Assembly (NCBI GenBank): GCA_963750165.1
Contig: CAVVPN010000004.1
Location: 1,088,001-1,152,000, forward strand
Source: an uncultured Gemmataceae bacterium
Lineage (GTDB): Bacteria > Planctomycetota > Planctomycetia > Gemmatales > Gemmataceae
Length of the DNA: 64,000 nucleotides
Direction: 5' to 3'
Part shown: positions 1 to 64,000 of the stretch, one piece after another
How the letters are laid out: each line of letters begins with the position of its first letter
Position numbering within the stretch: position 1 is the stretch's first letter
Translations under genes and position numbers: made by a program
The notes under the pieces: model-generated
What the model was told of the DNA's origin: nothing
Databases searched by the model: none
The model's input: only the letters and a program-made list of their open reading frames with translations

Positions 1-4
1 AGCG

Positions 5-30
5 GGTGCCGCTCGGCTCGCGGCACCTAC
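5..30 (-). repeat. GTAG-type REP-like palindrome
   Basis: Minus strand reads GTAGGTGCCGCGAGCCGAGCGGCACC: GTAG followed by a GGTGCCGC/GCGGCACC stem. Confidence 0.5.
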
Positions 31-261
31 CCCAGACCGCTACACCCAACCGCAATCCGCTTTAGTCGGCGGTCCAGTTTTTGGGTCCACTATAGTCTCC
101 TGGTCAAGCACCCTGATCGGACAGGCACCCAGATGGTTGTAGCCGGCGGTATGCAGCGGATACCGGGTAAGGCAGTTAGTATTCCGGGAAAAAGCGCTGC
201 TGATACAAAAGCACTCCACCTCGTGAGCGAGCACTTGTCAGCAACGCTCGTTACGCGCGTT

Positions 262-326
262 GGTCACCTCGACCGGAGCAACCAGGGTGATGTGCGCAAC
301 CTGCTCCGGTCCGACACGCCGAAGCA
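262..326. repeat. ~65-bp imperfect hairpin repeat, copy 1 (copy 2 at 8052-8117)
   Basis: TCGACCGGAGCA-accagggtgatgtgcgcaacc-TGCTCCGGTCCGAcac. Shares CCAGGGTGAT..GCGCAACC..CTCCGGTCCGACAC with copy 2. Confidence 0.7.
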
Positions 327-388
327 ATGTGGGGCGAAGCGGTCAGAATGATGGTTTTCTGATCCGCCATTGGCTCGTCAGCCGGTGT

Positions 389-1427
389 TTAGAGTTCGGC
401 CGCGAGTTCGCGCGTGAGCTGCGCGGCGGGCACCTCCTTGCACCCGCTGGCATTCTGGCCTGACCAGAGCGGTGAGAAGTCCCCATTGCCCAGACTCTCG
501 GCCTTCCCACGCAAGGGTGCGACGGCAGTGGCGGCCAGCGGGAAAGCGGGGGCCACGCTGCTCAGCGGGCCGACCTCCCGGATGAGCCGGTTGACGATCC
601 CGCGCCGGTCGGCCGGTGAACACGTTCGTCAGGGCGGTGTGGCGGGCGGCCGCGCTCTGCAGCGCGGCGCGGTGGAGCGCGCCGGTGGTGGCCTCGGGGC
701 AGAGCAGGTACGCGGTGCCGACCTGCACGCCGGCCGCCCCGAGCGCCAGCGCCGCCCGCACGCCGTTCGCGTCCGCGGTCCCGCCCGCGGCGATCACCGG
801 CACCTTCACGGCCCGCACGATCTGCGGCACGAGCGCGAGCGTGCCGACCTGGGTGGTCACGTCGTCTGACAGGAACATGCCCCGATGGCCACCGGCCTCA
901 ACGCCCTGGGCGATGACGGCATCGACCCCACGCCTTTCGAGCCAGCGCGCCTCCTCGACGGTCGTCGCCGAGGAGAAGACCTTCGCCCCCCAAGCCCGCA
1001 CCCGGGCGAGCAGTTCGTCCGACGGCAGGCCGAAATGAAAGCTCACCACGGCGGGCGTGAATTCGCTGAGCACGTCGGCGGCCTCAGCACTGAAGGGCAG
1101 GCGAACGCCCCCGGCGGGAATCGTACTCACGTCGAGTCCGAACTCCCGGTAGTACGGCGCGAGCGCCGCGCGCCACGCCGCCTCGCGTTCGGGGCTGGGC
1201 GTGGGCGGCGCGTGGCAGAAGAAGTTCACGTTGACCGGCCTGTCCGTCCGTACCCGGATCTCTGCCAGTTCCTTGCGCAGCGCGTCCGGGCTGAGCATGG
1301 CGCACGGGAGCGAGCCCAGTCCCCCGGCGTCGGACACGGCGATCGCCAGCGCGCTGCCCTGCACCCCCGCCATGGGCGCCTGAATGATCGGCAGGCGGAC
1401 GCCGAGATTCCCAAGTAACTTGTGCAT
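389..1427 (-). CDS. Nitronate monooxygenase (2-nitropropane dioxygenase family); apparent frameshift near 600
   Basis: PIIQAPMAG, QGVEAGGHRG, VIAAGG and TNVFTGRPAR motifs. The conserved C-terminus (IVNRLIRE...DFSPLWSGQN...ELAAEL*) continues in another frame to TAA at 389-391. Confidence 0.9.
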
Positions 1428-1574
1428 CCATCACCTCCCGGTCGCGCGGCGGTGGGTTTTTTGCTTTTCTTGCGACAAGGCCGTCGCCATCGAGTATCGT
1501 TGACTATTGTAAAACCGCCTGACCGTCGAAGCCAGCCGTCGAGTCCTCGCCACCCGACTTCCAGGGATGCTAAC

Positions 1575-2999
1575 ATGAACCGTCCGTTCGAAGCCAAGCC
1601 ATCGTCCAACCTGCTCTCGCGCCGTCAACTCCTCCAGGCCGGGGGGATCGGCGCCCTGACGATGGCCTTGCCGGGGATGGTGGCGGCCCGTGTCAACGCG
1701 AACCAGCCGCCGCGGGGCAGCGCGGCCGAGAAGTCGTGCATCTTCGTCCTGCTGTGCGGCGGCCCGAGCCACCTCGACACGTGGGACCTCAAGCCGAACG
1801 CGCCCGCCGACATTCGCGGCCCGTACCGGCCGATCGCCACGGCCGTCCCGGGCATGCGCATCAGCGAACTGCACACGCGCCTCGCACCCCTGACGCAGCA
1901 TTTTGCGCTGATCCGCTCGATGACGCACGTCGGCAACATCAGCAACCACTTCGACGCCATGCACCACCTCCTCAGCGGCCAGGCGGGCGCGCCGGCGGAT
2001 GCCCCCTACCTCGGTGCCATTCTCTCCCGGGTTCGGCCCCGCGAACGCAACGTCGCCAACTACGTCTGGCTCATCCGCTGCGTCGGCGACCCGGTGTTCT
2101 GTGCCCCCAACATCGGCTCGGGCGGGCACCTGGGCGCACAGCACAGCCCGCTGTTCGTCGGCTCCGCCAACAACCACGCCGCCCTGCCGACGTTCCGGGC
2201 CCCCGACGAACTGCAACCCGCGGTGGAGCCCGCCCGGTTGCGAGACCGCCGCCGCTTGCTGGCCAGCATCGACCCGGCCGTCAGTGATCGTGATGGCAAT
2301 CAAGCGGCCCGGGATTGGCAACACTTGCACCACCGCGCCTGCGAGTTGGCGAACGGCTCCGGCGGCCGCGACGTGTACGACCTGCGGCGTGAGCCGCGGG
2401 CCGTGCGCGACCGCTACGGCATGCACCCGCTCGGACAGAACCTGCTCCTCGCGCGCCGGCTGGTCGAGTCCGGCGTCGGCTTCGTCACCGTCAACGGCTG
2501 GACCGGCTCCGCGCCAGGCCAGACCGGCGGCGGCCCACCGGCCTCGAGCTGGGACATGCACGGCAGCGAGATGGGCATGGGCAACGCCTTCGGCAACGGC
2601 TCCTATGGCATGGGTTGGTGTTTACCCTGCCTCGACCAGGGGCTCGCCGCGCTCCTCATCGACCTCCGCGAGCGCGGCTTGCTGGAGCGCACGCTGGTGG
2701 TGGTGATGGGCGAGTTCGGCCGCACGCCGCGCATCAACCAGCCGGATCGGATGCCCGGCCGGCAACACTGGCCGTCGTGCTGGTCCGCCATCCTCGCCGG
2801 CGGCGGCATCCGCGGCGGCGCGGTCTACGGCGAATCCGACCGCATCGGCGCCTTCGTGAAGGATCGCCCCGTGCGCGTGCAGGACCTGGGCGCCACGGTC
2901 TTCCACGCCCTCGGCGTCCCGCGCGAAACTCGCCTGAGCCGCGACGGCTTCACCCGCCCCGTCAGCACCGGCGAGCCGCTCCTGGATTTATTCGGCTGA
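1575..2999 (+). CDS. DUF1501 domain protein with Tat-like signal
   Basis: SRRQLLQAGG leader; GGPSHLDTWDLKP, SWDMH, MGEFGRTPRIN and QHWP motifs. Confidence 0.9.
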   Translation: MNRPFEAKPSSNLLSRRQLLQAGGIGALTMALPGMVAARVNANQPPRGSAAEKSCIFVLLCGGPSHLDTWDLKPNAPADIRGPYRPIATAVPGMRISELHTRLAPLTQHFALIRSMTHVGNISNHFDAMHHLLSGQAGAPADAPYLGAILSRVRPRERNVANYVWLIRCVGDPVFCAPNIGSGGHLGAQHSPLFVGSANNHAALPTFRAPDELQPAVEPARLRDRRRLLASIDPAVSDRDGNQAARDWQHLHHRACELANGSGGRDVYDLRREPRAVRDRYGMHPLGQNLLLARRLVESGVGFVTVNGWTGSAPGQTGGGPPASSWDMHGSEMGMGNAFGNGSYGMGWCLPCLDQGLAALLIDLRERGLLERTLVVVMGEFGRTPRINQPDRMPGRQHWPSCWSAILAGGGIRGGAVYGESDRIGAFVKDRPVRVQDLGATVFHALGVPRETRLSRDGFTRPVSTGEPLLDLFG

Positions 3000-3064
3000 G
3001 CCCGGCTTTCGTATTCGATGATGTCCTCACCCGAGTGAGGGCCTGTCTCCGACTCGAGGCCGTC

Positions 3065-5851
3065 ATGCTTTCGCTTCGTTTTCGCCTGCTGACGGGCATC
3101 GTGCTGGCGTCGCTGTACCCGGTGCCGGGCGCTGCACAAACCGAGAAGGCGCCGCCCGTCGATTTTGTGCGCGACATTCAGCCGATCTTGCAAAAACACT
3201 GCTACCACTGCCACGGCCCCGACAAGGACCGCGGTGGTTTGCGCCTCACCACCCGCGAACTCGTCCTCCAGGGCGGCGACTCCGGATCGGCCGTTGCGCC
3301 CGCCAAGGCCGCGGACAGCTTGCTGCTCCGGCGTGTCACCGCGCTCGATCCCAAAGAACGTATGCCACCGAAAGGCGAACCGCTCTCGAAGGAGCAGATC
3401 GCCCGGCTCAAAGCGTGGATCGACCAGGGAGCGCGTGGACCGACCGGCACGACGGTGAACGCCAGGAAACAGCACTGGGCATTTCAGCCGGTGAAACGGC
3501 CGCCGTTGCCCGAGGTCAAGAACCAGGCCTGGGGGCGCAACCCGATCGATGTCTTCCTCCTCGCCCGCCTGGAAACCGCGATGTTGACGCCCAACAAAAT
3601 GGCCGACCGTGCCACGCTGATCCGCCGGCTCAAGTTCGACGTGCTCGGTCTGCCCCCGACACCGGAAGAAGTGGAGGCGTTCGTCAAGGACCCCGACCCG
3701 AAGGCGTACGAGAAGCTCGTCGATCGATACCTCGCCGCGCCCCAGTTCGGCGAACGCTGGGCGCGGCACTGGCTCGACGCGGTGCGCTTTGCCGAATCGG
3801 ACGGCTTCGAGACCAACCAGCCGCGGCTGAATGCCTGGCCGTACCGCGATTACGTCATCCGGTCGCTCAATGACGACAAGCCCTATGACCGCTTCATCAT
3901 GGAACAGCTGGCGGGCGATCAACTCGGCGCCCCAGAGGCGACCGGGTTTTTGGTCGGCGGGGCGCACGACAAGGTGAAGAGCCCCGACGTCAACCTCACG
4001 CTCATGCAGCGCGGCGACGAATTGCACGACATCATCAACACCACCGGCGCGACCTTTCTCGGCCTGACCGTCGGCTGTGCCCGCTGCCATGATCACAAAT
4101 TCGACCCGATCTCGATGCGCGACTACTACGGCATGCGCGCCGTGTTCGCCGGCGTGCGGCACGGCGAGCGGCCGATCAAGCAGCAGGCAGACCCGGAGCG
4201 GATCAAGGCGTTGCGCCGCCAGCTCGGCGAGCTGGAGCACGCGATCAGCGCCGCCGAGCCGGTCGCCGACCCAACCGCGAAGGAGCCGCGCCGCCAGCAG
4301 GTGAGCGCCGTGGGGAACTACGAGCGCTTGGTCGCCAGCAAGGCGAAGTTCGTCCGCTTCACAATCGAAGCGACCAACAACGGCTCCGAGCCGTGCATCG
4401 ACGAGCTGGAAATTTTCTCCGCCGGCAAGGAGCCGAAGAACGTCGCGCTCGGGGCGAAGGCGACCTCCTCGGGAAATTTTCCCGGCAACGCTTTCCACAA
4501 ACTCCAGCACGTCAACGACGGCAAGTACGGCAATTCGCACAGCTGGATTGCAAACACCGCCGGCAAAGGCTGGGTGCAGCTCGAATTGCCCAGGGTGGAA
4601 ACCATCGACCGCATCGCCTGGTCCCGTGACCGCGAGGGAAAGTTTGCGGATCGGCTGGCCACGAAGTATCGCATCGAAATCGCGACCGAGCCGGGGAAGT
4701 GGCAGGTCGTGGCGTCGTCCGCGGATCGAACCAGGTTCGGGGCCGGGCTTCCCGAGCAACCGCAGACCCGGCTGCTGGCCCGGCGCGCCGCGCTGGAAAA
4801 ACAACTGCGCGCCGCGGAAGGAACGACGCTGGTCTATGCCGGCACGTTCACCACGCCGGAGCCGACCCACCGCCTGCACCGCGGCGACCCGATGCAAAAG
4901 CGCGAGGCGATCGCGCCGGCGGCGCCGGCAGCGTTCGGCAAACCGATGCAACTGGCGATGACGGCCGGCGACACGGAGCGGCGCCTCGCGCTGGCGAAGT
5001 GGATCGCCGATCCGGCGCACCCACTCACCGCACGCGTCCTCGTCAATCGTCTCTGGCAGCATCATTTCGGCCAGGGCATCGTCAACACGCCGAGCGACTT
5101 CGGCCTGAATGGCGGCAAGCCGTCGCACCCGGAGCTGCTCGATTGGCTGGCGGCGGAGTTCGTCCATCCCGACCCGAAGACCAGGAGACTGGGAGACAAG
5201 GGGACGGGATCGTGGGGCATGAAACACATCCACCGCCTGATCTTGCTCTCGGCGACCTACCGCCAGGCCAGCACGTTCAATCCGCAGGCCGCGGCCATCG
5301 ACCGCGACGCCCGCCTGCTGTGGCGCTACCCGCCGCGCCGCCTCGATGCGGAACCGCTGCGCGACGCCTACCTGTTCGTCAGCGGCAAACTCGACCTCAC
5401 GATGGGCGGTCCCGGCTTCGACCTCTTCGAGCCGAACACCAACTACGTCAAGGTCTACAACCCGAAGAAGGACTTCGGCCCCGCGGAATGGCGGCGGATG
5501 ATCTATCAAAGCAAATGGCGCATGCAGATGGACGACGTGTTCGGCGCCTTCGACTGCCCCGACGCCGGCCAGATCGCGCCGAAGCGCACCACCTCGACGA
5601 CGGCCTTGCAAGCGCTCAACCTCCTGAACAGCAGGTTCATGCTGCAGCAGGCAAAGTTTTTCGCCGAGCGGCTGGAGCGCGAGGCCGGCAAGGACGTGGG
5701 ACGGCAAGTGCGCCGCGGGTTCCGCCTGGCGTTCCAGCGCGAGCCGAGCGCGACCGAGGCCGTGGCCGCGGCACGCCTGGTGCGCGACCACGGGTTGCCC
5801 GCATTGTGCCGGGCGCTGTTCAACGCGAATGAGTTTTTGTTTGTGGATTGA
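3065..5851 (+). CDS. Planctomycete cytochrome c protein (PSCyt1-DUF1549-discoidin-like-DUF1553/PSD1)
   Basis: [52 protein letters not shown] and [11 protein letters not shown] motifs; central F5/8-type-C-like segment. Confidence 0.92.
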
Positions 5852-5855
5852 GACA

Positions 5856-7331
5856 ATGCACCAGCCACGCTCCCACGGTCACCCCCTGCTCAACCGCCGC
5901 GCCTTCCTGCAAACCGCCGGCGGCCTTGGCAGCCTCGCGCTGATCAAGCTGCTCGCCGACCAGGGGCTGCTCGCCGACCCCATCCGGCCGAACATCCGCC
6001 CGGAGGCGCCGCTGGCGCCACGGCCGCCGCACTTTGAAGCGAAGGCGAAGCGCGTGCTGATGATCTTCTGTTCCGGAGCCGTCAGCCACGTCGATACCTT
6101 CGACTACAAGCCGGAACTGGTGCGGCGCGACGGGCAGGCGCTGCCGGGCGCGGATCGGCTGATTACCTTTCAGGGCGAGCAAGGCAACCTGGCGGCGCCG
6201 CGCTGGCGCTTTCGGCCGCGGGGACAGTCCGGGAAGATGATCTCCGACCTGTTGCCGAACCTCGCGGGGTTGGCGGACGACCTCTGTTTCATCCATTCGA
6301 TGACCGCCCGCTCCAACACGCACGGGCCGGCGGAAAACCAGATGTCCACCGGCTTCACGCTGGACGGCTTTCCGTCGATCGGCGCCTGGGTCAGTTATGC
6401 CCTGGGCAGTGAGAACGCCGACCTGCCGGCGTTCGTGGCGATCCCCGACCCGCGCGGGGTGCCGCAGGTGGGGCCGAACAACTGGGGCAGCGCCTTTCTG
6501 CCGGCCGTCTTTCAGGGGACCGCGTTCGGGGCGGATCGGCCGATTCCCCATCTGGCGCGGCCAGCCGAAATCACTCCGCAGGAGGACGAAGCGACGCGCG
6601 GTTTCTTGCGGGCGCTCAACGATGAGCATGCGCGACGGCACCCCGGCGACACGGAGTTGGCGGCGCGGATCGCCAGCTACGAATTGGCGGCGCGCATGCA
6701 ACTGCAGGCCGCCGAGGTCGGCGACCTGCGCGCGAACCGCGCCGGCCTGCTCGACCGCTACGGCTGTCACGATGCCAACCGCGTCAAGGCCGGCTTCGCG
6801 CGCAATTGTGTGCTGGCCCGTCGCCTGCTGGAGGCGGACGTCCGCTTCGTCCAGCTCTTCAACGGCGCCTACGCCATGGGCGAAGGGGTCGGCAACTGGG
6901 ACGGCCATCGCGCCATCAGAACCCAGTACGACGTCCACGGCCCCATCCTGGATCAGCCGTGCGCCGCCCTGGTGCGGGACCTGAAGCAGCGTGGCCTGTT
7001 GAGCGACACGCTGGTCGTCTGGGTGACGGAGTTTGGCCGCATGCCGACGTTTCAGCGCGGCGCGTCGGGCCGCGACCACAACCCGCATGGCTTCACCGTC
7101 TGGCTAGCCGGCGCCGGCGTCAAGCGCGGCTTCAGTTTTGGCGCAACCGACGAGTTCGGCTACCGGGCTGAGGAGCACCGCACGACCATCTACGACCTGC
7201 ACGCCACGATCCTGCATCTCCTGGGGTTGGATCACGAGCGGTTGAGCTTTTACCACAACGGCATCGAACGCCGGCTCACCGACGTGCACGGGCAGGTGGT
7301 GGAGGCTGTGCTGGCTGATGTCGGCGCTTAA
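5856..7331 (+). CDS. DUF1501 domain protein (PSD1 partner), Tat-like signal
   Basis: [36 protein letters not shown] and RRLTDVHG motifs. The stop codon coincides with the left end of the IS remnant. Confidence 0.9.
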
Positions 7332-8048
7332 TACGGCTTTGTTACTTGGGGTGGACAGTCGTATAATGTGGTATGAAACCCACAACCCGAGTCCCGCTCG
7401 CGCCAGCCGAGCCGTTGCCTGCGCTTTCCTGGTGGCGCAGGCCCGGCGGGGCGGCGCGGCCCGGCGGGCCGACGCCGTGGTGGCGGCGCAGCCGGCCCGG
7501 GGTTGGCGGACGGTGCGCTGGCGCGAGGGCAGCAAGGGCTGGCTGCGGTGCCGCGCCGTGGCGCTGCGCTGCTGGCGGGTGCGGCCCGACGGCCGGCGGC
7601 GGGCCGGCTGGCTGCTCGGAGAGGACGGCAGCGACGGCAAGCGGCGCTACCACTGGAGCAACTGCGGCCGGCGCGCGTCGCTGGGGCGGTTGTTGGAGTA
7701 CGCGCACCGGCGGCACTGGGTGGAGCGCTACCACGAGGAGGCCAAGGGGCTGCTGGGCTGGGACCAGTATCAGGGGCGGCTGTGGACGGGCTTCCACCGC
7801 AACAGCGTGTTGGTGATGCTGGCCTACAGCTTTTTGGTCCAGCAGGAGTGGCAGGCACGGCAGCAGGTCAGCCGACGCGGGCGCCCGCGTCGGCCTTTTT
7901 CCCCCTCGGCCCGACCGCCGACGGGCGTCGCTGCCTGAGGTCCACCGCCGCGTCTGTGACTGGCTGCTGGACCAGGCACGGCGCGAGCTCAATAGTCGCG
8001 AACACATTGCGCACTTCCGCCCACTACTTAACTGACAAAGCCGTATTA
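7329..8048 (+). mobile_element. IS701-family element, internally deleted (720 bp, both terminal IRs intact)
   Basis: IRs TAATACGGCTTTGTTA (7329-7344) and TGACAAAGCCGTATTA (8033-8048), 15/16 match. Encodes only the transposase C-terminus: WRTVRWREGSKG...RHWVERYHEEAKGLLGWDQYQGRLWTGFHRN. Confidence 0.85.
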
Positions 8049-8051
8049 GGG

Positions 8052-8117
8052 TGCTTCGGTACATTCGACCGAAGTATCCAGGGTGATTCGCGCAACCGAC
8101 TCCGGTCCGACACACCT
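8052..8117. repeat. ~65-bp hairpin repeat, copy 2
   Basis: TGCTTCGGTACATTCGACCGAAGTATCCAGGGTGATTCGCGCAACCGACTCCGGTCCGACAC; similar to 262-326. Confidence 0.65.
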
Positions 8118-8185
8118 AATTGCAGATCGTCCGAAGCTTCCAAAGCGTATTGCGGGCATCGCTCCCCATCAAGCAAAGCACCCGG

Positions 8186-9304
8186 TCACACCCGCAGCAG
8201 TCGATCCCGGCCCGCAATGTCCCACGTCCCCACGAGCCGGCCGCCCTCGATGACATACGCCCGCTGGTGCATGGCGCACGTCGGGCAGATGTGCGTCGGG
8301 ATGGCGAACGCCTCGTCACCCGGCTGAAAGCGCGCCGCCGCGGGCGTCTCGATGACCAGGTGTTCCTCGTTCTGCAACACCGCCTCGTACTCGGGCACGT
8401 CCAGCAGGATGAGCCGCTTGCCCGCCGGCGGATCGCTGGCGACGGCCTTGTAGCCAAGGTCGAAGGTCACGCGCGTCGGCGTCGGCCGGCTGATGACGCG
8501 CGTCAACAGCAGCGCCGCCGGCACGAAGCCGCTCAGATCCGCGAACCGACTGCCGTAGCCGTGGTCGTGCAGCACACAGGTTCCCGGCGCGAGTTCGACG
8601 CCCGGCAATTGCAATTTCGCGTGGACCGGAAACGTCGGCGTGCCGCCCAGTACCAGTCGCGGCACCGGCAGCCTCTGCTGTTCCAGCGCCGCGCGCATCT
8701 CCAGCACCGGACCTAGCTGGCGGTCCACTGCCTCCTGTCGGTCCGCGAGTGCCTCCTGATGATTGTGGCCGTCGTAGACGTGCAGGCCGCCGGGCGCCAG
8801 GCCGGGCAGGCGCGCGAACTGCTCGTAGAGCCGCGCCGCCTCCGGCCCGGGCGCAATGCCAGTGCGGTGCTGGCCGACGTCAATGTCCAGCAGCACGTCC
8901 GCGCGCAGGTTCGCGCCGGCCAGGGCCGCGGACAGGTCACGAGCCGCTTTTGGGTGGTCGCAGAGCACGGAGAACCGGCATTGCGGATACGTCTGCAATA
9001 GCTGGACGAACCGGCCGCAGTTGGGGCCGACGAGGTTGTACGCCAGCAGCACGTCAGGCACGCCGCAGGAGGCGACCAGGTCGGCCTCGGCGATGGTGGC
9101 GACCTTGTGTTTGGTGATGCCGGCGGCGAGTTCCAGGCGGACGATTTCGCGCGTCTTGTGCGTCTTGACGTGTGGCCGCAGCCGGTCGGCACTGCCGGCG
9201 ATTTCCAGGCAGCGGGCGATGTTCCGACGGATGAGGTCCTTGTAAAACAACAGCGCGGGGCTGAAGATCGCGGCGGTGTCGTGGACGGCGTATTGCGGGT
9301 TCAT
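8186..9304 (-). CDS. D-TA family PLP-dependent enzyme (D-threonine aldolase/DSD1-like)
   Basis: LRPHVKTHK, DVGQHRTG, HVYDGH, QNEEHL and PTHICPT motifs; start MNPQY at 9304. Confidence 0.88.
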   Translation of the reverse strand: MNPQYAVHDTAAIFSPALLFYKDLIRRNIARCLEIAGSADRLRPHVKTHKTREIVRLELAAGITKHKVATIAEADLVASCGVPDVLLAYNLVGPNCGRFVQLLQTYPQCRFSVLCDHPKAARDLSAALAGANLRADVLLDIDVGQHRTGIAPGPEAARLYEQFARLPGLAPGGLHVYDGHNHQEALADRQEAVDRQLGPVLEMRAALEQQRLPVPRLVLGGTPTFPVHAKLQLPGVELAPGTCVLHDHGYGSRFADLSGFVPAALLLTRVISRPTPTRVTFDLGYKAVASDPPAGKRLILLDVPEYEAVLQNEEHLVIETPAAARFQPGDEAFAIPTHICPTCAMHQRAYVIEGGRLVGTWDIAGRDRLLRV

Positions 9305-9415
9305 GGCTTGGCACCCTGGCGGCGACGGTGGCGGTGGCACGTTGCCCGCTATGGTAGGTGGCAGCCGCGGCCCTGTCACGCGGAAAACGCGGTGCGTGAA
9401 CGGCGGAGGTTTGTC

Positions 9416-10632
9416 GTGGAGTCCAACGAACCAGGAAAACAACTCGACCGGCGCGCGTGGCTGCGCTGGGCGGGAGCGACGGGCCTGGCCGGGCTGCTGC
9501 CGGCCGGATGTGGGCAGAGGCCGCAGGTGGCCCCGCCTGATTCGGCGCCGCTGATGCGCTTCCCGCAAAAAGTCGCGCTGCGCGTGCTCAGCGACCGCGC
9601 CCCCTGCCTGGAAACGCCCTGGCGCTACTTCCGCCACGACCTGACGCCCAACGAGGCCTTTTACGTCCGCTGGCACCTTGAAGCGATCCCGACGCGCGTG
9701 GACCTGGCGACCTGGCGGCTGCGCGTCGGCGGCCACGTCCGGCAGCCGCTGGCGCTGTCGCTGGACGACCTGCGCGGCATGGAGGCGGTCTCGGTGGTGG
9801 CGGTCAACCAGTGCTCGGGCAACTCGCGGAGTTTCTTCGCGCCGCGCGTGCCCGGCGGCCAGTGGTTCAACGGCGCGATGGGCAACGCCCGCTGGACGGG
9901 GGTCCGCCTCCGCGACCTGCTGCGGCGGGCGGAAGTGCGGGCCGGGGCGGTGCAGGTCTCCTTCAACGGCCTGGACGAGGGGCCGCTGCCGACGGTGCCC
10001 GACTTCATCAAGGCCCTCGACTTGGACCACGCCGAGCAGCCCGAGGTGCTGGTCGCTTACGAAATGAACGGCGCCCCGCTGCCGCTGCTGAACGGCTTCC
10101 CGGCGCGCCTGATAGTGCCCGGCTGGTACGCGACGTACTGGGTCAAGGCGCTGTCCGACATCATCGTGCTGGACCGCCGCTACACCGGCTTCTGGATGGC
10201 CAGTGCTTACCGCATTCCGACGACGCCCGGGGCGAACGAGACGCCGCAGGCGCTCGCCCCGGCCGCGGAGACGTGTCCGATCAACCGCATGAACGTCCGC
10301 TCGTTCTTCGTGCGCCCCGACCCAGACGCCCGGGTGCCGGCCGGCCAGGCTTGTCCGCTGGAGGGCATCGCCTTCGACGGCGGGGCCGGCATTCGCACGG
10401 TGGAAGTCTCGACCGACGGCGGCAGCTGGACGGCGGCGCGGCTGGGCGAGGACCTGGGCCGGTTCTCGTTCCGCCGCTGGCACGCCGAGTGGACGCCGCC
10501 GCGCGCGGCGACTACCGCTTGCAAGTCCGCGCCGTCAGCAACGCGAACGAGCGCCAGCCGACCCAGGCCAACTGGAACCGCGGCGGTTACATGCGCAACG
10601 TCATCGAGGAAATCCGCGTGACTTCGGAATGA
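9416..10632 (+). CDS. sorA: Sulfite:cytochrome c oxidoreductase molybdenum subunit, SorA-like (Tat-exported); apparent frameshift at ~10500
   Basis: GGAGG RBS then GTG; DRRAWL twin-Arg; LETP, FYVRWHL, NQCSGNSR..GGQWFNGAMGNARW and LNGFPARLIVPGWYATYWVK motifs. The C-terminus (RGDYRLQVRA...WNRGGYMRNVIE) is in another frame. Confidence 0.8.
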
Positions 10633-10693
10633 TGAATGATGAATTGTCTTCCATTCATTATTCAGCGTCTGTTCCAGAAGGGTTGGGGCCCGA

Positions 10694-10753
10694 GTTGGAG
10701 TCCCGGCTTGAGCCGGGTTTACAGCCGAACCCGGCTCAAGCCGGGACTCCAAC
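10694..10753. repeat. REPIN-like inverted doublet
   Basis: GTTGGAGTCCCGGCTTGAGCCGGGTT...AACCCGGCTCAAGCCGGGACTCCAAC: a perfect 26-bp IR, each arm with an internal palindrome. Confidence 0.8.
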
Positions 10754-10771
10754 CCCGACGGAACGCCCCTT

Positions 10772-10861
10772 TCGGAACAACCAAGTTCACGTGCGGGCCG
10801 AGTGGGCTGGGCGTGTCCGATTAACCTCAGATGGCCCGTCACGTGCAACGGTTGGTTCGGC
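10772..10861 (-). other. attC-like recombination site
   Basis: Minus strand GCCGAAC-CAACCG-TTGCACGTGACGGGCC...GGCCCGCACGTGAAC-TTGGTT-GTTCCGA. Starts 5 nt after the PIN gene stop; bulged L-box arms. Confidence 0.8.
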
Positions 10862-10865
10862 CCGC

Positions 10866-11246
10866 CTACCGGATGTAGGGCTGGCCCGTCACGAGGCCGG
10901 GCACGATCCGGTAGTGCTTGTCGTTGAACGTACACAACTCTGCCGAAAGACCGACGGTGATGGCCGCGATCAGGGCGTCCAGCAACCCGAGTCCGTGCGA
11001 CAGGTGGAAGGCTGTAAAGTCGGCCAGTGCCCGCTGGCAGTCCGCGGTCGTCGGCCAGACGATGGGCAGGGGGGCGGTCAGTCGCAACACATCGCGAACC
11101 TGCCCGGCGTTCTGCGCCCCCTGGATCAACTCCATGACGACCAGCCCGGGCACAGTCGGCAGTTCAGTGAGGCCTGCGAACCAAGCCAGGGCGGCGGCGT
11201 GCCCGCGTTACACGTCGATCAGTACGTCGGTGTCGAGGACGAGCAT
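10866..11246 (-). pseudogene. PIN/VapC toxin with in-frame TAA at codon 13
   Basis: MLVLDTDVLIDV*RGHAAA...VMELIQG...LLDALIAA...TFNDKHY; stop at 11208-11210. Confidence 0.8.
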
Positions 11247-11251
11247 CGCGG

Positions 11252-11509
11252 TTAGGCTCCGCGGCGCTGCGCCCGATCGCGGAGGCGGCGGCCTTCCGCT
11301 TGGGCATCGGTAATGTCCGGTCGGCTGCCGACCAAGCCCTCGGCCCGCCAGAAGGCGACGAGGTCCGCACCGCTCCGAACCGCGGCCACGGCCGGCCGGG
11401 CGGACGTAAGTAGGCGAACGGCATAATCGGGCAGCGACAACCCCAGGCGCGATGCCTCGTCGGTCAGGGCCTCGGCCAGATCATCGGGTAGTTCAACGGT
11501 CTGAGGCAT
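11252..11509 (-). CDS. Putative antitoxin (RHH-like) of the PIN TA pair
   Basis: 85 aa, MPQTVELPDDLAEALTDEASRLGLSLPDYA; immediately upstream of the PIN gene. Confidence 0.7.
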   Translation of the reverse strand: MPQTVELPDDLAEALTDEASRLGLSLPDYAVRLLTSARPAVAAVRSGADLVAFWRAEGLVGSRPDITDAQAEGRRLRDRAQRRGA

Positions 11510-11610
11510 GGTTCGTCTCCCACGGCAGCGATTTTAACACCCCGATTTTCTATGGTCCCACGAACCGCCCCGGGCGTCAACAGCTCATCAGGACGGCCCT
11601 ACTTCAGAAG

Positions 11611-11699
11611 GCCGAACGCCCCAGTTCAGGTGCGGGCCACTCGACTCAATGTGTCCGTGTAGACTCAGTTGGCCCGTCACCTGCAGCCGCTGGTTCGGC
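11611..11699 (-). other. attC-like recombination site
   Basis: + strand GCCGAAC...CAGGTGCGGGCCA...TGGCCCGTCACCTG...GTTCGGC, 89 bp; downstream of the DUF262 gene. Confidence 0.85.
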
Positions 11700-11741
11700 T
11701 CGGTATTTCTATCCGTTGGTGCTGGACCTCGCAATCTCCAT

Positions 11742-13424
11742 TTACCGCCTCAACAGGCGTGTTGACAGTGCGTCGCGTAGTGCCGCCTCGCGGGCGGCGA
11801 GGAAAGCGTCGAGGTTATTCTCCTCCATCGCTTTGATTCCATCAGCCGTGATAAAGTGCGCCTTAAACGTCAAGGCAAGCGACATCTTGTCACCCCCGTG
11901 GGAATCCAGGCAGACCTGAAGGAACTCTGCGGGCAACTTGTCGCTCTTTTTGCGGTTAGTGTCCTTGTGAATCACGGATAGACCAAAGATGTTCTTGGCC
12001 GCCGCGGGAAACTTCGACACCGGGAAGACGTGATCTACCTCGCAATCCTCCAGCTTGACCGATTGACCGTTGATGAAATCGGTCGCCCCATTAAGAACGA
12101 CCAGATTGTAGAATGCCTTAGCGAGTGCGGATGTGCGGGAGGCTTTTCGAATATCCGTAATGACGCTGGCAATGTCCGCCGTCATATAGGGAACAGCGGA
12201 ATCGTTTCCGAACCACGCGGCAACCGCCTTGTAATCAGCGTACGAGTGTGTCTCTACCGAACGAGCATAACGGCCGGTGAACACAGCTGTCCAGTACCAG
12301 CTGTCAATCTTGTCGTAAAACGCCTTCGCTCCGCCGAGAGATTGAGCCCTTTGAATGAGCGCTGCTAATGGGACGGCAATGCTCGTGTAAGGAAACAGGG
12401 GGATACGTTGTTTCTTCGCACGGAGTCGGACAGCGCCGTAGACGTCTCGCATCCGTGTAGCAGCTTTCTCAAGGTATTCGCGAGCGGCTTCCCACCGGTT
12501 GTAGAACTCTGCCTGGGCTTTGTTTTGATCAGCGCGCTGATCGACGAGCCCGAGAAGGTTCTTGTTTTTCGGCTCCCTCTCGTTGGACAGCGCCATTACG
12601 CGCAGCAGAGCCTCGGGTTCAACGATTTGCGGCTCGCCGCTCTTGATTTTTTGCTTTAGGTCGTTTAGCCGTATGCCGATCGGGTAGTACCGAGCTACTG
12701 CCAAATCGAAGATATCAAGGCGCGTACCGAGTCGGTTGATCCTCTCGAATGTACTCACGATCTCGTCGTCTGGCGTGTCGTGGGGCAGGGTGACGACGGC
12801 CACCTCATAATCAAGGATGCTCTGAAGAAGCCTGTTTAACTCGTCCCGTATGCCTGGCTCAATGGTGCTGCCGCGCGAATTCAGGTACTCGGTGAGCGTC
12901 TCCGGCGAGCGAAAAGACGCCATGCTCGGATAGCTCTGGACGTTGATGCCGGTATTTTGGACTAGAAACTCGAGGAATTTTTCCAAGAGCTTCTTCTCCT
13001 CCTTCGGGTGCAGCTTCCGGACGAGACCCTCGATCTTCTGAACTCCGACTACCTCTTGGCATCCAATCAAGTTGAGAAAGAACCGCGTAGGCAGAACCTC
13101 GTCTCGGAGCGAGACAGAAGGCTCGAAGAAAGCGTAAAAAAGGGAGGTAAGCCGCTGCTGCCCATCGAGGACGTAGCTAATGGTCACGTGGGTCTTCGGG
13201 TCAGCTTTTACCCCGGGAATCAAACGAGGAGCAAAGCGCAGGTTCGATGTCGGACTTTCAAGAAGCAGAAGAGTGCCAATGAAGTACCGATTGACGACCG
13301 AATTCAGGAGCTCCTCTACCTGTTTGAGAGTCCACACGAAATCACGTTGAAAGTCGGGAATGATTAGTTTCCCCGTACGAACGTCGTCAAGGAGTGACGG
13401 CAGTTTCCGTTCTTGGACTTGCAT
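11742..13424 (-). CDS. DUF262 (GmrSD/ParB-like NTPase) plus C-terminal HNH-like domain; putative modification-dependent restriction or defence nuclease
   Basis: IPDFQRDFVW, LDGQQRLT and FERIN motifs; C-terminal EVDHVFP..N..TNRKKSDK; lower GC than flanks. Confidence 0.85.
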   Translation of the reverse strand: MQVQERKLPSLLDDVRTGKLIIPDFQRDFVWTLKQVEELLNSVVNRYFIGTLLLLESPTSNLRFAPRLIPGVKADPKTHVTISYVLDGQQRLTSLFYAFFEPSVSLRDEVLPTRFFLNLIGCQEVVGVQKIEGLVRKLHPKEEKKLLEKFLEFLVQNTGINVQSYPSMASFRSPETLTEYLNSRGSTIEPGIRDELNRLLQSILDYEVAVVTLPHDTPDDEIVSTFERINRLGTRLDIFDLAVARYYPIGIRLNDLKQKIKSGEPQIVEPEALLRVMALSNEREPKNKNLLGLVDQRADQNKAQAEFYNRWEAAREYLEKAATRMRDVYGAVRLRAKKQRIPLFPYTSIAVPLAALIQRAQSLGGAKAFYDKIDSWYWTAVFTGRYARSVETHSYADYKAVAAWFGNDSAVPYMTADIASVITDIRKASRTSALAKAFYNLVVLNGATDFINGQSVKLEDCEVDHVFPVSKFPAAAKNIFGLSVIHKDTNRKKSDKLPAEFLQVCLDSHGGDKMSLALTFKAHFITADGIKAMEENNLDAFLAAREAALRDALSTRLLRR

Positions 13425-13454
13425 AGGGGTCTCCGATGGGGCGGCTACGATGGG

Positions 13455-13541
13455 TCACAGTGAACTTCTACCGCGGGGAATGAAGTCGAACCTCGTGTCC
13501 ATCAGGATGCGATACAGTTCCTTCAATTCGGCTCTCGCCAT
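13455..13541 (-). pseudogene. Truncated 28-aa cassette ORF remnant
   Basis: GGAGGG RBS right after the GTTCGGC site; MARAELKELYRILMDTRFDFIPRGRSSL*. Confidence 0.4.
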
Positions 13542-13557
13542 GGCATACCCTCCGCGC

Positions 13558-13621
13558 CGCCGAACTGGTGATTCGTCCTCTGACGCTTGCCGCTTTGCTT
13601 CTCAGCGTTAATAGTTCGGCG
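13558..13621 (-). other. Short atypical att-like site
   Basis: CGCCGAACT...AGTTCGGCG (perfect 9-bp outer IR) abutting the stop of the 13622-13993 ORF; weak inner stem. Confidence 0.55.
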
Positions 13622-13993
13622 CTACTGACTCTCATCTGACACTTCAATGATCCGCGATCCCATCCCACGCGCCTCGGCGATTGCGGACTGAAAGTACTGG
13701 ACAGCAAATGCCGGATCGGGGATTGAATAGACGTGATCAGGCAGCCATTCAAGGTCTCGTTTGGCAGCTGAAAAGCTGTAGCGACCGAAGCGTTGCAGCT
13801 GATAACCAATGCGATTGTCGGACAATCGACGTTTCACGATTCGACGCGATTCACTGAAGCGATGAACGACAGCGCGGATAGTCGGTGGCTGGCCGACATA
13901 GTGGGCGTCGGGATTGACGATGTCCCGATGCTCAAACCCCGCATGTCGTTCGGAGTCCGTCAAATCCTCGGGGAACCAGTTCGAAGCCGCCAT
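13622..13993 (-). CDS. Hypothetical cassette protein (123 aa)
   Basis: Strong RBS GAAGGAGG before ATG; bounded by att-like sites; no recognised domain. Confidence 0.65.
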   Translation of the reverse strand: MAASNWFPEDLTDSERHAGFEHRDIVNPDAHYVGQPPTIRAVVHRFSESRRIVKRRLSDNRIGYQLQRFGRYSFSAAKRDLEWLPDHVYSIPDPAFAVQYFQSAIAEARGMGSRIIEVSDESQ

Positions 13994-14024
13994 GATATCC
14001 TCCTTCAAGTGCTCCGCACCCTTT

Positions 14025-14143
14025 GCCGAACATGGTATTATTGCCAACTGCGCGGCCAATGCAACATTGCTTCGTCGGTTCTCGGCGTCTTTTTCGACGG
14101 ATTCCAACCTCGCGATGTTGCGTTATCCGCGCAGTTGTCAATA
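14025..14143 (-). other. Long hairpin ending in GTTCGGC (partial or atypical att-like site)
   Basis: TATTGCCAACTGCGCGG..AATGCAACATTGC / GCGATGTTGCGTT..CCGCGCAGTTGTCAATA stem; GCCGAAC at 14025; no matching partner core box on the other side. Confidence 0.5.
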
Positions 14144-14173
14144 GCGTGCGCTGCACACGCTATCAAGACGACA

Positions 14174-14220
14174 TTTTCGGGGCGGTACGCTGCCCTCAGG
14201 CGAGCGTACCGCCCCGAAAA
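14174..14220. repeat. REP-like hairpin
   Basis: TTTTCGGGGCGGTACGCT/AGCGTACCGCCCCGAAAA. Confidence 0.6.
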
Positions 14221-14355
14221 TCGGATTGCAAGGGAAAAAGCAAAAGGTCGTTTTCTACACTTGAAATCCGTTGTGTCTTACAGCGAAGCCCGCTCGCGCG
14301 TCCGAACAAGGATTAGGGCACGCCGCGCGCTCTATCAAGGATCGGTTTTCGGATT

Positions 14356-14405
14356 TTACGCTCCCAACAGGCGCCGGCGAAGCACGGCGCCTGTTGGGAG
14401 CGTAA
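14356..14405. repeat. REP-like hairpin
   Basis: TTACGCTCCCAACAGGCGCCG/CGGCGCCTGTTGGGAGCGTAA. Confidence 0.65.
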
Positions 14406-14753
14406 CCGCCCCGATTCCGAAATGCAAGAAGCGCGCGCCGGAAATCCGAAAAGCCACCGGCCGTGTCTCAAGAACCGCCTGAGAAAGCTACAATCCCGGG
14501 AGGTAATGTGCCTGAACAGCTTGTTAGTCGGCTTTCAAAAGCCGAGTATTACGGCCCAAAGCCGAGTAGCAAGGCCAAGTGGGAGGGTAAGGCCGTCGCC
14601 TTGCTATGTCAAGCGTCTAACTGACCGAGCAAATTCGTCACGCACTGCGTGACGAATCCGACGAGGCAGGTCCGGAGCGTCGGCGCCAAAATAATGTTTG
14701 GGCCTGACGGCGAATGGGGTATCCTGGACTCACCCCAACCCCGGAGGCGCGAC

Positions 14754-15059
14754 ATGGCACAGGTCCCCGCGTTGCAGGCGGCCTATGACGAGGTGGACAT
14801 CACCCCACCGCTGGGCGGTTCCATGCCCGGCTACTTCCGCGACCGATTGGCCACCGGCACGCTGGATCCGCTCAAGGCCAAGGCGCTCTACCTGCGGCGC
14901 GATACCGAGAGTGTTGCCCTGGTCGCCTGCGACCTGATCGGCGTGGGCGCCCCCATCGTCCGGCGCATCCGCACGGCCGTCGCCGGCCTGACCAAAAGCC
15001 CGCCGCGCCACGTCTGGGCGAAGACTGCGGCGGGGCTGCTCGAGGAACTGGCGGGCTGA
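14754..15059 (+). pseudogene. Neutral/alkaline ceramidase-like protein, internally deleted
   Basis: VDITPPLGGSMPGYFRDR..GTLDPLKAKAL..LVACDLIG N-terminus. It breaks off where the H-T-H motif is expected and joins a C-terminal-like tail AKTAAGLLEELAG*. Confidence 0.7.
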
Positions 15060-15266
15060 GCCGATGCCGTGCGTTGCCAGCCGTTGCAAGGGCGTCAAAC
15101 CTGGCTCGCGTGGAGTTGGCGGCCTTGGCGGTCTTGCTCGAACCGGCAGCTTCAGGCATTGGCCGGCACGGCGCGGCAGGTCCGCCTGGCGCGGCGCGGC
15201 ACGTGACACGCCTGGCGGCCTTGGCGTTCTTGCTCATTATTCATCATTCCAGTGGAGGTGTCTGCC

Positions 15267-15659
15267 ATGATCCAGGCCGGCGGCAAGCAGCGCATGGTCG
15301 TCGTGCTGACGGCCCTCGTCGGCGTGACCGCCACCGCGGTCGCCTACCTCGGCACACGGCAGGACCAGCAACCGGCCGCGCCGCCGTCCGCGTCCGCCCC
15401 GGCCGGCGCCGCGTTCACCAGCGAAGTGATCGTGATGCCGCACGACGAGCCGGAATGGCCGCCGGGGCCTCACCAGCGCACCTTCCTCGCTAACTGCACG
15501 ATCTGCCACTCGACGCGCCTGGTGATGACGCAACCGTCGTTCCCGCGCGCGAAGTGGCAGGAGATCGTTCATAAGATGGTCAAGACCTACGGCGCCCCGA
15601 TCACCCACGAATCCGAACAGCAGATCGTCGAGTATCTGGTGACGGTTCGCGGCCAGTGA
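15267..15659 (+). CDS. sorB: Monohaem cytochrome c, SorB-like
   Basis: GGAGG RBS; N-terminal TM/signal; ANCTICHS..MTQP...WQEIVHKMVKTYGAPI. Confidence 0.8.
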   Translation: MIQAGGKQRMVVVLTALVGVTATAVAYLGTRQDQQPAAPPSASAPAGAAFTSEVIVMPHDEPEWPPGPHQRTFLANCTICHSTRLVMTQPSFPRAKWQEIVHKMVKTYGAPITHESEQQIVEYLVTVRGQ

Positions 15660-15685
15660 CGGGCCGCGCCGCAGAAGGGAGCCGC

Positions 15686-18385
15686 ATGAGCGCTGACGCC
15701 GCCGTCCCCGCCGACCTGCCCGCGACCGAGCACGGCCTGATCCGCGCTCACGGCCTGGCCGCGCTGGCGATGGTCGTCTACTCCGCACTGCTCGGCCTGG
15801 CGGTCGCGCTCAAGTTCCACTGGCCGGACTTCCTGGGCGACACCGCCTGGCTGACGTGGGGCCGGCTGCGCTACGGCCACACCCAGGGCATCTTTTTCGG
15901 CTGGCTCGGCAACGCTTTCCTGGCGTTCTTCTATCACGCCGTGCCGCGCCTCGCCGGTCGTCCCGTCACCAGCCGTGGGCTGGGCTGGCTGCTGTTCGCC
16001 GTCTGGAACTTCGGCGTCGTCATCCCCGGCTGGGTGCTGGTGCAGATCGGCATCAGTCAGCCGCTGGAGTGGGCCGAGTTCCCCATCGTCACCGACGTGT
16101 TTGTCGTGTTCGCCTTCGTGCTGACGGCGCTGCAATTCGTGCTGCCGTTCTTCCGCCGCGGCATCGCGAACCTGTATGTCTCGGCCTGGTACATTCTCGG
16201 CGGCACCGTGTTCACGCTGTTCGCCTACCCGGTCGGCAACTTCATGCCGGAACTGGTGCCCGGGGCGCGCGGGGCGACCTACAGCGGTCTGTGGATCCAC
16301 GACGCCATCGGTCTGTATGTCACGCCGTTCGCCGTGGCCATTGCCTATTTCGTCATCCCCACGGTCACCGGCCGGCCCATCTACAGCCACTTCCTGTCGA
16401 TGCTGGCGTTCTGGATGCTGTTCTTCATCTACCCGCTCAACGGCACGCACCACTTCCTCTTTTCCTCCATTCCCATGGAGGCCCAAATTGGGGCCATCGT
16501 CGCCTCGGTGTACCTCGGCATGGACGTGGTGCTAAACGTCAGTAACCTGCTGCTGTCGCTGCGCGGCTCCGCGCCGGTAGTGGCCCGCGACGTGCCGCTG
16601 CGCTTCGTCTGGGTGGGCATCGTTTCTTACCTGGTGGTGAGCTTGCAAGGTTCGCTGCAGGCGCTGATGCCGGTCAACCGCTTCGTCCACTTCACGGACT
16701 GGGTCATCGGCCACTCCCATCTGGCGATGATCGGCTTCGCCTCGTTCCTGGCGGTCGGCGGGCTGCTACACGCCTGGCAGCACACGGCCGGCCTGCGCTA
16801 CAACGCCCACGCCGCCAACTGGGCGTTCTGGCTGCTGGCGGTCGGGCTGGCCGCGATGGTCAGCGACCTGACGGCCGCGGGGCTGGTGCAGGGCCAGCTC
16901 TGGCAGTCCGAGGCGCCCTGGATCGATTCGGTCAGCGCCTCGCAGCCGTTCTGGGTTTCGCGGTCGCTGGCGGGACTGCTGGTGCTGGCTGGGTTCGGCG
17001 CCCTCTGCCTGACCGTGTTGACCGGCCCCGTCGGCGAGGTCTCAGAAGTCAGAGAACAGAAGTCAGAAGCCAGGAGTCAGGAGTCAGAGAGCGGTTCTCC
17101 GCTGACTTCTGACCGCTGTCCTCTGATCTCTGAAGCCGAGAGCCATCGCCGCGCCCTGCCCTGGTTGAAGAGCGCCTACGTACTGACCGGTGTGGCGGGC
17201 TTCGGCTGCTTCCTGTTCTCGTTCGTGGTGCTGGCCGTCTGGCCCAACCAGGCGCTGGAACAGGAGATGGACGCCAGCCGGCCGCCGGGCCTGCCGCCGC
17301 TGACCGACGCCGAGCTGCGCGGCCGCGCGATCTATGGCCGCGAGGGCTGCCTCAACTGTCATTCGCAACTGGTCCGGTCCACCACCGACGACGTGCGCCG
17401 CTTCGGCCTCGCGAGCCAGGCGTGGGAGACGGAGAAGGAGTTTCCGCAGTTGTGGGGCACGCGCCGCATCGGCCCCGACCTGGCGCGTGAGTCCGGCAAG
17501 CGGCCGCGTGACTGGCACCTGACCCATCTGTGGAACCCGCGCTGGGTCGTGCCCGAATCCAACATGCCGGCTCATCCGTGGCTCTTCGACAGCTCGCCGC
17601 TCCGGCCGACGCAGGAGGCGCTCGACCTGGTGGCTTACCTGGAGTCACTGGGCCGCGACGCGCGCCTGGCCGGCACGCTGGAACGCGGCCCCGGTCGGAA
17701 AATGGACCCGGCCGAGGAGGAGCGCATGGGCGTCTTCTGTGACTGCGCCATCCCGCGCACGGCCGGCCCGGCGGTGCTGCTCTCGACGGACCTGCCGCCC
17801 GCCGAGTTGCTGCGTTTCGAGCTGCGCGGGGCAGCCGTCTTCGCACGTCACTGCGGCGGTTGCCACGGATCGGGCGGCAAGGGCGACGGGCCCGCGGCGG
17901 TGAGCCTGCTGCCGGCGCCGCGCGACCTGACGCAAGCGCGTTTCTCGGACGCCGCGCTGAGCCGGGTCCTGTGGGGAGGGGCCCGCGGCTCGTCGATGCC
18001 CGGCTGGCATGAGTTACCCGTGAACGACCTGCGGGCGCTGGCGGCCCACGTCCGCACGCTGGAGGAACGGCCCCCACAGGCGGAGCGGGAGCCTGTGCTC
18101 TCGGCCGAGGAACGCGGTCAGGCCGAACTGTTGTACGCGACGAACTGCGTGACGTGTCACGGCCCGCGTGGACAGGGCGACGGCACCGCGGCAGGTGCCC
18201 TGGCCCCGCGACCGACCGACTTCGGCCAGGTGCGCCCGAGCCTGGCCTACGCCGAGCACGTGCTGGCAGAGGGCGTACCCGGGACCGCCATGCCACCGTG
18301 GCGGTCGCCGCCGGTCGCCGCCCAGCGCCGCCTGCTGGCGCGCTACGTCCGCACGCTGTACCAACCCGCACCCTCACCCCGCTAA
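15686..18385 (+). CDS. C-family (cbb3-like) haem-copper oxidase: CcoN-CcoO fusion with two extra cytochrome c domains
   Basis: WGRLRYGHT, WIHDAIG, YPLNGTHH and DWVIGHSH (six His ligands); CcoO REGCLNCHSQ..WGTRRIGPDLARE..SNMP; further CGGCH..SSMP and CVTCH..TAMP. Confidence 0.88.
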   Translation: MSADAAVPADLPATEHGLIRAHGLAALAMVVYSALLGLAVALKFHWPDFLGDTAWLTWGRLRYGHTQGIFFGWLGNAFLAFFYHAVPRLAGRPVTSRGLGWLLFAVWNFGVVIPGWVLVQIGISQPLEWAEFPIVTDVFVVFAFVLTALQFVLPFFRRGIANLYVSAWYILGGTVFTLFAYPVGNFMPELVPGARGATYSGLWIHDAIGLYVTPFAVAIAYFVIPTVTGRPIYSHFLSMLAFWMLFFIYPLNGTHHFLFSSIPMEAQIGAIVASVYLGMDVVLNVSNLLLSLRGSAPVVARDVPLRFVWVGIVSYLVVSLQGSLQALMPVNRFVHFTDWVIGHSHLAMIGFASFLAVGGLLHAWQHTAGLRYNAHAANWAFWLLAVGLAAMVSDLTAAGLVQGQLWQSEAPWIDSVSASQPFWVSRSLAGLLVLAGFGALCLTVLTGPVGEVSEVREQKSEARSQESESGSPLTSDRCPLISEAESHRRALPWLKSAYVLTGVAGFGCFLFSFVVLAVWPNQALEQEMDASRPPGLPPLTDAELRGRAIYGREGCLNCHSQLVRSTTDDVRRFGLASQAWETEKEFPQLWGTRRIGPDLARESGKRPRDWHLTHLWNPRWVVPESNMPAHPWLFDSSPLRPTQEALDLVAYLESLGRDARLAGTLERGPGRKMDPAEEERMGVFCDCAIPRTAGPAVLLSTDLPPAELLRFELRGAAVFARHCGGCHGSGGKGDGPAAVSLLPAPRDLTQARFSDAALSRVLWGGARGSSMPGWHELPVNDLRALAAHVRTLEERPPQAEREPVLSAEERGQAELLYATNCVTCHGPRGQGDGTAAGALAPRPTDFGQVRPSLAYAEHVLAEGVPGTAMPPWRSPPVAAQRRLLARYVRTLYQPAPSPR

Positions 18386-18399
18386 CCGGAGGACGCCTC

Positions 18400-18585
18400 A
18401 TGGCCGTCAACCTCATCGTGCTGGCCGTGACGCTGCTGATGGCCGCCTTCGTCGGCGTCTGGATCTTCTTCCCCCGGCTGCGTGCCTGGATGGAGATGCC
18501 GAAGTATCGTTTCCTGGAACAGCAGCGTCAGTTTCCGGACGTGCTTCGGGAGCGTCAGCCCGGAGAGAACGGGTCGTCTCAGTAG
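18400..18585 (+). CDS. Small membrane protein, CcoQ-like
   Basis: GGAGG RBS; one TM helix followed by MEMPKYRFLE; directly after the oxidase gene. Confidence 0.55.
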   Translation: MAVNLIVLAVTLLMAAFVGVWIFFPRLRAWMEMPKYRFLEQQRQFPDVLRERQPGENGSSQ

Positions 18586-18684
18586 CGTGTGGCGTTGGAA
18601 TGGAACCTGGGAAGCAGCAAGGGCCGGGCCTGATTGCATCAGGACCGGCCGCAGGTGATTGCTCGCTCGGAGCGAAGGATTGAG

Positions 18685-18756
18685 AGGCCCCTCCCGGAAT
18701 CGAACCGGGGTGAACGGATTTGCAATCCGCTGCCTAAGCCGCTCGGCCAAGGGGCC
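18685..18756 (-). tRNA. tRNA-Cys (GCA), CCA not encoded
   Basis: GGCCCCT..GCGGA-TTGCAAA-TCCGT..GGTTCGATTCC..AGGGGCC-T cloverleaf. Confidence 0.95.
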
Positions 18757-18973
18757 CGAAGGCGATGGTGTTGGTATCGGTCGAATCGAGCCGGCGACTT
18801 GATCGGTTTTTTCGACCTCCCCCTGGCGGCGACACCACCAAAGTTGGCCTCCTTTTTTTCAGACGATGAAGCATCCTTTACTTTTGGTTCACCTCAACTT
18901 TAAGGTGACGCGCTATCCTTATTGGATAGGGACACGGCAACCAAGTCGCCTTGTGGGTCTGCCCGATCCAACG

Positions 18974-19021
18974 GACGGAGGCCATTATGGAAGACCGGAC
19001 GGAGGCCATTATGGAAGACCG
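18974..19021 (+). repeat. Perfect 24-bp tandem duplication spanning RBS and ATG
   Basis: (GACGGAGGCCATTATGGAAGACCG)x2. Confidence 0.9.
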
Positions 19022-20118
19022 AGCGGGGTTCAGCGCCCGCCTGTCGCACTTGATCCACCACCACTTCCTCTGGCTGCTGATCGGCGCGTACGCCGTCGCC
19101 GCCGTGCTGCCGGGGCCGGGTGCCTGGATCCGCGGAGTGAGTCTTGGGGAACTCACCCTGTTCGGCGAGCACGTGCATCTCACGCTGCCGACGGTCATGC
19201 TCGGCCTGCTGCTGCTCAACGCCGGGCTGGGCATTCGCGCGCGCCGGCTGCTCCGCCTGGCTCGCAACCCGCTCATCCTGGCCGCAGGATTGCTGGCGAA
19301 CGTGGTCGTGCCGGTCGCCTTCATCCTCGGAGTGGCACAAACCATGCAACTGTGGCACAATGCCGACGAGGTGCAGAACATCCTGGTCGGGCTGGCGCTG
19401 GTCGCCTCCATGCCGGTGGCGGGCTCGTCCACCGCCTGGTCGCAGAACGCCAACGGCGACCTGGCGCTGAGCCTGGGGCTGGTGGTGTGCTCCACCTTCC
19501 TGAGTCCGCTCACCACCCCGGCGGCGCTCGAGCGCCGTCGGCTGGATGGCGAACGGCGTCTACGCCGAGGGGCTGCGCACCCTGGCGGGCGGCGGCACTG
19601 GTTTGTTCCTGGCGGCGTTCGTGCTGCTGCCGTCCCTGCTCGGCATGGGCGGCCGCGGCCTCGTGGGGAAGGCGCCGCTCGCCCGGGCGCGGCCGACGCT
19701 CAAGCTGCTCAACTCGGTCAACCTGCTGGCGCTGAGTTACGCCAACGCCTCGGTGGCCCTGCCGCGGGTGGTGGCCGAACCCGACTGGGATTTCCTGGGC
19801 GTGATCCTTGTGATCGTTCTGGCCATGTGCGCGCTGGGGTTCACGTCGGGGTGGCTGGTGGCGCGGCTGTTCCGCGCGGACCCGGGGCGGCGGGCGTCCC
19901 TGGTATTCGGGTTGGGGATGAACAATAATGGCACTGGGCTGGTGCTGGCCGCGGCGGCGCTGCCACACTTGCCGGGTGTGCTGCTGCCGGTCATCTTCTA
20001 CAACCTCGCGCAACACGTGGTGGCCGGGATCGCTGACAGGCTTGCTGACCGGGGCAACCCCACCTTCCCGGGTTCGCCCGAGGGCGTCGTGATCTGCCCG
20101 CAGATGAGCGCCGCTTAA
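18987..20118 (+). CDS. Bile acid:sodium symporter (BASS) family; apparent frameshift at ~19530
   Basis: ASMPVAGSSTAW..GDLALSLGLV..STFLSPLTTP, then in another frame GLGMNNNGTGLV..YNLAQH. Confidence 0.82.
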
Positions 20119-20151
20119 CGTCCGGCTCCGAACCATTACCCCGAGGGATTC

Positions 20152-20664
20152 ATGGTCCACATCCTGCTGTTCCTCAGCGGCGCCGAGGAAGGAGCGACCC
20201 CCGTTGGCCGGGTGAATCTGCGCAGCGTCGTCGCCGGGCCGGGCGGTTCGTTCAGTCGCCTGCTGGACGACGATGGCAGCCCCGCCCCCTTCGCGTTTAC
20301 CTGCGAGCCGCCCGGTTCGCTCAACGACGACGACGCCCGCGAGGTCGCCGGCGCCCTGCAGCGCGGCAAGCAGAGCGGCAGTCTGCGCGCCTACGAGTGG
20401 CGGCTGGCTCCGGAGCGTCCCGGCGGCGAGGCGCCCACGCGCTTCCTCGTCTCCCGTCTGGGGCAGGGCGGCCACCACGCCGATCGGCCGCCCTGCCCAG
20501 GGGCAAGGTGGGAGCGCGTCGGCGACGGCTACCGCTGGTTGATCGAGCTTGCCAACCTGGGCGAGTTGGTGAGCTTCCAGGAGCGGCACGGCCGGCTGGT
20601 GCTCGGCCGCGACACCGGCACCGGCTTACCGAGTCTGGAGATTGGCGACGCCGGCCTGGAGTAA
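20152..20664 (+). CDS. Hypothetical protein
   Basis: 170-aa ORF with GAGG RBS and host-like codon use. Confidence 0.5.
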   Translation: MVHILLFLSGAEEGATPVGRVNLRSVVAGPGGSFSRLLDDDGSPAPFAFTCEPPGSLNDDDAREVAGALQRGKQSGSLRAYEWRLAPERPGGEAPTRFLVSRLGQGGHHADRPPCPGARWERVGDGYRWLIELANLGELVSFQERHGRLVLGRDTGTGLPSLEIGDAGLE

Positions 20665-20689
20665 TACCAAATCGCGTTGCTGGTTGGCG

Positions 20690-20745
20690 TTACCAGCCCG
20701 GAGCGCCAGATCGAGTTCCCCGTTGCTGGCGCTCCGGGCTGGTAA
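20690..20745. repeat. REP-like hairpin (GAGCGCCAG family)
   Basis: TTACCAGCCCGGAGCGCCAG/CTGGCGCTCCGGGCTGGTAA. Confidence 0.7.
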
Positions 20746-20987
20746 TCTGTTCCTCACCGCGGCGACCCGCCCCACTCCGGTTATATTGCCCAACAAGGAT
20801 CCATTTTTTTGCTATTGTCGCAACCCCGGGCGGCACCGCACGTCCACAGCGGCAAGGCGTGGCTCAACGGCCTTTTGTAACATTTCGTAACACCCCCTCT
20901 TGCCGACGCAATCCGCCGTGGCCTCCGGTTCGTCTCCCTGTTAGAGTGCGAGTTGGGGAAGAGTTCGTGTCTCCAAAGGAGTTTCTC

Positions 20988-23462
20988 ATGCGACGCCTTG
21001 TGCCCGTGCTGCTGTTGCTGGGGCTGGCCGCCAACGCCGACGCGCGCGGCCTGCTGATCCCAGCCGAGAAGAAACTGCCGCCGCTGGCGATGGTCAGCCA
21101 CGAGGTCAACGTCAAGATCGACGACCAGGTCGCCGTCACGCGCATCGAGCAGGTCTTCCGCAACCACACCGACCGCCCCCTCGAAGTCAGCTACGTCTTC
21201 CCGGTGCCCAGGGGCGCCAGCGTCAAGAAGTTCGTCCTGTGGGTCGATGGCAAGGCTATCCCCGGCGAAATCATCGAGGCCAAGAAGGCCAGGGACATTT
21301 ACACCGACATCGTCCGCCGCACCCTCGACCCCGGCCTGTTGGAGTACCTCGGCAACGACCTGTTGCAGTTCAAGGTCTTCCCGGTGCCGGCCAAGAAGGA
21401 TCAGAAGGTCGCCGTCGAATTCACCTCCGTCGCCGGCGCCGACAACGGCGTCATCGAGTACGTCTATCCGCTCAAGACCGACGGCAAGGCCATCAGCACC
21501 CTGGAGAAATTCGCGGTCAACGTCCACCTCAAGTCGCAGCACGCCCTGCAGAACATCTACAGCCCAACACACCGCATCAGCACGACGCGGGCCAACGACC
21601 ACGAGGCCAACGTCGTCTTCGAGAAGAACCAGGCTCTGCTCGACAGCGACTTCCAGCTTTACTACCAGGTCGGCAAGGGCAAGGACGTCAGCCTGACAAC
21701 GCTGACGCACCGGCCGACCTCCGGCAACGACGGTTACTTCATGCTGTTGGTGTCGCCGCGGGTCGAATTGTCGAAGGAGCAGCAGATTCCGCGTGACTTC
21801 GTGTTCGTGCTCGACACCAGCGGCAGCATGCGCGGCAAGCGCATGGAGCAGGCTCGCAGCGCCCTGAAATATTGCCTGGGCAACCTCCACAAGCGCGACC
21901 GCTTCGCCATCATCAACTTCGCCACCACGGTCAACCACTACAACGACCACCTGCTGGCCGCCAACCAGGACCAGTTGAAGGAAGCCCGTAAGTGGGTGGA
22001 CAACCTGGAGGCGACCGGCGGCACCGCCATCAACGACGCCCTGCTCGCCGCCCTGGCCCTGCGGACCAGCGACGCCACGCGCACCTTCACCGTCGTCTTC
22101 TTCACCGACGGCAGGCCGACCATTGGCGAAACCAACGTGGACGCCATCCTCAAGAACGTCCTGGGCAAGAACAGCGCCACCACGCGCATCTTCACCTTCG
22201 GCGTCGGCGACGACGTGAACGCCTCGTTCCTCGACCGCCTCGCGGACCAGAGCCGCGCCCTGAGCACCTACGTCCGCGAAACCGAGAATATCGAGGTCAA
22301 GGTGAGCAGTCTGTACAGCAAGATCAGCAATCCCGTGCTGGCCAACCTGCGGCTGACGGTCGGGACGGACGTGAAGATTTCCGAGGTGTATCCGCCGCAG
22401 CTGCCGGACCTGTTCCACGGCAACCAGCTGGTGGTGCTCGGCCGCTACACCGGCAAGGGCCACGCCGCCGTCAAGTTGACCGGCCAGGTCGGCAGCGAAC
22501 AGCGCGAGTTCGTCTACGAGGTCAACTTCCCGCACCAGACCACCGAGCGCAAGGAGTTCGTTGAGGATCTGTGGGCGCGGCGCAAGGTCGGCTACCTGCT
22601 CGATCAAATCCGCCTCAACGGCGAGAAGAAGGAACTGGTCGATGAGGTGGTGACGCTGGCGAAGCGCTACGGCATCACCACGCCGTACACCAGCTACCTG
22701 ATCGTGCCGGACGCCCTGGTGCCAGTGGTGGCGGCGCCGGCCAAGGGGAGCAAGAAGAAGGCCGCGGGCAAGCCCAACGTGGCCTTCGACCTGAGCAGCG
22801 CCAACACGGCCCCGCAGGCGCTGCAGAAGGCTGGCGGCCCCAAGGGCGTCACCCAGATGCCGGTGGCGGAGTTCGTGAAGAACAATTACGCCCCCGGCCC
22901 CGTTACCGCGGGTGGCGGTTACGGGATGGGCGGCTTCTCCCAGTACCGCTTCGAGTACGCCGAGAAGGAACTGAACAAGGCAACGGCCGGCGACAAGGCC
23001 AAGGTAGACAGCGCGACCAAGGGGCTGTGGGAGGCGAAGGAACGCCTGGCCAACAATGGCAAGGCGCAGACGTATCTCAAGCAGGGCAAGCGCGAAGCGG
23101 TGCAGGCCGGCAAGCTCGGCGTCGAGCTGAGCTGCGACAACAACCTGCTGCGTTCCCAGACGCAGCCGACGCAGACGGCGGTGCGGCGCGTCGGCGCCTA
23201 CAACTGCCTGGAGGTTGGCGGCGTCTGGATCGACGAGCGGTTCGACCCGAAGATGAAGGTGGTCACTGTCAAGGCGATGAGCAAGGCGTACTTCAACCTC
23301 ATCGACCGGCAGCCGACGGCCCGCGCGGCGCTGCGGCTCGGCAACCATCTGGTGTGGGTCACGCCCAGCGGCACCGCTCTGGCCATCGACACCACCACCG
23401 GCGCTGAAACCCTCAGCAACGCCGAGATTGACGTGCTGTTCGTGGCGCCGAAGAAGAAGTGA
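20988..23462 (+). CDS. Secreted VIT + vWA domain protein
   Basis: Signal peptide; VIT (QVFRNHTDRPLEVSYVFP..DPGLLEY); MIDAS DTSGSM, GGTAI, FTDG, FGVG and LWARRKV motifs. Confidence 0.9.
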   Translation: MRRLVPVLLLLGLAANADARGLLIPAEKKLPPLAMVSHEVNVKIDDQVAVTRIEQVFRNHTDRPLEVSYVFPVPRGASVKKFVLWVDGKAIPGEIIEAKKARDIYTDIVRRTLDPGLLEYLGNDLLQFKVFPVPAKKDQKVAVEFTSVAGADNGVIEYVYPLKTDGKAISTLEKFAVNVHLKSQHALQNIYSPTHRISTTRANDHEANVVFEKNQALLDSDFQLYYQVGKGKDVSLTTLTHRPTSGNDGYFMLLVSPRVELSKEQQIPRDFVFVLDTSGSMRGKRMEQARSALKYCLGNLHKRDRFAIINFATTVNHYNDHLLAANQDQLKEARKWVDNLEATGGTAINDALLAALALRTSDATRTFTVVFFTDGRPTIGETNVDAILKNVLGKNSATTRIFTFGVGDDVNASFLDRLADQSRALSTYVRETENIEVKVSSLYSKISNPVLANLRLTVGTDVKISEVYPPQLPDLFHGNQLVVLGRYTGKGHAAVKLTGQVGSEQREFVYEVNFPHQTTERKEFVEDLWARRKVGYLLDQIRLNGEKKELVDEVVTLAKRYGITTPYTSYLIVPDALVPVVAAPAKGSKKKAAGKPNVAFDLSSANTAPQALQKAGGPKGVTQMPVAEFVKNNYAPGPVTAGGGYGMGGFSQYRFEYAEKELNKATAGDKAKVDSATKGLWEAKERLANNGKAQTYLKQGKREAVQAGKLGVELSCDNNLLRSQTQPTQTAVRRVGAYNCLEVGGVWIDERFDPKMKVVTVKAMSKAYFNLIDRQPTARAALRLGNHLVWVTPSGTALAIDTTTGAETLSNAEIDVLFVAPKKK

Positions 23463-23550
23463 CCGGTGAAATCCACTTGCTGCCGCTTGCGGCTCGGCGT
23501 GCTTCCGCAAAGCCGCAAGCGGCAGTCAAAAAAGCTGAGAGACTGAACCG

Positions 23551-23769
23551 ATGCTGACACGTGGACAAGCAAAATGTCCCGTCTTCCTCTTTCACGCGCG
23601 GGACGACAGAAACGTCCCGCTTCAACAAACCACAGGGTTCGCGGCACTGCTGAAGAAGACCAACGCGAATGTCACCCTGGTCACCGTTCCGAACGGCGGT
23701 CATTACGACTCGATGTTGCATCAGGGCATTCCGAAGGGCATCACGTGGTTTCGGCAGCTACAGAAATAG
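23551..23769 (+). pseudogene. C-terminal fragment of an alpha/beta hydrolase (S9-like)
   Basis: PVFLFHARDDRNVP...VPNGGHYDSM; no N-terminal part. Confidence 0.6.
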
Positions 23770-23834
23770 CGTCGTTGAAGAAAGCGAAAAGAGGCCAGAT
23801 TTGCTCTGCTCGGCCCAGCGGGTACAATCACGAC

Positions 23835-23945
23835 ATGGCCAACACGCGACCCAGTCCATTTCCGTTTCCGCCCCGGCGCATGTACTGGGGGGCGAACATC
23901 CCAATGCGGGTGATCCGCCGCTACGCCTACGGCACCCCGCAAGGG
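23835..23945 (+). pseudogene. Collapsed minimal nucleotidyltransferase (MNT) gene
   Basis: ..GANIPMRVIRRYA joined directly to YGTP, so the usual ..ILFGS.. segment is missing. TACAAT box 6 nt upstream of ATG. Confidence 0.55.
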
Positions 23946-24032
23946 TTAGCTCCTCCGTTGTGGCCCGGTCAGGAGACCGGGCCACAACGGGGAGAGCAAC
24001 CGCTTTCACCGCTTCGGTTCAAACCGACCTCG

Positions 24033-25238
24033 CTACCAATCGACCACTGAGCCGTCATCCTCGTCGTAGGTCTCGCGATTGCGCCAGTCGTGCCCGAGCT
24101 GCTTCGGCAGCTGTTTCTCGTCCAGTTCGATGCCCAGGCCCGGCCCGGTCGGCACGTTGATGTAGCCGCCCTTCTGCACAACGAAGGGAGTCCGCAGATA
24201 CCCTTCGCCGAGGCTGACCTGCTCCTGGCACAGAAAGTTCGGGATGGACGCGGCCAGCTGAATGCCCGCGGCCAGCGAGATCGGGCCCAGCGGATTGTGC
24301 GGGGCGATGGTCGCGTAAAACGCCTCGGCCATGCCGGCGATCAACCGCACTTCCGTGATGCCGCCCGCGTGACACAGGTCCGGCTGCAGCACCGTCGCCG
24401 CCTTCTTTTCCAGCACCTCGCGAAAGCCCCACTTCGTAAAGACCCGCTCGCCCGTCGCAATCGGCAGGTGCGTGCCGCGGGCGATCTCGGCCATCAGGTC
24501 GTGGTTCTGGCAGTTGATCGGCTCCTCGATGAACATCGGGTTGTGCGGCTCCAGCGCCTTGATGAGCACCTTCGCCAGCGCCGGGCTGATGGCGCCGTGG
24601 AAGTCGATGGCGATGTCCACGTCGTCGCCGGCGATCTTGCGCAGTTCGGCGAAGTGCTCGGCGGCGTAACGCACCGCGGCCGGCGTCTCAATGTAGCGGC
24701 TGGCGCGACGCTTGGCCGGGCCGCACTTGATGGCGGTGAAGCCGTGCGCCAGCTGCTGCCGCAACACCGCCGGCGTGTTGGCGTGGGCGTAGACGCGCAC
24801 CTTGCGCCGCGTCGGGCCGCCGAGCAACTCGTACACGGGCACGCCCAGCGCCTTGCCCTTGATGTCCCACAGGGCCATGTCGATGCCGCTCAGCGCACTG
24901 GTCAGGATCGGCCCGCCGCGGTAAAAGGCGTGGCGGTAGATGGCCTGCCAGTGATGCACCACCTGACGCGGATCCTTGCCGATCAGGTACGGCGCGATCT
25001 CCTGCACGGCCGCGGCGCAGGTGACCGCCCGGCCTTCGAGGATCGGTTCGCCCAGGCCGACAATGCCGGCGTCGGTGTGGACCTTGAGGAACAACCAGCG
25101 CGGCTTGACCAGGAAGGTTTCCAGCTTGGTGATCTTGAGCGGTTTGCCAGGCTTGACGGGCGCGTTGGGGTTCTGCTCGGCGACGACTGCGCCGGGCAAC
25201 GCCCCGGCGGCGGCTTCCAGAAAATGACGGCGGTGCAT
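24033..25238 (-). CDS. dgoD: Galactonate dehydratase-like (mandelate racemase/enolase superfamily), with RR leader
   Basis: PRWLFLKVHTD.GIVGLGEP, FYRGGPILTSALSGID.ALWDIKGK, DFHG, FIEEP, ATGER, QPDL.HAGGITE and APHNPLGP motifs. Confidence 0.85.
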   Translation of the reverse strand: MHRRHFLEAAAGALPGAVVAEQNPNAPVKPGKPLKITKLETFLVKPRWLFLKVHTDAGIVGLGEPILEGRAVTCAAAVQEIAPYLIGKDPRQVVHHWQAIYRHAFYRGGPILTSALSGIDMALWDIKGKALGVPVYELLGGPTRRKVRVYAHANTPAVLRQQLAHGFTAIKCGPAKRRASRYIETPAAVRYAAEHFAELRKIAGDDVDIAIDFHGAISPALAKVLIKALEPHNPMFIEEPINCQNHDLMAEIARGTHLPIATGERVFTKWGFREVLEKKAATVLQPDLCHAGGITEVRLIAGMAEAFYATIAPHNPLGPISLAAGIQLAASIPNFLCQEQVSLGEGYLRTPFVVQKGGYINVPTGPGLGIELDEKQLPKQLGHDWRNRETYDEDDGSVVDW

Positions 25239-25354
25239 GTGCGTCTCCTTCTCGGGGCGTGCGGCGGCTGGTGGGTTGTTGAGGTTGAGGGTAGTCGATG
25301 GCCGGCGTGCTGACAATTCAAAACCGGCGCGGTTCGAGCACCTGGCGTCCGGTC

Positions 25355-25414
25355 GTAGCGGAAGTCGCCAGACTTCCGAGCAGCGTCGCACGGAAGTCTG
25401 GCGACTTCCGCTAC
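25355..25414. repeat. GTAG REPIN, copy 1
   Basis: GTAGCGGAAGTCGCCAGACTTCCG...CGGAAGTCTGGCGACTTCCGCTAC. Confidence 0.85.
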
Positions 25415-25511
25415 CCCCAACCGCGGGCAAGTCGGCGCAGACACGACCGGCCGGGCTTTGTTATCCTCCTCGCCCGTGCCGGAACCGCACCGGAACACAA
25501 GGAGGTGACCC

Positions 25512-26714
25512 ATGTCCTGGTTTCGTCGTTGGGGAATCATCGGGGCGCTGGCCGTGACGCAGGTCGGCGCCGTGCTGTGTTATCAAGCCTTCCTGGCCGG
25601 CCACGGTTCCCCCGCCCGCGCCGCCGCTGCTCAGCAGAAGCCGGCTTCGCCGCCGAAATCGGAAGGCAGCCCTGCGCCGCTGCCTCCGGATAACAAGACA
25701 ATTAGCCAAGCGGAAGACATTCCCCTGCCGCCTTTCGTGGAACTGGCTAAACCAAACCCCCTGCCGTCTCTGGAGAACGGCCAGTCATCGACCGCGCCGC
25801 TCCCGGCCGTCATGGCCCCAGCGTTCCCCGAACTCAAGCCAGGCATTGTGCAAGCCGCGGCTCAGGAGAAAGTACCAGGTCCCGGGGTGCCCCCGCCCGT
25901 CGTCCCAGACCCCAAGCTGCCCACGTTGCTGCCGAAAGCTCCGGGTGATGCTCCCAAGAACCCGACGGAAGATCAGCTGAAGGCTCAAGTCTCCAAGCAA
26001 AGCGGTCCGCCGACTGATGTGTCAACCAGGCCGTTGCCACTGCTACCGGTCGGATCGCCAACCGTGCCGGTTCCGCCCAAGATCGACAAGGGTGCGAAAA
26101 CCGATCTTGCCCCCCTGTCTCCGCCGCCGCAGCACTGGACCAAGCCCAGCGACCCGCCGACAACCGTGGTGCCGGTCAAGCACCAGAGCGTCGGCCTGTG
26201 CCCGTGGGCGCTGCGCATCGAGATCGTCAAGGGCAAGACGCAGCTGACCGCCGCCATCGGCAAGGAAGTGCAGTTCCGCATCGTCTGCGAGAAGCTCGAC
26301 CTGCAGGCGCCGCGCGGCCTCATCGACGCCACCGGCGCCGTCTCGATCACCAGTGAAGGGCTCGACGGCACCTGCGACCGCCTGCAAATCACCTGGGAAC
26401 AGGACCACGTGGTCCTGGAAGGCAAGGCCCAGCTGAAGTGCCAGCGCGATGGCCAGGAAGTGGAACTCAAGGCCGAGAAGCTGAGCCTGCGCCTGAGCGC
26501 CAGCGGCGTCGTGCCGGTTCGCGAGCAGACCGCGCCAACCACCGAGCCGCCGGTGCCCAACGGCAAGACCAAGACCTCGGCCACGACCGTGCCGGTCATC
26601 GATCAGGCCAGCGGCGGCGTCCCCGTCATTGACCGCGAGGTGGTGCCGGCGGCGTCCATCAGCCGCGACTACGGCGTGGTGCCGGTGACGACATCGCCGA
26701 AGGTGCAGGATTAA
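25512..26714 (+). CDS. Pro-rich secreted or anchored hypothetical protein
   Basis: GGAGG RBS, N-terminal hydrophobic segment, Pro-rich linker, beta-rich C-terminal domain. Confidence 0.65.
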   Translation: MSWFRRWGIIGALAVTQVGAVLCYQAFLAGHGSPARAAAAQQKPASPPKSEGSPAPLPPDNKTISQAEDIPLPPFVELAKPNPLPSLENGQSSTAPLPAVMAPAFPELKPGIVQAAAQEKVPGPGVPPPVVPDPKLPTLLPKAPGDAPKNPTEDQLKAQVSKQSGPPTDVSTRPLPLLPVGSPTVPVPPKIDKGAKTDLAPLSPPPQHWTKPSDPPTTVVPVKHQSVGLCPWALRIEIVKGKTQLTAAIGKEVQFRIVCEKLDLQAPRGLIDATGAVSITSEGLDGTCDRLQITWEQDHVVLEGKAQLKCQRDGQEVELKAEKLSLRLSASGVVPVREQTAPTTEPPVPNGKTKTSATTVPVIDQASGGVPVIDREVVPAASISRDYGVVPVTTSPKVQD

Positions 26715-26719
26715 AAAGG

Positions 26720-26785
26720 TTCACCACAAAGACACAAAGGGCACATGGATCTTCTCCTTTGTGCCCTTTGTGTCTTTGTGGTGAA
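26720..26785. repeat. Inverted repeat between convergent genes
   Basis: TTCACCACAAAGACACAAAGGGCAC/GTGCCCTTTGTGTCTTTGTGGTGAA; a shorter relative lies at 52031-52053. Confidence 0.75.
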
Positions 26786-26791
26786 GAAAAA

Positions 26792-29152
26792 TCAGCACGC
26801 CCGGATCACGACCAGCGTGGCGTTGTCGGTGGCGCCGCGCAGGTTGACGAGGTTCAGCAGCCGCCGGGCGGCGATGTCCGCGGACACCGCCGCCTCGCTC
26901 ATCAGCATCTTCGTCAGATCCTTGGCCGGGATGTGGTTCGTCAGGCCGTCCGAGCACACCAGCACCCAGTCGCCACGCGCCAGTTCGCCGTGATACAGCC
27001 CCGGCTCCACGTCCGGCTGGCCGCCGATGGCCTGCTGCAACTCGTTCTTGCGCGGGTGGTCCTCCGCCTCCTCCTCGGTCAGCTTGCCCAGCTCCACCAG
27101 GCGATTCACCAGCGTCTGGTCGCGCGTCAGCTGGATCAGCCGGCCCTGGTGCAGGTGGTACGTCCGGCTGTCGCCCACATGGCTGACGACGATGTGCTGG
27201 TTATCGACGTACACTGCCTCGGCAGTGCAACCCATGCCGCGCCGCTTGCTGCCCGGCGCCCGCGCCGCCGTGTGCACCTCCTTGTTGGCGTGCTTCAGGG
27301 CGGCCAGCAATAACTGCTTGCAGGCGTCGATGCTGAAGGTTTCGTCGGCCGGCGGTTCCTTGCCCGCCAGGGCCTGGAACATCGGTTTCTCGACCAGGAA
27401 CTTGCGCACGGACTGGATGCAAATGGCCGCGGCCACCTCGCCGGCTTCGTAGCCGCCCATGCCGTCCGCCAGCGCCACCAGCGCGTACTCCCAGAAGTCA
27501 TCCTGCCGCTGCTCCACCGCGTGCATGAACGCGAAGGCGTCCTCGTTGCCGGTGCGCACCATGCCCGTCGTCGTCCACGCCGCGATGTCCAGCCGCACGT
27601 TGTCCAGCGTCCGCCGCAAAATCTCCAGCGTGCGGATCAACTCCTGGAAACCGGTCTTGTCCGTCCGGCCCGCCTCGTCGGTCGGGAAGCGGATGTTGAG
27701 GTCGCGCACAAACGTCTTGTTGATGAGGCGGAAAAACGCCGGATGAACATCGGGAAATCGATCCGTGATCTGCTTCGGCGTGAACTGCCGCTCGAAATCC
27801 TTCTCCTCCAGATGATGGCCCAGGTACTCCAGCGAGTAGAGCATGGCCCCGAAGCTGTAGAGGTCGGCGCGGGCGTCCGCGGTGGTCGGGTTCAGCACCA
27901 GCTCGGGCGCCGTGTACAGGGTGCACTTGATCGGCGCGTCCGCCGGCACCGGCAGCGGTAGCACGTCGCTCAGGTCCGTGATGACCGCCTGGCCGTCGTT
28001 GGACACGGTGATGATGTCCGGCCGAATGCCCTCGATAATGGCCCCGACCTTGTGCAAGGCGTCGAGCCCCTCGGCGACCTGCTTGAGCCAGCCGTAGCGC
28101 GTGGCGGCGTTCGCCTCGGTCCACACGTCCCACAGGTTCTGGCCGGCCGGGATTTCCTCGACCAGGTACTCGTACTTGTCCTCGACAAAGGTGTCGATGA
28201 CGGTGGGCAGGGCCGGGTGGCGGGCGTTCTCCAGCAGGCCCTGCTCCCAGGCGACGCTCGGCCAGGTACTGGCGACGGCGGCGACCGGAGCGGCTGCGGC
28301 GGGCTCGTCGAAGCTCGGCAGATAGTCGTCGCCTTCCTCCAGCGGCACGACCGGCTCGGCCTCGTCGAGCAGCACGGCGCTCATCTCCGGCACCTCGCCG
28401 CGCAGGATCATGACCGGCGCCGGCGTGCCGGTGCCGTGGTCCAGGGCGCGGAAGCGGGCCACGCCGGCGCGTTCGTTGAGCAGTTCGACCAGTTCGTATT
28501 GCGATTTGATGCGCATGCCAGACACCAGGGAGGGAGCATGGGCGACGGGGGCGGCGGCGACGGCAGCCGCGGTCGTGGGGGCGCCCATGAAGCCGCAGTC
28601 GTGACAGAACGAGGAGCCGGCCACCCATTTGGAGCCGCAACCCGGGCAGATTTCGCCACCGACCGCGGCGGCCGGCGCAGGGGCGACCACCACGGGGGCC
28701 GCCGGTTGCGGCGGCGCGACCGGTGCCGCAACGGCCACGGGTTTGGCGAGTGGCGGGGCTACCGGCGGCGCGACGGCGACCGGCTTCGCCAGGGGCACCG
28801 CCGGGGCGGTCACGGGCACGGCGGCGGGGCCAGCCTCGGGCACTGCCTCGACGGGTTCGACCAGCTCGGGGCTTTCGAGGACGGCGGGTTTCTCGACGGC
28901 CGGCTCCAGGGGTGTCGCCTCCGCGACCGGTTCCGGCTCGGGGGGCGCGGCCGCGAGGACGGCCGGCTCTTCCAGGGACAGGGCCGGCGGCGCCGGTTCC
29001 GCGGCTGGCGTGGGCACCGGCTCGGGCGCGTTGGGCTGCGAGGCCGGCACGGCGGCGGCCTGGGGTGCGGGGTTGGTGGATTGTTCTTGCTGAACGCCAA
29101 AAAGCCGGCCCCAAAGGCCGCCCTTTGACGAGTCCGGACCGTTGCTCGCCAT
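26792..29152 (-). CDS. Pro/Ala-rich + Zn-ribbon + kinase-like domain + PP2C (Stp1-like) phosphatase fusion
   Basis: CPGCG..FCHDCG; degenerate kinase (YTAPE, ADLYSFG); PP2C motifs RTGNED, ADGMGG, GMGCT, VGDSR, CSDGL and DNAT. Confidence 0.88.
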   Translation of the reverse strand: MASNGPDSSKGGLWGRLFGVQQEQSTNPAPQAAAVPASQPNAPEPVPTPAAEPAPPALSLEEPAVLAAAPPEPEPVAEATPLEPAVEKPAVLESPELVEPVEAVPEAGPAAVPVTAPAVPLAKPVAVAPPVAPPLAKPVAVAAPVAPPQPAAPVVVAPAPAAAVGGEICPGCGSKWVAGSSFCHDCGFMGAPTTAAAVAAAPVAHAPSLVSGMRIKSQYELVELLNERAGVARFRALDHGTGTPAPVMILRGEVPEMSAVLLDEAEPVVPLEEGDDYLPSFDEPAAAAPVAAVASTWPSVAWEQGLLENARHPALPTVIDTFVEDKYEYLVEEIPAGQNLWDVWTEANAATRYGWLKQVAEGLDALHKVGAIIEGIRPDIITVSNDGQAVITDLSDVLPLPVPADAPIKCTLYTAPELVLNPTTADARADLYSFGAMLYSLEYLGHHLEEKDFERQFTPKQITDRFPDVHPAFFRLINKTFVRDLNIRFPTDEAGRTDKTGFQELIRTLEILRRTLDNVRLDIAAWTTTGMVRTGNEDAFAFMHAVEQRQDDFWEYALVALADGMGGYEAGEVAAAICIQSVRKFLVEKPMFQALAGKEPPADETFSIDACKQLLLAALKHANKEVHTAARAPGSKRRGMGCTAEAVYVDNQHIVVSHVGDSRTYHLHQGRLIQLTRDQTLVNRLVELGKLTEEEAEDHPRKNELQQAIGGQPDVEPGLYHGELARGDWVLVCSDGLTNHIPAKDLTKMLMSEAAVSADIAARRLLNLVNLRGATDNATLVVIRAC

Positions 29153-29258
29153 AAAAGTCCTTGAAGGGTTGGCCGCGCTACCACGGCCGGCCCGCGCCGG
29201 GAGCCGGACCGCCGCGCCGTCGCGGCACGCACACGGAAGCGATTTCAAAAGCTCTTGT

Positions 29259-29304
29259 CCGAGCCCGAGCGCCAGCGCGGGGCAGCGCTGGCGCTCGGGC
29301 TCGG
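29259..29304. repeat. REP-like hairpin (GAGCCCGAGCGCCAGCGC family)
   Basis: CCGAGCCCGAGCGCCAGCGC/GCGCTGGCGCTCGGGCTCGG. Confidence 0.8.
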
Positions 29305-29315
29305 TTCACGGTTCT

Positions 29316-30770
29316 CTAACGCAGACGATTGCCACAATAAATGCAAAAGCGGCTGCCCATGCGGTTGTACTTGCCGCAACTGGAGCAGGGCGCCGAGGCG
29401 TCCGTCAGTGGCTCGGCGCACTTGACGCAGAACGGCGTGCGAACCTTGTTGGTCGTCTTGCACTTCGGACAGGGGAACTCCCTGGTCACGCGCTGTCGAT
29501 CCAGATCCTGCCGGATTTCCTTGGCCGTGAAGTAGCGGTCGTTCACGTCCTCGGCCATGTTGACCTTGATGAGTTCGTAGAACCAGCGGTACTGCGCCGG
29601 CAGCGGCGCGTTGGCGTCCGCCAGCTGGGTCTCGAGTTCCTTGGTCGTGTGGTAGCCCTCGGGGGCGCGGCCGGTGGCCAGGTGGAACAGCGTCGCGGCC
29701 AGGGCGAACAGGTCGCTGCGCGGCTCCGGCTTGCCGATGATCTGCTCCGGCGGCGCATAGCCCTCGGTGTAGACGCGCGTCTTGCCGGCCATGCGCTCCT
29801 TGTGCGTGCGGCCCAGGTCGCGGGCGGTGCCGAAGTCGATCATGCGGATCGATTTCTGGTCCTCCAGGAGCATGATGTTGTCGGGCTTGAGGTCGCGGTG
29901 GATCAACGGCGGCGACTGGCTGTGCATGTGCGCCAGCACGTCGCAGATGGCCTTGGCCCACTCGATGACCTGGGGGATCGCGAAGGGCTGGTTGTTGTTG
30001 GCCTCCATGATCTTCAGCAGATCCTTGCCGCGGATGAACTCCATGACCAGATGGGCGGTCTGTCCCTCCTGGTAGAAGTCATGGACGCGCGGCACGATCG
30101 GCACCGGCTCAAGCATTTTCAGGATTTCGTACTCGCGGCGGAAGAAGTTCAGGCGGATGCTGAACTCCTGCGGATCGCCGGAGATCATGTCCTTGATGGC
30201 GACATCGCCGTGCTTGCCCTTGGTGTCGGTGCCCTTGTAGACCGCCCCGAAACCGCCCATGGCCAGGAGCTTGTCAAGGCGGTAGCGGCCGTGCAGCATG
30301 GTGCCGGCGGCGACGGGCAGCGGCGTGTTGCAGCGGACGCAGTTGCGTTCGCCGGGCGGGTTGGCGACGCCGCAGGCCGGGTTGGTACACATGCACGGCG
30401 GCGTTTCCGGCTCCGCGGTGCTGCTGTCGCCCTGCAGCAGATAGCCGCAGTCCATGCAGGCGATGGCGCCCTCCAGGAGCTTGGCGCCGCACTGCGGGCA
30501 GCTGGTGGCGCCGCCGGCGCCGGGCGGCGGAATGGAGGGCAGACTGACGGACGGCATGCTCGGGGCCTTGGGGCCGTTGCTGCTCGTGGCGGCCGGGGCG
30601 GGGGGCGCCGGCGCGGGACGGGGGGCAGTGCCGGCCGCCGCGGCGACGGGCTGCAGAGCAGGGACAGTGAAGGCGTTCGAGCACGCGGGACAACGGACAT
30701 TACGGCCGGCCGCGTTGTCGGGGACCTGCATCGGCTTCTGACAGTGCGGACAGCGGATCACATGCGGCAT
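29316..30770 (-). CDS. Ser/Thr protein kinase with multiple Zn-ribbon domains
   Basis: GGFGAVY, VAIK, HRDLKPDN, DFG, YAPPE and SDLF motifs; CxxC pairs at both ends. Confidence 0.92.
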   Translation of the reverse strand: MPHVIRCPHCQKPMQVPDNAAGRNVRCPACSNAFTVPALQPVAAAAGTAPRPAPAPPAPAATSSNGPKAPSMPSVSLPSIPPPGAGGATSCPQCGAKLLEGAIACMDCGYLLQGDSSTAEPETPPCMCTNPACGVANPPGERNCVRCNTPLPVAAGTMLHGRYRLDKLLAMGGFGAVYKGTDTKGKHGDVAIKDMISGDPQEFSIRLNFFRREYEILKMLEPVPIVPRVHDFYQEGQTAHLVMEFIRGKDLLKIMEANNNQPFAIPQVIEWAKAICDVLAHMHSQSPPLIHRDLKPDNIMLLEDQKSIRMIDFGTARDLGRTHKERMAGKTRVYTEGYAPPEQIIGKPEPRSDLFALAATLFHLATGRAPEGYHTTKELETQLADANAPLPAQYRWFYELIKVNMAEDVNDRYFTAKEIRQDLDRQRVTREFPCPKCKTTNKVRTPFCVKCAEPLTDASAPCSSCGKYNRMGSRFCIYCGNRLR

Positions 30771-30821
30771 GGGTTCTTCTCGTGGTTGCGGTTGCGCTCC
30801 GTCAGCAGTTCAATCACAACT

Positions 30822-30897
30822 TGTAGATTGCAGATTGCAAAAACTAGCAATCCGTCTGTCGTTCCAGTTGCAATCTGCAATCTAAAAGTTGCAATCT
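30822..30897. repeat. Heptamer (GATTGCA)n/(TGCAATC)n inverted repeat
   Basis: TGTAGATTGCAGATTGCAA...TTGCAATCTGCAATCTAAA. Confidence 0.7.
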
Positions 30898-30900
30898 TCC

Positions 30901-31827
30901 TCAGGCACTCCGCTTGGCCCGTTCTCGGAAGCGAAGCACGCTGTTGCCGACGCGGATCAGGTCGTCGGACTTCAGCGGGAAGCGGCCCTGGACGAGCTGG
31001 TCGTTGACAAAGGTGCCGCCGGGCGTCTGCATGTCTTCCAGGAAGTAGCGGTTGCCCGACTGAATTATATGCGCGTGCAGCTTCTCGATCTGGTTGTCGC
31101 CGAACAGGCCGATGTCGCACGACTCGGCGCGGCCGACGGAGGTCCGCTCCTTGGTCAGGATCATCTCGCGCCCGGCCTTGCGGCCCACCTCGATCTTGAT
31201 CCAGGCTTCCTTCAAAATCACCTGGGCCAGGCCGATCAAGAGGCCAATGCACATGCCCAGCGCGACAAAGCCCCAGGCGGTCGGGCTGGACAGGTCGTCG
31301 GGATCCTTGCCGCGGAACAGCGTCGGGCCGATGACGCGGAAGACCAGCGCCAGGGTGCCGCCGAGCAGGCCGCCCGCGGTGCCGCCGACCAGCCCCTTGA
31401 TGAGCTTCTTGGTGGCGCCGCTCACGTCCTTCTGCGTGATGACGCTGAGCAACAGTTCGTAGACGCCAATGGACACGCCGACGAGCAGGCCGGTGAGCGT
31501 CCAGCCGAAGACGAAGAACAGGCCGTTCGCCGTGGCCGAGAAGAGCAGCTGGCCGATAACGCCGCCGAGCAAGCCGCCGACGCAGCCGACCAGCACCGCG
31601 ACGCCGACGCGCTGGAGCACCAGAAAGGGGCGGCTCATCGACAGGTTCCACAGGGCGTCGAGCAGGCCCAGGCCCAGCGCGATGGCCAGGCCCAGGAACA
31701 GGCCCTTGACGCCGGCGCCGGAGACCGCCTGCTCGCGCGGCGAAAACAGGGCTCCGAACAGCCAGCCGAAGAAGGCCGCCCAGCCGCCCATGATCGCGCA
31801 GTAATAGATGAAGCGTGTGAAGGACAT
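30901..31827 (-). CDS. Multi-pass membrane protein with C-terminal FHA domain
   Basis: Gly-rich TM helices; VGRAESCDI..KLHA..GGTFVND..DDLIRVG. Confidence 0.85.
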   Translation of the reverse strand: MSFTRFIYYCAIMGGWAAFFGWLFGALFSPREQAVSGAGVKGLFLGLAIALGLGLLDALWNLSMSRPFLVLQRVGVAVLVGCVGGLLGGVIGQLLFSATANGLFFVFGWTLTGLLVGVSIGVYELLLSVITQKDVSGATKKLIKGLVGGTAGGLLGGTLALVFRVIGPTLFRGKDPDDLSSPTAWGFVALGMCIGLLIGLAQVILKEAWIKIEVGRKAGREMILTKERTSVGRAESCDIGLFGDNQIEKLHAHIIQSGNRYFLEDMQTPGGTFVNDQLVQGRFPLKSDDLIRVGNSVLRFRERAKRSA

Positions 31828-32031
31828 GCCACGTTCCCGTGCTGTCGTTGCCCGGCCGCCGCGCCGGCGTTCCAGGGTTATTGTATTAGAAAGCCGTGGC
31901 CGCCGTCGTGTCCAGTAAATTTCGGCAAAGTTCGCCAGGCCGCACCACCGACGGCGCACTCCTTGCGATTTTGGTGGTTGGGAACTGACTCCCCTCGCCC
32001 CTGAAGGGGGCGAGGGGGGCAAGAACGGGCG

Positions 32032-33205
32032 TCACGGCTGCGCTTTCTGCTTGCCGACCGTCAGGACCCGCGCCACGTCGCCGCCGGCCTGGCTCACCAC
32101 CATCAAACGCTGCTTGCCCGCCGCGGTCGCGCGCACCGTCCAGGTCGCCTCGCCGACATCGCCTTTCACCTTGGACGCCGCCGGCCCCTTCACGAGTTCC
32201 AGTCCCGTCGGCAATTTCAGCGTCAGCGTGTCGCCGGCCCCGGCGCCCGCGCAGCGCCACAACCGTCAACTCCCGACCGACCGCCGGCACGCCATCGACG
32301 ATCAGGCCGAGGTTGCCCTTGTCATTGGCCGTGAACGCCCCCAGCCCGTAAGCGAAGCCGACGCGCCGCTGCTGCTTCGGCCCCAACTTTTGCTCTGGCC
32401 AGTACAGCACCGCGGCGCCATCGTTCAGCGCCTTGATGGAGAACACTGGCACGTTCCAGAGTGTGAGCCCGTCGTTGGCCCCGGGCTGCTTCGACTCCTT
32501 CGCCGGCCAGCCGCCGAGCGTGACGCGGCCTGGCGCCTCCACGTCACCACCGAGCTTGAGTTTCAACGTGGCGACGACGCCGGGCTTCTTGAAATCCAGG
32601 CTCTCCAGGGCCTGCACGAACGGCGGCACCTGTTCGCCCTTGTAGTCCGCCGAGGTCTCGACCAGCGCCGCCGCCCCCGGCACGATGAACGGAGCGCCGT
32701 CGTTGCTGCCGATCATGGTGTCGAGCAGGAAGCGGATGCCGACCTGGTGCGGCTTGGCGCTCTCGTTCTCCAGCACGTACTCGACGCTACAGGTGTCCAG
32801 CAACCCGGTCTGTTCACCGCGGACGATCTCCACGAGCTGCGTGACGGTGACGCCTTCCGGGTACTCCCAGACGGAGCGGACGCCGGCGCGGCCCTTGCCG
32901 AGCGCTGCTTCCTTGACGCGCCACTTGCCCGGTTGCTCGCCGAACAGGTATTCCTTGCCGTCGATCTTGACGCAGGTGTTGCTGGTCAGGCCGGCGGCGT
33001 GAAAGGTCAATTTCTTGCCGGTGCGCTTGCCCTGGTCGTCGAGGACGTGCAGGCCGAAGCGCATGGAATGCACGTTGCCACCGCCGAAGCCCTTGTCGAA
33101 AAGGATGCCCAGCCGGCCGCTGTCCTTGTCGCCCTGCGGCTGGGCCGCGCCGGCCGCGGCCACGGTCAGACAGAGAGCGATTGCGACGAAACTTCGCCGG
33201 TTCAT
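32032..33205 (-). CDS. Secreted hypothetical protein; apparent frameshift at ~32250
   Basis: MNRRSF signal; HQVGIRFLLDTMIGSNDGAPF; Ig-like C-terminus in a second frame. Confidence 0.7.
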
Positions 33206-33256
33206 GATGGCTCCCTGGTTTACGGAAGAGCGCTAAGCCGCGTCCGCGCTGCATCC

Positions 33257-33617
33257 TACTGCGGCATCGATTTGCACGCAAGGACCATGTACCTGTGCGT
33301 CCTCGACCCGCACGGCACCATCGGTGTCGGGAACGAACGAGTATCTGGACCGGCCCGGGATCGAGAAGCCCAGGCACAGCGGACCTTCCTTCGAGGAAGT
33401 GTGAACCGCCAGAGTCCCAAAAGGTGTTGGGCGCAGGAAGTCCTTTCCTCCTCGGAGGAGAAAACCTTGCGCCAGCGACTGATGCACAACAGCAGGTGGT
33501 ACGCAGTGCGCAGTGCAGCACCGCGGTCCCGGACAGACACCGAGCGCCGGAAAAGTCGTCACAGACGGCCCAGCGAAACCTGTCAGGGGACATATTGTCT
33601 CTTGACAGGGAGAGGCG
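33257..33617 (+). mobile_element. IS110-family remnant: N-terminal transposase fragment fused to a probable 3' non-coding end
   Basis: YCGIDLHARTMYLCVLDPHGTI (first catalytic Asp of the DEDD domain), then ~290 bp of non-coding DNA ending in a hairpin that contains TTGACA. Confidence 0.65.
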
Positions 33618-33645
33618 AAGTCGCAAGCGGCAGAAAGCGGGCGGC

Positions 33646-36600
33646 TCATTCGCCCCTGTCGAAGCCCCAGCGGAAGACGCCCATCAAATAGGAGTAGTCG
33701 TCCGTCCAGACGCGGTTGCCCGGCGCTCGCGGCGTGTACCACGTCAGGCCCGGGTTGATGCCTTCGCCGCCGCGCTGGTCCTCGGGCAGGTCGCGCTCGT
33801 CGTCGGCCACCATCACGTACTCCTGCCCAAAATGGCCGATGTGCAGGTAGTCCACGACGGTCATTTCGCCGCGGGCGCGCCGCCGCTCCGTGGGCTGCGT
33901 GCCGTCCTTGCCGACGCGCCACACCTTTTTCAAACTCCGGGCCACGTCCGTGACCGGCTTGACCAGATCAACGTGGCGGTTGGACGTGTGGACGCACAGA
34001 ATGCCGCCGTGCTGATACACCTTCTTGCCCGTCACCGGGTTGACGAACTCGGCGTTGTGCTTGACGAGCTTCGTGAAGTACATCGCGATCGCTTCCCTGG
34101 TGATCAGATGCACGGGGATGGCGTCGGAGCTGAAGGCGTCCACCTCGATGGCCCGGTAATAGTTCTCGCGTTTGGGGAACGATGTGGACTTCTCGTACAC
34201 ATGATGACCCTCCGACTTTTCCCGCGTCCAGGTGTAGGTGGTGTCCGGCTGCAACCGCTCCTCGGTCATCGACAGCCGGGCGTCGCCCATGACGATCTCC
34301 AGCTTGACGCCGCGGTCGATGGCGTCGCGGACATAGGTGAAGTAGGGGTCGTCCTTCAGCGAGTAGCCGCGGATCACCTCGTCGATCTCGTAATAGACGA
34401 CGTGCTGGTATGGCCGGCCATACGAGGCCATGGTGCCGGTGCCCAGGCCGATGGTGGCGTAGGGCGGCTCCGACACACTGGCGAGCACCTGGCCCAGCGG
34501 ATTGCCCGCCCCCAGGCCGATCACCGCCACCGGCAGCCGGGCGTCGGCGCTGTAGTCGTTGAAGGTGCCCTTGTAGTTGACGAATTTCTCCAGCTTGATC
34601 TTGTCCTTGTCCTTCTCGCGCTCCTTCGGGTCCGCGATGACCTTGCCGTCCTTGACCCAGACGCCGTACTGGCCGTCGAACCAGTTCAGCTTCTCCATGA
34701 TGATGCCGGTCGGGCCGAGACGGTGATAGTAGGTCGTGGCCAGGCGGCCGAGCGGCCGGGTATGGCTTTTGTCGAGTTCGTTGCCGTTCACGTCGAAGAC
34801 CGCCACGCGCACCTCCGGCATGTAGTTCAGGCCGTGGTGGGTGGTGCCGTGCATCAGGTAGTGCGACTCGCCGAAGCCGTCCTTCTGTGTCATGACGCGC
34901 AGTACGCCGAAGTAAGTGCGCTCTGCCTGCAGCACATGGCCGCTCTCCGCTGCCGCCTCGTGTCGGGCCACCACCAGCAAGATGCCGGCCAAAGCCAGTC
35001 CGAAGCGCAGCGGCCGCGACATCACCAGCAGCGCCAGGATGAGCGGCAGGCCGTACATCAGGGCCCCGGACATGGTCTGCGTCCAGCCGTGCGCGCTCTT
35101 CGGTGCCATGCCCATGGTGCGGTGGAAGAAGGCGAACAGGCTGTTCTCCTTGTCCATTTCCTTGACGTAGGGGTCGGCGATGCTGTTGTACAGAACCTTC
35201 CAGCCCCAGTGGCCGCTGCCGTTGAAGATCAGCGTGGCCGCGACCACCGTGATGAGCCCGGCGATCACCAGGTCAAACGTGAACCCCATGAGCCAGCCGC
35301 GCGGCGCCTGGACCGCCGGGGCAGGGGTCGGGGCAGGCGTGGTGCCGTCGGCGGCCGCGGTGGGCTGCCCCTTGAACTGACTGTACAGATCGTCGCCGGT
35401 CTTGTTGAACCAGTTGGCCATCTCGGGGAACGTGCTGGCGAGCCAGGTTTCCGACCAACCGCCGCCGCCGAGCCTGGGCCGCAGCAGACCCGCGAAGATG
35501 ATGGCCAGCGGCAGTTCCGCCGTGCCGTAGAACAGCACCGGCGCCACCAGGCCGTTGAACATGCCGCCGAGCATGCCGCCGACCGACATCCACAGATAGA
35601 ACTCGGTCAGATAGCGCGTCGGCGGTCGGTCGCGGGCCAGTTCGCCGTGACAGACCAGTGCCGTGAAGAAGAACGCGACCATGCAGAACAGCACCGAACG
35701 CCAGATCGGACTGACCTGATGCGTCATCAGAATCCACGTCAGGCAGATCAGGCCAAACGGTTGCAGGATCAGCATCAGGCTATGCGGCGCCCCGGTCCAC
35801 ACCACCGGCCAGCGCGTGAACACCAGGATGAACGACAGCAGGTAGATCGCCAGCGGGATCACCCAGAAGTTCGTGATGGCCGAGATGTCCGTACACATGT
35901 AAGTCGTGACGCCGAGCATCAGGCTCGACGGGATGGCGGCCAGCATGACCCAGCGGAAGCGCCGCCAGTTGGTCATCTCGAAGGGGCGCGGGGCGGCGGG
36001 CGTGTGGGTCAGCGGTGCGTGCGCCGCGGCGGTGGCACTGGTGACGGCGACCTTACCGAGTTGTTTCGCGGGCTGTGGCCGGCCGCCGCGCTGCTTGGAG
36101 CCGCGGCGGATGGCGCCGCGCTGCGGCGCGGGTGGGTTCGGCGCAGCGACGGGCTTGATGGCGGTCTCGGCCGCCGGCGCCGGGGCGGGCGCGGGCGCGG
36201 TCTGGACCGGCTCAGGCGCCGGCTGCTCCGCGGTGGAGCCGATGGGGGTGCTGGCCCCGGCCAGCTGCACGCTGGGCGGCGCCTGCAGCACGAAGTAGGC
36301 GCAGCCGGCGACCGCCAGCGCCAGCACGATGTAGCCGAAGGTCCAGATCCACGCCTGCTCGCGCAGGCCGAAGATTGGTTCAACGATGAACGGATACGCA
36401 AGCAGGGCGAGCATACTGCCAAGGTTGCTGGCGCCGTAGAGGAAGTAGGGATCCTTGGCGGCGGGGTGGCCGGTGCTGCCAAACCACTTTTGCAGCAGCG
36501 GAGCGCTGGTGGCCACGACGATGAACGGCACGCCGACCATTGCCAGCAGCAGGCCGAGCGTTTGCGGAATGGGCGGCGCTTCGGGATTGGGGATCCAGCC

Positions 36601-36939
36601 GCGCTCGACCTTGCCGTCCACGACAATGGGCTTGCCGTCCGGGCCGACGGGATCGGCGACGTTGAACGGGCCGTAGGGCCACAGGAACAGCACGAACAGC
36701 GGCAGCACCAGGACGGCACAATGGACGAAAAGTTGGCGGCGTACGCTCAGGCGAGTGCTCACCGTGTGCGTGTAGGCGTAGCCCGCCAGCAGCGCGGTCT
36801 GGAAGAAGACCATGCAGGTGTTCCAGACCTGGGGCGTGCCGCCGAGCTTCGGCAGGATCATCTTGCCGATCATCGGCTGCACCAGGAAGAGCAGGAAGGC
36901 GCTCACGAAGAGCGTGATCGCGAAAAACGGCAGGGCCAA
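33646..36939 (-). CDS. Fused membrane (MFS-like)/spermidine-synthase-like SAM-binding protein, paralog 1
   Basis: LFLVQPMIGKMILPKLGGTP.VWNTC, DPYFLYGASNLGS, CHGELA, HGTTHHG, IGLGTG, YEID, GDAR, DAFSSDAIPVHL and WTDDYS motifs; TTG start after GGAGG. Confidence 0.88.
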   Translation of the reverse strand: MALPFFAITLFVSAFLLFLVQPMIGKMILPKLGGTPQVWNTCMVFFQTALLAGYAYTHTVSTRLSVRRQLFVHCAVLVLPLFVLFLWPYGPFNVADPVGPDGKPIVVDGKVERGWIPNPEAPPIPQTLGLLLAMVGVPFIVVATSAPLLQKWFGSTGHPAAKDPYFLYGASNLGSMLALLAYPFIVEPIFGLREQAWIWTFGYIVLALAVAGCAYFVLQAPPSVQLAGASTPIGSTAEQPAPEPVQTAPAPAPAPAAETAIKPVAAPNPPAPQRGAIRRGSKQRGGRPQPAKQLGKVAVTSATAAAHAPLTHTPAAPRPFEMTNWRRFRWVMLAAIPSSLMLGVTTYMCTDISAITNFWVIPLAIYLLSFILVFTRWPVVWTGAPHSLMLILQPFGLICLTWILMTHQVSPIWRSVLFCMVAFFFTALVCHGELARDRPPTRYLTEFYLWMSVGGMLGGMFNGLVAPVLFYGTAELPLAIIFAGLLRPRLGGGGWSETWLASTFPEMANWFNKTGDDLYSQFKGQPTAAADGTTPAPTPAPAVQAPRGWLMGFTFDLVIAGLITVVAATLIFNGSGHWGWKVLYNSIADPYVKEMDKENSLFAFFHRTMGMAPKSAHGWTQTMSGALMYGLPLILALLVMSRPLRFGLALAGILLVVARHEAAAESGHVLQAERTYFGVLRVMTQKDGFGESHYLMHGTTHHGLNYMPEVRVAVFDVNGNELDKSHTRPLGRLATTYYHRLGPTGIIMEKLNWFDGQYGVWVKDGKVIADPKEREKDKDKIKLEKFVNYKGTFNDYSADARLPVAVIGLGAGNPLGQVLASVSEPPYATIGLGTGTMASYGRPYQHVVYYEIDEVIRGYSLKDDPYFTYVRDAIDRGVKLEIVMGDARLSMTEERLQPDTTYTWTREKSEGHHVYEKSTSFPKRENYYRAIEVDAFSSDAIPVHLITREAIAMYFTKLVKHNAEFVNPVTGKKVYQHGGILCVHTSNRHVDLVKPVTDVARSLKKVWRVGKDGTQPTERRRARGEMTVVDYLHIGHFGQEYVMVADDERDLPEDQRGGEGINPGLTWYTPRAPGNRVWTDDYSYLMGVFRWGFDRGE

Positions 36940-37085
36940 GGGACATCCTCCACGGCAAGCGGCGAAAGCGGGCGGCACCAGGTTCCGACCTCTGTAAAGG
37001 GGCAGTGTATGAACGCGGCGGCGCGAAAGCAAACGCTGGCGCAGCCCTGCAGTTGCTACGCCGCTGCGGGGCAAAAGGTTGGCCG

Positions 37086-39866
37086 TCAGCGCGACCAGGT
37101 GACCACGCTGAGCAGGTTCGTGTAGTTGTCGCGCCAGACCCGCCGCTTGCGGTCGCCGAGCAGGACGCGCCAGCCGCGCTCATCCGGGCCGGCGGCCAGC
37201 GTCACTTGCTGCAACAACGTCGGCCACTCCGGATGCTTGTGCGCGGTCGGCCCCGGCAGGCGCTGTTTGACCGTCAGGTGCGCGACCATCGGCGCCGCCA
37301 GCGCCTGGGCCGCCGGTGGCGCCGCCAGCAGCAGCGCCGCCGCGTGCGCCGCCCGCCGCGCATCCCCCCGCGCCGCGGCACCCGGCTGCTTGCGCCAGGG
37401 CCAACCAATCGACGCCGAAGCGCTCGTCGTTGTCGGCGTCGTCGCTCCAGAACAGGCACACCAGATCGCGGGCCAGCGCCTGGTCGGCCAGCACCGGCGG
37501 CAGGTTCACGTAATTGTTCGTCACGTTGTACAGCAGCACACCGTCCGGCGCCAGCTTCTCCAGATACAGTTCCAGCGCTTCCATCGTCAGCAGATGCACC
37601 GGGATGGCGTCCGAGCTGAAGGCGTCGATCACCAGCACCTGGAAGTAGCCCGGCGGCACCACTTCCGGCGGCGCCTTTGGGTCGGGGTTGATCTGGACCT
37701 TGCCGTCGCGCAACCGCAGCCGGCCGTCGCCGATGTCCACCTCCACGCGGGCGCCGCGCTTGCGGGCGTCCACCAGGAAGTAGAAGTACGGCTCGCTGCC
37801 GTCCGGCGGCAGTGACAGGTCGCGCACCGACGGGTCGATCTCGTAGAAGACGACGTGCTGGCCATTCAGCGCATAGGCCGCCAACGTGCCGGTGCCCAGG
37901 CCGATGACGCCGTAGGGCCGCCGCGATTTCGACTCCTTGAACCGGCTGAACAGCTCGCCCACCGGGCCGTCGGGGTGGAAGTAGGTGATCGGCTCGTTGC
38001 GCCGCTCCTTCGGCTCGACGCGCTGACCGCCGTGGTTGATGCCGCCGTGGATCAGGTTGTGATAGACGCGCCGCTCCATCCGGCCGTCGCCGCGGTCGTA
38101 AATCACCTCGTCGCGCTCGACGCTGCGCATCCCGAAGTAGCTGCGGCCGGAGTAAATGTAGGTGGAGTAGTGCGTCGCGCCGGCGCTCCGGTCGTAATAC
38201 TCCGACATCGATTTTTCCATGGCGACCGTGAGGGAGTAGACCACGATCAGAGCGACAATGCCCAGGGCGAAGCGCAGCCGTCGGCCCGCGAAGCCGAAGC
38301 AGATCAGCATCGGTAGGCCGTAGACAATGGCCCCGTTGAGGAGCGTCGCCGTTTGGCGGGCCGTCCCCGCCTTGTAGCCCCGGGCGTTGACCCAGGTGGC
38401 CAGGCTCAGTTCCAGCGAGCCGCCGTTCCAGAGGCTGATCGACTGGCTGATACGGAACAGCGCGAAGCCGAACAGCCCCAGGCAGACCGCGTAGCCGAGG
38501 TCCAGCAGGTACTCCTGCAAACTGCTGTTCGCGTCGGAGGCGCCGAACCAGCGGCTGAAGATTTTGACCGGCGGCCGCAGGGTGAGCGACAGCATGAGCA
38601 CCAGCGGATACTCAATGGCGAACTTGAACAGCACCGGCGCTAGCAGGGCGTTGAACAGCCCGCCGGTGACGCCGCCCACTGACATCCACAGGTAGAACTC
38701 GGTCAGGTGCCGGGTCGAGGGGCGGTCCCTGGCCAGTTCGCCGTGACAGACCATCACGGTCAGGAAGAACGCCGTGGTGTGGGCGGTCAGCATGACCCAG
38801 GTGGGGGCGTATGTTGCAGCAGCACGACCGCGCCCAGCACGGCCAGGGAGACGAGTTGCAACACGAGCATGATGCGGTGTGGCAGGCCCAGCCACTGCAC
38901 CGGCCAGCGCATGAACACGAGGATGAACGACATCAGGTACAGGGCCAGTGGAATGACCCAGAAGAAGGGGACGGCGGCGATGTCGGTGGTGATGAAGGTG
39001 GTCAGGCCGAGCATGAGGCTGCTGGGCACCGCGGCGAGGGCGACCCAGCGCAGGCGGCGCAGGTTGGAGATCGGGGCCACGGCGGGCTCGATGGTCTTCG
39101 GCATCGGGGCGGGGGCGACGGCGACATGCGGGGTTCGGCCGCGGCGGGAGATGATGGTGCGCTTGACGGCGGTGCTGGGGTCAGCCGGCGGCAGGGCGGT
39201 GGTCGTCGGGTCGGCCGGCGGCAGCGCGGCACTGGCGTGCGGCGCCCCGGCCAGCAGAACCTGAGCGGGGCCGCGAAAGACGATCAGGCCGCACAGGACC
39301 GTGAACAGGAAGAACAGGCCGTAGCCGAAGGCCCACAGGGTACTTTGGTAGTCGAGGTCGAAGGATTGTTCGACCCAGAGCGGATAAGCGAGGAGGGCGA
39401 GCATGCTGCCGAGGTTGCTGGCGCCGTAGAGGAAGTAGGGGTCCCTGGCGGCCGCGTGGCCGGTGCTGCCGAACCATTTTTGCAGCAGTGGGGCGCTGGT
39501 GGCGACGACGAAGAACGGCAAGCCGACGACGAGGGTGAGCAGCCAGAGCACGGCGAAGATGGGGTTGGCCTGCGGCGGCGGCTCCCAGGCGCCGATGCTG
39601 AACGGCCCGATGGCCAGGAGCAGGGCCAACGGCAGCAGCAGCACGGCACCGTGGACGGCCAGCTGGCGGCGCAGCGGCAGGTAGGTGCTGACGGAATGGG
39701 TGTAGCCGTAGCCGGCGAGCAGTGCGGCCTGGAAGAATAGCATGCAGGTGTTCCAGACGGCAGGGGTGCCGCCGAGGCGCGGCAGGATCATCTTGCCGAT
39801 CATCGGCTGCACCAAAAACAGCAGGAACGCGCTGACGAACAGCGTGATCGCGAACAGCAACGGCAC
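37086..39866 (-). CDS. Fused membrane/spermidine-synthase-like protein, paralog 2; apparent frameshifts at ~38810 and ~37395
   Basis: Same motif series as paralog 1, spread over three frames and ending WRDNYTNLL. Confidence 0.82.
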
Positions 39867-39930
39867 GGCAGCTCTCCCCGGATAGCGCGGAACGGCACCC
39901 CCTTGTGCGGGTAAAGGATACGGAAAACGC

Positions 39931-40047
39931 GGTCAGAGGTCAGAGGTCAGAGGTCAGAAGTCAGAAGTCAGAGGTCAGCGCAGTCGTTCTGTCGCTTGCG
40001 GCCTGTGCTCTGCCTGACCTCTGATCTCTGACTTCTGGCTTCTGGCT
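39931..40047. repeat. Heptamer (RGTCAGA)n/(TCTGRCY)n inverted tandem repeat
   Basis: GGTCAGAGGTCAGAGGTCAGAGGTCAGAAGTCAGAAGTCAGA...CTGACCTCTGATCTCTGACTTCTGG. Confidence 0.85.
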
Positions 40048-40048
40048 C

Positions 40049-40096
40049 TTGACATTCGCGCATGACTCCCCTAAAGTAGACTGAGATTCAGTCTCA
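40049..40096 (+). promoter_or_regulatory. Sigma70 promoter of the feo operon with a Fur-like operator
   Basis: TTGACA(40049)-17 bp-TAAAGT(40072); palindrome TGAGA-TTCAG-TCTCA at 40082-40096 over the predicted start site. Confidence 0.7.
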
Positions 40097-40125
40097 ATAA
40101 CGCCCTCCTACCTGCGAGGCTGTGC

Positions 40126-40377
40126 GTGGTTACGGATCTGCTCCTGCCGTTGGACGTGTTGTCGCGTGGACAATGGGCTGACGTGGTTGATGTGTCCGGG
40201 GAACCGGGGCACGTGTGCCGGCTGGCGGAACTCGGCTTGCGCTGCGGCAGTCGCGTGTGTGTGCTGCAACCGGGCAGTCCGTGTCTGGTGCAGGTCGGCG
40301 GTTGCCGGCTGAGCCTGCGCGGCGACGACGCGCTGTGCGTGCTGGTGCGGCCCGTGGCCAACAGGCGGGGGCATTGA
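40126..40377 (+). CDS. feoA: FeoA family protein
   Basis: RLAELGLRCGSRV..PGSP..RLSLR. Confidence 0.8.
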   Translation: MVTDLLLPLDVLSRGQWADVVDVSGEPGHVCRLAELGLRCGSRVCVLQPGSPCLVQVGGCRLSLRGDDALCVLVRPVANRRGH

Positions 40378-40378
40378 G

Positions 40379-40618
40379 ATGCCGTCTCTGGATCAACTGC
40401 GGCCCGGCCAGGCTGGCCGGATTGAGGCGCTGGCCGGCGACGACGCCCTGGTGCAGCGGCTGCTGGAGATGGGCCTGTTCGAGGGCGAAACCGTGGAGGT
40501 CATCGGCGTGGCGCCGCTGGGCGACCCGCTGGAACTGCGGTTACGCGACTACCGCCTGAGCCTGCGCCGCAGCGAGGCCGCCCGCATCCGCGTCGCGCTG
40601 CTGAGCGACGCGCCCTGA
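40379..40618 (+). CDS. feoA: FeoA family protein
   Basis: RLLEMGL..APLGDP..LSLRRSEA. Confidence 0.9.
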   Translation: MPSLDQLRPGQAGRIEALAGDDALVQRLLEMGLFEGETVEVIGVAPLGDPLELRLRDYRLSLRRSEAARIRVALLSDAP

Positions 40619-40629
40619 ATTTTCGTGGT

Positions 40630-40685
40630 TGGTCGGAGCCCGAGCGCCAGCGCGAGGCCCCGCGCTGGCGCTCGGGCTCCGACCA
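40630..40685. repeat. REP-like hairpin (GAGCCCGAGCGCCAGCGC family)
   Basis: TGGTCGGAGCCCGAGCGCCAGCGCG/CGCGCTGGCGCTCGGGCTCCGACCA. Confidence 0.8.
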
Positions 40686-40706
40686 GAAACAAGAAAAGAC
40701 CTGCCG

Positions 40707-42956
40707 ATGGTCCTCCTCCGCACCCCCACCGTGGCCCTGCTCGGCAACCCCAACACGGGCAAAACCACCCTGTTCAACGCCCTGGCCGGCATGAACCAGC
40801 GCGTCGGCAACTACCCCGGCGTCACCGTCGAGACCAAGAAGGGCAAGCTCCGCTGCGGCGCCCAGGCGTTCGAGCTGATCGACCTGCCCGGCACCTACAG
40901 CCTGGCGCCGCGCAGTCCCGATGAGATGGTCGCGGTCGATCTCATCCTCGGCCACCAGGCCGGCGAGGCCCGGCCCGACGTGCTCGTCACCATCGTGGAC
41001 GCTTCCAATCTCGAACGCAACCTGTACCTGACGACGCAGGCCCTGGAGCTCGGCGTGCCCGTCGTCGTGGCGCTGAACATGGTCGATGTGGCGCAGGCCC
41101 AGGGCGTCACCGTGGACGCGGCCCGGCTGGGACGGCAGCTGGGCGTGCCGGTCGTGCCCATCCAGGCCAACCGCCGTCTCGGCCTCGACGCCCTCAAGGG
41201 CGCCATCGCCGCGGCGCTGGAGCAGGGGCCGCCCGGCAAACTGCCGACGTTCCCCGAAGCGTTCGAGCGTGAGGTCGAGGCCCTGCGGCCCACCTTCCCC
41301 GCGGACGTGGAGCCGTTTCTGCTGCGCCGCCTGCTGCTCGACATGGGCGGCTACACCGAACGCCGCCTCGCGGCCCTGACCGCGGACGGGCCGGAGACGC
41401 TGGCGGCGAAGCTGCGAACCGCCCGGCAGCGGTTGACGGAGCAGGGCTGTGCGGTGCCGGCGGTCGAGGCCCGCGTGCGTTACGGCTGGATTCGCCATGC
41501 CGTCGAGGGCTGCGTGCAGCGGCCCGCGCAGCGGCCGGTGTCGTGGACAGACCGGCTCGACCGCGTGCTGACGCACCGTGTCTGGGGCACGCTGATTTTC
41601 CTGGCGCTGATGTTCATCGTCTTCCAGTCGATCTTCACGCTGGCGAAGCCGCTGATGGACGCCATCGGTCTGGGCCGTGACTGGCTGGCCGATCAGGTCG
41701 GCGCTCTGCTGCCCGTCGGCCCGCTGCGGAGCCTGCTGGCCGACGGCGTTATCAAGGGAGTCGGCAGTGTGCTGCAATTTTTGCCGCAGATCGCCATTCT
41801 GTTCGCGTTCATTGCCGTGCTGGAAGACTGCGGCTACATGGCGCGGGCGGCGTTCCTGATGGATCGGCTCATGGCCCGCTGCGGCCTGAGCGGCAAATCG
41901 TTCATCCCGCTGCTGTCGTCGGTGGCGTGTGCGGTGCCGGGCATCATGGCGGCGCGCGTGATCGAGAACCGCCGCGACCGGCTGGCGACCATCGTGGTGG
42001 CGCCGCTGATGAGCTGCTCGGCCCGGTTGCCGGTGTACACGCTGCTGATCGGCGCGTTCCTGAGCGATCCGTGGTGGCTGCCGGGCGTGGTCATGTTCGG
42101 GTTGTATGCGCTCGGCCTGGTGCTGGCGCCGCTGGTGGCCTGGCTGCTGAAGGGGACGCTGCTGCGTGGCGCGACGCCGCTGTTCGTCATGGAGATGCCG
42201 CTGTACAAGGTGCCGTCGTGGCGGACGGTCGGCCGGCGCATGTTCGACAGCGGCTGGATGTTCGTGCGCCGGGCCGGCACGCTGATCCTGGCGACGATGA
42301 TCGTCGTCTGGGCGCTGCTGTACTTCCCTGGCGGCGGCGATTATGACGAGCGCATCGTCGCCCTGGAAGACAGCGCCATCACCTTCGACGGTGAGCCATC
42401 GAGCCTGGACGACCTGCGCAAACAGGCGGAGGAACTGGAACAGGCCGGAGACGAGGAACGGCTGGCGCGTCTGAAAACGGTGCTGGATCCGGTTGAGGAT
42501 CGGTTGAACGAATTGCACCGGAACAGGACGGCGGAGAGTTTTCTCGGTCAGTTCGGCCGCGCCATTGAGCCGGCGGTGCGGCCGCTGGGCTGGGACTGGC
42601 GCATCGGCGTTGCGGCCCTCGCAAGCTTCCCGGCGCACGAGGTCATGGTCGGCACGCTGGGCCTGCTGTTCAGCCAGGGCCGTGGCCAATCGGATGACGA
42701 GCGCTACCGCGAGGGATTGAGTGCGCGGCTGCAGGCGGAGCGTTGGCAGGACGATACTGGGCGGCCGTTGTTCACAGTGCCGGTGGCGCTGTCGGTACTG
42801 GTGTTCTTCGCGCTGTGCTGTCAGTGCGCCTCGACGCTGGCGGTGATCCGGCGCGAGACGCGGACGTGGCGCTGGCCGGCGTTCACGTTCGTGTACATGA
42901 CGGTGCTGGCATATGTTGGGGCGCTGGTGGTGTACACGGTCGGCAGTCTGTTTTGA
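40707..42956 (+). CDS. feoB: Ferrous iron transporter FeoB
   Basis: GNPNTGKT, GNYPGVTV, DLPGTYSL, NMVD, LEDCGYMARAAF and PLMSCSARLP motifs. Confidence 0.95.
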   Translation: MVLLRTPTVALLGNPNTGKTTLFNALAGMNQRVGNYPGVTVETKKGKLRCGAQAFELIDLPGTYSLAPRSPDEMVAVDLILGHQAGEARPDVLVTIVDASNLERNLYLTTQALELGVPVVVALNMVDVAQAQGVTVDAARLGRQLGVPVVPIQANRRLGLDALKGAIAAALEQGPPGKLPTFPEAFEREVEALRPTFPADVEPFLLRRLLLDMGGYTERRLAALTADGPETLAAKLRTARQRLTEQGCAVPAVEARVRYGWIRHAVEGCVQRPAQRPVSWTDRLDRVLTHRVWGTLIFLALMFIVFQSIFTLAKPLMDAIGLGRDWLADQVGALLPVGPLRSLLADGVIKGVGSVLQFLPQIAILFAFIAVLEDCGYMARAAFLMDRLMARCGLSGKSFIPLLSSVACAVPGIMAARVIENRRDRLATIVVAPLMSCSARLPVYTLLIGAFLSDPWWLPGVVMFGLYALGLVLAPLVAWLLKGTLLRGATPLFVMEMPLYKVPSWRTVGRRMFDSGWMFVRRAGTLILATMIVVWALLYFPGGGDYDERIVALEDSAITFDGEPSSLDDLRKQAEELEQAGDEERLARLKTVLDPVEDRLNELHRNRTAESFLGQFGRAIEPAVRPLGWDWRIGVAALASFPAHEVMVGTLGLLFSQGRGQSDDERYREGLSARLQAERWQDDTGRPLFTVPVALSVLVFFALCCQCASTLAVIRRETRTWRWPAFTFVYMTVLAYVGALVVYTVGSLF

Positions 42957-42991
42957 TGTTCTGCCCCCCGTTCAGAAGAAAGACCCCTGAC

Positions 42992-43213
42992 ATGGACCCG
43001 CAACTGCTGGTGGTCGCCGTGATCGTGAGCGCCGCGGGGGCGTACCTGGGGCGCTCGACCTGGCGCGCCTGGCGCGGCGCACGCAGCGGTTGCGGCAGCA
43101 CTTGCGGCGGTGGTGCCGGTTCGGCCCGGCTCAGCGCCGCGCCTTCGGCGACTACACATATCCCGCTTGAGCAGTTAACCTTGCGCCGTCCGAACGATCT
43201 GGACAGCCGTTGA
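42992..43213 (+). CDS. FeoB-associated Cys-rich membrane protein
   Basis: TM helix followed by SGCGSTCG; follows feoB. Confidence 0.6.
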   Translation: MDPQLLVVAVIVSAAGAYLGRSTWRAWRGARSGCGSTCGGGAGSARLSAAPSATTHIPLEQLTLRRPNDLDSR

Positions 43214-43248
43214 GTGCGGAATTTCTCGTACTTTTTACCATTTTCCAC

Positions 43249-43276
43249 TTGACATTCACAACTGGTAGTTTAACAT
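43249..43276 (+). promoter_or_regulatory. Putative sigma70 promoter
   Basis: TTGACA-16 bp-TAACAT. Confidence 0.45.
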
Positions 43277-43308
43277 CTACCCCAATTACGGCCTCTTCTC
43301 TGTTCCGG

Positions 43309-43352
43309 CCCCGCTGTTCGACCTGCTTGCAGGAAGTTCAGCGGGGTTTTTT
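43309..43352 (+). terminator. Intrinsic terminator-like hairpin
   Basis: CCCCGCTG...CAGCGGGG followed by TTTTTT. Confidence 0.6.
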
Positions 43353-43461
43353 CTTTACCCACGTTTTCCTGCGTCGCCGACTTCGGCAAACGAAGTCGTT
43401 CCGGCGGCGTTTTAGAGGATGTGTGCCGATTCCGGCGACCCAGGTTCGGGAGGTCCCATCC

Positions 43462-44175
43462 ATGCGACGATCCATTCAGTTGTCGGCAACGTTCGTGGTC
43501 CTGACCGCCTTGTTCATCGGGGACGGCCTGGTGGTCCGGGCCACCGCCCAGGGCAAGAAGGACGCCGGCCGACCGACGCCAGCGGACGTGCTGGATACGC
43601 TGCAGATCGACATGAAGGAGTTCCAGCAGCCGATGACGCTCAGGGAGGCGCTTGGCCTGGTGAACGAAAAAATTGCCGGCCAGGTGCCGGATTTTCCCAC
43701 CCTGGTGGACGTGAAGGCATTCGAGAACGGCGCCGGGGTGTACGACACACAAATCAAGTTCCCGGTGTTCAACAGGCTGGCGCTGGGCCAGGTGCTGGAC
43801 CTGCTGGTGAACCAGCTTCCCGGACATGATGCCACCTACCGGGTGCGCAAGCACTGGATCGAAATCACCACGGTGGACCAGCTCGTGCCCAACAACCAGA
43901 AGGTGCGGGCCAAGTTCGTCAACGTGCCCCTGGCGGACGCACTGCGGGAGTTGTCCGAGCAAACGGGCATTGGCATCGTGCTGGACGCCCGCGCCGCCAA
44001 CAAGGGTAAGGAGCCGATGACGGCAACGTTTCCGCCGAACACGAACCTGGTGACCGCGGCCGCGCTGCTGGCGGACATGGCGGGGTTGAAATTGCGCGTC
44101 GTGGACCGCATCCTGTATGTGACAACGCCCACCAATCAGGCGGACATTGTGACGGGTGATCCGGCGGGCATGTGA
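43462..44175 (+). CDS. Secreted protein with tandem secretin-N/STN-like domains, paralog 1
   Basis: Signal peptide; MTLREALG..LVD..; FVNVPLADALRELSEQTGIGIVLDAR..LLADMAGL..VDRILYVT. Confidence 0.7.
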   Translation: MRRSIQLSATFVVLTALFIGDGLVVRATAQGKKDAGRPTPADVLDTLQIDMKEFQQPMTLREALGLVNEKIAGQVPDFPTLVDVKAFENGAGVYDTQIKFPVFNRLALGQVLDLLVNQLPGHDATYRVRKHWIEITTVDQLVPNNQKVRAKFVNVPLADALRELSEQTGIGIVLDARAANKGKEPMTATFPPNTNLVTAAALLADMAGLKLRVVDRILYVTTPTNQADIVTGDPAGM

Positions 44176-44202
44176 TTCGGCACGTTCACGAAAGGGAATC
44201 TC

Positions 44203-44946
44203 ATGAAGCGATCCGTTGTGTTGCCGGGCCTGGTGGCGCTCCTGCTGGGCGGCGTGCTGGCGGGTGAGCGGGCAACCGCCCAGGCCAGGGACGGTGACCG
44301 CGAGAAGGCCAAGCCCACCATCGCGGACATCCTGGAAGAACAAATTGAGATGAAGGACTTCCAGCTGCCGATGACGCTGAAGGAGGCGCTGGGGCTGTTC
44401 TACGAGAAGATGGCGACCAGGGGGCTGGAACTGCCCATCCTCGTGGACACCGAGGCGTTCAAGGACGGCAACGCCGACGCCCCCGACATTTACGACACCC
44501 AGGTGAAATTCCCGCCCTTCCCCCGGCGCATGTCCCTGGCCACCGCGCTGCGGATGGCTGTGTCCAGGATCCCGACCGGCAACGCGACCTACCTGATCCG
44601 CGGCGAGCACGTGGAAATCACGACCGAGGCGTTTGCGGCGCCAAAGCGGCAAACGGTCCAGGCCCGGTTCGTCAACCGTCCGCTGGAAGAGGCCCTGCGC
44701 GAGCTGAGCCGGCAATCGGGCATCGCCATCGTGCTGGACCCGCGCACGCAGGAGTCGCGCAAGACGGTCACGGCCACGCTGCCGACGGGGACCAATCTGG
44801 TGGCGGCGACCGCACTGCTGGCCGATATGTCCGGTCTGACGGTGCGGCAGGTGGATCGCATTCTCTACGTCACGGCGCGGAACAACAACGCGCCGCTGCC
44901 GCTGGAGACGAAGGTGAAAAAGCGGAAGAAGAAGCAGACCCCGTAA
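44203..44946 (+). CDS. Secreted protein with tandem secretin-N/STN-like domains, paralog 2
   Basis: Clearly homologous to 43462-44175 over its full length. Confidence 0.7.
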   Translation: MKRSVVLPGLVALLLGGVLAGERATAQARDGDREKAKPTIADILEEQIEMKDFQLPMTLKEALGLFYEKMATRGLELPILVDTEAFKDGNADAPDIYDTQVKFPPFPRRMSLATALRMAVSRIPTGNATYLIRGEHVEITTEAFAAPKRQTVQARFVNRPLEEALRELSRQSGIAIVLDPRTQESRKTVTATLPTGTNLVAATALLADMSGLTVRQVDRILYVTARNNNAPLPLETKVKKRKKKQTP

Positions 44947-45116
44947 CCCAGGGCGCCGCATCTCGACGTGTGAAAAAGTTGGCGTTCTTGGCGTCCTTGG
45001 CGTTCTTGCTGTGGCAACCCGCGCCGCCGGGCGTCCAGCAATGCCGCGATTGGCGAACCGCCGGCGGGCATGGTAGAATAAAGAAGATTAATACCCACAT
45101 CCCCACGAGGCCCGGC

Positions 45117-46087
45117 ATGATCGCGAACCCCAGTCTCCCGACGCGGCGGCGGCCCACGATGCTGGCGGCGGCCCTCGACGACGGCCAGCTGCTGCAGCGC
45201 TATGTCGAGCATCAGGACGAGACGGCGTTCGCAGCGCTGGTGGCCCGGCACGGGTCGTTGGTGCTCGGCGTCTGCCGCCGGGTGCTGCGGCACCAGCAGG
45301 ACACCGAGGACGCCTTCCAGGCCGCCTTCGTGGTGCTGGCACGCAAGGCTCGCTCCATCAGCCGGCAAGCGTCGCTGGCCGCCTGGCTGTACAAGGTGGC
45401 GTACCGCATCGCCCTGCGCACCGCGCGGACAACGCCCGCCGCCGGCTGCCGGAGCAATACGTTCCGCCGGAGCACGCGCCGTCGCCGCTGGGCGAGGTCG
45501 TGCAGGCCGAGCTGCGCCGCGTCCTCGACGAGGAAGTGCAGCGGCTGCCGGAGAAGTACCGCACTCCGATCCTGCTCTGCTACCTGGAGGGCCAGACCAA
45601 CGAGCAGGCCGCGGCCCAGTTGCACTGCCCGACCGGCACGGTCAAGATTCGCCTGTCGCGCGCCCGCGAACTGCTGCGCAAGCGACTGACGCGCCGCGGC
45701 GTCGGCCTGACGGCGCTGGCGCTGACCGCGGCCCTCGTCCAGGGCGCCCGTGCCGCCGTGGTGCCGGCGAGCCTGGCCAACGCGGCGCTGCAAGGCGTAT
45801 CTGGGAGCGCGCTGCCGCTGGAGGTGACGCACCTGGTCCGTGCGGCGTTCAAGGCGATGTGCTGGACGAAATTGAAGATCGCGGCAGCGGTGCTGCTGAC
45901 GGTGCTGATCGGTTCGCTGGCCGACGGAATGTCGCAGCACGGCCGGGCGGCCGCGGCACAGCCAGTGCGGGTCAAGGAAGCGCAACCGGCCCCCGCGCCG
46001 GAACCGCCGCAGTACCAGCCGGCACCGACGCAGCCGGCGGAGCGGATGCTGCTGTGCAGGGTTTGCCGTCGGGCCGGTGGGGCCTGA
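45117..46087 (+). CDS. Planctomycete-type ECF sigma factor with C-terminal TM extension; apparent frameshift at ~45425
   Basis: [72 protein letters not shown]. Confidence 0.85.
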
Positions 46088-46179
46088 AATCGTGAGCAGC
46101 GATTGTCCTGGTTGCGCCGAAGATGCGTTGGATCGCGAACCTGGGTCAGGATGGCTCCAGGAAATAGGCGAGGCTGGCC

Positions 46180-46490
46180 GTGGGAAGCGGAAAATCTGAG
46201 GACATTTCCCCAGAAACCGTTGTCCACCGCATCGGCGGGGGCAGTCTGGAGAACTTGCGCTTGTCGCCTTTGGACAGGCAGCCAGAGCGATTTGCGTTTG
46301 GGTGTAGCGGAAGTCGCCAGACTTCCGAAGCCGCTACGGAAGGCTGGCGACTTCCGCTACGAGCAAGCCGCTACACTCGACCGCAAAGTGCTCTAATGCC
46401 GCCAGGAATATCTGTCCTGCTTGGCGGTTCGCTCCAGGAAGCCGCTCGCCAGATGCGCCAGGCGTTCTCGAAATCCAAAAGATGTCAACC
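46180..46490 (+). pseudogene. Gene remnant interrupted in frame by a REPIN
   Basis: [19 protein letters not shown]..[repeat]..PPGISVLLGGS..AARQMRQAF. Confidence 0.4.
46304..46360. repeat. GTAG REPIN, copy 2
   Basis: Same arms as 25355-25414 with one mismatch; different spacer. Confidence 0.85.
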
Positions 46491-46536
46491 TGGAGACACT
46501 GGCCCGAGCCTTTCAGAATACGGAAGGATGCTAACC

Positions 46537-46944
46537 ATGCAACCCGTTCGGGGACCGCTGCTGCTGGACAAACAGCAGCGCCTGCTCGGCCGTTTGACCG
46601 TCGATCAGGTAGAAAGGGACCTACTCTCGGGCACCTTCTCCGCTGAACCGGCTTTTCAGGAGGTCGCCCTCCTGTTCCGCGCCTTCGAGGAAGCCGTGGA
46701 CTTGCAGGCGCTCCGTGTCGTCGATGAACTCGACCACACCATTGCGGCCCTGGGGTTGCACCTGTGGCACCCAACCGACAATACCGCGCGCCCGATCCAC
46801 GACGTTCAAATCTGGAGCGACGGAGGTATGACGTGCCGGTTGACGGACGCTCCCCCCACGCCGGCCAATGGGGTTACTGCGGCAACTACGGAGGGGAGCA
46901 CTACTTGCGCTGCAGTCGATACAAATCCGAACTCATTTTCATGA
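46537..46944 (+). CDS. Hypothetical protein
   Basis: Globular-looking ORF (GRLTVDQVE..GTF..F..FEEAVD..DVQIWSDG). Confidence 0.5.
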   Translation: MQPVRGPLLLDKQQRLLGRLTVDQVERDLLSGTFSAEPAFQEVALLFRAFEEAVDLQALRVVDELDHTIAALGLHLWHPTDNTARPIHDVQIWSDGGMTCRLTDAPPTPANGVTAATTEGSTTCAAVDTNPNSFS

Positions 46945-47911
46945 CATACAGCACGTCGTTGCGCGGATCGTAGTCGAACCACGTCAAATTGTTGATGCCC
47001 TTGAGCGCCTTCGGCACCGCGAGCGCGGCGCCCCAGGTGGCGCCGCCGTCCTTGCTCTCGACGATGCCCTTACCGGTCAGCACGAACAGGTGTTTCGCTT
47101 CCTTGCCGAAGACCGGCCCGAACCGGCCGTCCTTGAGCGCGCCGAGCTTCTGCCAGCTGGCGCCCCGGTCGGTGCTGGCGATCAGCGCCCCCTCCACGAC
47201 CCAGTACAGTTTGCCGTCGCGCCAGCGCGGCAGCGCTCGCGCAAAATAGTCGCCGCAGGGCTGGAACGTCTTGCAGCCGTCGGTGGTGCGCAGCAGGCCC
47301 GGCTTCGGCTGCGCCTTGGTTTTCGCGGCGGCGACGACGGCGGTCTGGCGGTCGAACACCCAGGCGGGGCCGTAGCCCTTGCCGACCTCACGGAAGTTTT
47401 TGCCGCCGTCGTCGGAGGCGATGAGCAGGTCGCCGGACTCGTGCTTGAGCGCGAGCACCAACGAACGGTCCGGGGCGGTCCAGTCGATGGCCGCCCAATC
47501 GACGTGGCTCGACTTCGGGCTCATCGGCTTCCAGGTGGCGCCGCTGTCGCTGCTGAGCGAGATCGGGGCGCCGTAGACGAGCGCGACCAGCATGGTCTTG
47601 CTCTTGCCGGTGGGGTCGAGTTGCAGGCAGCCGGGCCATTCGGTGCGGCCCTTGAGCGGCTGTGTGCTCGTGCGCTCGAACGATTTGCCCTGGTCCGTCG
47701 AGCGGTAAATGCCCTTGTCGCTGAGGTCGAGATAGAGCGTGCCGGTGGCGTGATCGACGACGATACCGCACAGGCCGCCATAGCCCGGCTTCTCGGCCTT
47801 GAGCAGTTCCGCGGCCAGCGGCTGCCAGTTGGGCTCGGCGGGCTGCGTGGCCAGCCCCCCGCCGACGCACATCAGGGGCAGCAGGGCAAGGAGGACGCGG
47901 GATCGGGGCAT
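46901..47911 (-). CDS. Secreted BNR/Asp-box beta-propeller protein
   Basis: Repeated S/T-x-D-x-G-x-T/S-W/F boxes; signal peptide. Confidence 0.8.
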   Translation of the reverse strand: MPRSRVLLALLPLMCVGGGLATQPAEPNWQPLAAELLKAEKPGYGGLCGIVVDHATGTLYLDLSDKGIYRSTDQGKSFERTSTQPLKGRTEWPGCLQLDPTGKSKTMLVALVYGAPISLSSDSGATWKPMSPKSSHVDWAAIDWTAPDRSLVLALKHESGDLLIASDDGGKNFREVGKGYGPAWVFDRQTAVVAAAKTKAQPKPGLLRTTDGCKTFQPCGDYFARALPRWRDGKLYWVVEGALIASTDRGASWQKLGALKDGRFGPVFGKEAKHLFVLTGKGIVESKDGGATWGAALAVPKALKGINNLTWFDYDPRNDVLYVMKMSSDLYRLQRK

Positions 47912-48048
47912 GAGTGGTTCCTTTCGTGGGAGGGTTGGGGCTCGGGACTATCCTACTCCGACAGGAACCGAGTGGCGATTGCCGCGTCGGCGCCGGGCGA
48001 CTATGACAGCGGTGGCAAGGGCGGGCGGCCGCGGATCAAATCGGACAC

Positions 48049-49176
48049 ATGAGACAATCAGACGAGCCCTGGATGCAGCGGGCGCTGGAGTTGGCGGAGC
48101 GCGGCCGCGGTTTCGTGGAGCCGAACCCACTGGTCGGCGCCGTGCTGGTGCGCGCCGGCAGCGTCGTCGGCGAAGGCTGGCACCAGCGCTTCGGCCAGGC
48201 CCACGCCGAGGTCAACGCTCTCGCGGAAGCTGGCGACGCCGCCCGCGGTGCCACGCTCTACGTCACGCTGGAGCCGTGCTGTCACCATGGCAAGACGCCA
48301 CCCTGCACCGATGCCGTGCTCCGCGCCGGCGTTGCTCGCGTCGTGGCCGCCATGCTGGACCCGTTCCCGCAGGTCGCCGGCCAGGGCGCCGCCCAGCTCC
48401 GCGCCGCTGGCGTGCCGGTCGAGTTCGGCATCTGTGAGGCGGACGCCCGTCGTCTCAACGCACCCTATCTCAAACTGGTGGTCGCCGGCTTACCGTATGT
48501 GCATCTCAAATGGGCGATGACGCTCGACGGCAAGATCGCCACGCGCACCGGCGATTCGCAGTGGATCAGCAACGCGGCGTCACGGCGGCGCGTCCACGAG
48601 CTGCGCGGCCGGATGGATGCCATCGTCGTCGGCATCGGCACCGCTTTGGCCGACGATCCGCAGTTGACCGCCCGCCCGCCTGGGCCGCGGCAGGCGCTGC
48701 GTGTCGTGCTGGACGGCAGTGCCCGGCTGCCGCTCACGTCGCGCCTGGCGACGACCGCGCGCGACACGCCGGTGCTGGTGGCGGCGCGTGCCGGCGCAGA
48801 CGTGGCCCGGGTCGCGGCGCTACGTGGGCTGGGCTGTCAGGTGCTGGAGCTGTCCGGTGATCGGACGTTGGCCCTGGCGGCGCTGATGCAGACGCTGGGC
48901 AAGCAGCGCTTGACAAACGTGCTGGTCGAGGGCGGTTCCGAGGTGCTCGGCGGCTTCGTGGACGCGGGGTTGGTGGACGAGGTCCACGTCTTCGTGGCGC
49001 CGAAGTTGGCGGGCGGTCGGGACGCGCAGGGGCCGGTGGCCGGTGTTGGGGTGGCGAAGATCGCGGAGGCGCTGCGGGTGGCGGACTGGTCGGTGGAGCG
49101 GATCGAGGGGGACGTGTACCTGCACGGCCGGGTAGCCCCGTTTACGTTTCGCGCACTTCCAGCGCGCGAAACGTAA
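48049..49176 (+). CDS. ribD: Bifunctional riboflavin deaminase/reductase
   Basis: PNPLVG, HAE, TLEPCCHHGKTPPC, TLDGKIA, SQWIS, DDPQLTAR and VEGG motifs. Confidence 0.95.
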   Translation: MRQSDEPWMQRALELAERGRGFVEPNPLVGAVLVRAGSVVGEGWHQRFGQAHAEVNALAEAGDAARGATLYVTLEPCCHHGKTPPCTDAVLRAGVARVVAAMLDPFPQVAGQGAAQLRAAGVPVEFGICEADARRLNAPYLKLVVAGLPYVHLKWAMTLDGKIATRTGDSQWISNAASRRRVHELRGRMDAIVVGIGTALADDPQLTARPPGPRQALRVVLDGSARLPLTSRLATTARDTPVLVAARAGADVARVAALRGLGCQVLELSGDRTLALAALMQTLGKQRLTNVLVEGGSEVLGGFVDAGLVDEVHVFVAPKLAGGRDAQGPVAGVGVAKIAEALRVADWSVERIEGDVYLHGRVAPFTFRALPARET

Positions 49177-49183
49177 ACGGGGC
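49132..49183. repeat. REP-like hairpin overlapping the ribD 3' end
   Basis: GTA-GCCCCGTTTACGTTTCGCGC/GCGCGAAACGTAAACGGGGC. Confidence 0.75.
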
Positions 49184-49203
49184 CAGCGCGGTTCGCGCCG
49201 CGC

Positions 49204-49797
49204 TCACTTCGCGGTGAGCTTCTTGACCAGTTCGATGACGCGCTTGGCGTCGCCGCCGGCGGCCTTCACCTGGTCGATGGCGGCGATGTTGCCCTGCTTG
49301 TCGATAACCACGGTGTAGCGGAGGATGGTCACGCCGCGCGGCATCGACACCTTGTCGCCCTTCTCGTTAATGGCGGGCGAGTTGCCGCCCGCCTTGGTCG
49401 GCACGCCGAACAGCTTGGCCACCGCGCCCTTCTCGTCGGCCAGCAAGGTGAACGGCAGCTTGTGGTGCGCCTTGAACATCATGTGCGTCTTGACGGAGTC
49501 GCCGCTGACGCCGACCACTTCCACGTTCTTGCCGAACTTCTCGATGTCGTCGCGGAAGCCGCAGGCCTGGGCGGTGCAGCCGCCGGTGAAGTCCGCCGGG
49601 TAGAAGTACAGCACGACGACCTTCTTGCCGATGTGGTCGCTCGACTTCCAGGGCTTGCCGTTCTCGTCCACGCTCTTGAACGCCGGCGCCTTGTCGCCGA
49701 CCTTCTTCATGTCGCCCGCCAGCAGTTCGCCCCGCACCAGCAGCGCCAGGCCGGCCAGCAGCGCCGCACCCAGCAGCACCTTCGTTCGCGTATGCAC
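49204..49797 (-). CDS. bcp: Peroxiredoxin Bcp/PrxQ with signal peptide
   Basis: LYFYPADFTGGCTAQACGFRD, GVSGD and LPFTLLAD motifs. Confidence 0.88.
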   Translation of the reverse strand: MHTRTKVLLGAALLAGLALLVRGELLAGDMKKVGDKAPAFKSVDENGKPWKSSDHIGKKVVVLYFYPADFTGGCTAQACGFRDDIEKFGKNVEVVGVSGDSVKTHMMFKAHHKLPFTLLADEKGAVAKLFGVPTKAGGNSPAINEKGDKVSMPRGVTILRYTVVIDKQGNIAAIDQVKAAGGDAKRVIELVKKLTAK

Positions 49798-49850
49798 GGT
49801 CGTCTCTCCTTGGTTGAGAAGCCATCAACGAACGCCTCTGCCCAGCTAGA

Positions 49851-51086
49851 TTAGGCCGGCCCCGCCGGGCGTTCAACCCCCATAAACTCCAGCAACGTCC
49901 GCGCCGCCGTTTGCGCAAATTCCGGGTCGTTGATGTGCAAATCCAGTTCCACCAGCTTGACCTGCGGCCCCATCCAGTTGCGCAGGCTCTGGAACAGTGC
50001 CGCGTCCGCCTCGGGCCACCAGAACGGTTGGCCCTCGCGGTCGATGGCCGAGACGCCGCGCAGTGGAATCAGCACGGCCGTCGGGCCGCGGGCGGCGCTC
50101 GCCTTCTGCGCGATTTCGCGGCCGAGCCGGTCGTTCTCCTCTGGCGTGGTCCGCATCAGTGTGACGTTGGCGTTGTGCTGGTAAAAGCGCCGGCCCGCGA
50201 ACCGCTCCGGCACCGTCGGCCGCGGCCCAAAATTCACCATGTCCAGCGCCCCCAGCGAGAGCACCTGCGGCACGCCGCACCGCGCCGCCGCCGTCAGCCG
50301 ATCCGGGCCGGCGCTCAAGATGCCGCCGACCAGCTCGTCCGCCAGTTCCGTCGTGGTCAGGTCGAGGACGCCGCGGATGAGGCCGTCGCCGATAAATGAT
50401 TCCATCGTCTGGCCGCCGGTGCCGGTAGCGTGGAACACCAGCACTTCATAGCCCGCCTGCTCCACGACCGCCCGCGCCGCCTCGACGCAGGGCGTGGTGA
50501 CGCCGAACATGGTCGCGCTGATGAGCGGTTTGTCCGCGGCACCGTCCGGCGTGGGTTTTTGCCGGCCCGTGACCATGCCGGCCATCGCCCAGGCGGCGTT
50601 GCTCAGGACGGTACGGCTGACGCGGTTCAGACCGCTAATGTCCACGACGGAGTGCAACATCAGGATGTCGCGGACGCCGACGTACTGCCGCACCTGACCG
50701 CTGGCGAGCGTGCTGACCATCACCTTGGGCACGCCGAACGGCAGCGCCCGCATGGCCGCGGTGCCGATGGTGGTGCCCGCGGAGCCGCCCAGCGCCAGCA
50801 CGCCGTCCACCTGGCCGCGCCCCGCCCGGTCGCGCACCACCGCGCTGACGCCGCGGGTCGCCGCCTCAATGGCCTGGCCGCGGTCGCCGGCCTTCTGCAG
50901 CGCCGCCAGCGTGGTGCCAGCGGCGGCAAACACCTGCTCGCGTGGCACATCCACAGGGAACGCCGGGGCGCCCAGCACGCCGGCGTCGATCACCAGCGTC
51001 CGGACGCCGGCGGTGTGCAGCAGATCGCGGACAAAGGCGATCTCGGTTCCCTTGGTGTCGAGGGTGCCGATCAGCACGACGGGCAC
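49851..51086 (-). CDS. Tm-1-like ATP-binding domain protein (UPF0261)
   Basis: [36 protein letters not shown] and GALDMVNFG motifs. Confidence 0.9.
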
Positions 51087-51193
51087 AGCGCGGCTCCTTT
51101 CGCTTTTTCTGCCGCAAGCGGCAGACAGAAGATGGATTCATACAATCCCCGCATAGGTTACCCCGCCCCGACACCCCAAACAACCGACAACCC

Positions 51194-52024
51194 ATGAGCT
51201 TTTTCACGCGCGAGCAGTGTCTGGGGCGACTGCGGCAACAGGTGGCGGCTGGCCAGCCGATCATCGGCGGCGGCGCCGGCACCGGCATCAGCGCGAAATG
51301 CGCCGAGGCCGGCGGCATCGACCTCATCATCATCTACAACTCAGGCCGCTTCCGTATGGCCGGCCGCGGCAGCCTCAGCGGCATGATGCCCTACGGCGAC
51401 GCCAACGGCATCGTGCTGGACATGGCTCGCGAGGTGCTGCCGGTGGTGCGGCGCACGCCGGTACTGGCGGGCGTCTGCGGCACCGACCCGTTTCGCATCA
51501 TGAAGCTGTTCCTGCGCGACATCCAGGCGCACGGCTTCAGCGGCGTGCAGAATTTTCCGACGGTCGGCCTGATCGACGGCACCTTTCGCCAGGGGCTGGA
51601 GGAGACGGAGATGGGCTACGGCCTGGAAGTGGACATGATCCGCCAGGCCGGTGAGCTGGGGTTGTTGACGTGTCCCTACGTCTTCAGCGAGGACGAGGCG
51701 AAGGCGATGGCCACGGCGGGCGCGGACGTGCTGATCCCGCACATGGGCCTGACCACCAAGGGCAGCATCGGCGCGAAGTCGGCGTTGACGCTGGCGGAGG
51801 CGGCGCGGCGCGTGCAGGCGCTGCACGACGCCGCCAAAAAGGTGAAGCCGGACATCCTGGTGCTCTGCCACGGCGGCCCCATCTCGGAGCCGGAGGACGC
51901 GCACTACATCCTCACACACACGGAGGGGATCGTGGGCTTCTTCGGAGCGTCGAGCATCGAACGGTTGCCGACCGAGATCGCCATCACGGAGTGCGTGCGC
52001 CGCTTCAAGCAGTTGAAAAAATAA
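51194..52024 (+). CDS. PEP-hydrolase-like TIM-barrel protein (Tm-1 partner)
   Basis: [43 protein letters not shown] and GASSIERLP motifs. Confidence 0.9.
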
Positions 52025-52059
52025 GAGGAATTCACCGCAGAGAACGAGGTGAATTCCTC

Positions 52060-53308
52060 TTAATACCGGAAGATCACATCGAGCGTGATGCGGAAATTTT
52101 CGAGGTAATGCGGCCCCCAGAGCGGGAACTCAATGGCACCACCCGCCTGGATGCACTCCGTGAACTTGTAGCGGGCGCCGAGGGCCAGGTCGGCGTTGTT
52201 GTGGCCCGCGACGCCGCCGTAGCCGAAGTCGAACAGACCGCCGCCCTCGTAGCCCAGCGGCGCCCGGTCGCCGTTCTGCGTGTAATAGAACCAGTTCAAC
52301 TCGATCAACGGATACAGCTTGCCCCAGCCCATCACGTCATAGTCCAGGTGAAAGCTGGAGTACAGATAGTCCGTCGGCTGGTGGTCCGTCCCGAAGGAGT
52401 AACCAGTCGTGTTCAGGAAGTTAAAGCAGCCGACGAACGTCTTGAAATTCTGACCGAAACTCATGTACGGTCTCAGCGACAGATCGCTGTTGGAATTCGA
52501 CATCGGCGTGAAATTGTTCTGGGTGTTGATGTCAAAACTCAGACCGCCCGCCAGCAGCGTGCCCGTGGCCTCGCTGCGGATGAACGTGTATTTCGGCCCC
52601 AGCCGCAGTTCGCTGAAACCGTTGCGGCTTGTGACCGTCCCGTTTGAGTTATGCACGTTGAAGTCGTACCAGCCCAGCTCGCTCATGACGAGGGACAGCC
52701 GATCCGTCAGAGCCACGCGGCCCTGTAACCCCGCGAACCAGATGTCGCTGCCCGAGAAGTACGGGCTGATCGCCGGCGTGCGCTGGTAGATCAACAGCGG
52801 CTTGACTTCGGTCAGCGCGCGGGTCTTCAAACAGGAATGGGTTGCTCACCGGCGAGACGAACATGTCGAAGGCGTGGTCGCTCTGGAACAGCGCCCGGCC
52901 GTCGCCCGGCACGAAGAAGCCGCCGATGGCCGCTGGCACGTCCTCGAAGAAGCCCTTCTTGACAGTGCGGTTGCCCACGGCACAGTTGTAGGGTTCCTGG
53001 TTCGGCGGCGGGGACGCCGGCGGCGGTGGGGGGGGCGGTGGGGGCGGCGGCGGCGGCGGCACGACCCCGCTCCACGGTTCGGCGCTCTGGCCGCGGGCGA
53101 TGACGCGGAACGCGGGCGGCCCATTGGGGGCGGTCGGCGGCGCTTCCACGGCGTCGTCAGTCAGGGGCGTTGGGCGGCCCAGCTTGACCGCGGCGGCGAC
53201 ACTCGGCGAATTGGATGTCGCCGGTTGCCAGTGAGCCTCCTGGGCGCCGCCGCGCACCGCCGGCCAACACAGGATCACGATCACAGCGCTTATCCAGGTC
53301 GCGCGCAT
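52060..53308 (-). CDS. Secreted, probable outer-membrane beta-barrel protein; apparent frameshift at ~52820
   Basis: Signal peptide, poly-Pro, SDHAFD.FVSPVSNPFLFEDPRA|LTEVKP, amphipathic strands, C-terminal IFRY. Confidence 0.7.
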
Positions 53309-53589
53309 GGTGGGCCCTCCGCTGGCCGGTCAGCGCGTCCGGGTCGCGCAGGTTGCGCGCTCCTCGACGCTTGCACCTGTGGATTCGACCAACGGGGCGC
53401 CTGGGCAACAGAATGTTGGTCCGGAGGGGGCGACGGTGCCGCGGGGGAAATGAGCATTCCTTGCACAGCCGCCAGGGTTTCACCAGACTCACGACCGCGG
53501 CGCGGCAAGCAGGGGAAGATGCGATGGTTCGCGAAACGCTTCAGCACAACTAACCCGGAAGCGCCTTGATCGTTCTTGTTTCGAGAGTC

Positions 53590-53644
53590 CGAGCCCGAGC
53601 GCCAGCGCGGGGCCTGCTGTGCCCCGCGCTGGCGCTCGGACTCG
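53590..53644. repeat. REP-like hairpin (GAGCCCGAGCGCCAGCGC family)
   Basis: CGAGCCCGAGCGCCAGCGCGGGGC/GCCCCGCGCTGGCGCTCGGACTCG. Confidence 0.8.
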
Positions 53645-53669
53645 AACACGGGGTCAGCGGGAGCCGGCG

Positions 53670-55607
53670 TCACGGGTTGCCCGCTTTCGCCACCGGCTCG
53701 AACTCCACCCAGCGCGTGCGCACGTTCCGCCCCGTCGGCACCTGCCACGCCGCCGCACCCTGGCCCTCCGTGAAGACGTGTGCCGCACGGTGCGGCCCGG
53801 CGTCATCGGTCCAGTCGAATGTCACCTTCGTGGCGTCCGTTCCGGGGGTGCGGTACACCAGATGCACCTCCGCCCGTGCCACCGGCTTGCCGCCGTTGTT
53901 GCGGAAGCGCACCTGCACTCCTGGCGCGCCGTCCTTGATCTCCGCCGTGCCCCAGCACAGGCTCTGCGACCAGTAGTCGCCGGGTTCGTCGCCGCGGCGC
54001 GGGATCGTCCAGTCCTTGACCAGCGGCTGCCACGTTTTGCCGTAGCTGGTCGAGAACTCAATCTGATACTTGATGTCGGGCCGCGGCGGACTGCCGGACT
54101 GCACGTGAGCCGCCGCGTACACCGCCAGTGCCTTCCTCAAGCCCGGCGTGTGGACTTCCAGGGTGACGCTCGGCGAGCCGAACTTGCCCGCGACCACGTG
54201 GGCCGCCGCCTGTGGCAGATTCGGCCCCGCGGACACCACCGCCCGCCGCGACGCCTCGTACTGTACCGTGCTGCCCTGGTCCTTCAGTCGCGGCAGCACT
54301 GAACCATTGGCCTGACAAACCGTCGTCATGACGAGCCCCGCTTTCGCCAGCGCCTTCGCGCCGGCATTGAACTTCAAGAAATACTGCCGCCGCCCCTTGA
54401 CCTGATCGGTCAGGTCCAGCGCCCCGGCCAGCTTGCCGGCGTCGTGCCAGGTCTTGCCCTGATCGACCGAGACGAACACCTTGCAGTCCGCCTGGCCGCG
54501 CACCACCAACCCATTGCGACAGCCGGCGTCGTAAATGCCCCACGGCTTCGCGTTCGGCGGCGTCGCAGCGATGATGTACGGCGTGTAAAACGTAAAGGTC
54601 ACTTCATTCGGCCCTTCCTCAAGGACGCCGTCCGTGTAGTCATTGCTGGCGAAGTCCGGCCGGTAGGTGTAGACGGCGTTGGCGTAGCGGGCCTGGCCGG
54701 GCTTGTAGCCGGCACCGGTCTTCGAGCCGTGCATCCTGTCCGGCTGGTTGACCCAGGTATGCGACCGCTCCGGCCCCGGCACGCCAGCGGTGTTGTAATT
54801 GCGACCCCAGAACACAAACGTCTTGCCGTCCGCCAGGCCCGGTTCCAGGTAGCGGCGCAGCGTTTCGCCGCGGCGCAGATGCACCAGCGGTGGCGGCCCA
54901 CTGTAGCCGGCCAGGTACTCCGCCACCGCGTAACGGGCGTAGGAGCCGCCGTCGCTCGGGTGCAGACCGCACACCAGCCAGCCGTGCTGCCGGCCCGGCA
55001 AATACTGGCGGTCGGTCAACTTCTTCCAGTCCTTGTAGATTTCGGCCAGCGACAGCAGGGCGGTGCCGTCCTTGTTGTAGATGACCGTGGACAGGTCGTG
55101 ATCGAGGAGCACCCACTTGCCCTTACCATAGGGGCCGCCGGTCAGGAAGACCTCAAAGGCGTTGTGGCCCTCGGTGCCGACGCCGCGGCCACGGCTGTGG
55201 CCGAACAACGCCTGCATCTCCGCGACCCATTGCGAGTGTGTGGTGCCGCACAGGCCGAAGCCGTGGGCAAACAGCCCCGTCCAGTATTCGCGCGCCCGCA
55301 CGTCCGGGCCCTTGCGGAAACCCTGGCCCCACAAATCCTCCGCCCCCTCCTCGCCGTGCCAGTAGTGCGTGTTGCGCCACAGCCAGGCCGCCAGCGCCTT
55401 CTGCTCATCGGTCGTCGGTTTGACGCCGACCACGCGCTGGTACAGCGCCGCCTGGGTGGCGAACAGGCGCTCGAAGGTCGAGCAGGACAGCTCGCCCGGA
55501 TACCAGGGGTGATCGGTGCGCACCTGGGGGTCGCCCACGTCCGCCCACGCCGGGGCCGCCGCCAGCAGTCCGAACGCCACGCCGATGCCGACCAACCAGC
55601 TCCGCAT
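53670..55607 (-). CDS. Secreted protein with transglutaminase-like Cys-His-Asp pattern
   Basis: Signal peptide (AWA); GLCGTTH..GHNAFEV..WVLLDHD. Confidence 0.65.
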   Translation of the reverse strand: MRSWLVGIGVAFGLLAAAPAWADVGDPQVRTDHPWYPGELSCSTFERLFATQAALYQRVVGVKPTTDEQKALAAWLWRNTHYWHGEEGAEDLWGQGFRKGPDVRAREYWTGLFAHGFGLCGTTHSQWVAEMQALFGHSRGRGVGTEGHNAFEVFLTGGPYGKGKWVLLDHDLSTVIYNKDGTALLSLAEIYKDWKKLTDRQYLPGRQHGWLVCGLHPSDGGSYARYAVAEYLAGYSGPPPLVHLRRGETLRRYLEPGLADGKTFVFWGRNYNTAGVPGPERSHTWVNQPDRMHGSKTGAGYKPGQARYANAVYTYRPDFASNDYTDGVLEEGPNEVTFTFYTPYIIAATPPNAKPWGIYDAGCRNGLVVRGQADCKVFVSVDQGKTWHDAGKLAGALDLTDQVKGRRQYFLKFNAGAKALAKAGLVMTTVCQANGSVLPRLKDQGSTVQYEASRRAVVSAGPNLPQAAAHVVAGKFGSPSVTLEVHTPGLRKALAVYAAAHVQSGSPPRPDIKYQIEFSTSYGKTWQPLVKDWTIPRRGDEPGDYWSQSLCWGTAEIKDGAPGVQVRFRNNGGKPVARAEVHLVYRTPGTDATKVTFDWTDDAGPHRAAHVFTEGQGAAAWQVPTGRNVRTRWVEFEPVAKAGNP

Positions 55608-56300
55608 GAAGCACCTCCCACAACAGGTTTTGAAAGGGCGTCTCCCGAACGGGGAACCGGGCGCATACCCGTCCCCCTGCCGCTCTGAATCTGGAGGCGA
55701 GCGGCCCTGTCCGCGGCGGGAAGCCCAGCAGCCGGCCATGAGACATTTTTAACTTAATCCGCCTTTACGACATTTACTGAGATTGATATGTATATGTATG
55801 AGAAAGTAAAAAATCGCCCACGTTGTTTTCACTGACCATATCCCAAAATGGTCTGGTGGAATGGAGCAATGCTGGTTTCACACCAAACCAACCCCTTGAT
55901 GATCGGTCCAGCTATAAAGGAATGCATCATGCGTCACCCGAGCCCAGCCGGTTCGCTGCCACAGCCGTGAGAATTCTTTCCATCCGCTGTCGAGCCATTC
56001 TGCCGTAACACCCCTCAGATAATAACGTAATCGTCGTCTCTCCACGACGACCGCGGCTTGGTTCAGAACACCGGCTCGCGCACCGCTCATCGGGCGTCAC
56101 CGCCGATGGTTCCGCTTGGCCGTCCGCTGGTATCCCGTGGCAAACTCTCCGTGAAGGGCAAGGAGCGAAGCTCACGTCGGGCCGTCCTTCACCGAACCAT
56201 CAAACCTCCAACCACCGCGCTGGCGACGCGCGGAGGGGGATGGCGTTGCGCCGTCCAGGTCGAGTTGATTGAATCTCTCCAGGAACCAGCAGGCCCAACC

Positions 56301-57533
56301 ATGAAGACAACCCTTGCCCCTCCGGCGTTTCGCCCCGCACCTGCCCCGCGCCTCGCAATGGCGCACGGCGTTGCCGCCGGAGCCTCGAGGTCGCAACCCG
56401 CCCCAGACGGGGCGGACACGGCGCCCCGCCCGCGCACCCGGTGGAAGCCACCCTGACCACCTTGTGGCAAGCGATCCTTCAGGTCCCGGCGGTCGGCCCC
56501 CGGGATGACTTTTTCGCCCTGGGGGGCGATTCGATGGCCGCCGTTGAGTTGTTTCATGAAATCCACAAGGTATTCGGCGAGCGCTTCCCCTTGGAGACGA
56601 TCTTCCAGGCATCGACGGTGGAGCAACTCGGCCGGTTGATCGGCCGGCACACCCCGACTCCGGCCCAGCGCCTGGTGCCGATCCAACCGGCCGGCACGCG
56701 GCCGCCCTTCTTCTGCGTCCACGGCGTGGGCGGCGAGGTCGTCAACCTGCACCGGTTGGCCCACCACCTGGGGGGCGACCGCCCCTTCATCGCCATCCAG
56801 TCGCTGGCCCTGCGCACGGGCACGCCGCCGGGACGAATCGAGGACATCGCCGCCGCCTACCTGCAAGAGCTGCTGGCTTTCCGGCCGACCGGCCCGTACT
56901 ACCTCGGCGGCTACTCCTTCGGCGCCACGGTCGCCTACGAGATGGCGCAGCAGCTCCGCCGGGACGGCCGGGACGTGGCCTGCGTGGCCCTCCTCGACCG
57001 TCGGCGCCGGCAGGTCTCCGCGGACAACGCCTGGGACCTGCCGGTGCTGGCCCGCTGTCTGGGGAACGTGCCGCAGTGGCTCCGGGACGACGGGCACCGC
57101 CTGCGGCCCGGCAGCCTGTCCGTGCGCGTGGGGCGGCGGGCGAGCGGCCTGGCGCGGCGCTGGCTGTCGTGGGCGTGGCCCGGCCGCCGCGCCGACGCGG
57201 CGCCGGACGTGCCGGACTGCTTCGACCTGGACCGCCTGTCGGACGACTCCCTGGCTCTGCTGCAGGCGCACTACCCGGGCGCTGCGGGAGTACGAGCCGC
57301 AGCCCTACCCGGGCCGCGTGTTCCTGTTCCGGGCGCGCACGCAGCCGCTGCTGCCGGGCGACTGGCACCGGCTCGACATGGGCTGGGGCGGCCTGGCGGG
57401 AGGCGGGCTGTGCGTCGTCCCCGTCCCGGGCAACCACGCCACCCTCCTCGAAGAGCCGCACGTCGCCGTGCTGGCACGCAAGCTCCGGGCGGCCCTCGCT
57501 TCCGCCCCCAGCGGGTCGCGCACCGCGAATTGA
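56301..57533 (+). CDS. Stand-alone carrier protein (PCP)-thioesterase didomain; apparent frameshifts at ~56437 and ~57275
   Basis: [33 protein letters not shown]-terminal LFRA..GW..VPGNH in another frame. Confidence 0.8.
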
Positions 57534-57670
57534 TCAAATTTGCACATTTCTTCCCATTATTATTCCTTTGGCCGCCGGTTCTTCCGAGTGCCGGCGGCCG
57601 GGCTGGCGCCGCACGCCGGCACCGACGGGACCGCGGCGCGGGCGAGGTCGCCTTGCGTGATCTGGCAACT

Positions 57671-57679
57671 TGTTATAAT
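57671..57679 (+). promoter_or_regulatory. Extended -10 element upstream of guaB
   Basis: TGTTATAAT ending 36 nt before the ATG. Confidence 0.45.
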
Positions 57680-57715
57680 GGGCAAGAAAGCCTCTCGTCA
57701 GGAGACTTCCCCATC

Positions 57716-59200
57716 ATGCAAGACCGCATCGCGTATCAGGGCATCACGTTTGACGACGTGCTGCTGGAGCCCGCCTACAGCGACGTGTTGCCCCGGGACG
57801 CGGACGTCCGCACGCTGCTGACGCGCACCATCCGCCTGAACCTCCCCATCGTTTCCTCGCCGATGGACACCGTCACCGAGAGCGACCTGGCCATCGCCCT
57901 GGCGCAGGAGGGCGGCATCGGCATCATCCACAAGAACATGTCGATCGCCCACCAGACGCGCGAGGTCGATAAGGCCAAGCGCAGCGAGAACGGCATCATC
58001 ACCGACCCGGTGACGCTGCCGCCCGACGAGACGGTCGGCACCGCCAAGCGGCTCATGGACACGCACAAGGTGAGCGGCGTGCCCATCACGGTCAACGGCT
58101 ATCTGCGCGGCATCCTCACGCGCCGCGACCTGCGCTTCCTGCGCGACAACAACCAGAAAATCGCCGAGGTCATGACCCGCGACAACCTGGTAACCGCCGC
58201 GGAGAATACGACGCTGGAAGCGGCTGAGCGGATTTTGACGGAAAATAAAGTGGAGAAACTCTTGCTGGTGGACGAAAAATATAAACTGAAGGGCCTGATC
58301 ACCATCAAGGACATCGACAAGTTGACGAACTTCCCCGCTGCGTGCAAGGACGAGCGCGGCCGGCTGCGCGTTGGGGCGGCTCTGGGCATCCACGACTACG
58401 AGCGTGCCGAGTCGCTCATCAAGGCGGGTGTCGATGTGCTGGTGGTCGATTCGGCGCACGGCCACTCGAAAAACGTTGTCGAGACGGTGCGCAAGCTCAA
58501 GCAGCAGCACGACATCGCGGTCATCGCCGGCAACATCGCCACCAGCGAGGGCGCCCGCGCCCTGGTGGACGCCGGCGCGGACGGCGTGAAGGCTGGTCTT
58601 GGCCCCGGGTCCATTTGCACAACGCGGATCGTTTCGGGGGTTGGCGTGCCGCAGATCACCGCCGTGTACCAGGCGGTCCAGGGCATCAAGGGCAGCGGCG
58701 TGCCGGTCATCGCCGACGGCGGCATCCGCTACTCGGGCGATCTGGTGAAGGCGCTGGCGGCAGGGGCGCACAGTGTCATGCTTGGCGGCCTGCTGGCGGG
58801 CCTGGCGGAGAGCCCCGGGCAGACGATCATTTACAAGGGACGCAGTTTCAAGACGTATCGCGGCATGGGCTCCATCGGGGCCATGGTGGCCGGGTCGAGC
58901 GATCGCTACCGACAGCCGGACGCGCCGCCGGGCAGCGGTAAACTGGTGCCGGAGGGGGTCGAGGGTCGCGTACCCTACAAGGGCAATCTGGCTCCGTTCG
59001 TCTACCAGCTGGTCGGTGGGCTGCGGGCCGGCATGGGCTACTGTGGCACGAGGAATATCGAGGAATTGCGCACGCGTTCCCGCTTCATCCTGGTGAGCGG
59101 CGCGTCGGTGCAGGAGAGCCACCCACATGACATCGCCATTACGCAGGAAGCGCCGAACTACAGTTCACGGAACGAGCTGGCGAGCACGGACGGCGGCTAG
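57716..59200 (+). CDS. guaB: IMP dehydrogenase
   Basis: [18 protein letters not shown] pair, [32 protein letters not shown] and ESHPHD motifs. Confidence 0.97.
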
Positions 59201-60158
59201 CCTCCTGGTTCTGGGCGGCCTGCTCGGCGGCCGTGCCGCCGCGCAGCAGGTCGCGCTGCCTGTGCGACCGGTTACGCCGGCCGCCCTGGCCGACAACCTG
59301 CCCGCTCCGCCCGCGAACATCACTAACCTGCCGCCGCTGCCCAACCTCGCCCCGCCCACGCCGCCGGTGCCGCCCGTACCCAACGGCCGCCGGCAGCCCC
59401 CGGCGCACCTGCCGCCGCCCGCGCCGGCCGCGCCTCCAAGCACGACCCTGCACTTCAGCCGTGACCCGGTGGGGCCGACTCCGCTGGGGCAGTACCTGGC
59501 CCCGTTCACACCGCCCGAGGGGCCGATGAACCAGGCGCTGCTGGCCCTGGGTACGGTCCAGGTCAGCCCGGCGTACACCGGGCCGGTGGCCATGCCGACG
59601 ACGCAACCGCCCAACTTCGGCCTGGGTCTGGCGCCGCTGTCGCCGCGGCAGCGCCGGGTGCTGGAGGAGAATCTGGATTACAGTATCCAGCTGGAAATCC
59701 CGAGCATCTACAAGTTGACGCGCCTGGAGTCCGAGGCCGCGCTGAAGGAGCGTATGCGGAACGAATTTCGGCTCCGCGGCGACCGCATCGTCTTCCCGGA
59801 GGAGCAGCCCCTGTCGCGCGCGCCGTACCAGGGCCGGCAGTGGCCGCCGTCGATCGAGATCGTCGAGCCGGCCTACGTCTGCCACCACCGCCTCTACTTC
59901 GAGCAGATCAACAGCGAACGCCTGGGTTGGTCGGTGGGATTTTTGCAGCCGGCGGTCAGCGCCCTGCACTTCTACTGGGATGCGTTCCTGCTGCCGTACC
60001 ATCTCGCCACGCTGCCGGGCAAGGAGTTTGATTGCAGTGCCGGCAAGTGCTTCCCGGGCGACCCGGCGCCGCTGGCCCTGTATCCGCCGATGCTGAGCGT
60101 GACCGGCGTGCTCGCCGAGACAGCCGTGCTCACGACTGGGTTCTTTGTCTTCCCGTAG
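59127..60158 (+). CDS. Pro-rich secreted hypothetical protein (start uncertain)
   Basis: Signal-like segment; C-terminal [30 protein letters not shown]. Confidence 0.65.
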
Positions 60159-60444
60159 GCACCGGGCATTGGAAGCGGCGGCGGGAAGAAGTGTCCTCCG
60201 GATGCTGCGTTCGTAGTACCGCCTTCAGAGAGCGTCCAGCTTTGCAAGTGTTGGAAAATGATGGACGGCGCGGCGGCGGCGCCATTCCAATTCGGCTGCC
60301 GTTCCTTTGGTTCTCATACCCTTATTCTACTCGCCGCGTCGCATGTGATGTCTTTAGAAAAGTCGGACGCAGTAGATGCCCCGGCATATATTACCCCGGC
60401 AGGAAAGATCTTCATAAGCACGACGAGCCAAAGACGAGATTCGG

Positions 60445-61305
60445 CTACTGGTACTTCGGGCCTGTATGACCTTCTTTCGTGCGGCGGTAATACTCACGCA
60501 GCGGGAGACTTACCAAGCCGGACCTACGGCACGCATCGAGAACCTTCGCCCGCCCGCCGTCGGACGCACTGAGAATGTAACTGTTTGCAGGCAACTCGGG
60601 AAATCGGTCGGCAAATCCTGGCATGAGGTCTTTCAGTTCCGAATACCGAGGATCGTCCTTGCGAACAAATCCTCGGGGCACGGTATTCGGACTGATCCAA
60701 ACCCACTCAGGATTCTGAGATTGATCCGCCCCGAGGCGGGCGCGATATGTTGGATAGCCGTGGGCCCACGTATCCGGAGGTTCAAATTGGACGCCGAGCT
60801 GCACGGACAAACCGGCTTTCACGTTTTCGATGTCGGCGACGGCTTCCAAGACGTATTCATCATCGACGCGGATTTGGAGCATGTCGAGGTAGTCAGCGAA
60901 CGAACTCGCAATAGGAAGCTCCTCGTCGCATTCGATATCCGCAAGGGTGATCGCCGGAGCCTGTTGGTTCTTCCGATAATCCAGACAAAGGTGCCAATGC
61001 CCGTCGCCATCGAAGGGGATCAGTCCCTCAAGCGGGAAACCGACGTACGCCTGCGCTTCGTCCCAATCGAACCTGGTGAGAGATGGGAAAAACGGACCGA
61101 TGCCAGCGATCGTGTTATGGACATTCTCCGGTAGCTCATACCGAAGGTAGCCCCCATTCTGTTTCCGCAGCAGGGTCAGGTACTCGCTTGGAAGCCTGCA
61201 GCCGAGCGCCTTTTCAGCTGATGCAACGGCTTCGTCCGTCAAAGAAGGCTGAAGGTACGGCAAATAAGCCGGAACGCGCCAAATGGTGTCTGCGGTTGCG
61301 CCCAC
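60445..61305 (-). CDS. SMI1/KNR4 (SUKH) family protein, cassette-borne
   Basis: EKALGCRLPSEYLTLLRKQNGG..GDGHWHLCLDYR..IASSFADYL; GGAG RBS just after the att site. Confidence 0.85.
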   Translation of the reverse strand: MGATADTIWRVPAYLPYLQPSLTDEAVASAEKALGCRLPSEYLTLLRKQNGGYLRYELPENVHNTIAGIGPFFPSLTRFDWDEAQAYVGFPLEGLIPFDGDGHWHLCLDYRKNQQAPAITLADIECDEELPIASSFADYLDMLQIRVDDEYVLEAVADIENVKAGLSVQLGVQFEPPDTWAHGYPTYRARLGADQSQNPEWVWISPNTVPRGFVRKDDPRYSELKDLMPGFADRFPELPANSYILSASDGGRAKVLDACRRSGLVSLPLREYYRRTKEGHTGPKYQ

Positions 61306-61323
61306 GAGTAACGCTCCGTTGGC

Positions 61324-61419
61324 ATCTAACGGGCAAGCTCAGCGGCTGCGGGGGCCGGAGAGCCGTTGAACTCGGAAAGCCGCAATGCCCCCGCAGTCCG
61401 CTGAAGCGGGTGGTTCGAG
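61324..61419 (-). other. attC-like site (canonical GTTAGAT R' box)
   Basis: Minus strand CTCGAAC-CACCCG-CTTCAGCGGACTGCGGGGGC...GCCCCCGCAGCCGCTGAGC-TTGCCC-GTTAGAT. Confidence 0.85.
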
Positions 61420-61463
61420 CCCCCACTACCTGACACCGAAACCCACTGACCGCAGGACTGGCC

Positions 61464-61561
61464 CCACTACCTTTGACCACGCCCGAGCAGCGGGACTCGG
61501 GGACCTGTGAGGTCCCGAACGCTTACGTCCCCCGCCGGTCAGAGGCGCTATCAGGTTCGGA
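61464..61561 (-). other. Degenerate attC-like site
   Basis: TCCGAAC..GACCGGCGGGGG..TAA..TCCCGCTGC aligns loosely with 62101-62196; the upstream ORF stops inside it. Confidence 0.5.
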
Positions 61562-62083
61562 CAGACCACCGGACTCCGCTAGAGCTTCCGCCTTATCATA
61601 GCAGAACGCCTGCTTGATGAGTGCGGCCGATACCCGCGGCCCGGCCTCGATCGACTCCAGCGCCGCGTCGATCTCTGAGAAGACACAGTCGTAATCCCCA
61701 TCCGGCGGCAACTCACTGAGCCGGAACCGAGGGCCGTCGAGAACCAACCCGCCGTTTTCGCCATACGGGACCCACCAGGCGTCGCCGGCACCGAACTCGC
61801 GGACCCGCCTGCCGCCCGAGTAACGCACGCCGATACGGACGCAGCAACTATTATCGTAGAATAGGGCAACGGCCTGCCCAGTCACGGCCGACACCCGCCG
61901 TGCGACGCGCTCAACAGCCGGCTGGTCGAACAGATCGTGCCGGCCAGCTACACGGTGCACACCGTATATCCCGCGGGCCAAACGCACCAACCGCAACCGC
62001 AGCCTGGAGGAGAGCAAGCCGAAGGCACGGCGGGCGGTGCGCTCGTCGGAGCGGAACACCACCCCCTCGTACATCTCGCTCAT
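61523..62083 (-). CDS. Hypothetical cassette protein
   Basis: GGAGG RBS after GTTTGAA; ORF reads into the next site (SEPDSASDRRGT*). Confidence 0.7.
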   Translation of the reverse strand: MSEMYEGVVFRSDERTARRAFGLLSSRLRLRLVRLARGIYGVHRVAGRHDLFDQPAVERVARRVSAVTGQAVALFYDNSCCVRIGVRYSGGRRVREFGAGDAWWVPYGENGGLVLDGPRFRLSELPPDGDYDCVFSEIDAALESIEAGPRVSAALIKQAFCYDKAEALAESGGLSEPDSASDRRGT

Positions 62084-62100
62084 CCTGTGCGCCTCCGGTA

Positions 62101-62196
62101 TTCAAACGACGAAGCTCAGCAGCGGCGGGGGCTGCAGAGCCGTAAACCTCAGAAAGCCTACATGCCCCCGCCGTCTGCTGTAGCGCCTGGTTCGGC
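62101..62196 (-). other. attC-like site
   Basis: Minus strand GCCGAAC-CAGGCG-CTACAGCAGACGGCGGGGGC...GCCCCCGCCGCTGCTGAGC-TTCGTC-GTTTGAA. Confidence 0.85.
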
Positions 62197-62808
62197 GTCC
62201 CACGGGACCGGCCGAAACCACGACGCGCCGATAAGCCGGCAGTGGGTGACCGTGTCGTCGCCGCTCACCTCGAGCTTATCCAAAAAACAGCGAGCCGGTG
62301 GGAACCGCTTTACTTCCCAGAGCTTGGAGATGCACAACAATCGCTCACGATTCGCCGCTCGAGTCCGGGATAGTTCGAGGCGACCAATCGCCGTCGAAAA
62401 CTGCCGATAAAAGTCTGCGGGATCCGGCGTCCATAGGCCGGCAATTTCCTCCATTTCAATGGTCACGAACCTCCCTGGTGCGTCGGCGACTGCGGTACGC
62501 AAAAGCTCGGCGTACCCGTCCAGCGGTCCCTCGGCCCTGAACATCCGATTGAGTGTTGGAAGGGCGCGGGCTAATTGCTCAAAGGCGAGGGCCTTTCGAG
62601 TAATTGGCGCTGTGGTGGTCACCTGTTGGCCTTCTACCTCAAAGACCTGGGTCCGCATGTCTGCCGGCCGAAACATCGCAAGCCAGACGAGGGGAACGCA
62701 GTAGGCATCGAAAGCCACTGTCTGCACCCTGCTGTCGTAGTTGGGATCCCCGATGTTTGGGTAGATGGTTTCCACATCTGAGACGCAAAGGTAGGAGCGA
62801 TTCGCCAT
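62158..62808 (-). CDS. Hypothetical cassette protein (MANRSYL...)
   Basis: GAGGAG RBS; ORF ends within the att site (AEPGATADGGGM*). Confidence 0.75.
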   Translation of the reverse strand: MANRSYLCVSDVETIYPNIGDPNYDSRVQTVAFDAYCVPLVWLAMFRPADMRTQVFEVEGQQVTTTAPITRKALAFEQLARALPTLNRMFRAEGPLDGYAELLRTAVADAPGRFVTIEMEEIAGLWTPDPADFYRQFSTAIGRLELSRTRAANRERLLCISKLWEVKRFPPARCFLDKLEVSGDDTVTHCRLIGASWFRPVPWDAEPGATADGGGM

Positions 62809-62834
62809 CGGAATAGTCTCCTCGGCGTCCTGTA

Positions 62835-62923
62835 GCCGAACAACTCAGTTCACGTGCGGGCCACTCGACTCAATGCTCAGCTGCAACCTCAGTTGGCCCG
62901 TCACGTGCAACCGCTGGTTCGGG
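62835..62923 (-). other. attC-like site, close relative of 11611-11699
   Basis: Same 89-bp length; shares GTGCGGGCCACTCGACTCAATG and CTCAGTTGGCCCGTCAC. Confidence 0.85.
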
Positions 62924-62979
62924 TCGGTTTTCTCTCGACTTCGACCCTTTTGCCTCGGCCTGCTCTCGCGCTCACCCTC

Positions 62980-63531
62980 TTACTCGTTCTTTCCGAAAAT
63001 CGTGACACCGATGTTGTGCAAGCCAGCGTATTTGATTGCCAGGCCGAGGAGGATATACTCGTCCTTTTGGTAACCAGCAGCAAAAGCATCCTGATGCAGC
63101 AACATCGTCGGTTGGTTCTCTTGGCCGGACTGTGTTGCTTCTATCGCTGCTTTTTTTACACCCTTCGCAAATTCAGGAAGGTAGTGTTCAACAGTTGCAA
63201 CCACCGTATCCACTCGCCTCTTTTTTTCGGCAGCGGTAGGTGATTCCTGCTCGACACCTGGCACCAGCTTCATTACTCCGTCTTCTTGGAAGTTGAACTC
63301 GCCACGCCGGACTCGATCCAAGGCCCGGTTGATCTCGTCTTCGCGGCCCCGGTAGGACTGCAGAAACGTACTCACAGGAAAAGACGGGTCAACATCATAA
63401 AAGCCGACGACCGGGCCTGGCGGTGCTTTATCAAGGAGAAGCAACAGTTCGGCCTGACAATACTTTTCGTCAGCACAACGAGTGTACAAGGCTGCACTTT
63501 TTCCTTCGCCTTGCCGCATGATAAATGCCAT
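62980..63531 (-). CDS. Hypothetical cassette protein
   Basis: AAGGAG RBS; low GC; lies between two att sites. Confidence 0.75.
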   Translation of the reverse strand: MAFIMRQGEGKSAALYTRCADEKYCQAELLLLLDKAPPGPVVGFYDVDPSFPVSTFLQSYRGREDEINRALDRVRRGEFNFQEDGVMKLVPGVEQESPTAAEKKRRVDTVVATVEHYLPEFAKGVKKAAIEATQSGQENQPTMLLHQDAFAAGYQKDEYILLGLAIKYAGLHNIGVTIFGKNE

Positions 63532-63621
63532 TGTGTGGTCTCCTTTCCCGGACCAAGCTCAGCCTGGAGGATGCCTTTAGTATTCCACGCTCCGCGACCG
63601 ACGGCTACCGCTCTACGCGTG

Positions 63622-63722
63622 CCCGAACGACCAAGCTCAGCAGCAGCCTCACGCGGACCAAACCGCCACAACTCGCTCGACCGCCTATCGCGTGGGCTGT
63701 CTGCTGCAGCGACTGGTTCGGC
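63622..63722 (-). other. attC-like site
   Basis: Minus strand GCCGAAC-CAGTCG-CTGCAGCAGACAGCCCACGCG...CGCGTGAGGCTGCTGCTGAGC-TTGGTC-GTTCGGG. Confidence 0.85.
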
Positions 63723-63734
63723 CTGTTGCCTATT

Positions 63735-64000
63735 CTACTTGCAGGCCGACACGTCTTGGTTGACGACCTCGCGAACCCGCGCCGCCTCCTCTTCATGCTT
63801 TACAACGACCCTCAATATCTCTAATGGCGCCCAATCCTGTGCCAAGGCCGGGCGAAGCGCAACCGCGAAGTCCTCCATCGACAGCGGGCCGAAGCCGGTC
63901 GCGAGTGCCGCGAGGTTGACCGTCCGGCGCGCAGCTCCCGCGCCTTGGACAAAGCCGTGAGGATCGTGTCTCTGACAAGCTCTATCGAGGAGTCGTAAGA
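63735..64000 (-). CDS. 3' part of a probable macro-domain protein (cassette; runs off window; apparent frameshift at ~63925)
   Basis: Manual translation YDSSIELVRDTILTALSKAREL..TVNLAALATGFGPLS..VSACK*, resembling the macro-domain 'S/T-V-A-x-P-A-L-x-T-G' motif. Confidence 0.55.
   Translation of the reverse strand, partial: LRLLDRACQRHDPHGFVQGAGAARRTVNLAALATGFGPLSMEDFAVALRPALAQDWAPLEILRVVVKHEEEAARVREVVNQDVSACK

Follow-up and report, generated by a model that had tools for sequence, protein, structure and literature searches.

How do clusters of integron cassettes that lack an integrase gene (CALINs) originate, and do they continue to be active? Cury et al. (PMC4889954) give four origins for CALINs, and the locus described here bears on this open question. 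The window, i.e., the whole 64,000-nt stretch of an uncultured Gemmataceae genome that was analysed, contains a left and a right cassette array. A preliminary description took both to be parts of one system that lacked an integrase and had a novel core; that headline, as first worded, is ordinary. We think it likely that the genome holds one chromosomal integron together with several integrase-less capture platforms that draw on its cassette pool. The left group has promoter-docking modules of its own and no intI, which suggests that one integrase serves several capture sites.

The attC sites and the main integron

Six hairpins of 89–101 bp had been described in the window; all lie at the starts claimed for them, and fold and covariation identify them as genuine attC sites. 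Two belong to the left array (11611–11699, 89 bp, and 10772–10861, 90 bp, the last site of that array). Four belong to the right, or main, array: 63622–63722 (101 bp), 62835–62923 (89 bp), 62101–62196 (96 bp) and 61324–61419 (96 bp), the last of its 56 sites. All six are on the + strand, i.e., the recombined bottom strand. The covariance model gives 76 bits on the + strand vs 17 on the − strand for site 10772, and 84 vs 19 for site 11611; the four main-array sites are likewise identified by fold and covariance model. Folded as single-stranded DNA, the + strands reach z-scores of −2.85 to −4.10, and no shuffle out of 200 folded equally well for five of the sites (3 of 200 for site 63622). This strand carries T-N6-C bulges, the second bulge being C in 85 of 97 sites genome-wide. 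A passage of PMC3053210 states that several IntIs act well on T-N6-C sites.

Sites 11611 and 62835 share a length of 89 bp, are 82% identical over 97 nt, and contain the C-G/G-C swap reported earlier. Across the stem, 11 of 15 pairs vary on both sides (score 0.431 vs 0.109; 0 of 500 shuffles), nine of the pairs having already been demanded by the scan that picked the sites. The AAC and GTT triplets and the 5–6-nt spacers around the two L boxes show no variation across the 40 aligned sites, which were picked by a scan demanding AAC/GTT. As had been noted, the stop codon of a minus-strand ORF precedes each of the six sites; genome-wide, such an ORF is found at 70 of 97 sites, vs 27 of 97 for ORFs facing the other way. 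Two lesser observations hold only weakly. Most sites were said to precede a ribosome-binding site (RBS), and an RBS plus start codon within about 35 nt is clear at two of the six. Degenerate sites were also reported, and an unfiltered covariance scan yields weak extras at 13559–13620 (E 1.5) and 61514–61561 (E 0.86). An Rfam scan of the window returned one tRNA and no family for the hairpins or for the array heads discussed below.

The main array shows a signature expected of cassette circles. Of 220 positions compared, 176 agree between a cassette's own R″ core and the core with which that cassette begins, vs 133 ± 4.7 when shuffled (maximum 151 among 20,000 shuffles; 44 of 55 junctions usable), with exact matches at 19 of 44 junctions vs 3.1 expected. 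The two cores of a single attC agree at just 135 of 230 positions. The cassettes are joined at G/TT.

The right array forms the distal part of a chromosomal integron that spans 50 kb, counts 56 attC sites, and has attI and a complete IntI at its head. Beyond the window, 52 further attC sites lead up to attI, with all sites on the same strand; the largest gap (3741 bp) contains repeated IS-sized elements. The main attI lies between intI and the first cassette, with its crossover at C4:1198338 and four GTT-bearing direct repeats of 20-bp period, and the complete intI occupies C4:1198586–1199911 (+ strand), 46 kb past the window. A second attI, accompanied by a 5′ portion of intI, is located inside the array (C4:1189739–1190758). 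The label “integrase-less” is therefore wrong for the right array, which is a standard integron, the very case that the preliminary description had named as counting against its proposal; with intI attached to the cluster, it is not a CALIN. Within the window itself no tyrosine recombinase was matched, as stated previously; the nearest, XerC-like as judged from its sequence, is encoded 7 kb to the left. The most distal main-array cassette is an SMI1/KNR4 gene, assigned by domain match (60445..61305, − strand), after which the covariance-model scan found no attC. At higher coordinates, also on the − strand, are cassette ORFs of 186 aa (61523..62083) and 183 aa (62980..63531), both without a family, one of 216 aa between them whose stop codon lies within an attC (62158..62808), and one that leaves the window at its end (63735..64000).

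The integrase matches TIGR02249 at 465 bits (cut-off 265), and its best PDB match is 2A3V (E 1e-84). The I2-type insertion, which the preliminary description had proposed to look for, is present, aligns with IntI1, and is missing from the XerD-like protein of the genome. Residues R237, K262, H368, R371 and Y403 are invariant, and H394 nearly so, among 76 aligned sequences. This IntI carries a duplicated N-terminal domain, i.e., an extra SAM-like domain; its fold was modelled from an alignment, a single-sequence fold being poor (pLDDT 51). The double-domain subfamily is sizeable, with at least 119 other clusters; no relatives of the N-terminus were found in viral contigs, and no description of the architecture was found in the literature searched, whose coverage leaves out most subscription journals and supplements.

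The left island and its stacked heads

The left array is a 4.6-kb island separating two genes that neighbor each other in 14 of 14 relatives. It lies between copies of a 10-bp direct repeat on the + strand, one (10655..10664) in a REP-like palindrome after a molybdopterin oxidoreductase gene and the other (15234..15243) just before a cytochrome c gene. The 10-mer occurs six times genome-wide, including these two. A long REP-like hairpin (10695..10754) comes directly after attC 10772, the region 10680–10760 folding at z −9.8. The array has two full attC sites, and the 1.5 kb around its head gave no IntI match, as fits the definition of a CALIN; the nearest intI copy is truncated and about 87 kb away.

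The cassettes are on the − strand. The first encodes a 123-aa protein without a family (13622..13993). It abuts a short degenerate junction (13559..13620; z −3.1) that has an R″-like core at one end and an attI-like GAAT-N5-G/TT at the other. Next is a 560-aa gene with a GmrSD N-terminal (DUF262) domain (11742..13424), a candidate defence nuclease matching PF03235 at 99.6 bits and PADLOC HEC-05 over its full length (E 6e-23). The third cassette is of toxin-antitoxin type, and pairs an 85-aa probable antitoxin, assigned by position only and without a Pfam match (11252..11509), with a VapC-like PIN-domain gene (10866..11246; PF01850, E 1e-4, 23.2 bits, just below the 23.6 cut-off). The PIN gene has an in-frame stop; the cassette is 97% identical to C11:415676–416515, where the gene is an intact 381-nt ORF. 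At the other end of the island, on the + strand, is a host-gene copy with an internal deletion (14755..15059), 91–93% identical to the two end regions of a C11 gene.

The array opens with three stacked modules or “heads” (14031–14620, − strand), none with intI and two with a promoter-like pair. The preliminary description had missed them. Head 1 (14517..14620) consists of TTGACA-N17-TACCCT, two direct repeats spaced at about 20 bp, an L-box-like heptamer, N5, and G/TT at 14517; its layout resembles that of the main attI. Head 2 (14307..14516), 210 bp long, belongs to a family of repeated Pc-attI modules, and is composed of TTGCAT-N17-TACGCT, a hairpin, a palindrome, and CCCTAAT-N4-G/TT, the last at 14307. 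Head 3 (14031..14306) is a 276-bp non-coding module ending in TAAT-N5-G/TT at 14031; it does not match the promoter pattern, and a stretch on C12 is 81% similar to it. Heads 2 and 3 fit the simple site of relatives, TAAT-N4-6-GTT, while head 1 has TAAC. This motif was derived from intI-adjacent sites in relatives, where 16 of 20 loci gave one, 11 of them with TAAT. The head family also has the L-box heptamer of attI1.

A promoter pattern drawn from the heads themselves is found in 18 of 22 heads vs 0.5 expected, two of the matches falling on repeat units that belong to the main attI; the 17-nt spacer is kept in 12 of 13 family members. A stricter sigma-70 scan of 13900–14700 gave no sites. Eight head loci were found independently of attC, and three have an attC within 3.2 kb, vs 0.7% expected; among head loci with an intact 3′ end, 5 of 14 lack a downstream attC. 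The head at C12:63806 and three heads on C3 are nearly identical and were copied with flanking host DNA; in these counts the four are treated as one locus. An independent metagenome contig shows the same head and a single cassette, the core at its start agreeing with its R″, with no intI upstream. At eight heads, the first-cassette core matches at 35 of 40 positions; because most of those cores were selected by that match, we keep this figure out of the argument. The module appears to be narrowly distributed in the genomes searched: among 200 family genomes, head DNA gave short 3′-end matches in four and one match within a coding region, and the exact pattern was found in 3 of 251 family genomes and at three loci among all species genomes.

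Dispersed clusters and possible origins

Outside the main array, attC sites form 30 dispersed clusters, and 19 of 29 are single-site. The strict attI motif lies upstream of 11 of the 30 (10 clusters besides the left array), in most cases together with a promoter-like pair. The motif is seen at 2.6% of random positions, at 4 of 30 clusters on the opposite strand (p 0.036) and downstream of 2 of 30 (p 0.005); the excess over the opposite-strand control is modest. Nineteen clusters lack the strict motif, and 15 lack even a loose one. The preliminary description had envisaged an integrase acting in trans at several chromosomal spots. That idea survives for these clusters, where IntI in trans is the best reading, and for the left array, which has no intI, and not for the right array.

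Judged from sequence, the best reading is that orphan Pc-attI platforms are served in trans by the single IntI, an activity that we infer. IntI from the main locus would excise cassettes as circles (attC x attC), the circles would be inserted at orphan attI sites (attI x attC), and the module's own promoter would transcribe the inserted cassettes. The orphan heads may have descended from whole integron platforms after loss of intI, and later moved on, giving the 4.6-kb island in the window and modules stacked at each other's G/TT.

The dispersed clusters could instead be frozen relics, several integrons having lost intI and left Pc-attI heads that the surviving IntI does not use. Loss of intI, which the best reading also invokes, has left traces in relatives: two single-contig genomes keep intI fragments at 6 of 19 intI-less cluster regions, and one relative has three intI copies. 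One head retains an RBS, an ATG and about 16 codons resembling the start of intI, and the dispersed clusters include degraded attC sites and the broken PIN gene. Among the heads of the genome as a whole, 1 of 23 positions gave an intI relic, a possible one only (12 aa, E 46). Attributing the clusters to relics alone nevertheless seems unlikely. Two cassettes of different intI-less clusters are 97% identical, the identity breaking exactly at G/TT with different neighbors, whereas the heads belonging to the PIN-cassette pair differ visibly more from each other (mean column identity of the family 57%). In addition, the left island was inserted into a conserved gene pair, and so is not an ancestral locus. 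Transfer of the shared cassette could predate the loss of intI. No other genome of the same genus was found in our searches. The relic account may still be right for some heads, since attI is recognized mainly by its cognate integrase, as stated in part of PMC4792948, and the sequence upstream of the simple site differs between the commonest head family and the main attI.

It is decidedly improbable that IntI dropped cassettes at random secondary sites (attG, consensus GWT), the “heads” being chance matches or non-coding cassettes. This route has been demonstrated experimentally, as outlined in 10.1101/2022.09.11.507474, and may well explain the 19 clusters without the strict motif, most clusters having a single site. 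By contrast, the left array and the 10 others carry the family attI simple site, mostly within a conserved 200-bp module; the target in the left array is a conserved 210-bp module rather than a bare GWT, and the outer borders of the island are the 10-bp repeat, not G/TT. Given the head family, an attG origin of the left array is disfavoured. We give almost no credence to the strong form of the preliminary description, a new cassette system that is independent of an integrase, or at least of IntI, and marked by a GTTCGGC core of its own. Such a system might be suspected because the strict RYYYAAC/GTTRRRY consensus is found in just 1 of 53 R′ (a few of them mis-parsed) and 0 of 55 R″ cores of the main array. 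However, a complete IntI heads that array, and relatives have the same sites beside intI. AAC/GTT, 6/5-nt spacers and T-N6-C bulges, all present here, are standard attC traits. The GTTRRRY consensus is descriptive, the AAC triplet being the conserved signature in a statement that PMC4792948 makes of attI and secondary sites. Nor is the core confined to this genome: of 60 family genomes, 54 are matched by the model, and the supplementary models of Ghaly et al. (2021) may already show a GTTCG core. The complete IntI, the continuity of the array and the cassette-circle signature rule out this candidate.

Within the preferred reading of orphan platforms served in trans, the promoter-attI module might itself be mobile, a proposal we make tentatively: IntI would excise it at an upstream GTT, with or without cassettes, and reinsert it at other attI or secondary sites, so that platforms multiply over the chromosome. 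The extra N-terminal domain may help this IntI family to read such diverse attI arrays. Support comes from four junctions at which a head starts exactly at the G/TT of the preceding head (14517, 14307, C11:455430 and C12:1301579), and from a GTT core 194–219 nt upstream in 8 of 13 head family members (about 12% expected each). Against this, the GTT cores may be inherited rather than independent, the heads seen in relatives are explained by deletion of intI, and G/TT is not what borders the left island on its outer sides.

An attI signature of the family can thus be read at intI-adjacent sites and then located heading a third of the intI-less clusters. Orphan cassette clusters become candidate expressed capture platforms, with substrates that can be tested with one integrase. 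If the modules are mobile, an integron would be a network of chromosomal docking sites, not a single locus.

Comparison with known systems

The right array resembles sedentary chromosomal integrons (the complete integrons of IntegronFinder, PMC4889954) in having a complete IntI that diverges from the array, direct repeats in its attI, 56 attC sites that share one strand, short intervening ORFs and G/TT junctions. It differs in its GTTCG-type cores, the extra SAM-like IntI domain and the second attI inside the array. A phylum-specific covariance model of Planctomycetes attC sites has been published (Ghaly et al. 2021, PMC8352920); the likeness drawn here is by taxon, not by sequence.

The left array is like CALINs or SALINs (PMC4889954; 10.1101/2022.09.11.507474, the latter in part) in having two or more attC sites, and intI only elsewhere in the genome, the latter being true of half of CALINs according to Cury et al. 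(PMC4889954). In the view of those authors, CALINs that became separated from an integron no longer have access to Pc; they also stated that for most integrons no attI is known and that it could not be searched for. Unlike such clusters, the left array owns an attI-type site and a promoter-like pair, three modules deep; no description of an orphan attI at CALINs was found in the literature searched, which again leaves out most subscription journals and supplements. As in attG insertion (Loot et al., in outline), its cassettes lie outside the integron and the integrase would act in trans, but attG is GWT only, whereas the heads are conserved attI-like modules. The heads are also like delta-attI-type cassettes and attI x attI products, which portions of PMC12901181 and PMC4792948 describe as excisable and insertable by IntI1: both are G/TT-bounded units with attI as the downstream site. 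The delta-attI-type units carry ORFs in mobile integrons, whereas the heads are non-coding and chromosomal.

attC sites in the window and across the genome

The window holds six hairpins of 89–101 bp, two in a left array (10772 and 11611) and four in a right array (61324, 62101, 62835 and 63622). Their + strands fold better than shuffled sequences (z −2.85 to −4.10), and a covariance model trained on 40 sites, these six among them, scores them at 68–84 bits on the + strand and ≤22 bits on the − strand. Because the cassette ORFs lie on the minus strand, + is the bottom strand of attC. In the 40 aligned sites, AAC and a 6-nt spacer precede L′, a variable centre separates L′ from L″, and a 5-nt spacer and GTT follow; two bases bulge out in T-N6-C spacing. 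Several integrases reportedly excise T-N6-C attC sites efficiently (PMC3053210). Eleven of 15 stem pairs vary on both sides, in sites picked by a scan that demanded nine of the pairs and against a shuffle control inflated by kinship. The six hairpins have attC anatomy, and their preliminary description is confirmed. A short attC of 61 bp with TAAC/GTTA cores lies at C11:1459952-1460012 (contig C11), as against 89–101 bp for the majority.

Strict GTTRRRY occurs in 1 of 53 R′ and 0 of 55 R″ cores of the main array, and 44 of 53 R′ cores start with GTTC. The GTTCGGC core is not peculiar to this genome: the covariance model finds matches in 54 of 60 family genomes, which makes sites of this kind a trait of the family. 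A Planctomycetes attC model has been published (PMC8352920). Genome-wide, 97 of 150 candidates scored are attC at E ≤ 0.1, and those beyond the main array fall into 30 clusters, in keeping with the proposal that cassettes occupy several chromosomal spots. Single-contig relatives show the same scatter.

The main integron and its integrase

The window spans 1088001-1152000 of contig C4, and the right array is the end of a main array of 56 attC sites, all on one strand (C4:1149323 to 1198015, by profile searches). At its head are an attI (crossover at C4:1198338) and, divergent from the array, a complete intI (C4:1198586-1199911; L001:1189-2514 in the main intI region) encoding a 441-aa IntI (465 bits against a cut-off of 265). 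This IntI carries the integron-specific insertion, its catalytic residues are invariant in the alignment, and its best solved-structure match is the integron integrase PDB 2A3V. The right array is therefore an ordinary integron of an already known kind, and “integrase-less” fails for it. The 441-aa IntI is the only complete one in the genome; the assembly is 93% complete, so a further copy could be missing. Cassette start cores match their own inverse cores at 176 of 220 positions (133 ± 4.7 by chance), whereas the two cores of one attC match at only 135 of 230; 11 of 55 junctions, with gaps >1.1 kb or unparsed cores, were left out. Such matching is the trace expected of cassette circles closed at the G/TT crossover.

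The first cassette's attC (C4:1197918-1198013) has a mutated inverse core without AAC, and the cassette should be locked in place. Within the array, C4:1189739-1190758 is a second attI with promoter region and 5′ intI (99.5% identity over 961 bp), with one repeat unit fewer and another first cassette, truncated at a REP-like palindrome; it may be a genuine duplication or may have arisen in assembly. Three copies of an IS110-family element (NF033542, 285 bits; C4:1179846-1181370, C4:1186334-1187857 and C3:2408264-2409788) all interrupt the L′ box of an attC, and do so at one and the same point. The element resembles the IS1111-attC group, as described in PMC11187229, in its attC target, but differs in having an extended non-coding stretch ahead of its transposase.

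Residues 6–94 of the main IntI are repeated as 99–187 (46% identity), giving two PF13495 stretches, and an alignment-based fold has two confident four-helix units (block pLDDT 81–98). With the doubled region as query, the tandem SAM-like unit is present in all 120 homologues among the top-ranked matches listed, including this genome's truncated copy; at least 119 other clusters have it (59–72% identity), as do the IntI of relatives G008 and G012. The literature searched held no description of it. Our guess is that it binds the 20-bp repeats of attI.

The left array and its heads

The left array is an island at 10665-15233, with a 10-bp direct repeat, itself part of a REP-like palindrome, at its edges; the flanking oxidoreductase and cytochrome c genes adjoin in all 14 relative loci examined (14 of 18 genomes with a match). 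No transposase gene was noticed within it. On the minus strand it opens with a deleted host-gene copy and heads 1 to 3 (stacked promoter-attI-like, or Pc-attI, modules without intI; G/TT at 14517, 14307 and 14031). Next comes a 123-aa cassette, which a short degenerate junction separates from a cassette with a GmrSD domain; a PIN toxin-antitoxin-type cassette is last. By definition this is a CALIN, a cluster of attC lacking intI, yet it has its own stacked, putative Pc-attI modules. Beside it, the molybdopterin oxidoreductase gene (9500-10632) is in two frames, with a break near 10510 (frameshift or sequencing error). Elsewhere in the window are a minus-strand tRNA gene (18685-18756, Rfam RF00005), two clusters of short 7-bp-period tandem repeats (17028-17094 and 39919-39985), and a 919-aa single open frame (56441-59200) whose PP-binding, thioesterase, CBS and IMP dehydrogenase domains may belong to two genes that share a frame or to an uncommon fusion.

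From their sequence, the heads look like Pc-attI, with predicted promoter and attI roles. A simple site points away from intI in 16 of 20 relatives' intI loci (TAAT-N4/5-G/TT in 11), chosen by eye from a pattern list, with some genomes contributing more than one locus. This motif lies upstream of 11 of the 30 dispersed clusters, versus 2.6% at random positions, 4/30 on the opposite strand and 2/30 downstream. Head 2 is a member of a ~210-bp family, of which 14 loci retain the 3′ end. Nine have attC within 3.2 kb, six of them discovered by searching near attC; among the other eight, three do, against 0.7% expected. The family shares an L-box heptamer with attI1 (taken from a plasmid record), and 12 of 13 members retain a −35/−10-like pair with a 17-nt spacer, a post hoc pattern; a strict promoter scan of 13900-14700 returned no site. 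An unrelated metagenome contig has the same head and one cassette with matching cores, with no intI upstream.

Origin of the dispersed clusters and known systems

Behind another orphan head, on C11, lies a cassette with 97% identity to the PIN cassette of the window; the identity begins and stops at G/TT junctions, and the neighbours differ. A second cassette is common to C12 and C3 in like manner. Such sharing between intI-less clusters is evidence of the heads' use in trans, though the cassettes may have moved before intI was lost. That the heads arose by intI loss from whole platforms is well supported by sequence comparison: in relatives G094 and G053, intI fragments remain in 6 of 19 intI-less cluster regions and head sequences are common to intI-bearing and intI-less loci; some relatives have several intI copies; and one head here retains a possible intI start (weak match). 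Four head-to-head junctions at G/TT, and a GTT core upstream in 8 of 13 head-family members, suggest that the module itself may be mobile. attI × attI recombination is known, at a frequency 3–4 orders lower (PMC4792948), as are delta-attI cassettes (PMC12901181). Four near-identical heads (C12:63800-64100 and C3:2668954-2678264) were copied with a host gene's 3′ end, bordered by REP-like repeats; such copying is a second route of spread. In G094 (C1:29310-33093, 2055747-2058611 and 3788008-3789854), cassettes and attI lie beyond the 3′ end of intI and share its direction instead of diverging from it, as they do in relatives' loci L009, L010, L011, L019 and L069.

We consider it probable that one chromosomal integron coexists with integrase-less Pc-attI capture platforms drawing on its cassette pool. 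The clusters could instead be frozen relics of integrons that lost intI; the intI fragments fit this and the shared cassettes argue against it, and we regard it as unlikely. Cassettes dropped at attG secondary sites, a route described by Loot et al., seem improbable as the source, and a cassette system independent of IntI is barely credible. The earlier interpretation is partly supported: it survives in its attC sites, its left array without intI and its dispersed cassettes, and falls in calling the system integrase-less.

The literature searched held no description of orphan Pc-attI heads. attI-like sites linked to intI have been reported (PMC3146285), and the ORF-less cassettes with promoters that have been reviewed carry attC (PMC8876359). 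According to Cury et al. (PMC4889954), most integrons have no known attI, half of CALINs lie in a genome that also has an IntI, and CALINs have four listed origins; in IntegronFinder 2.0, the attI search is no longer default. Finally, a Xanthomonas preprint describes CALINs as mobilisable in trans.
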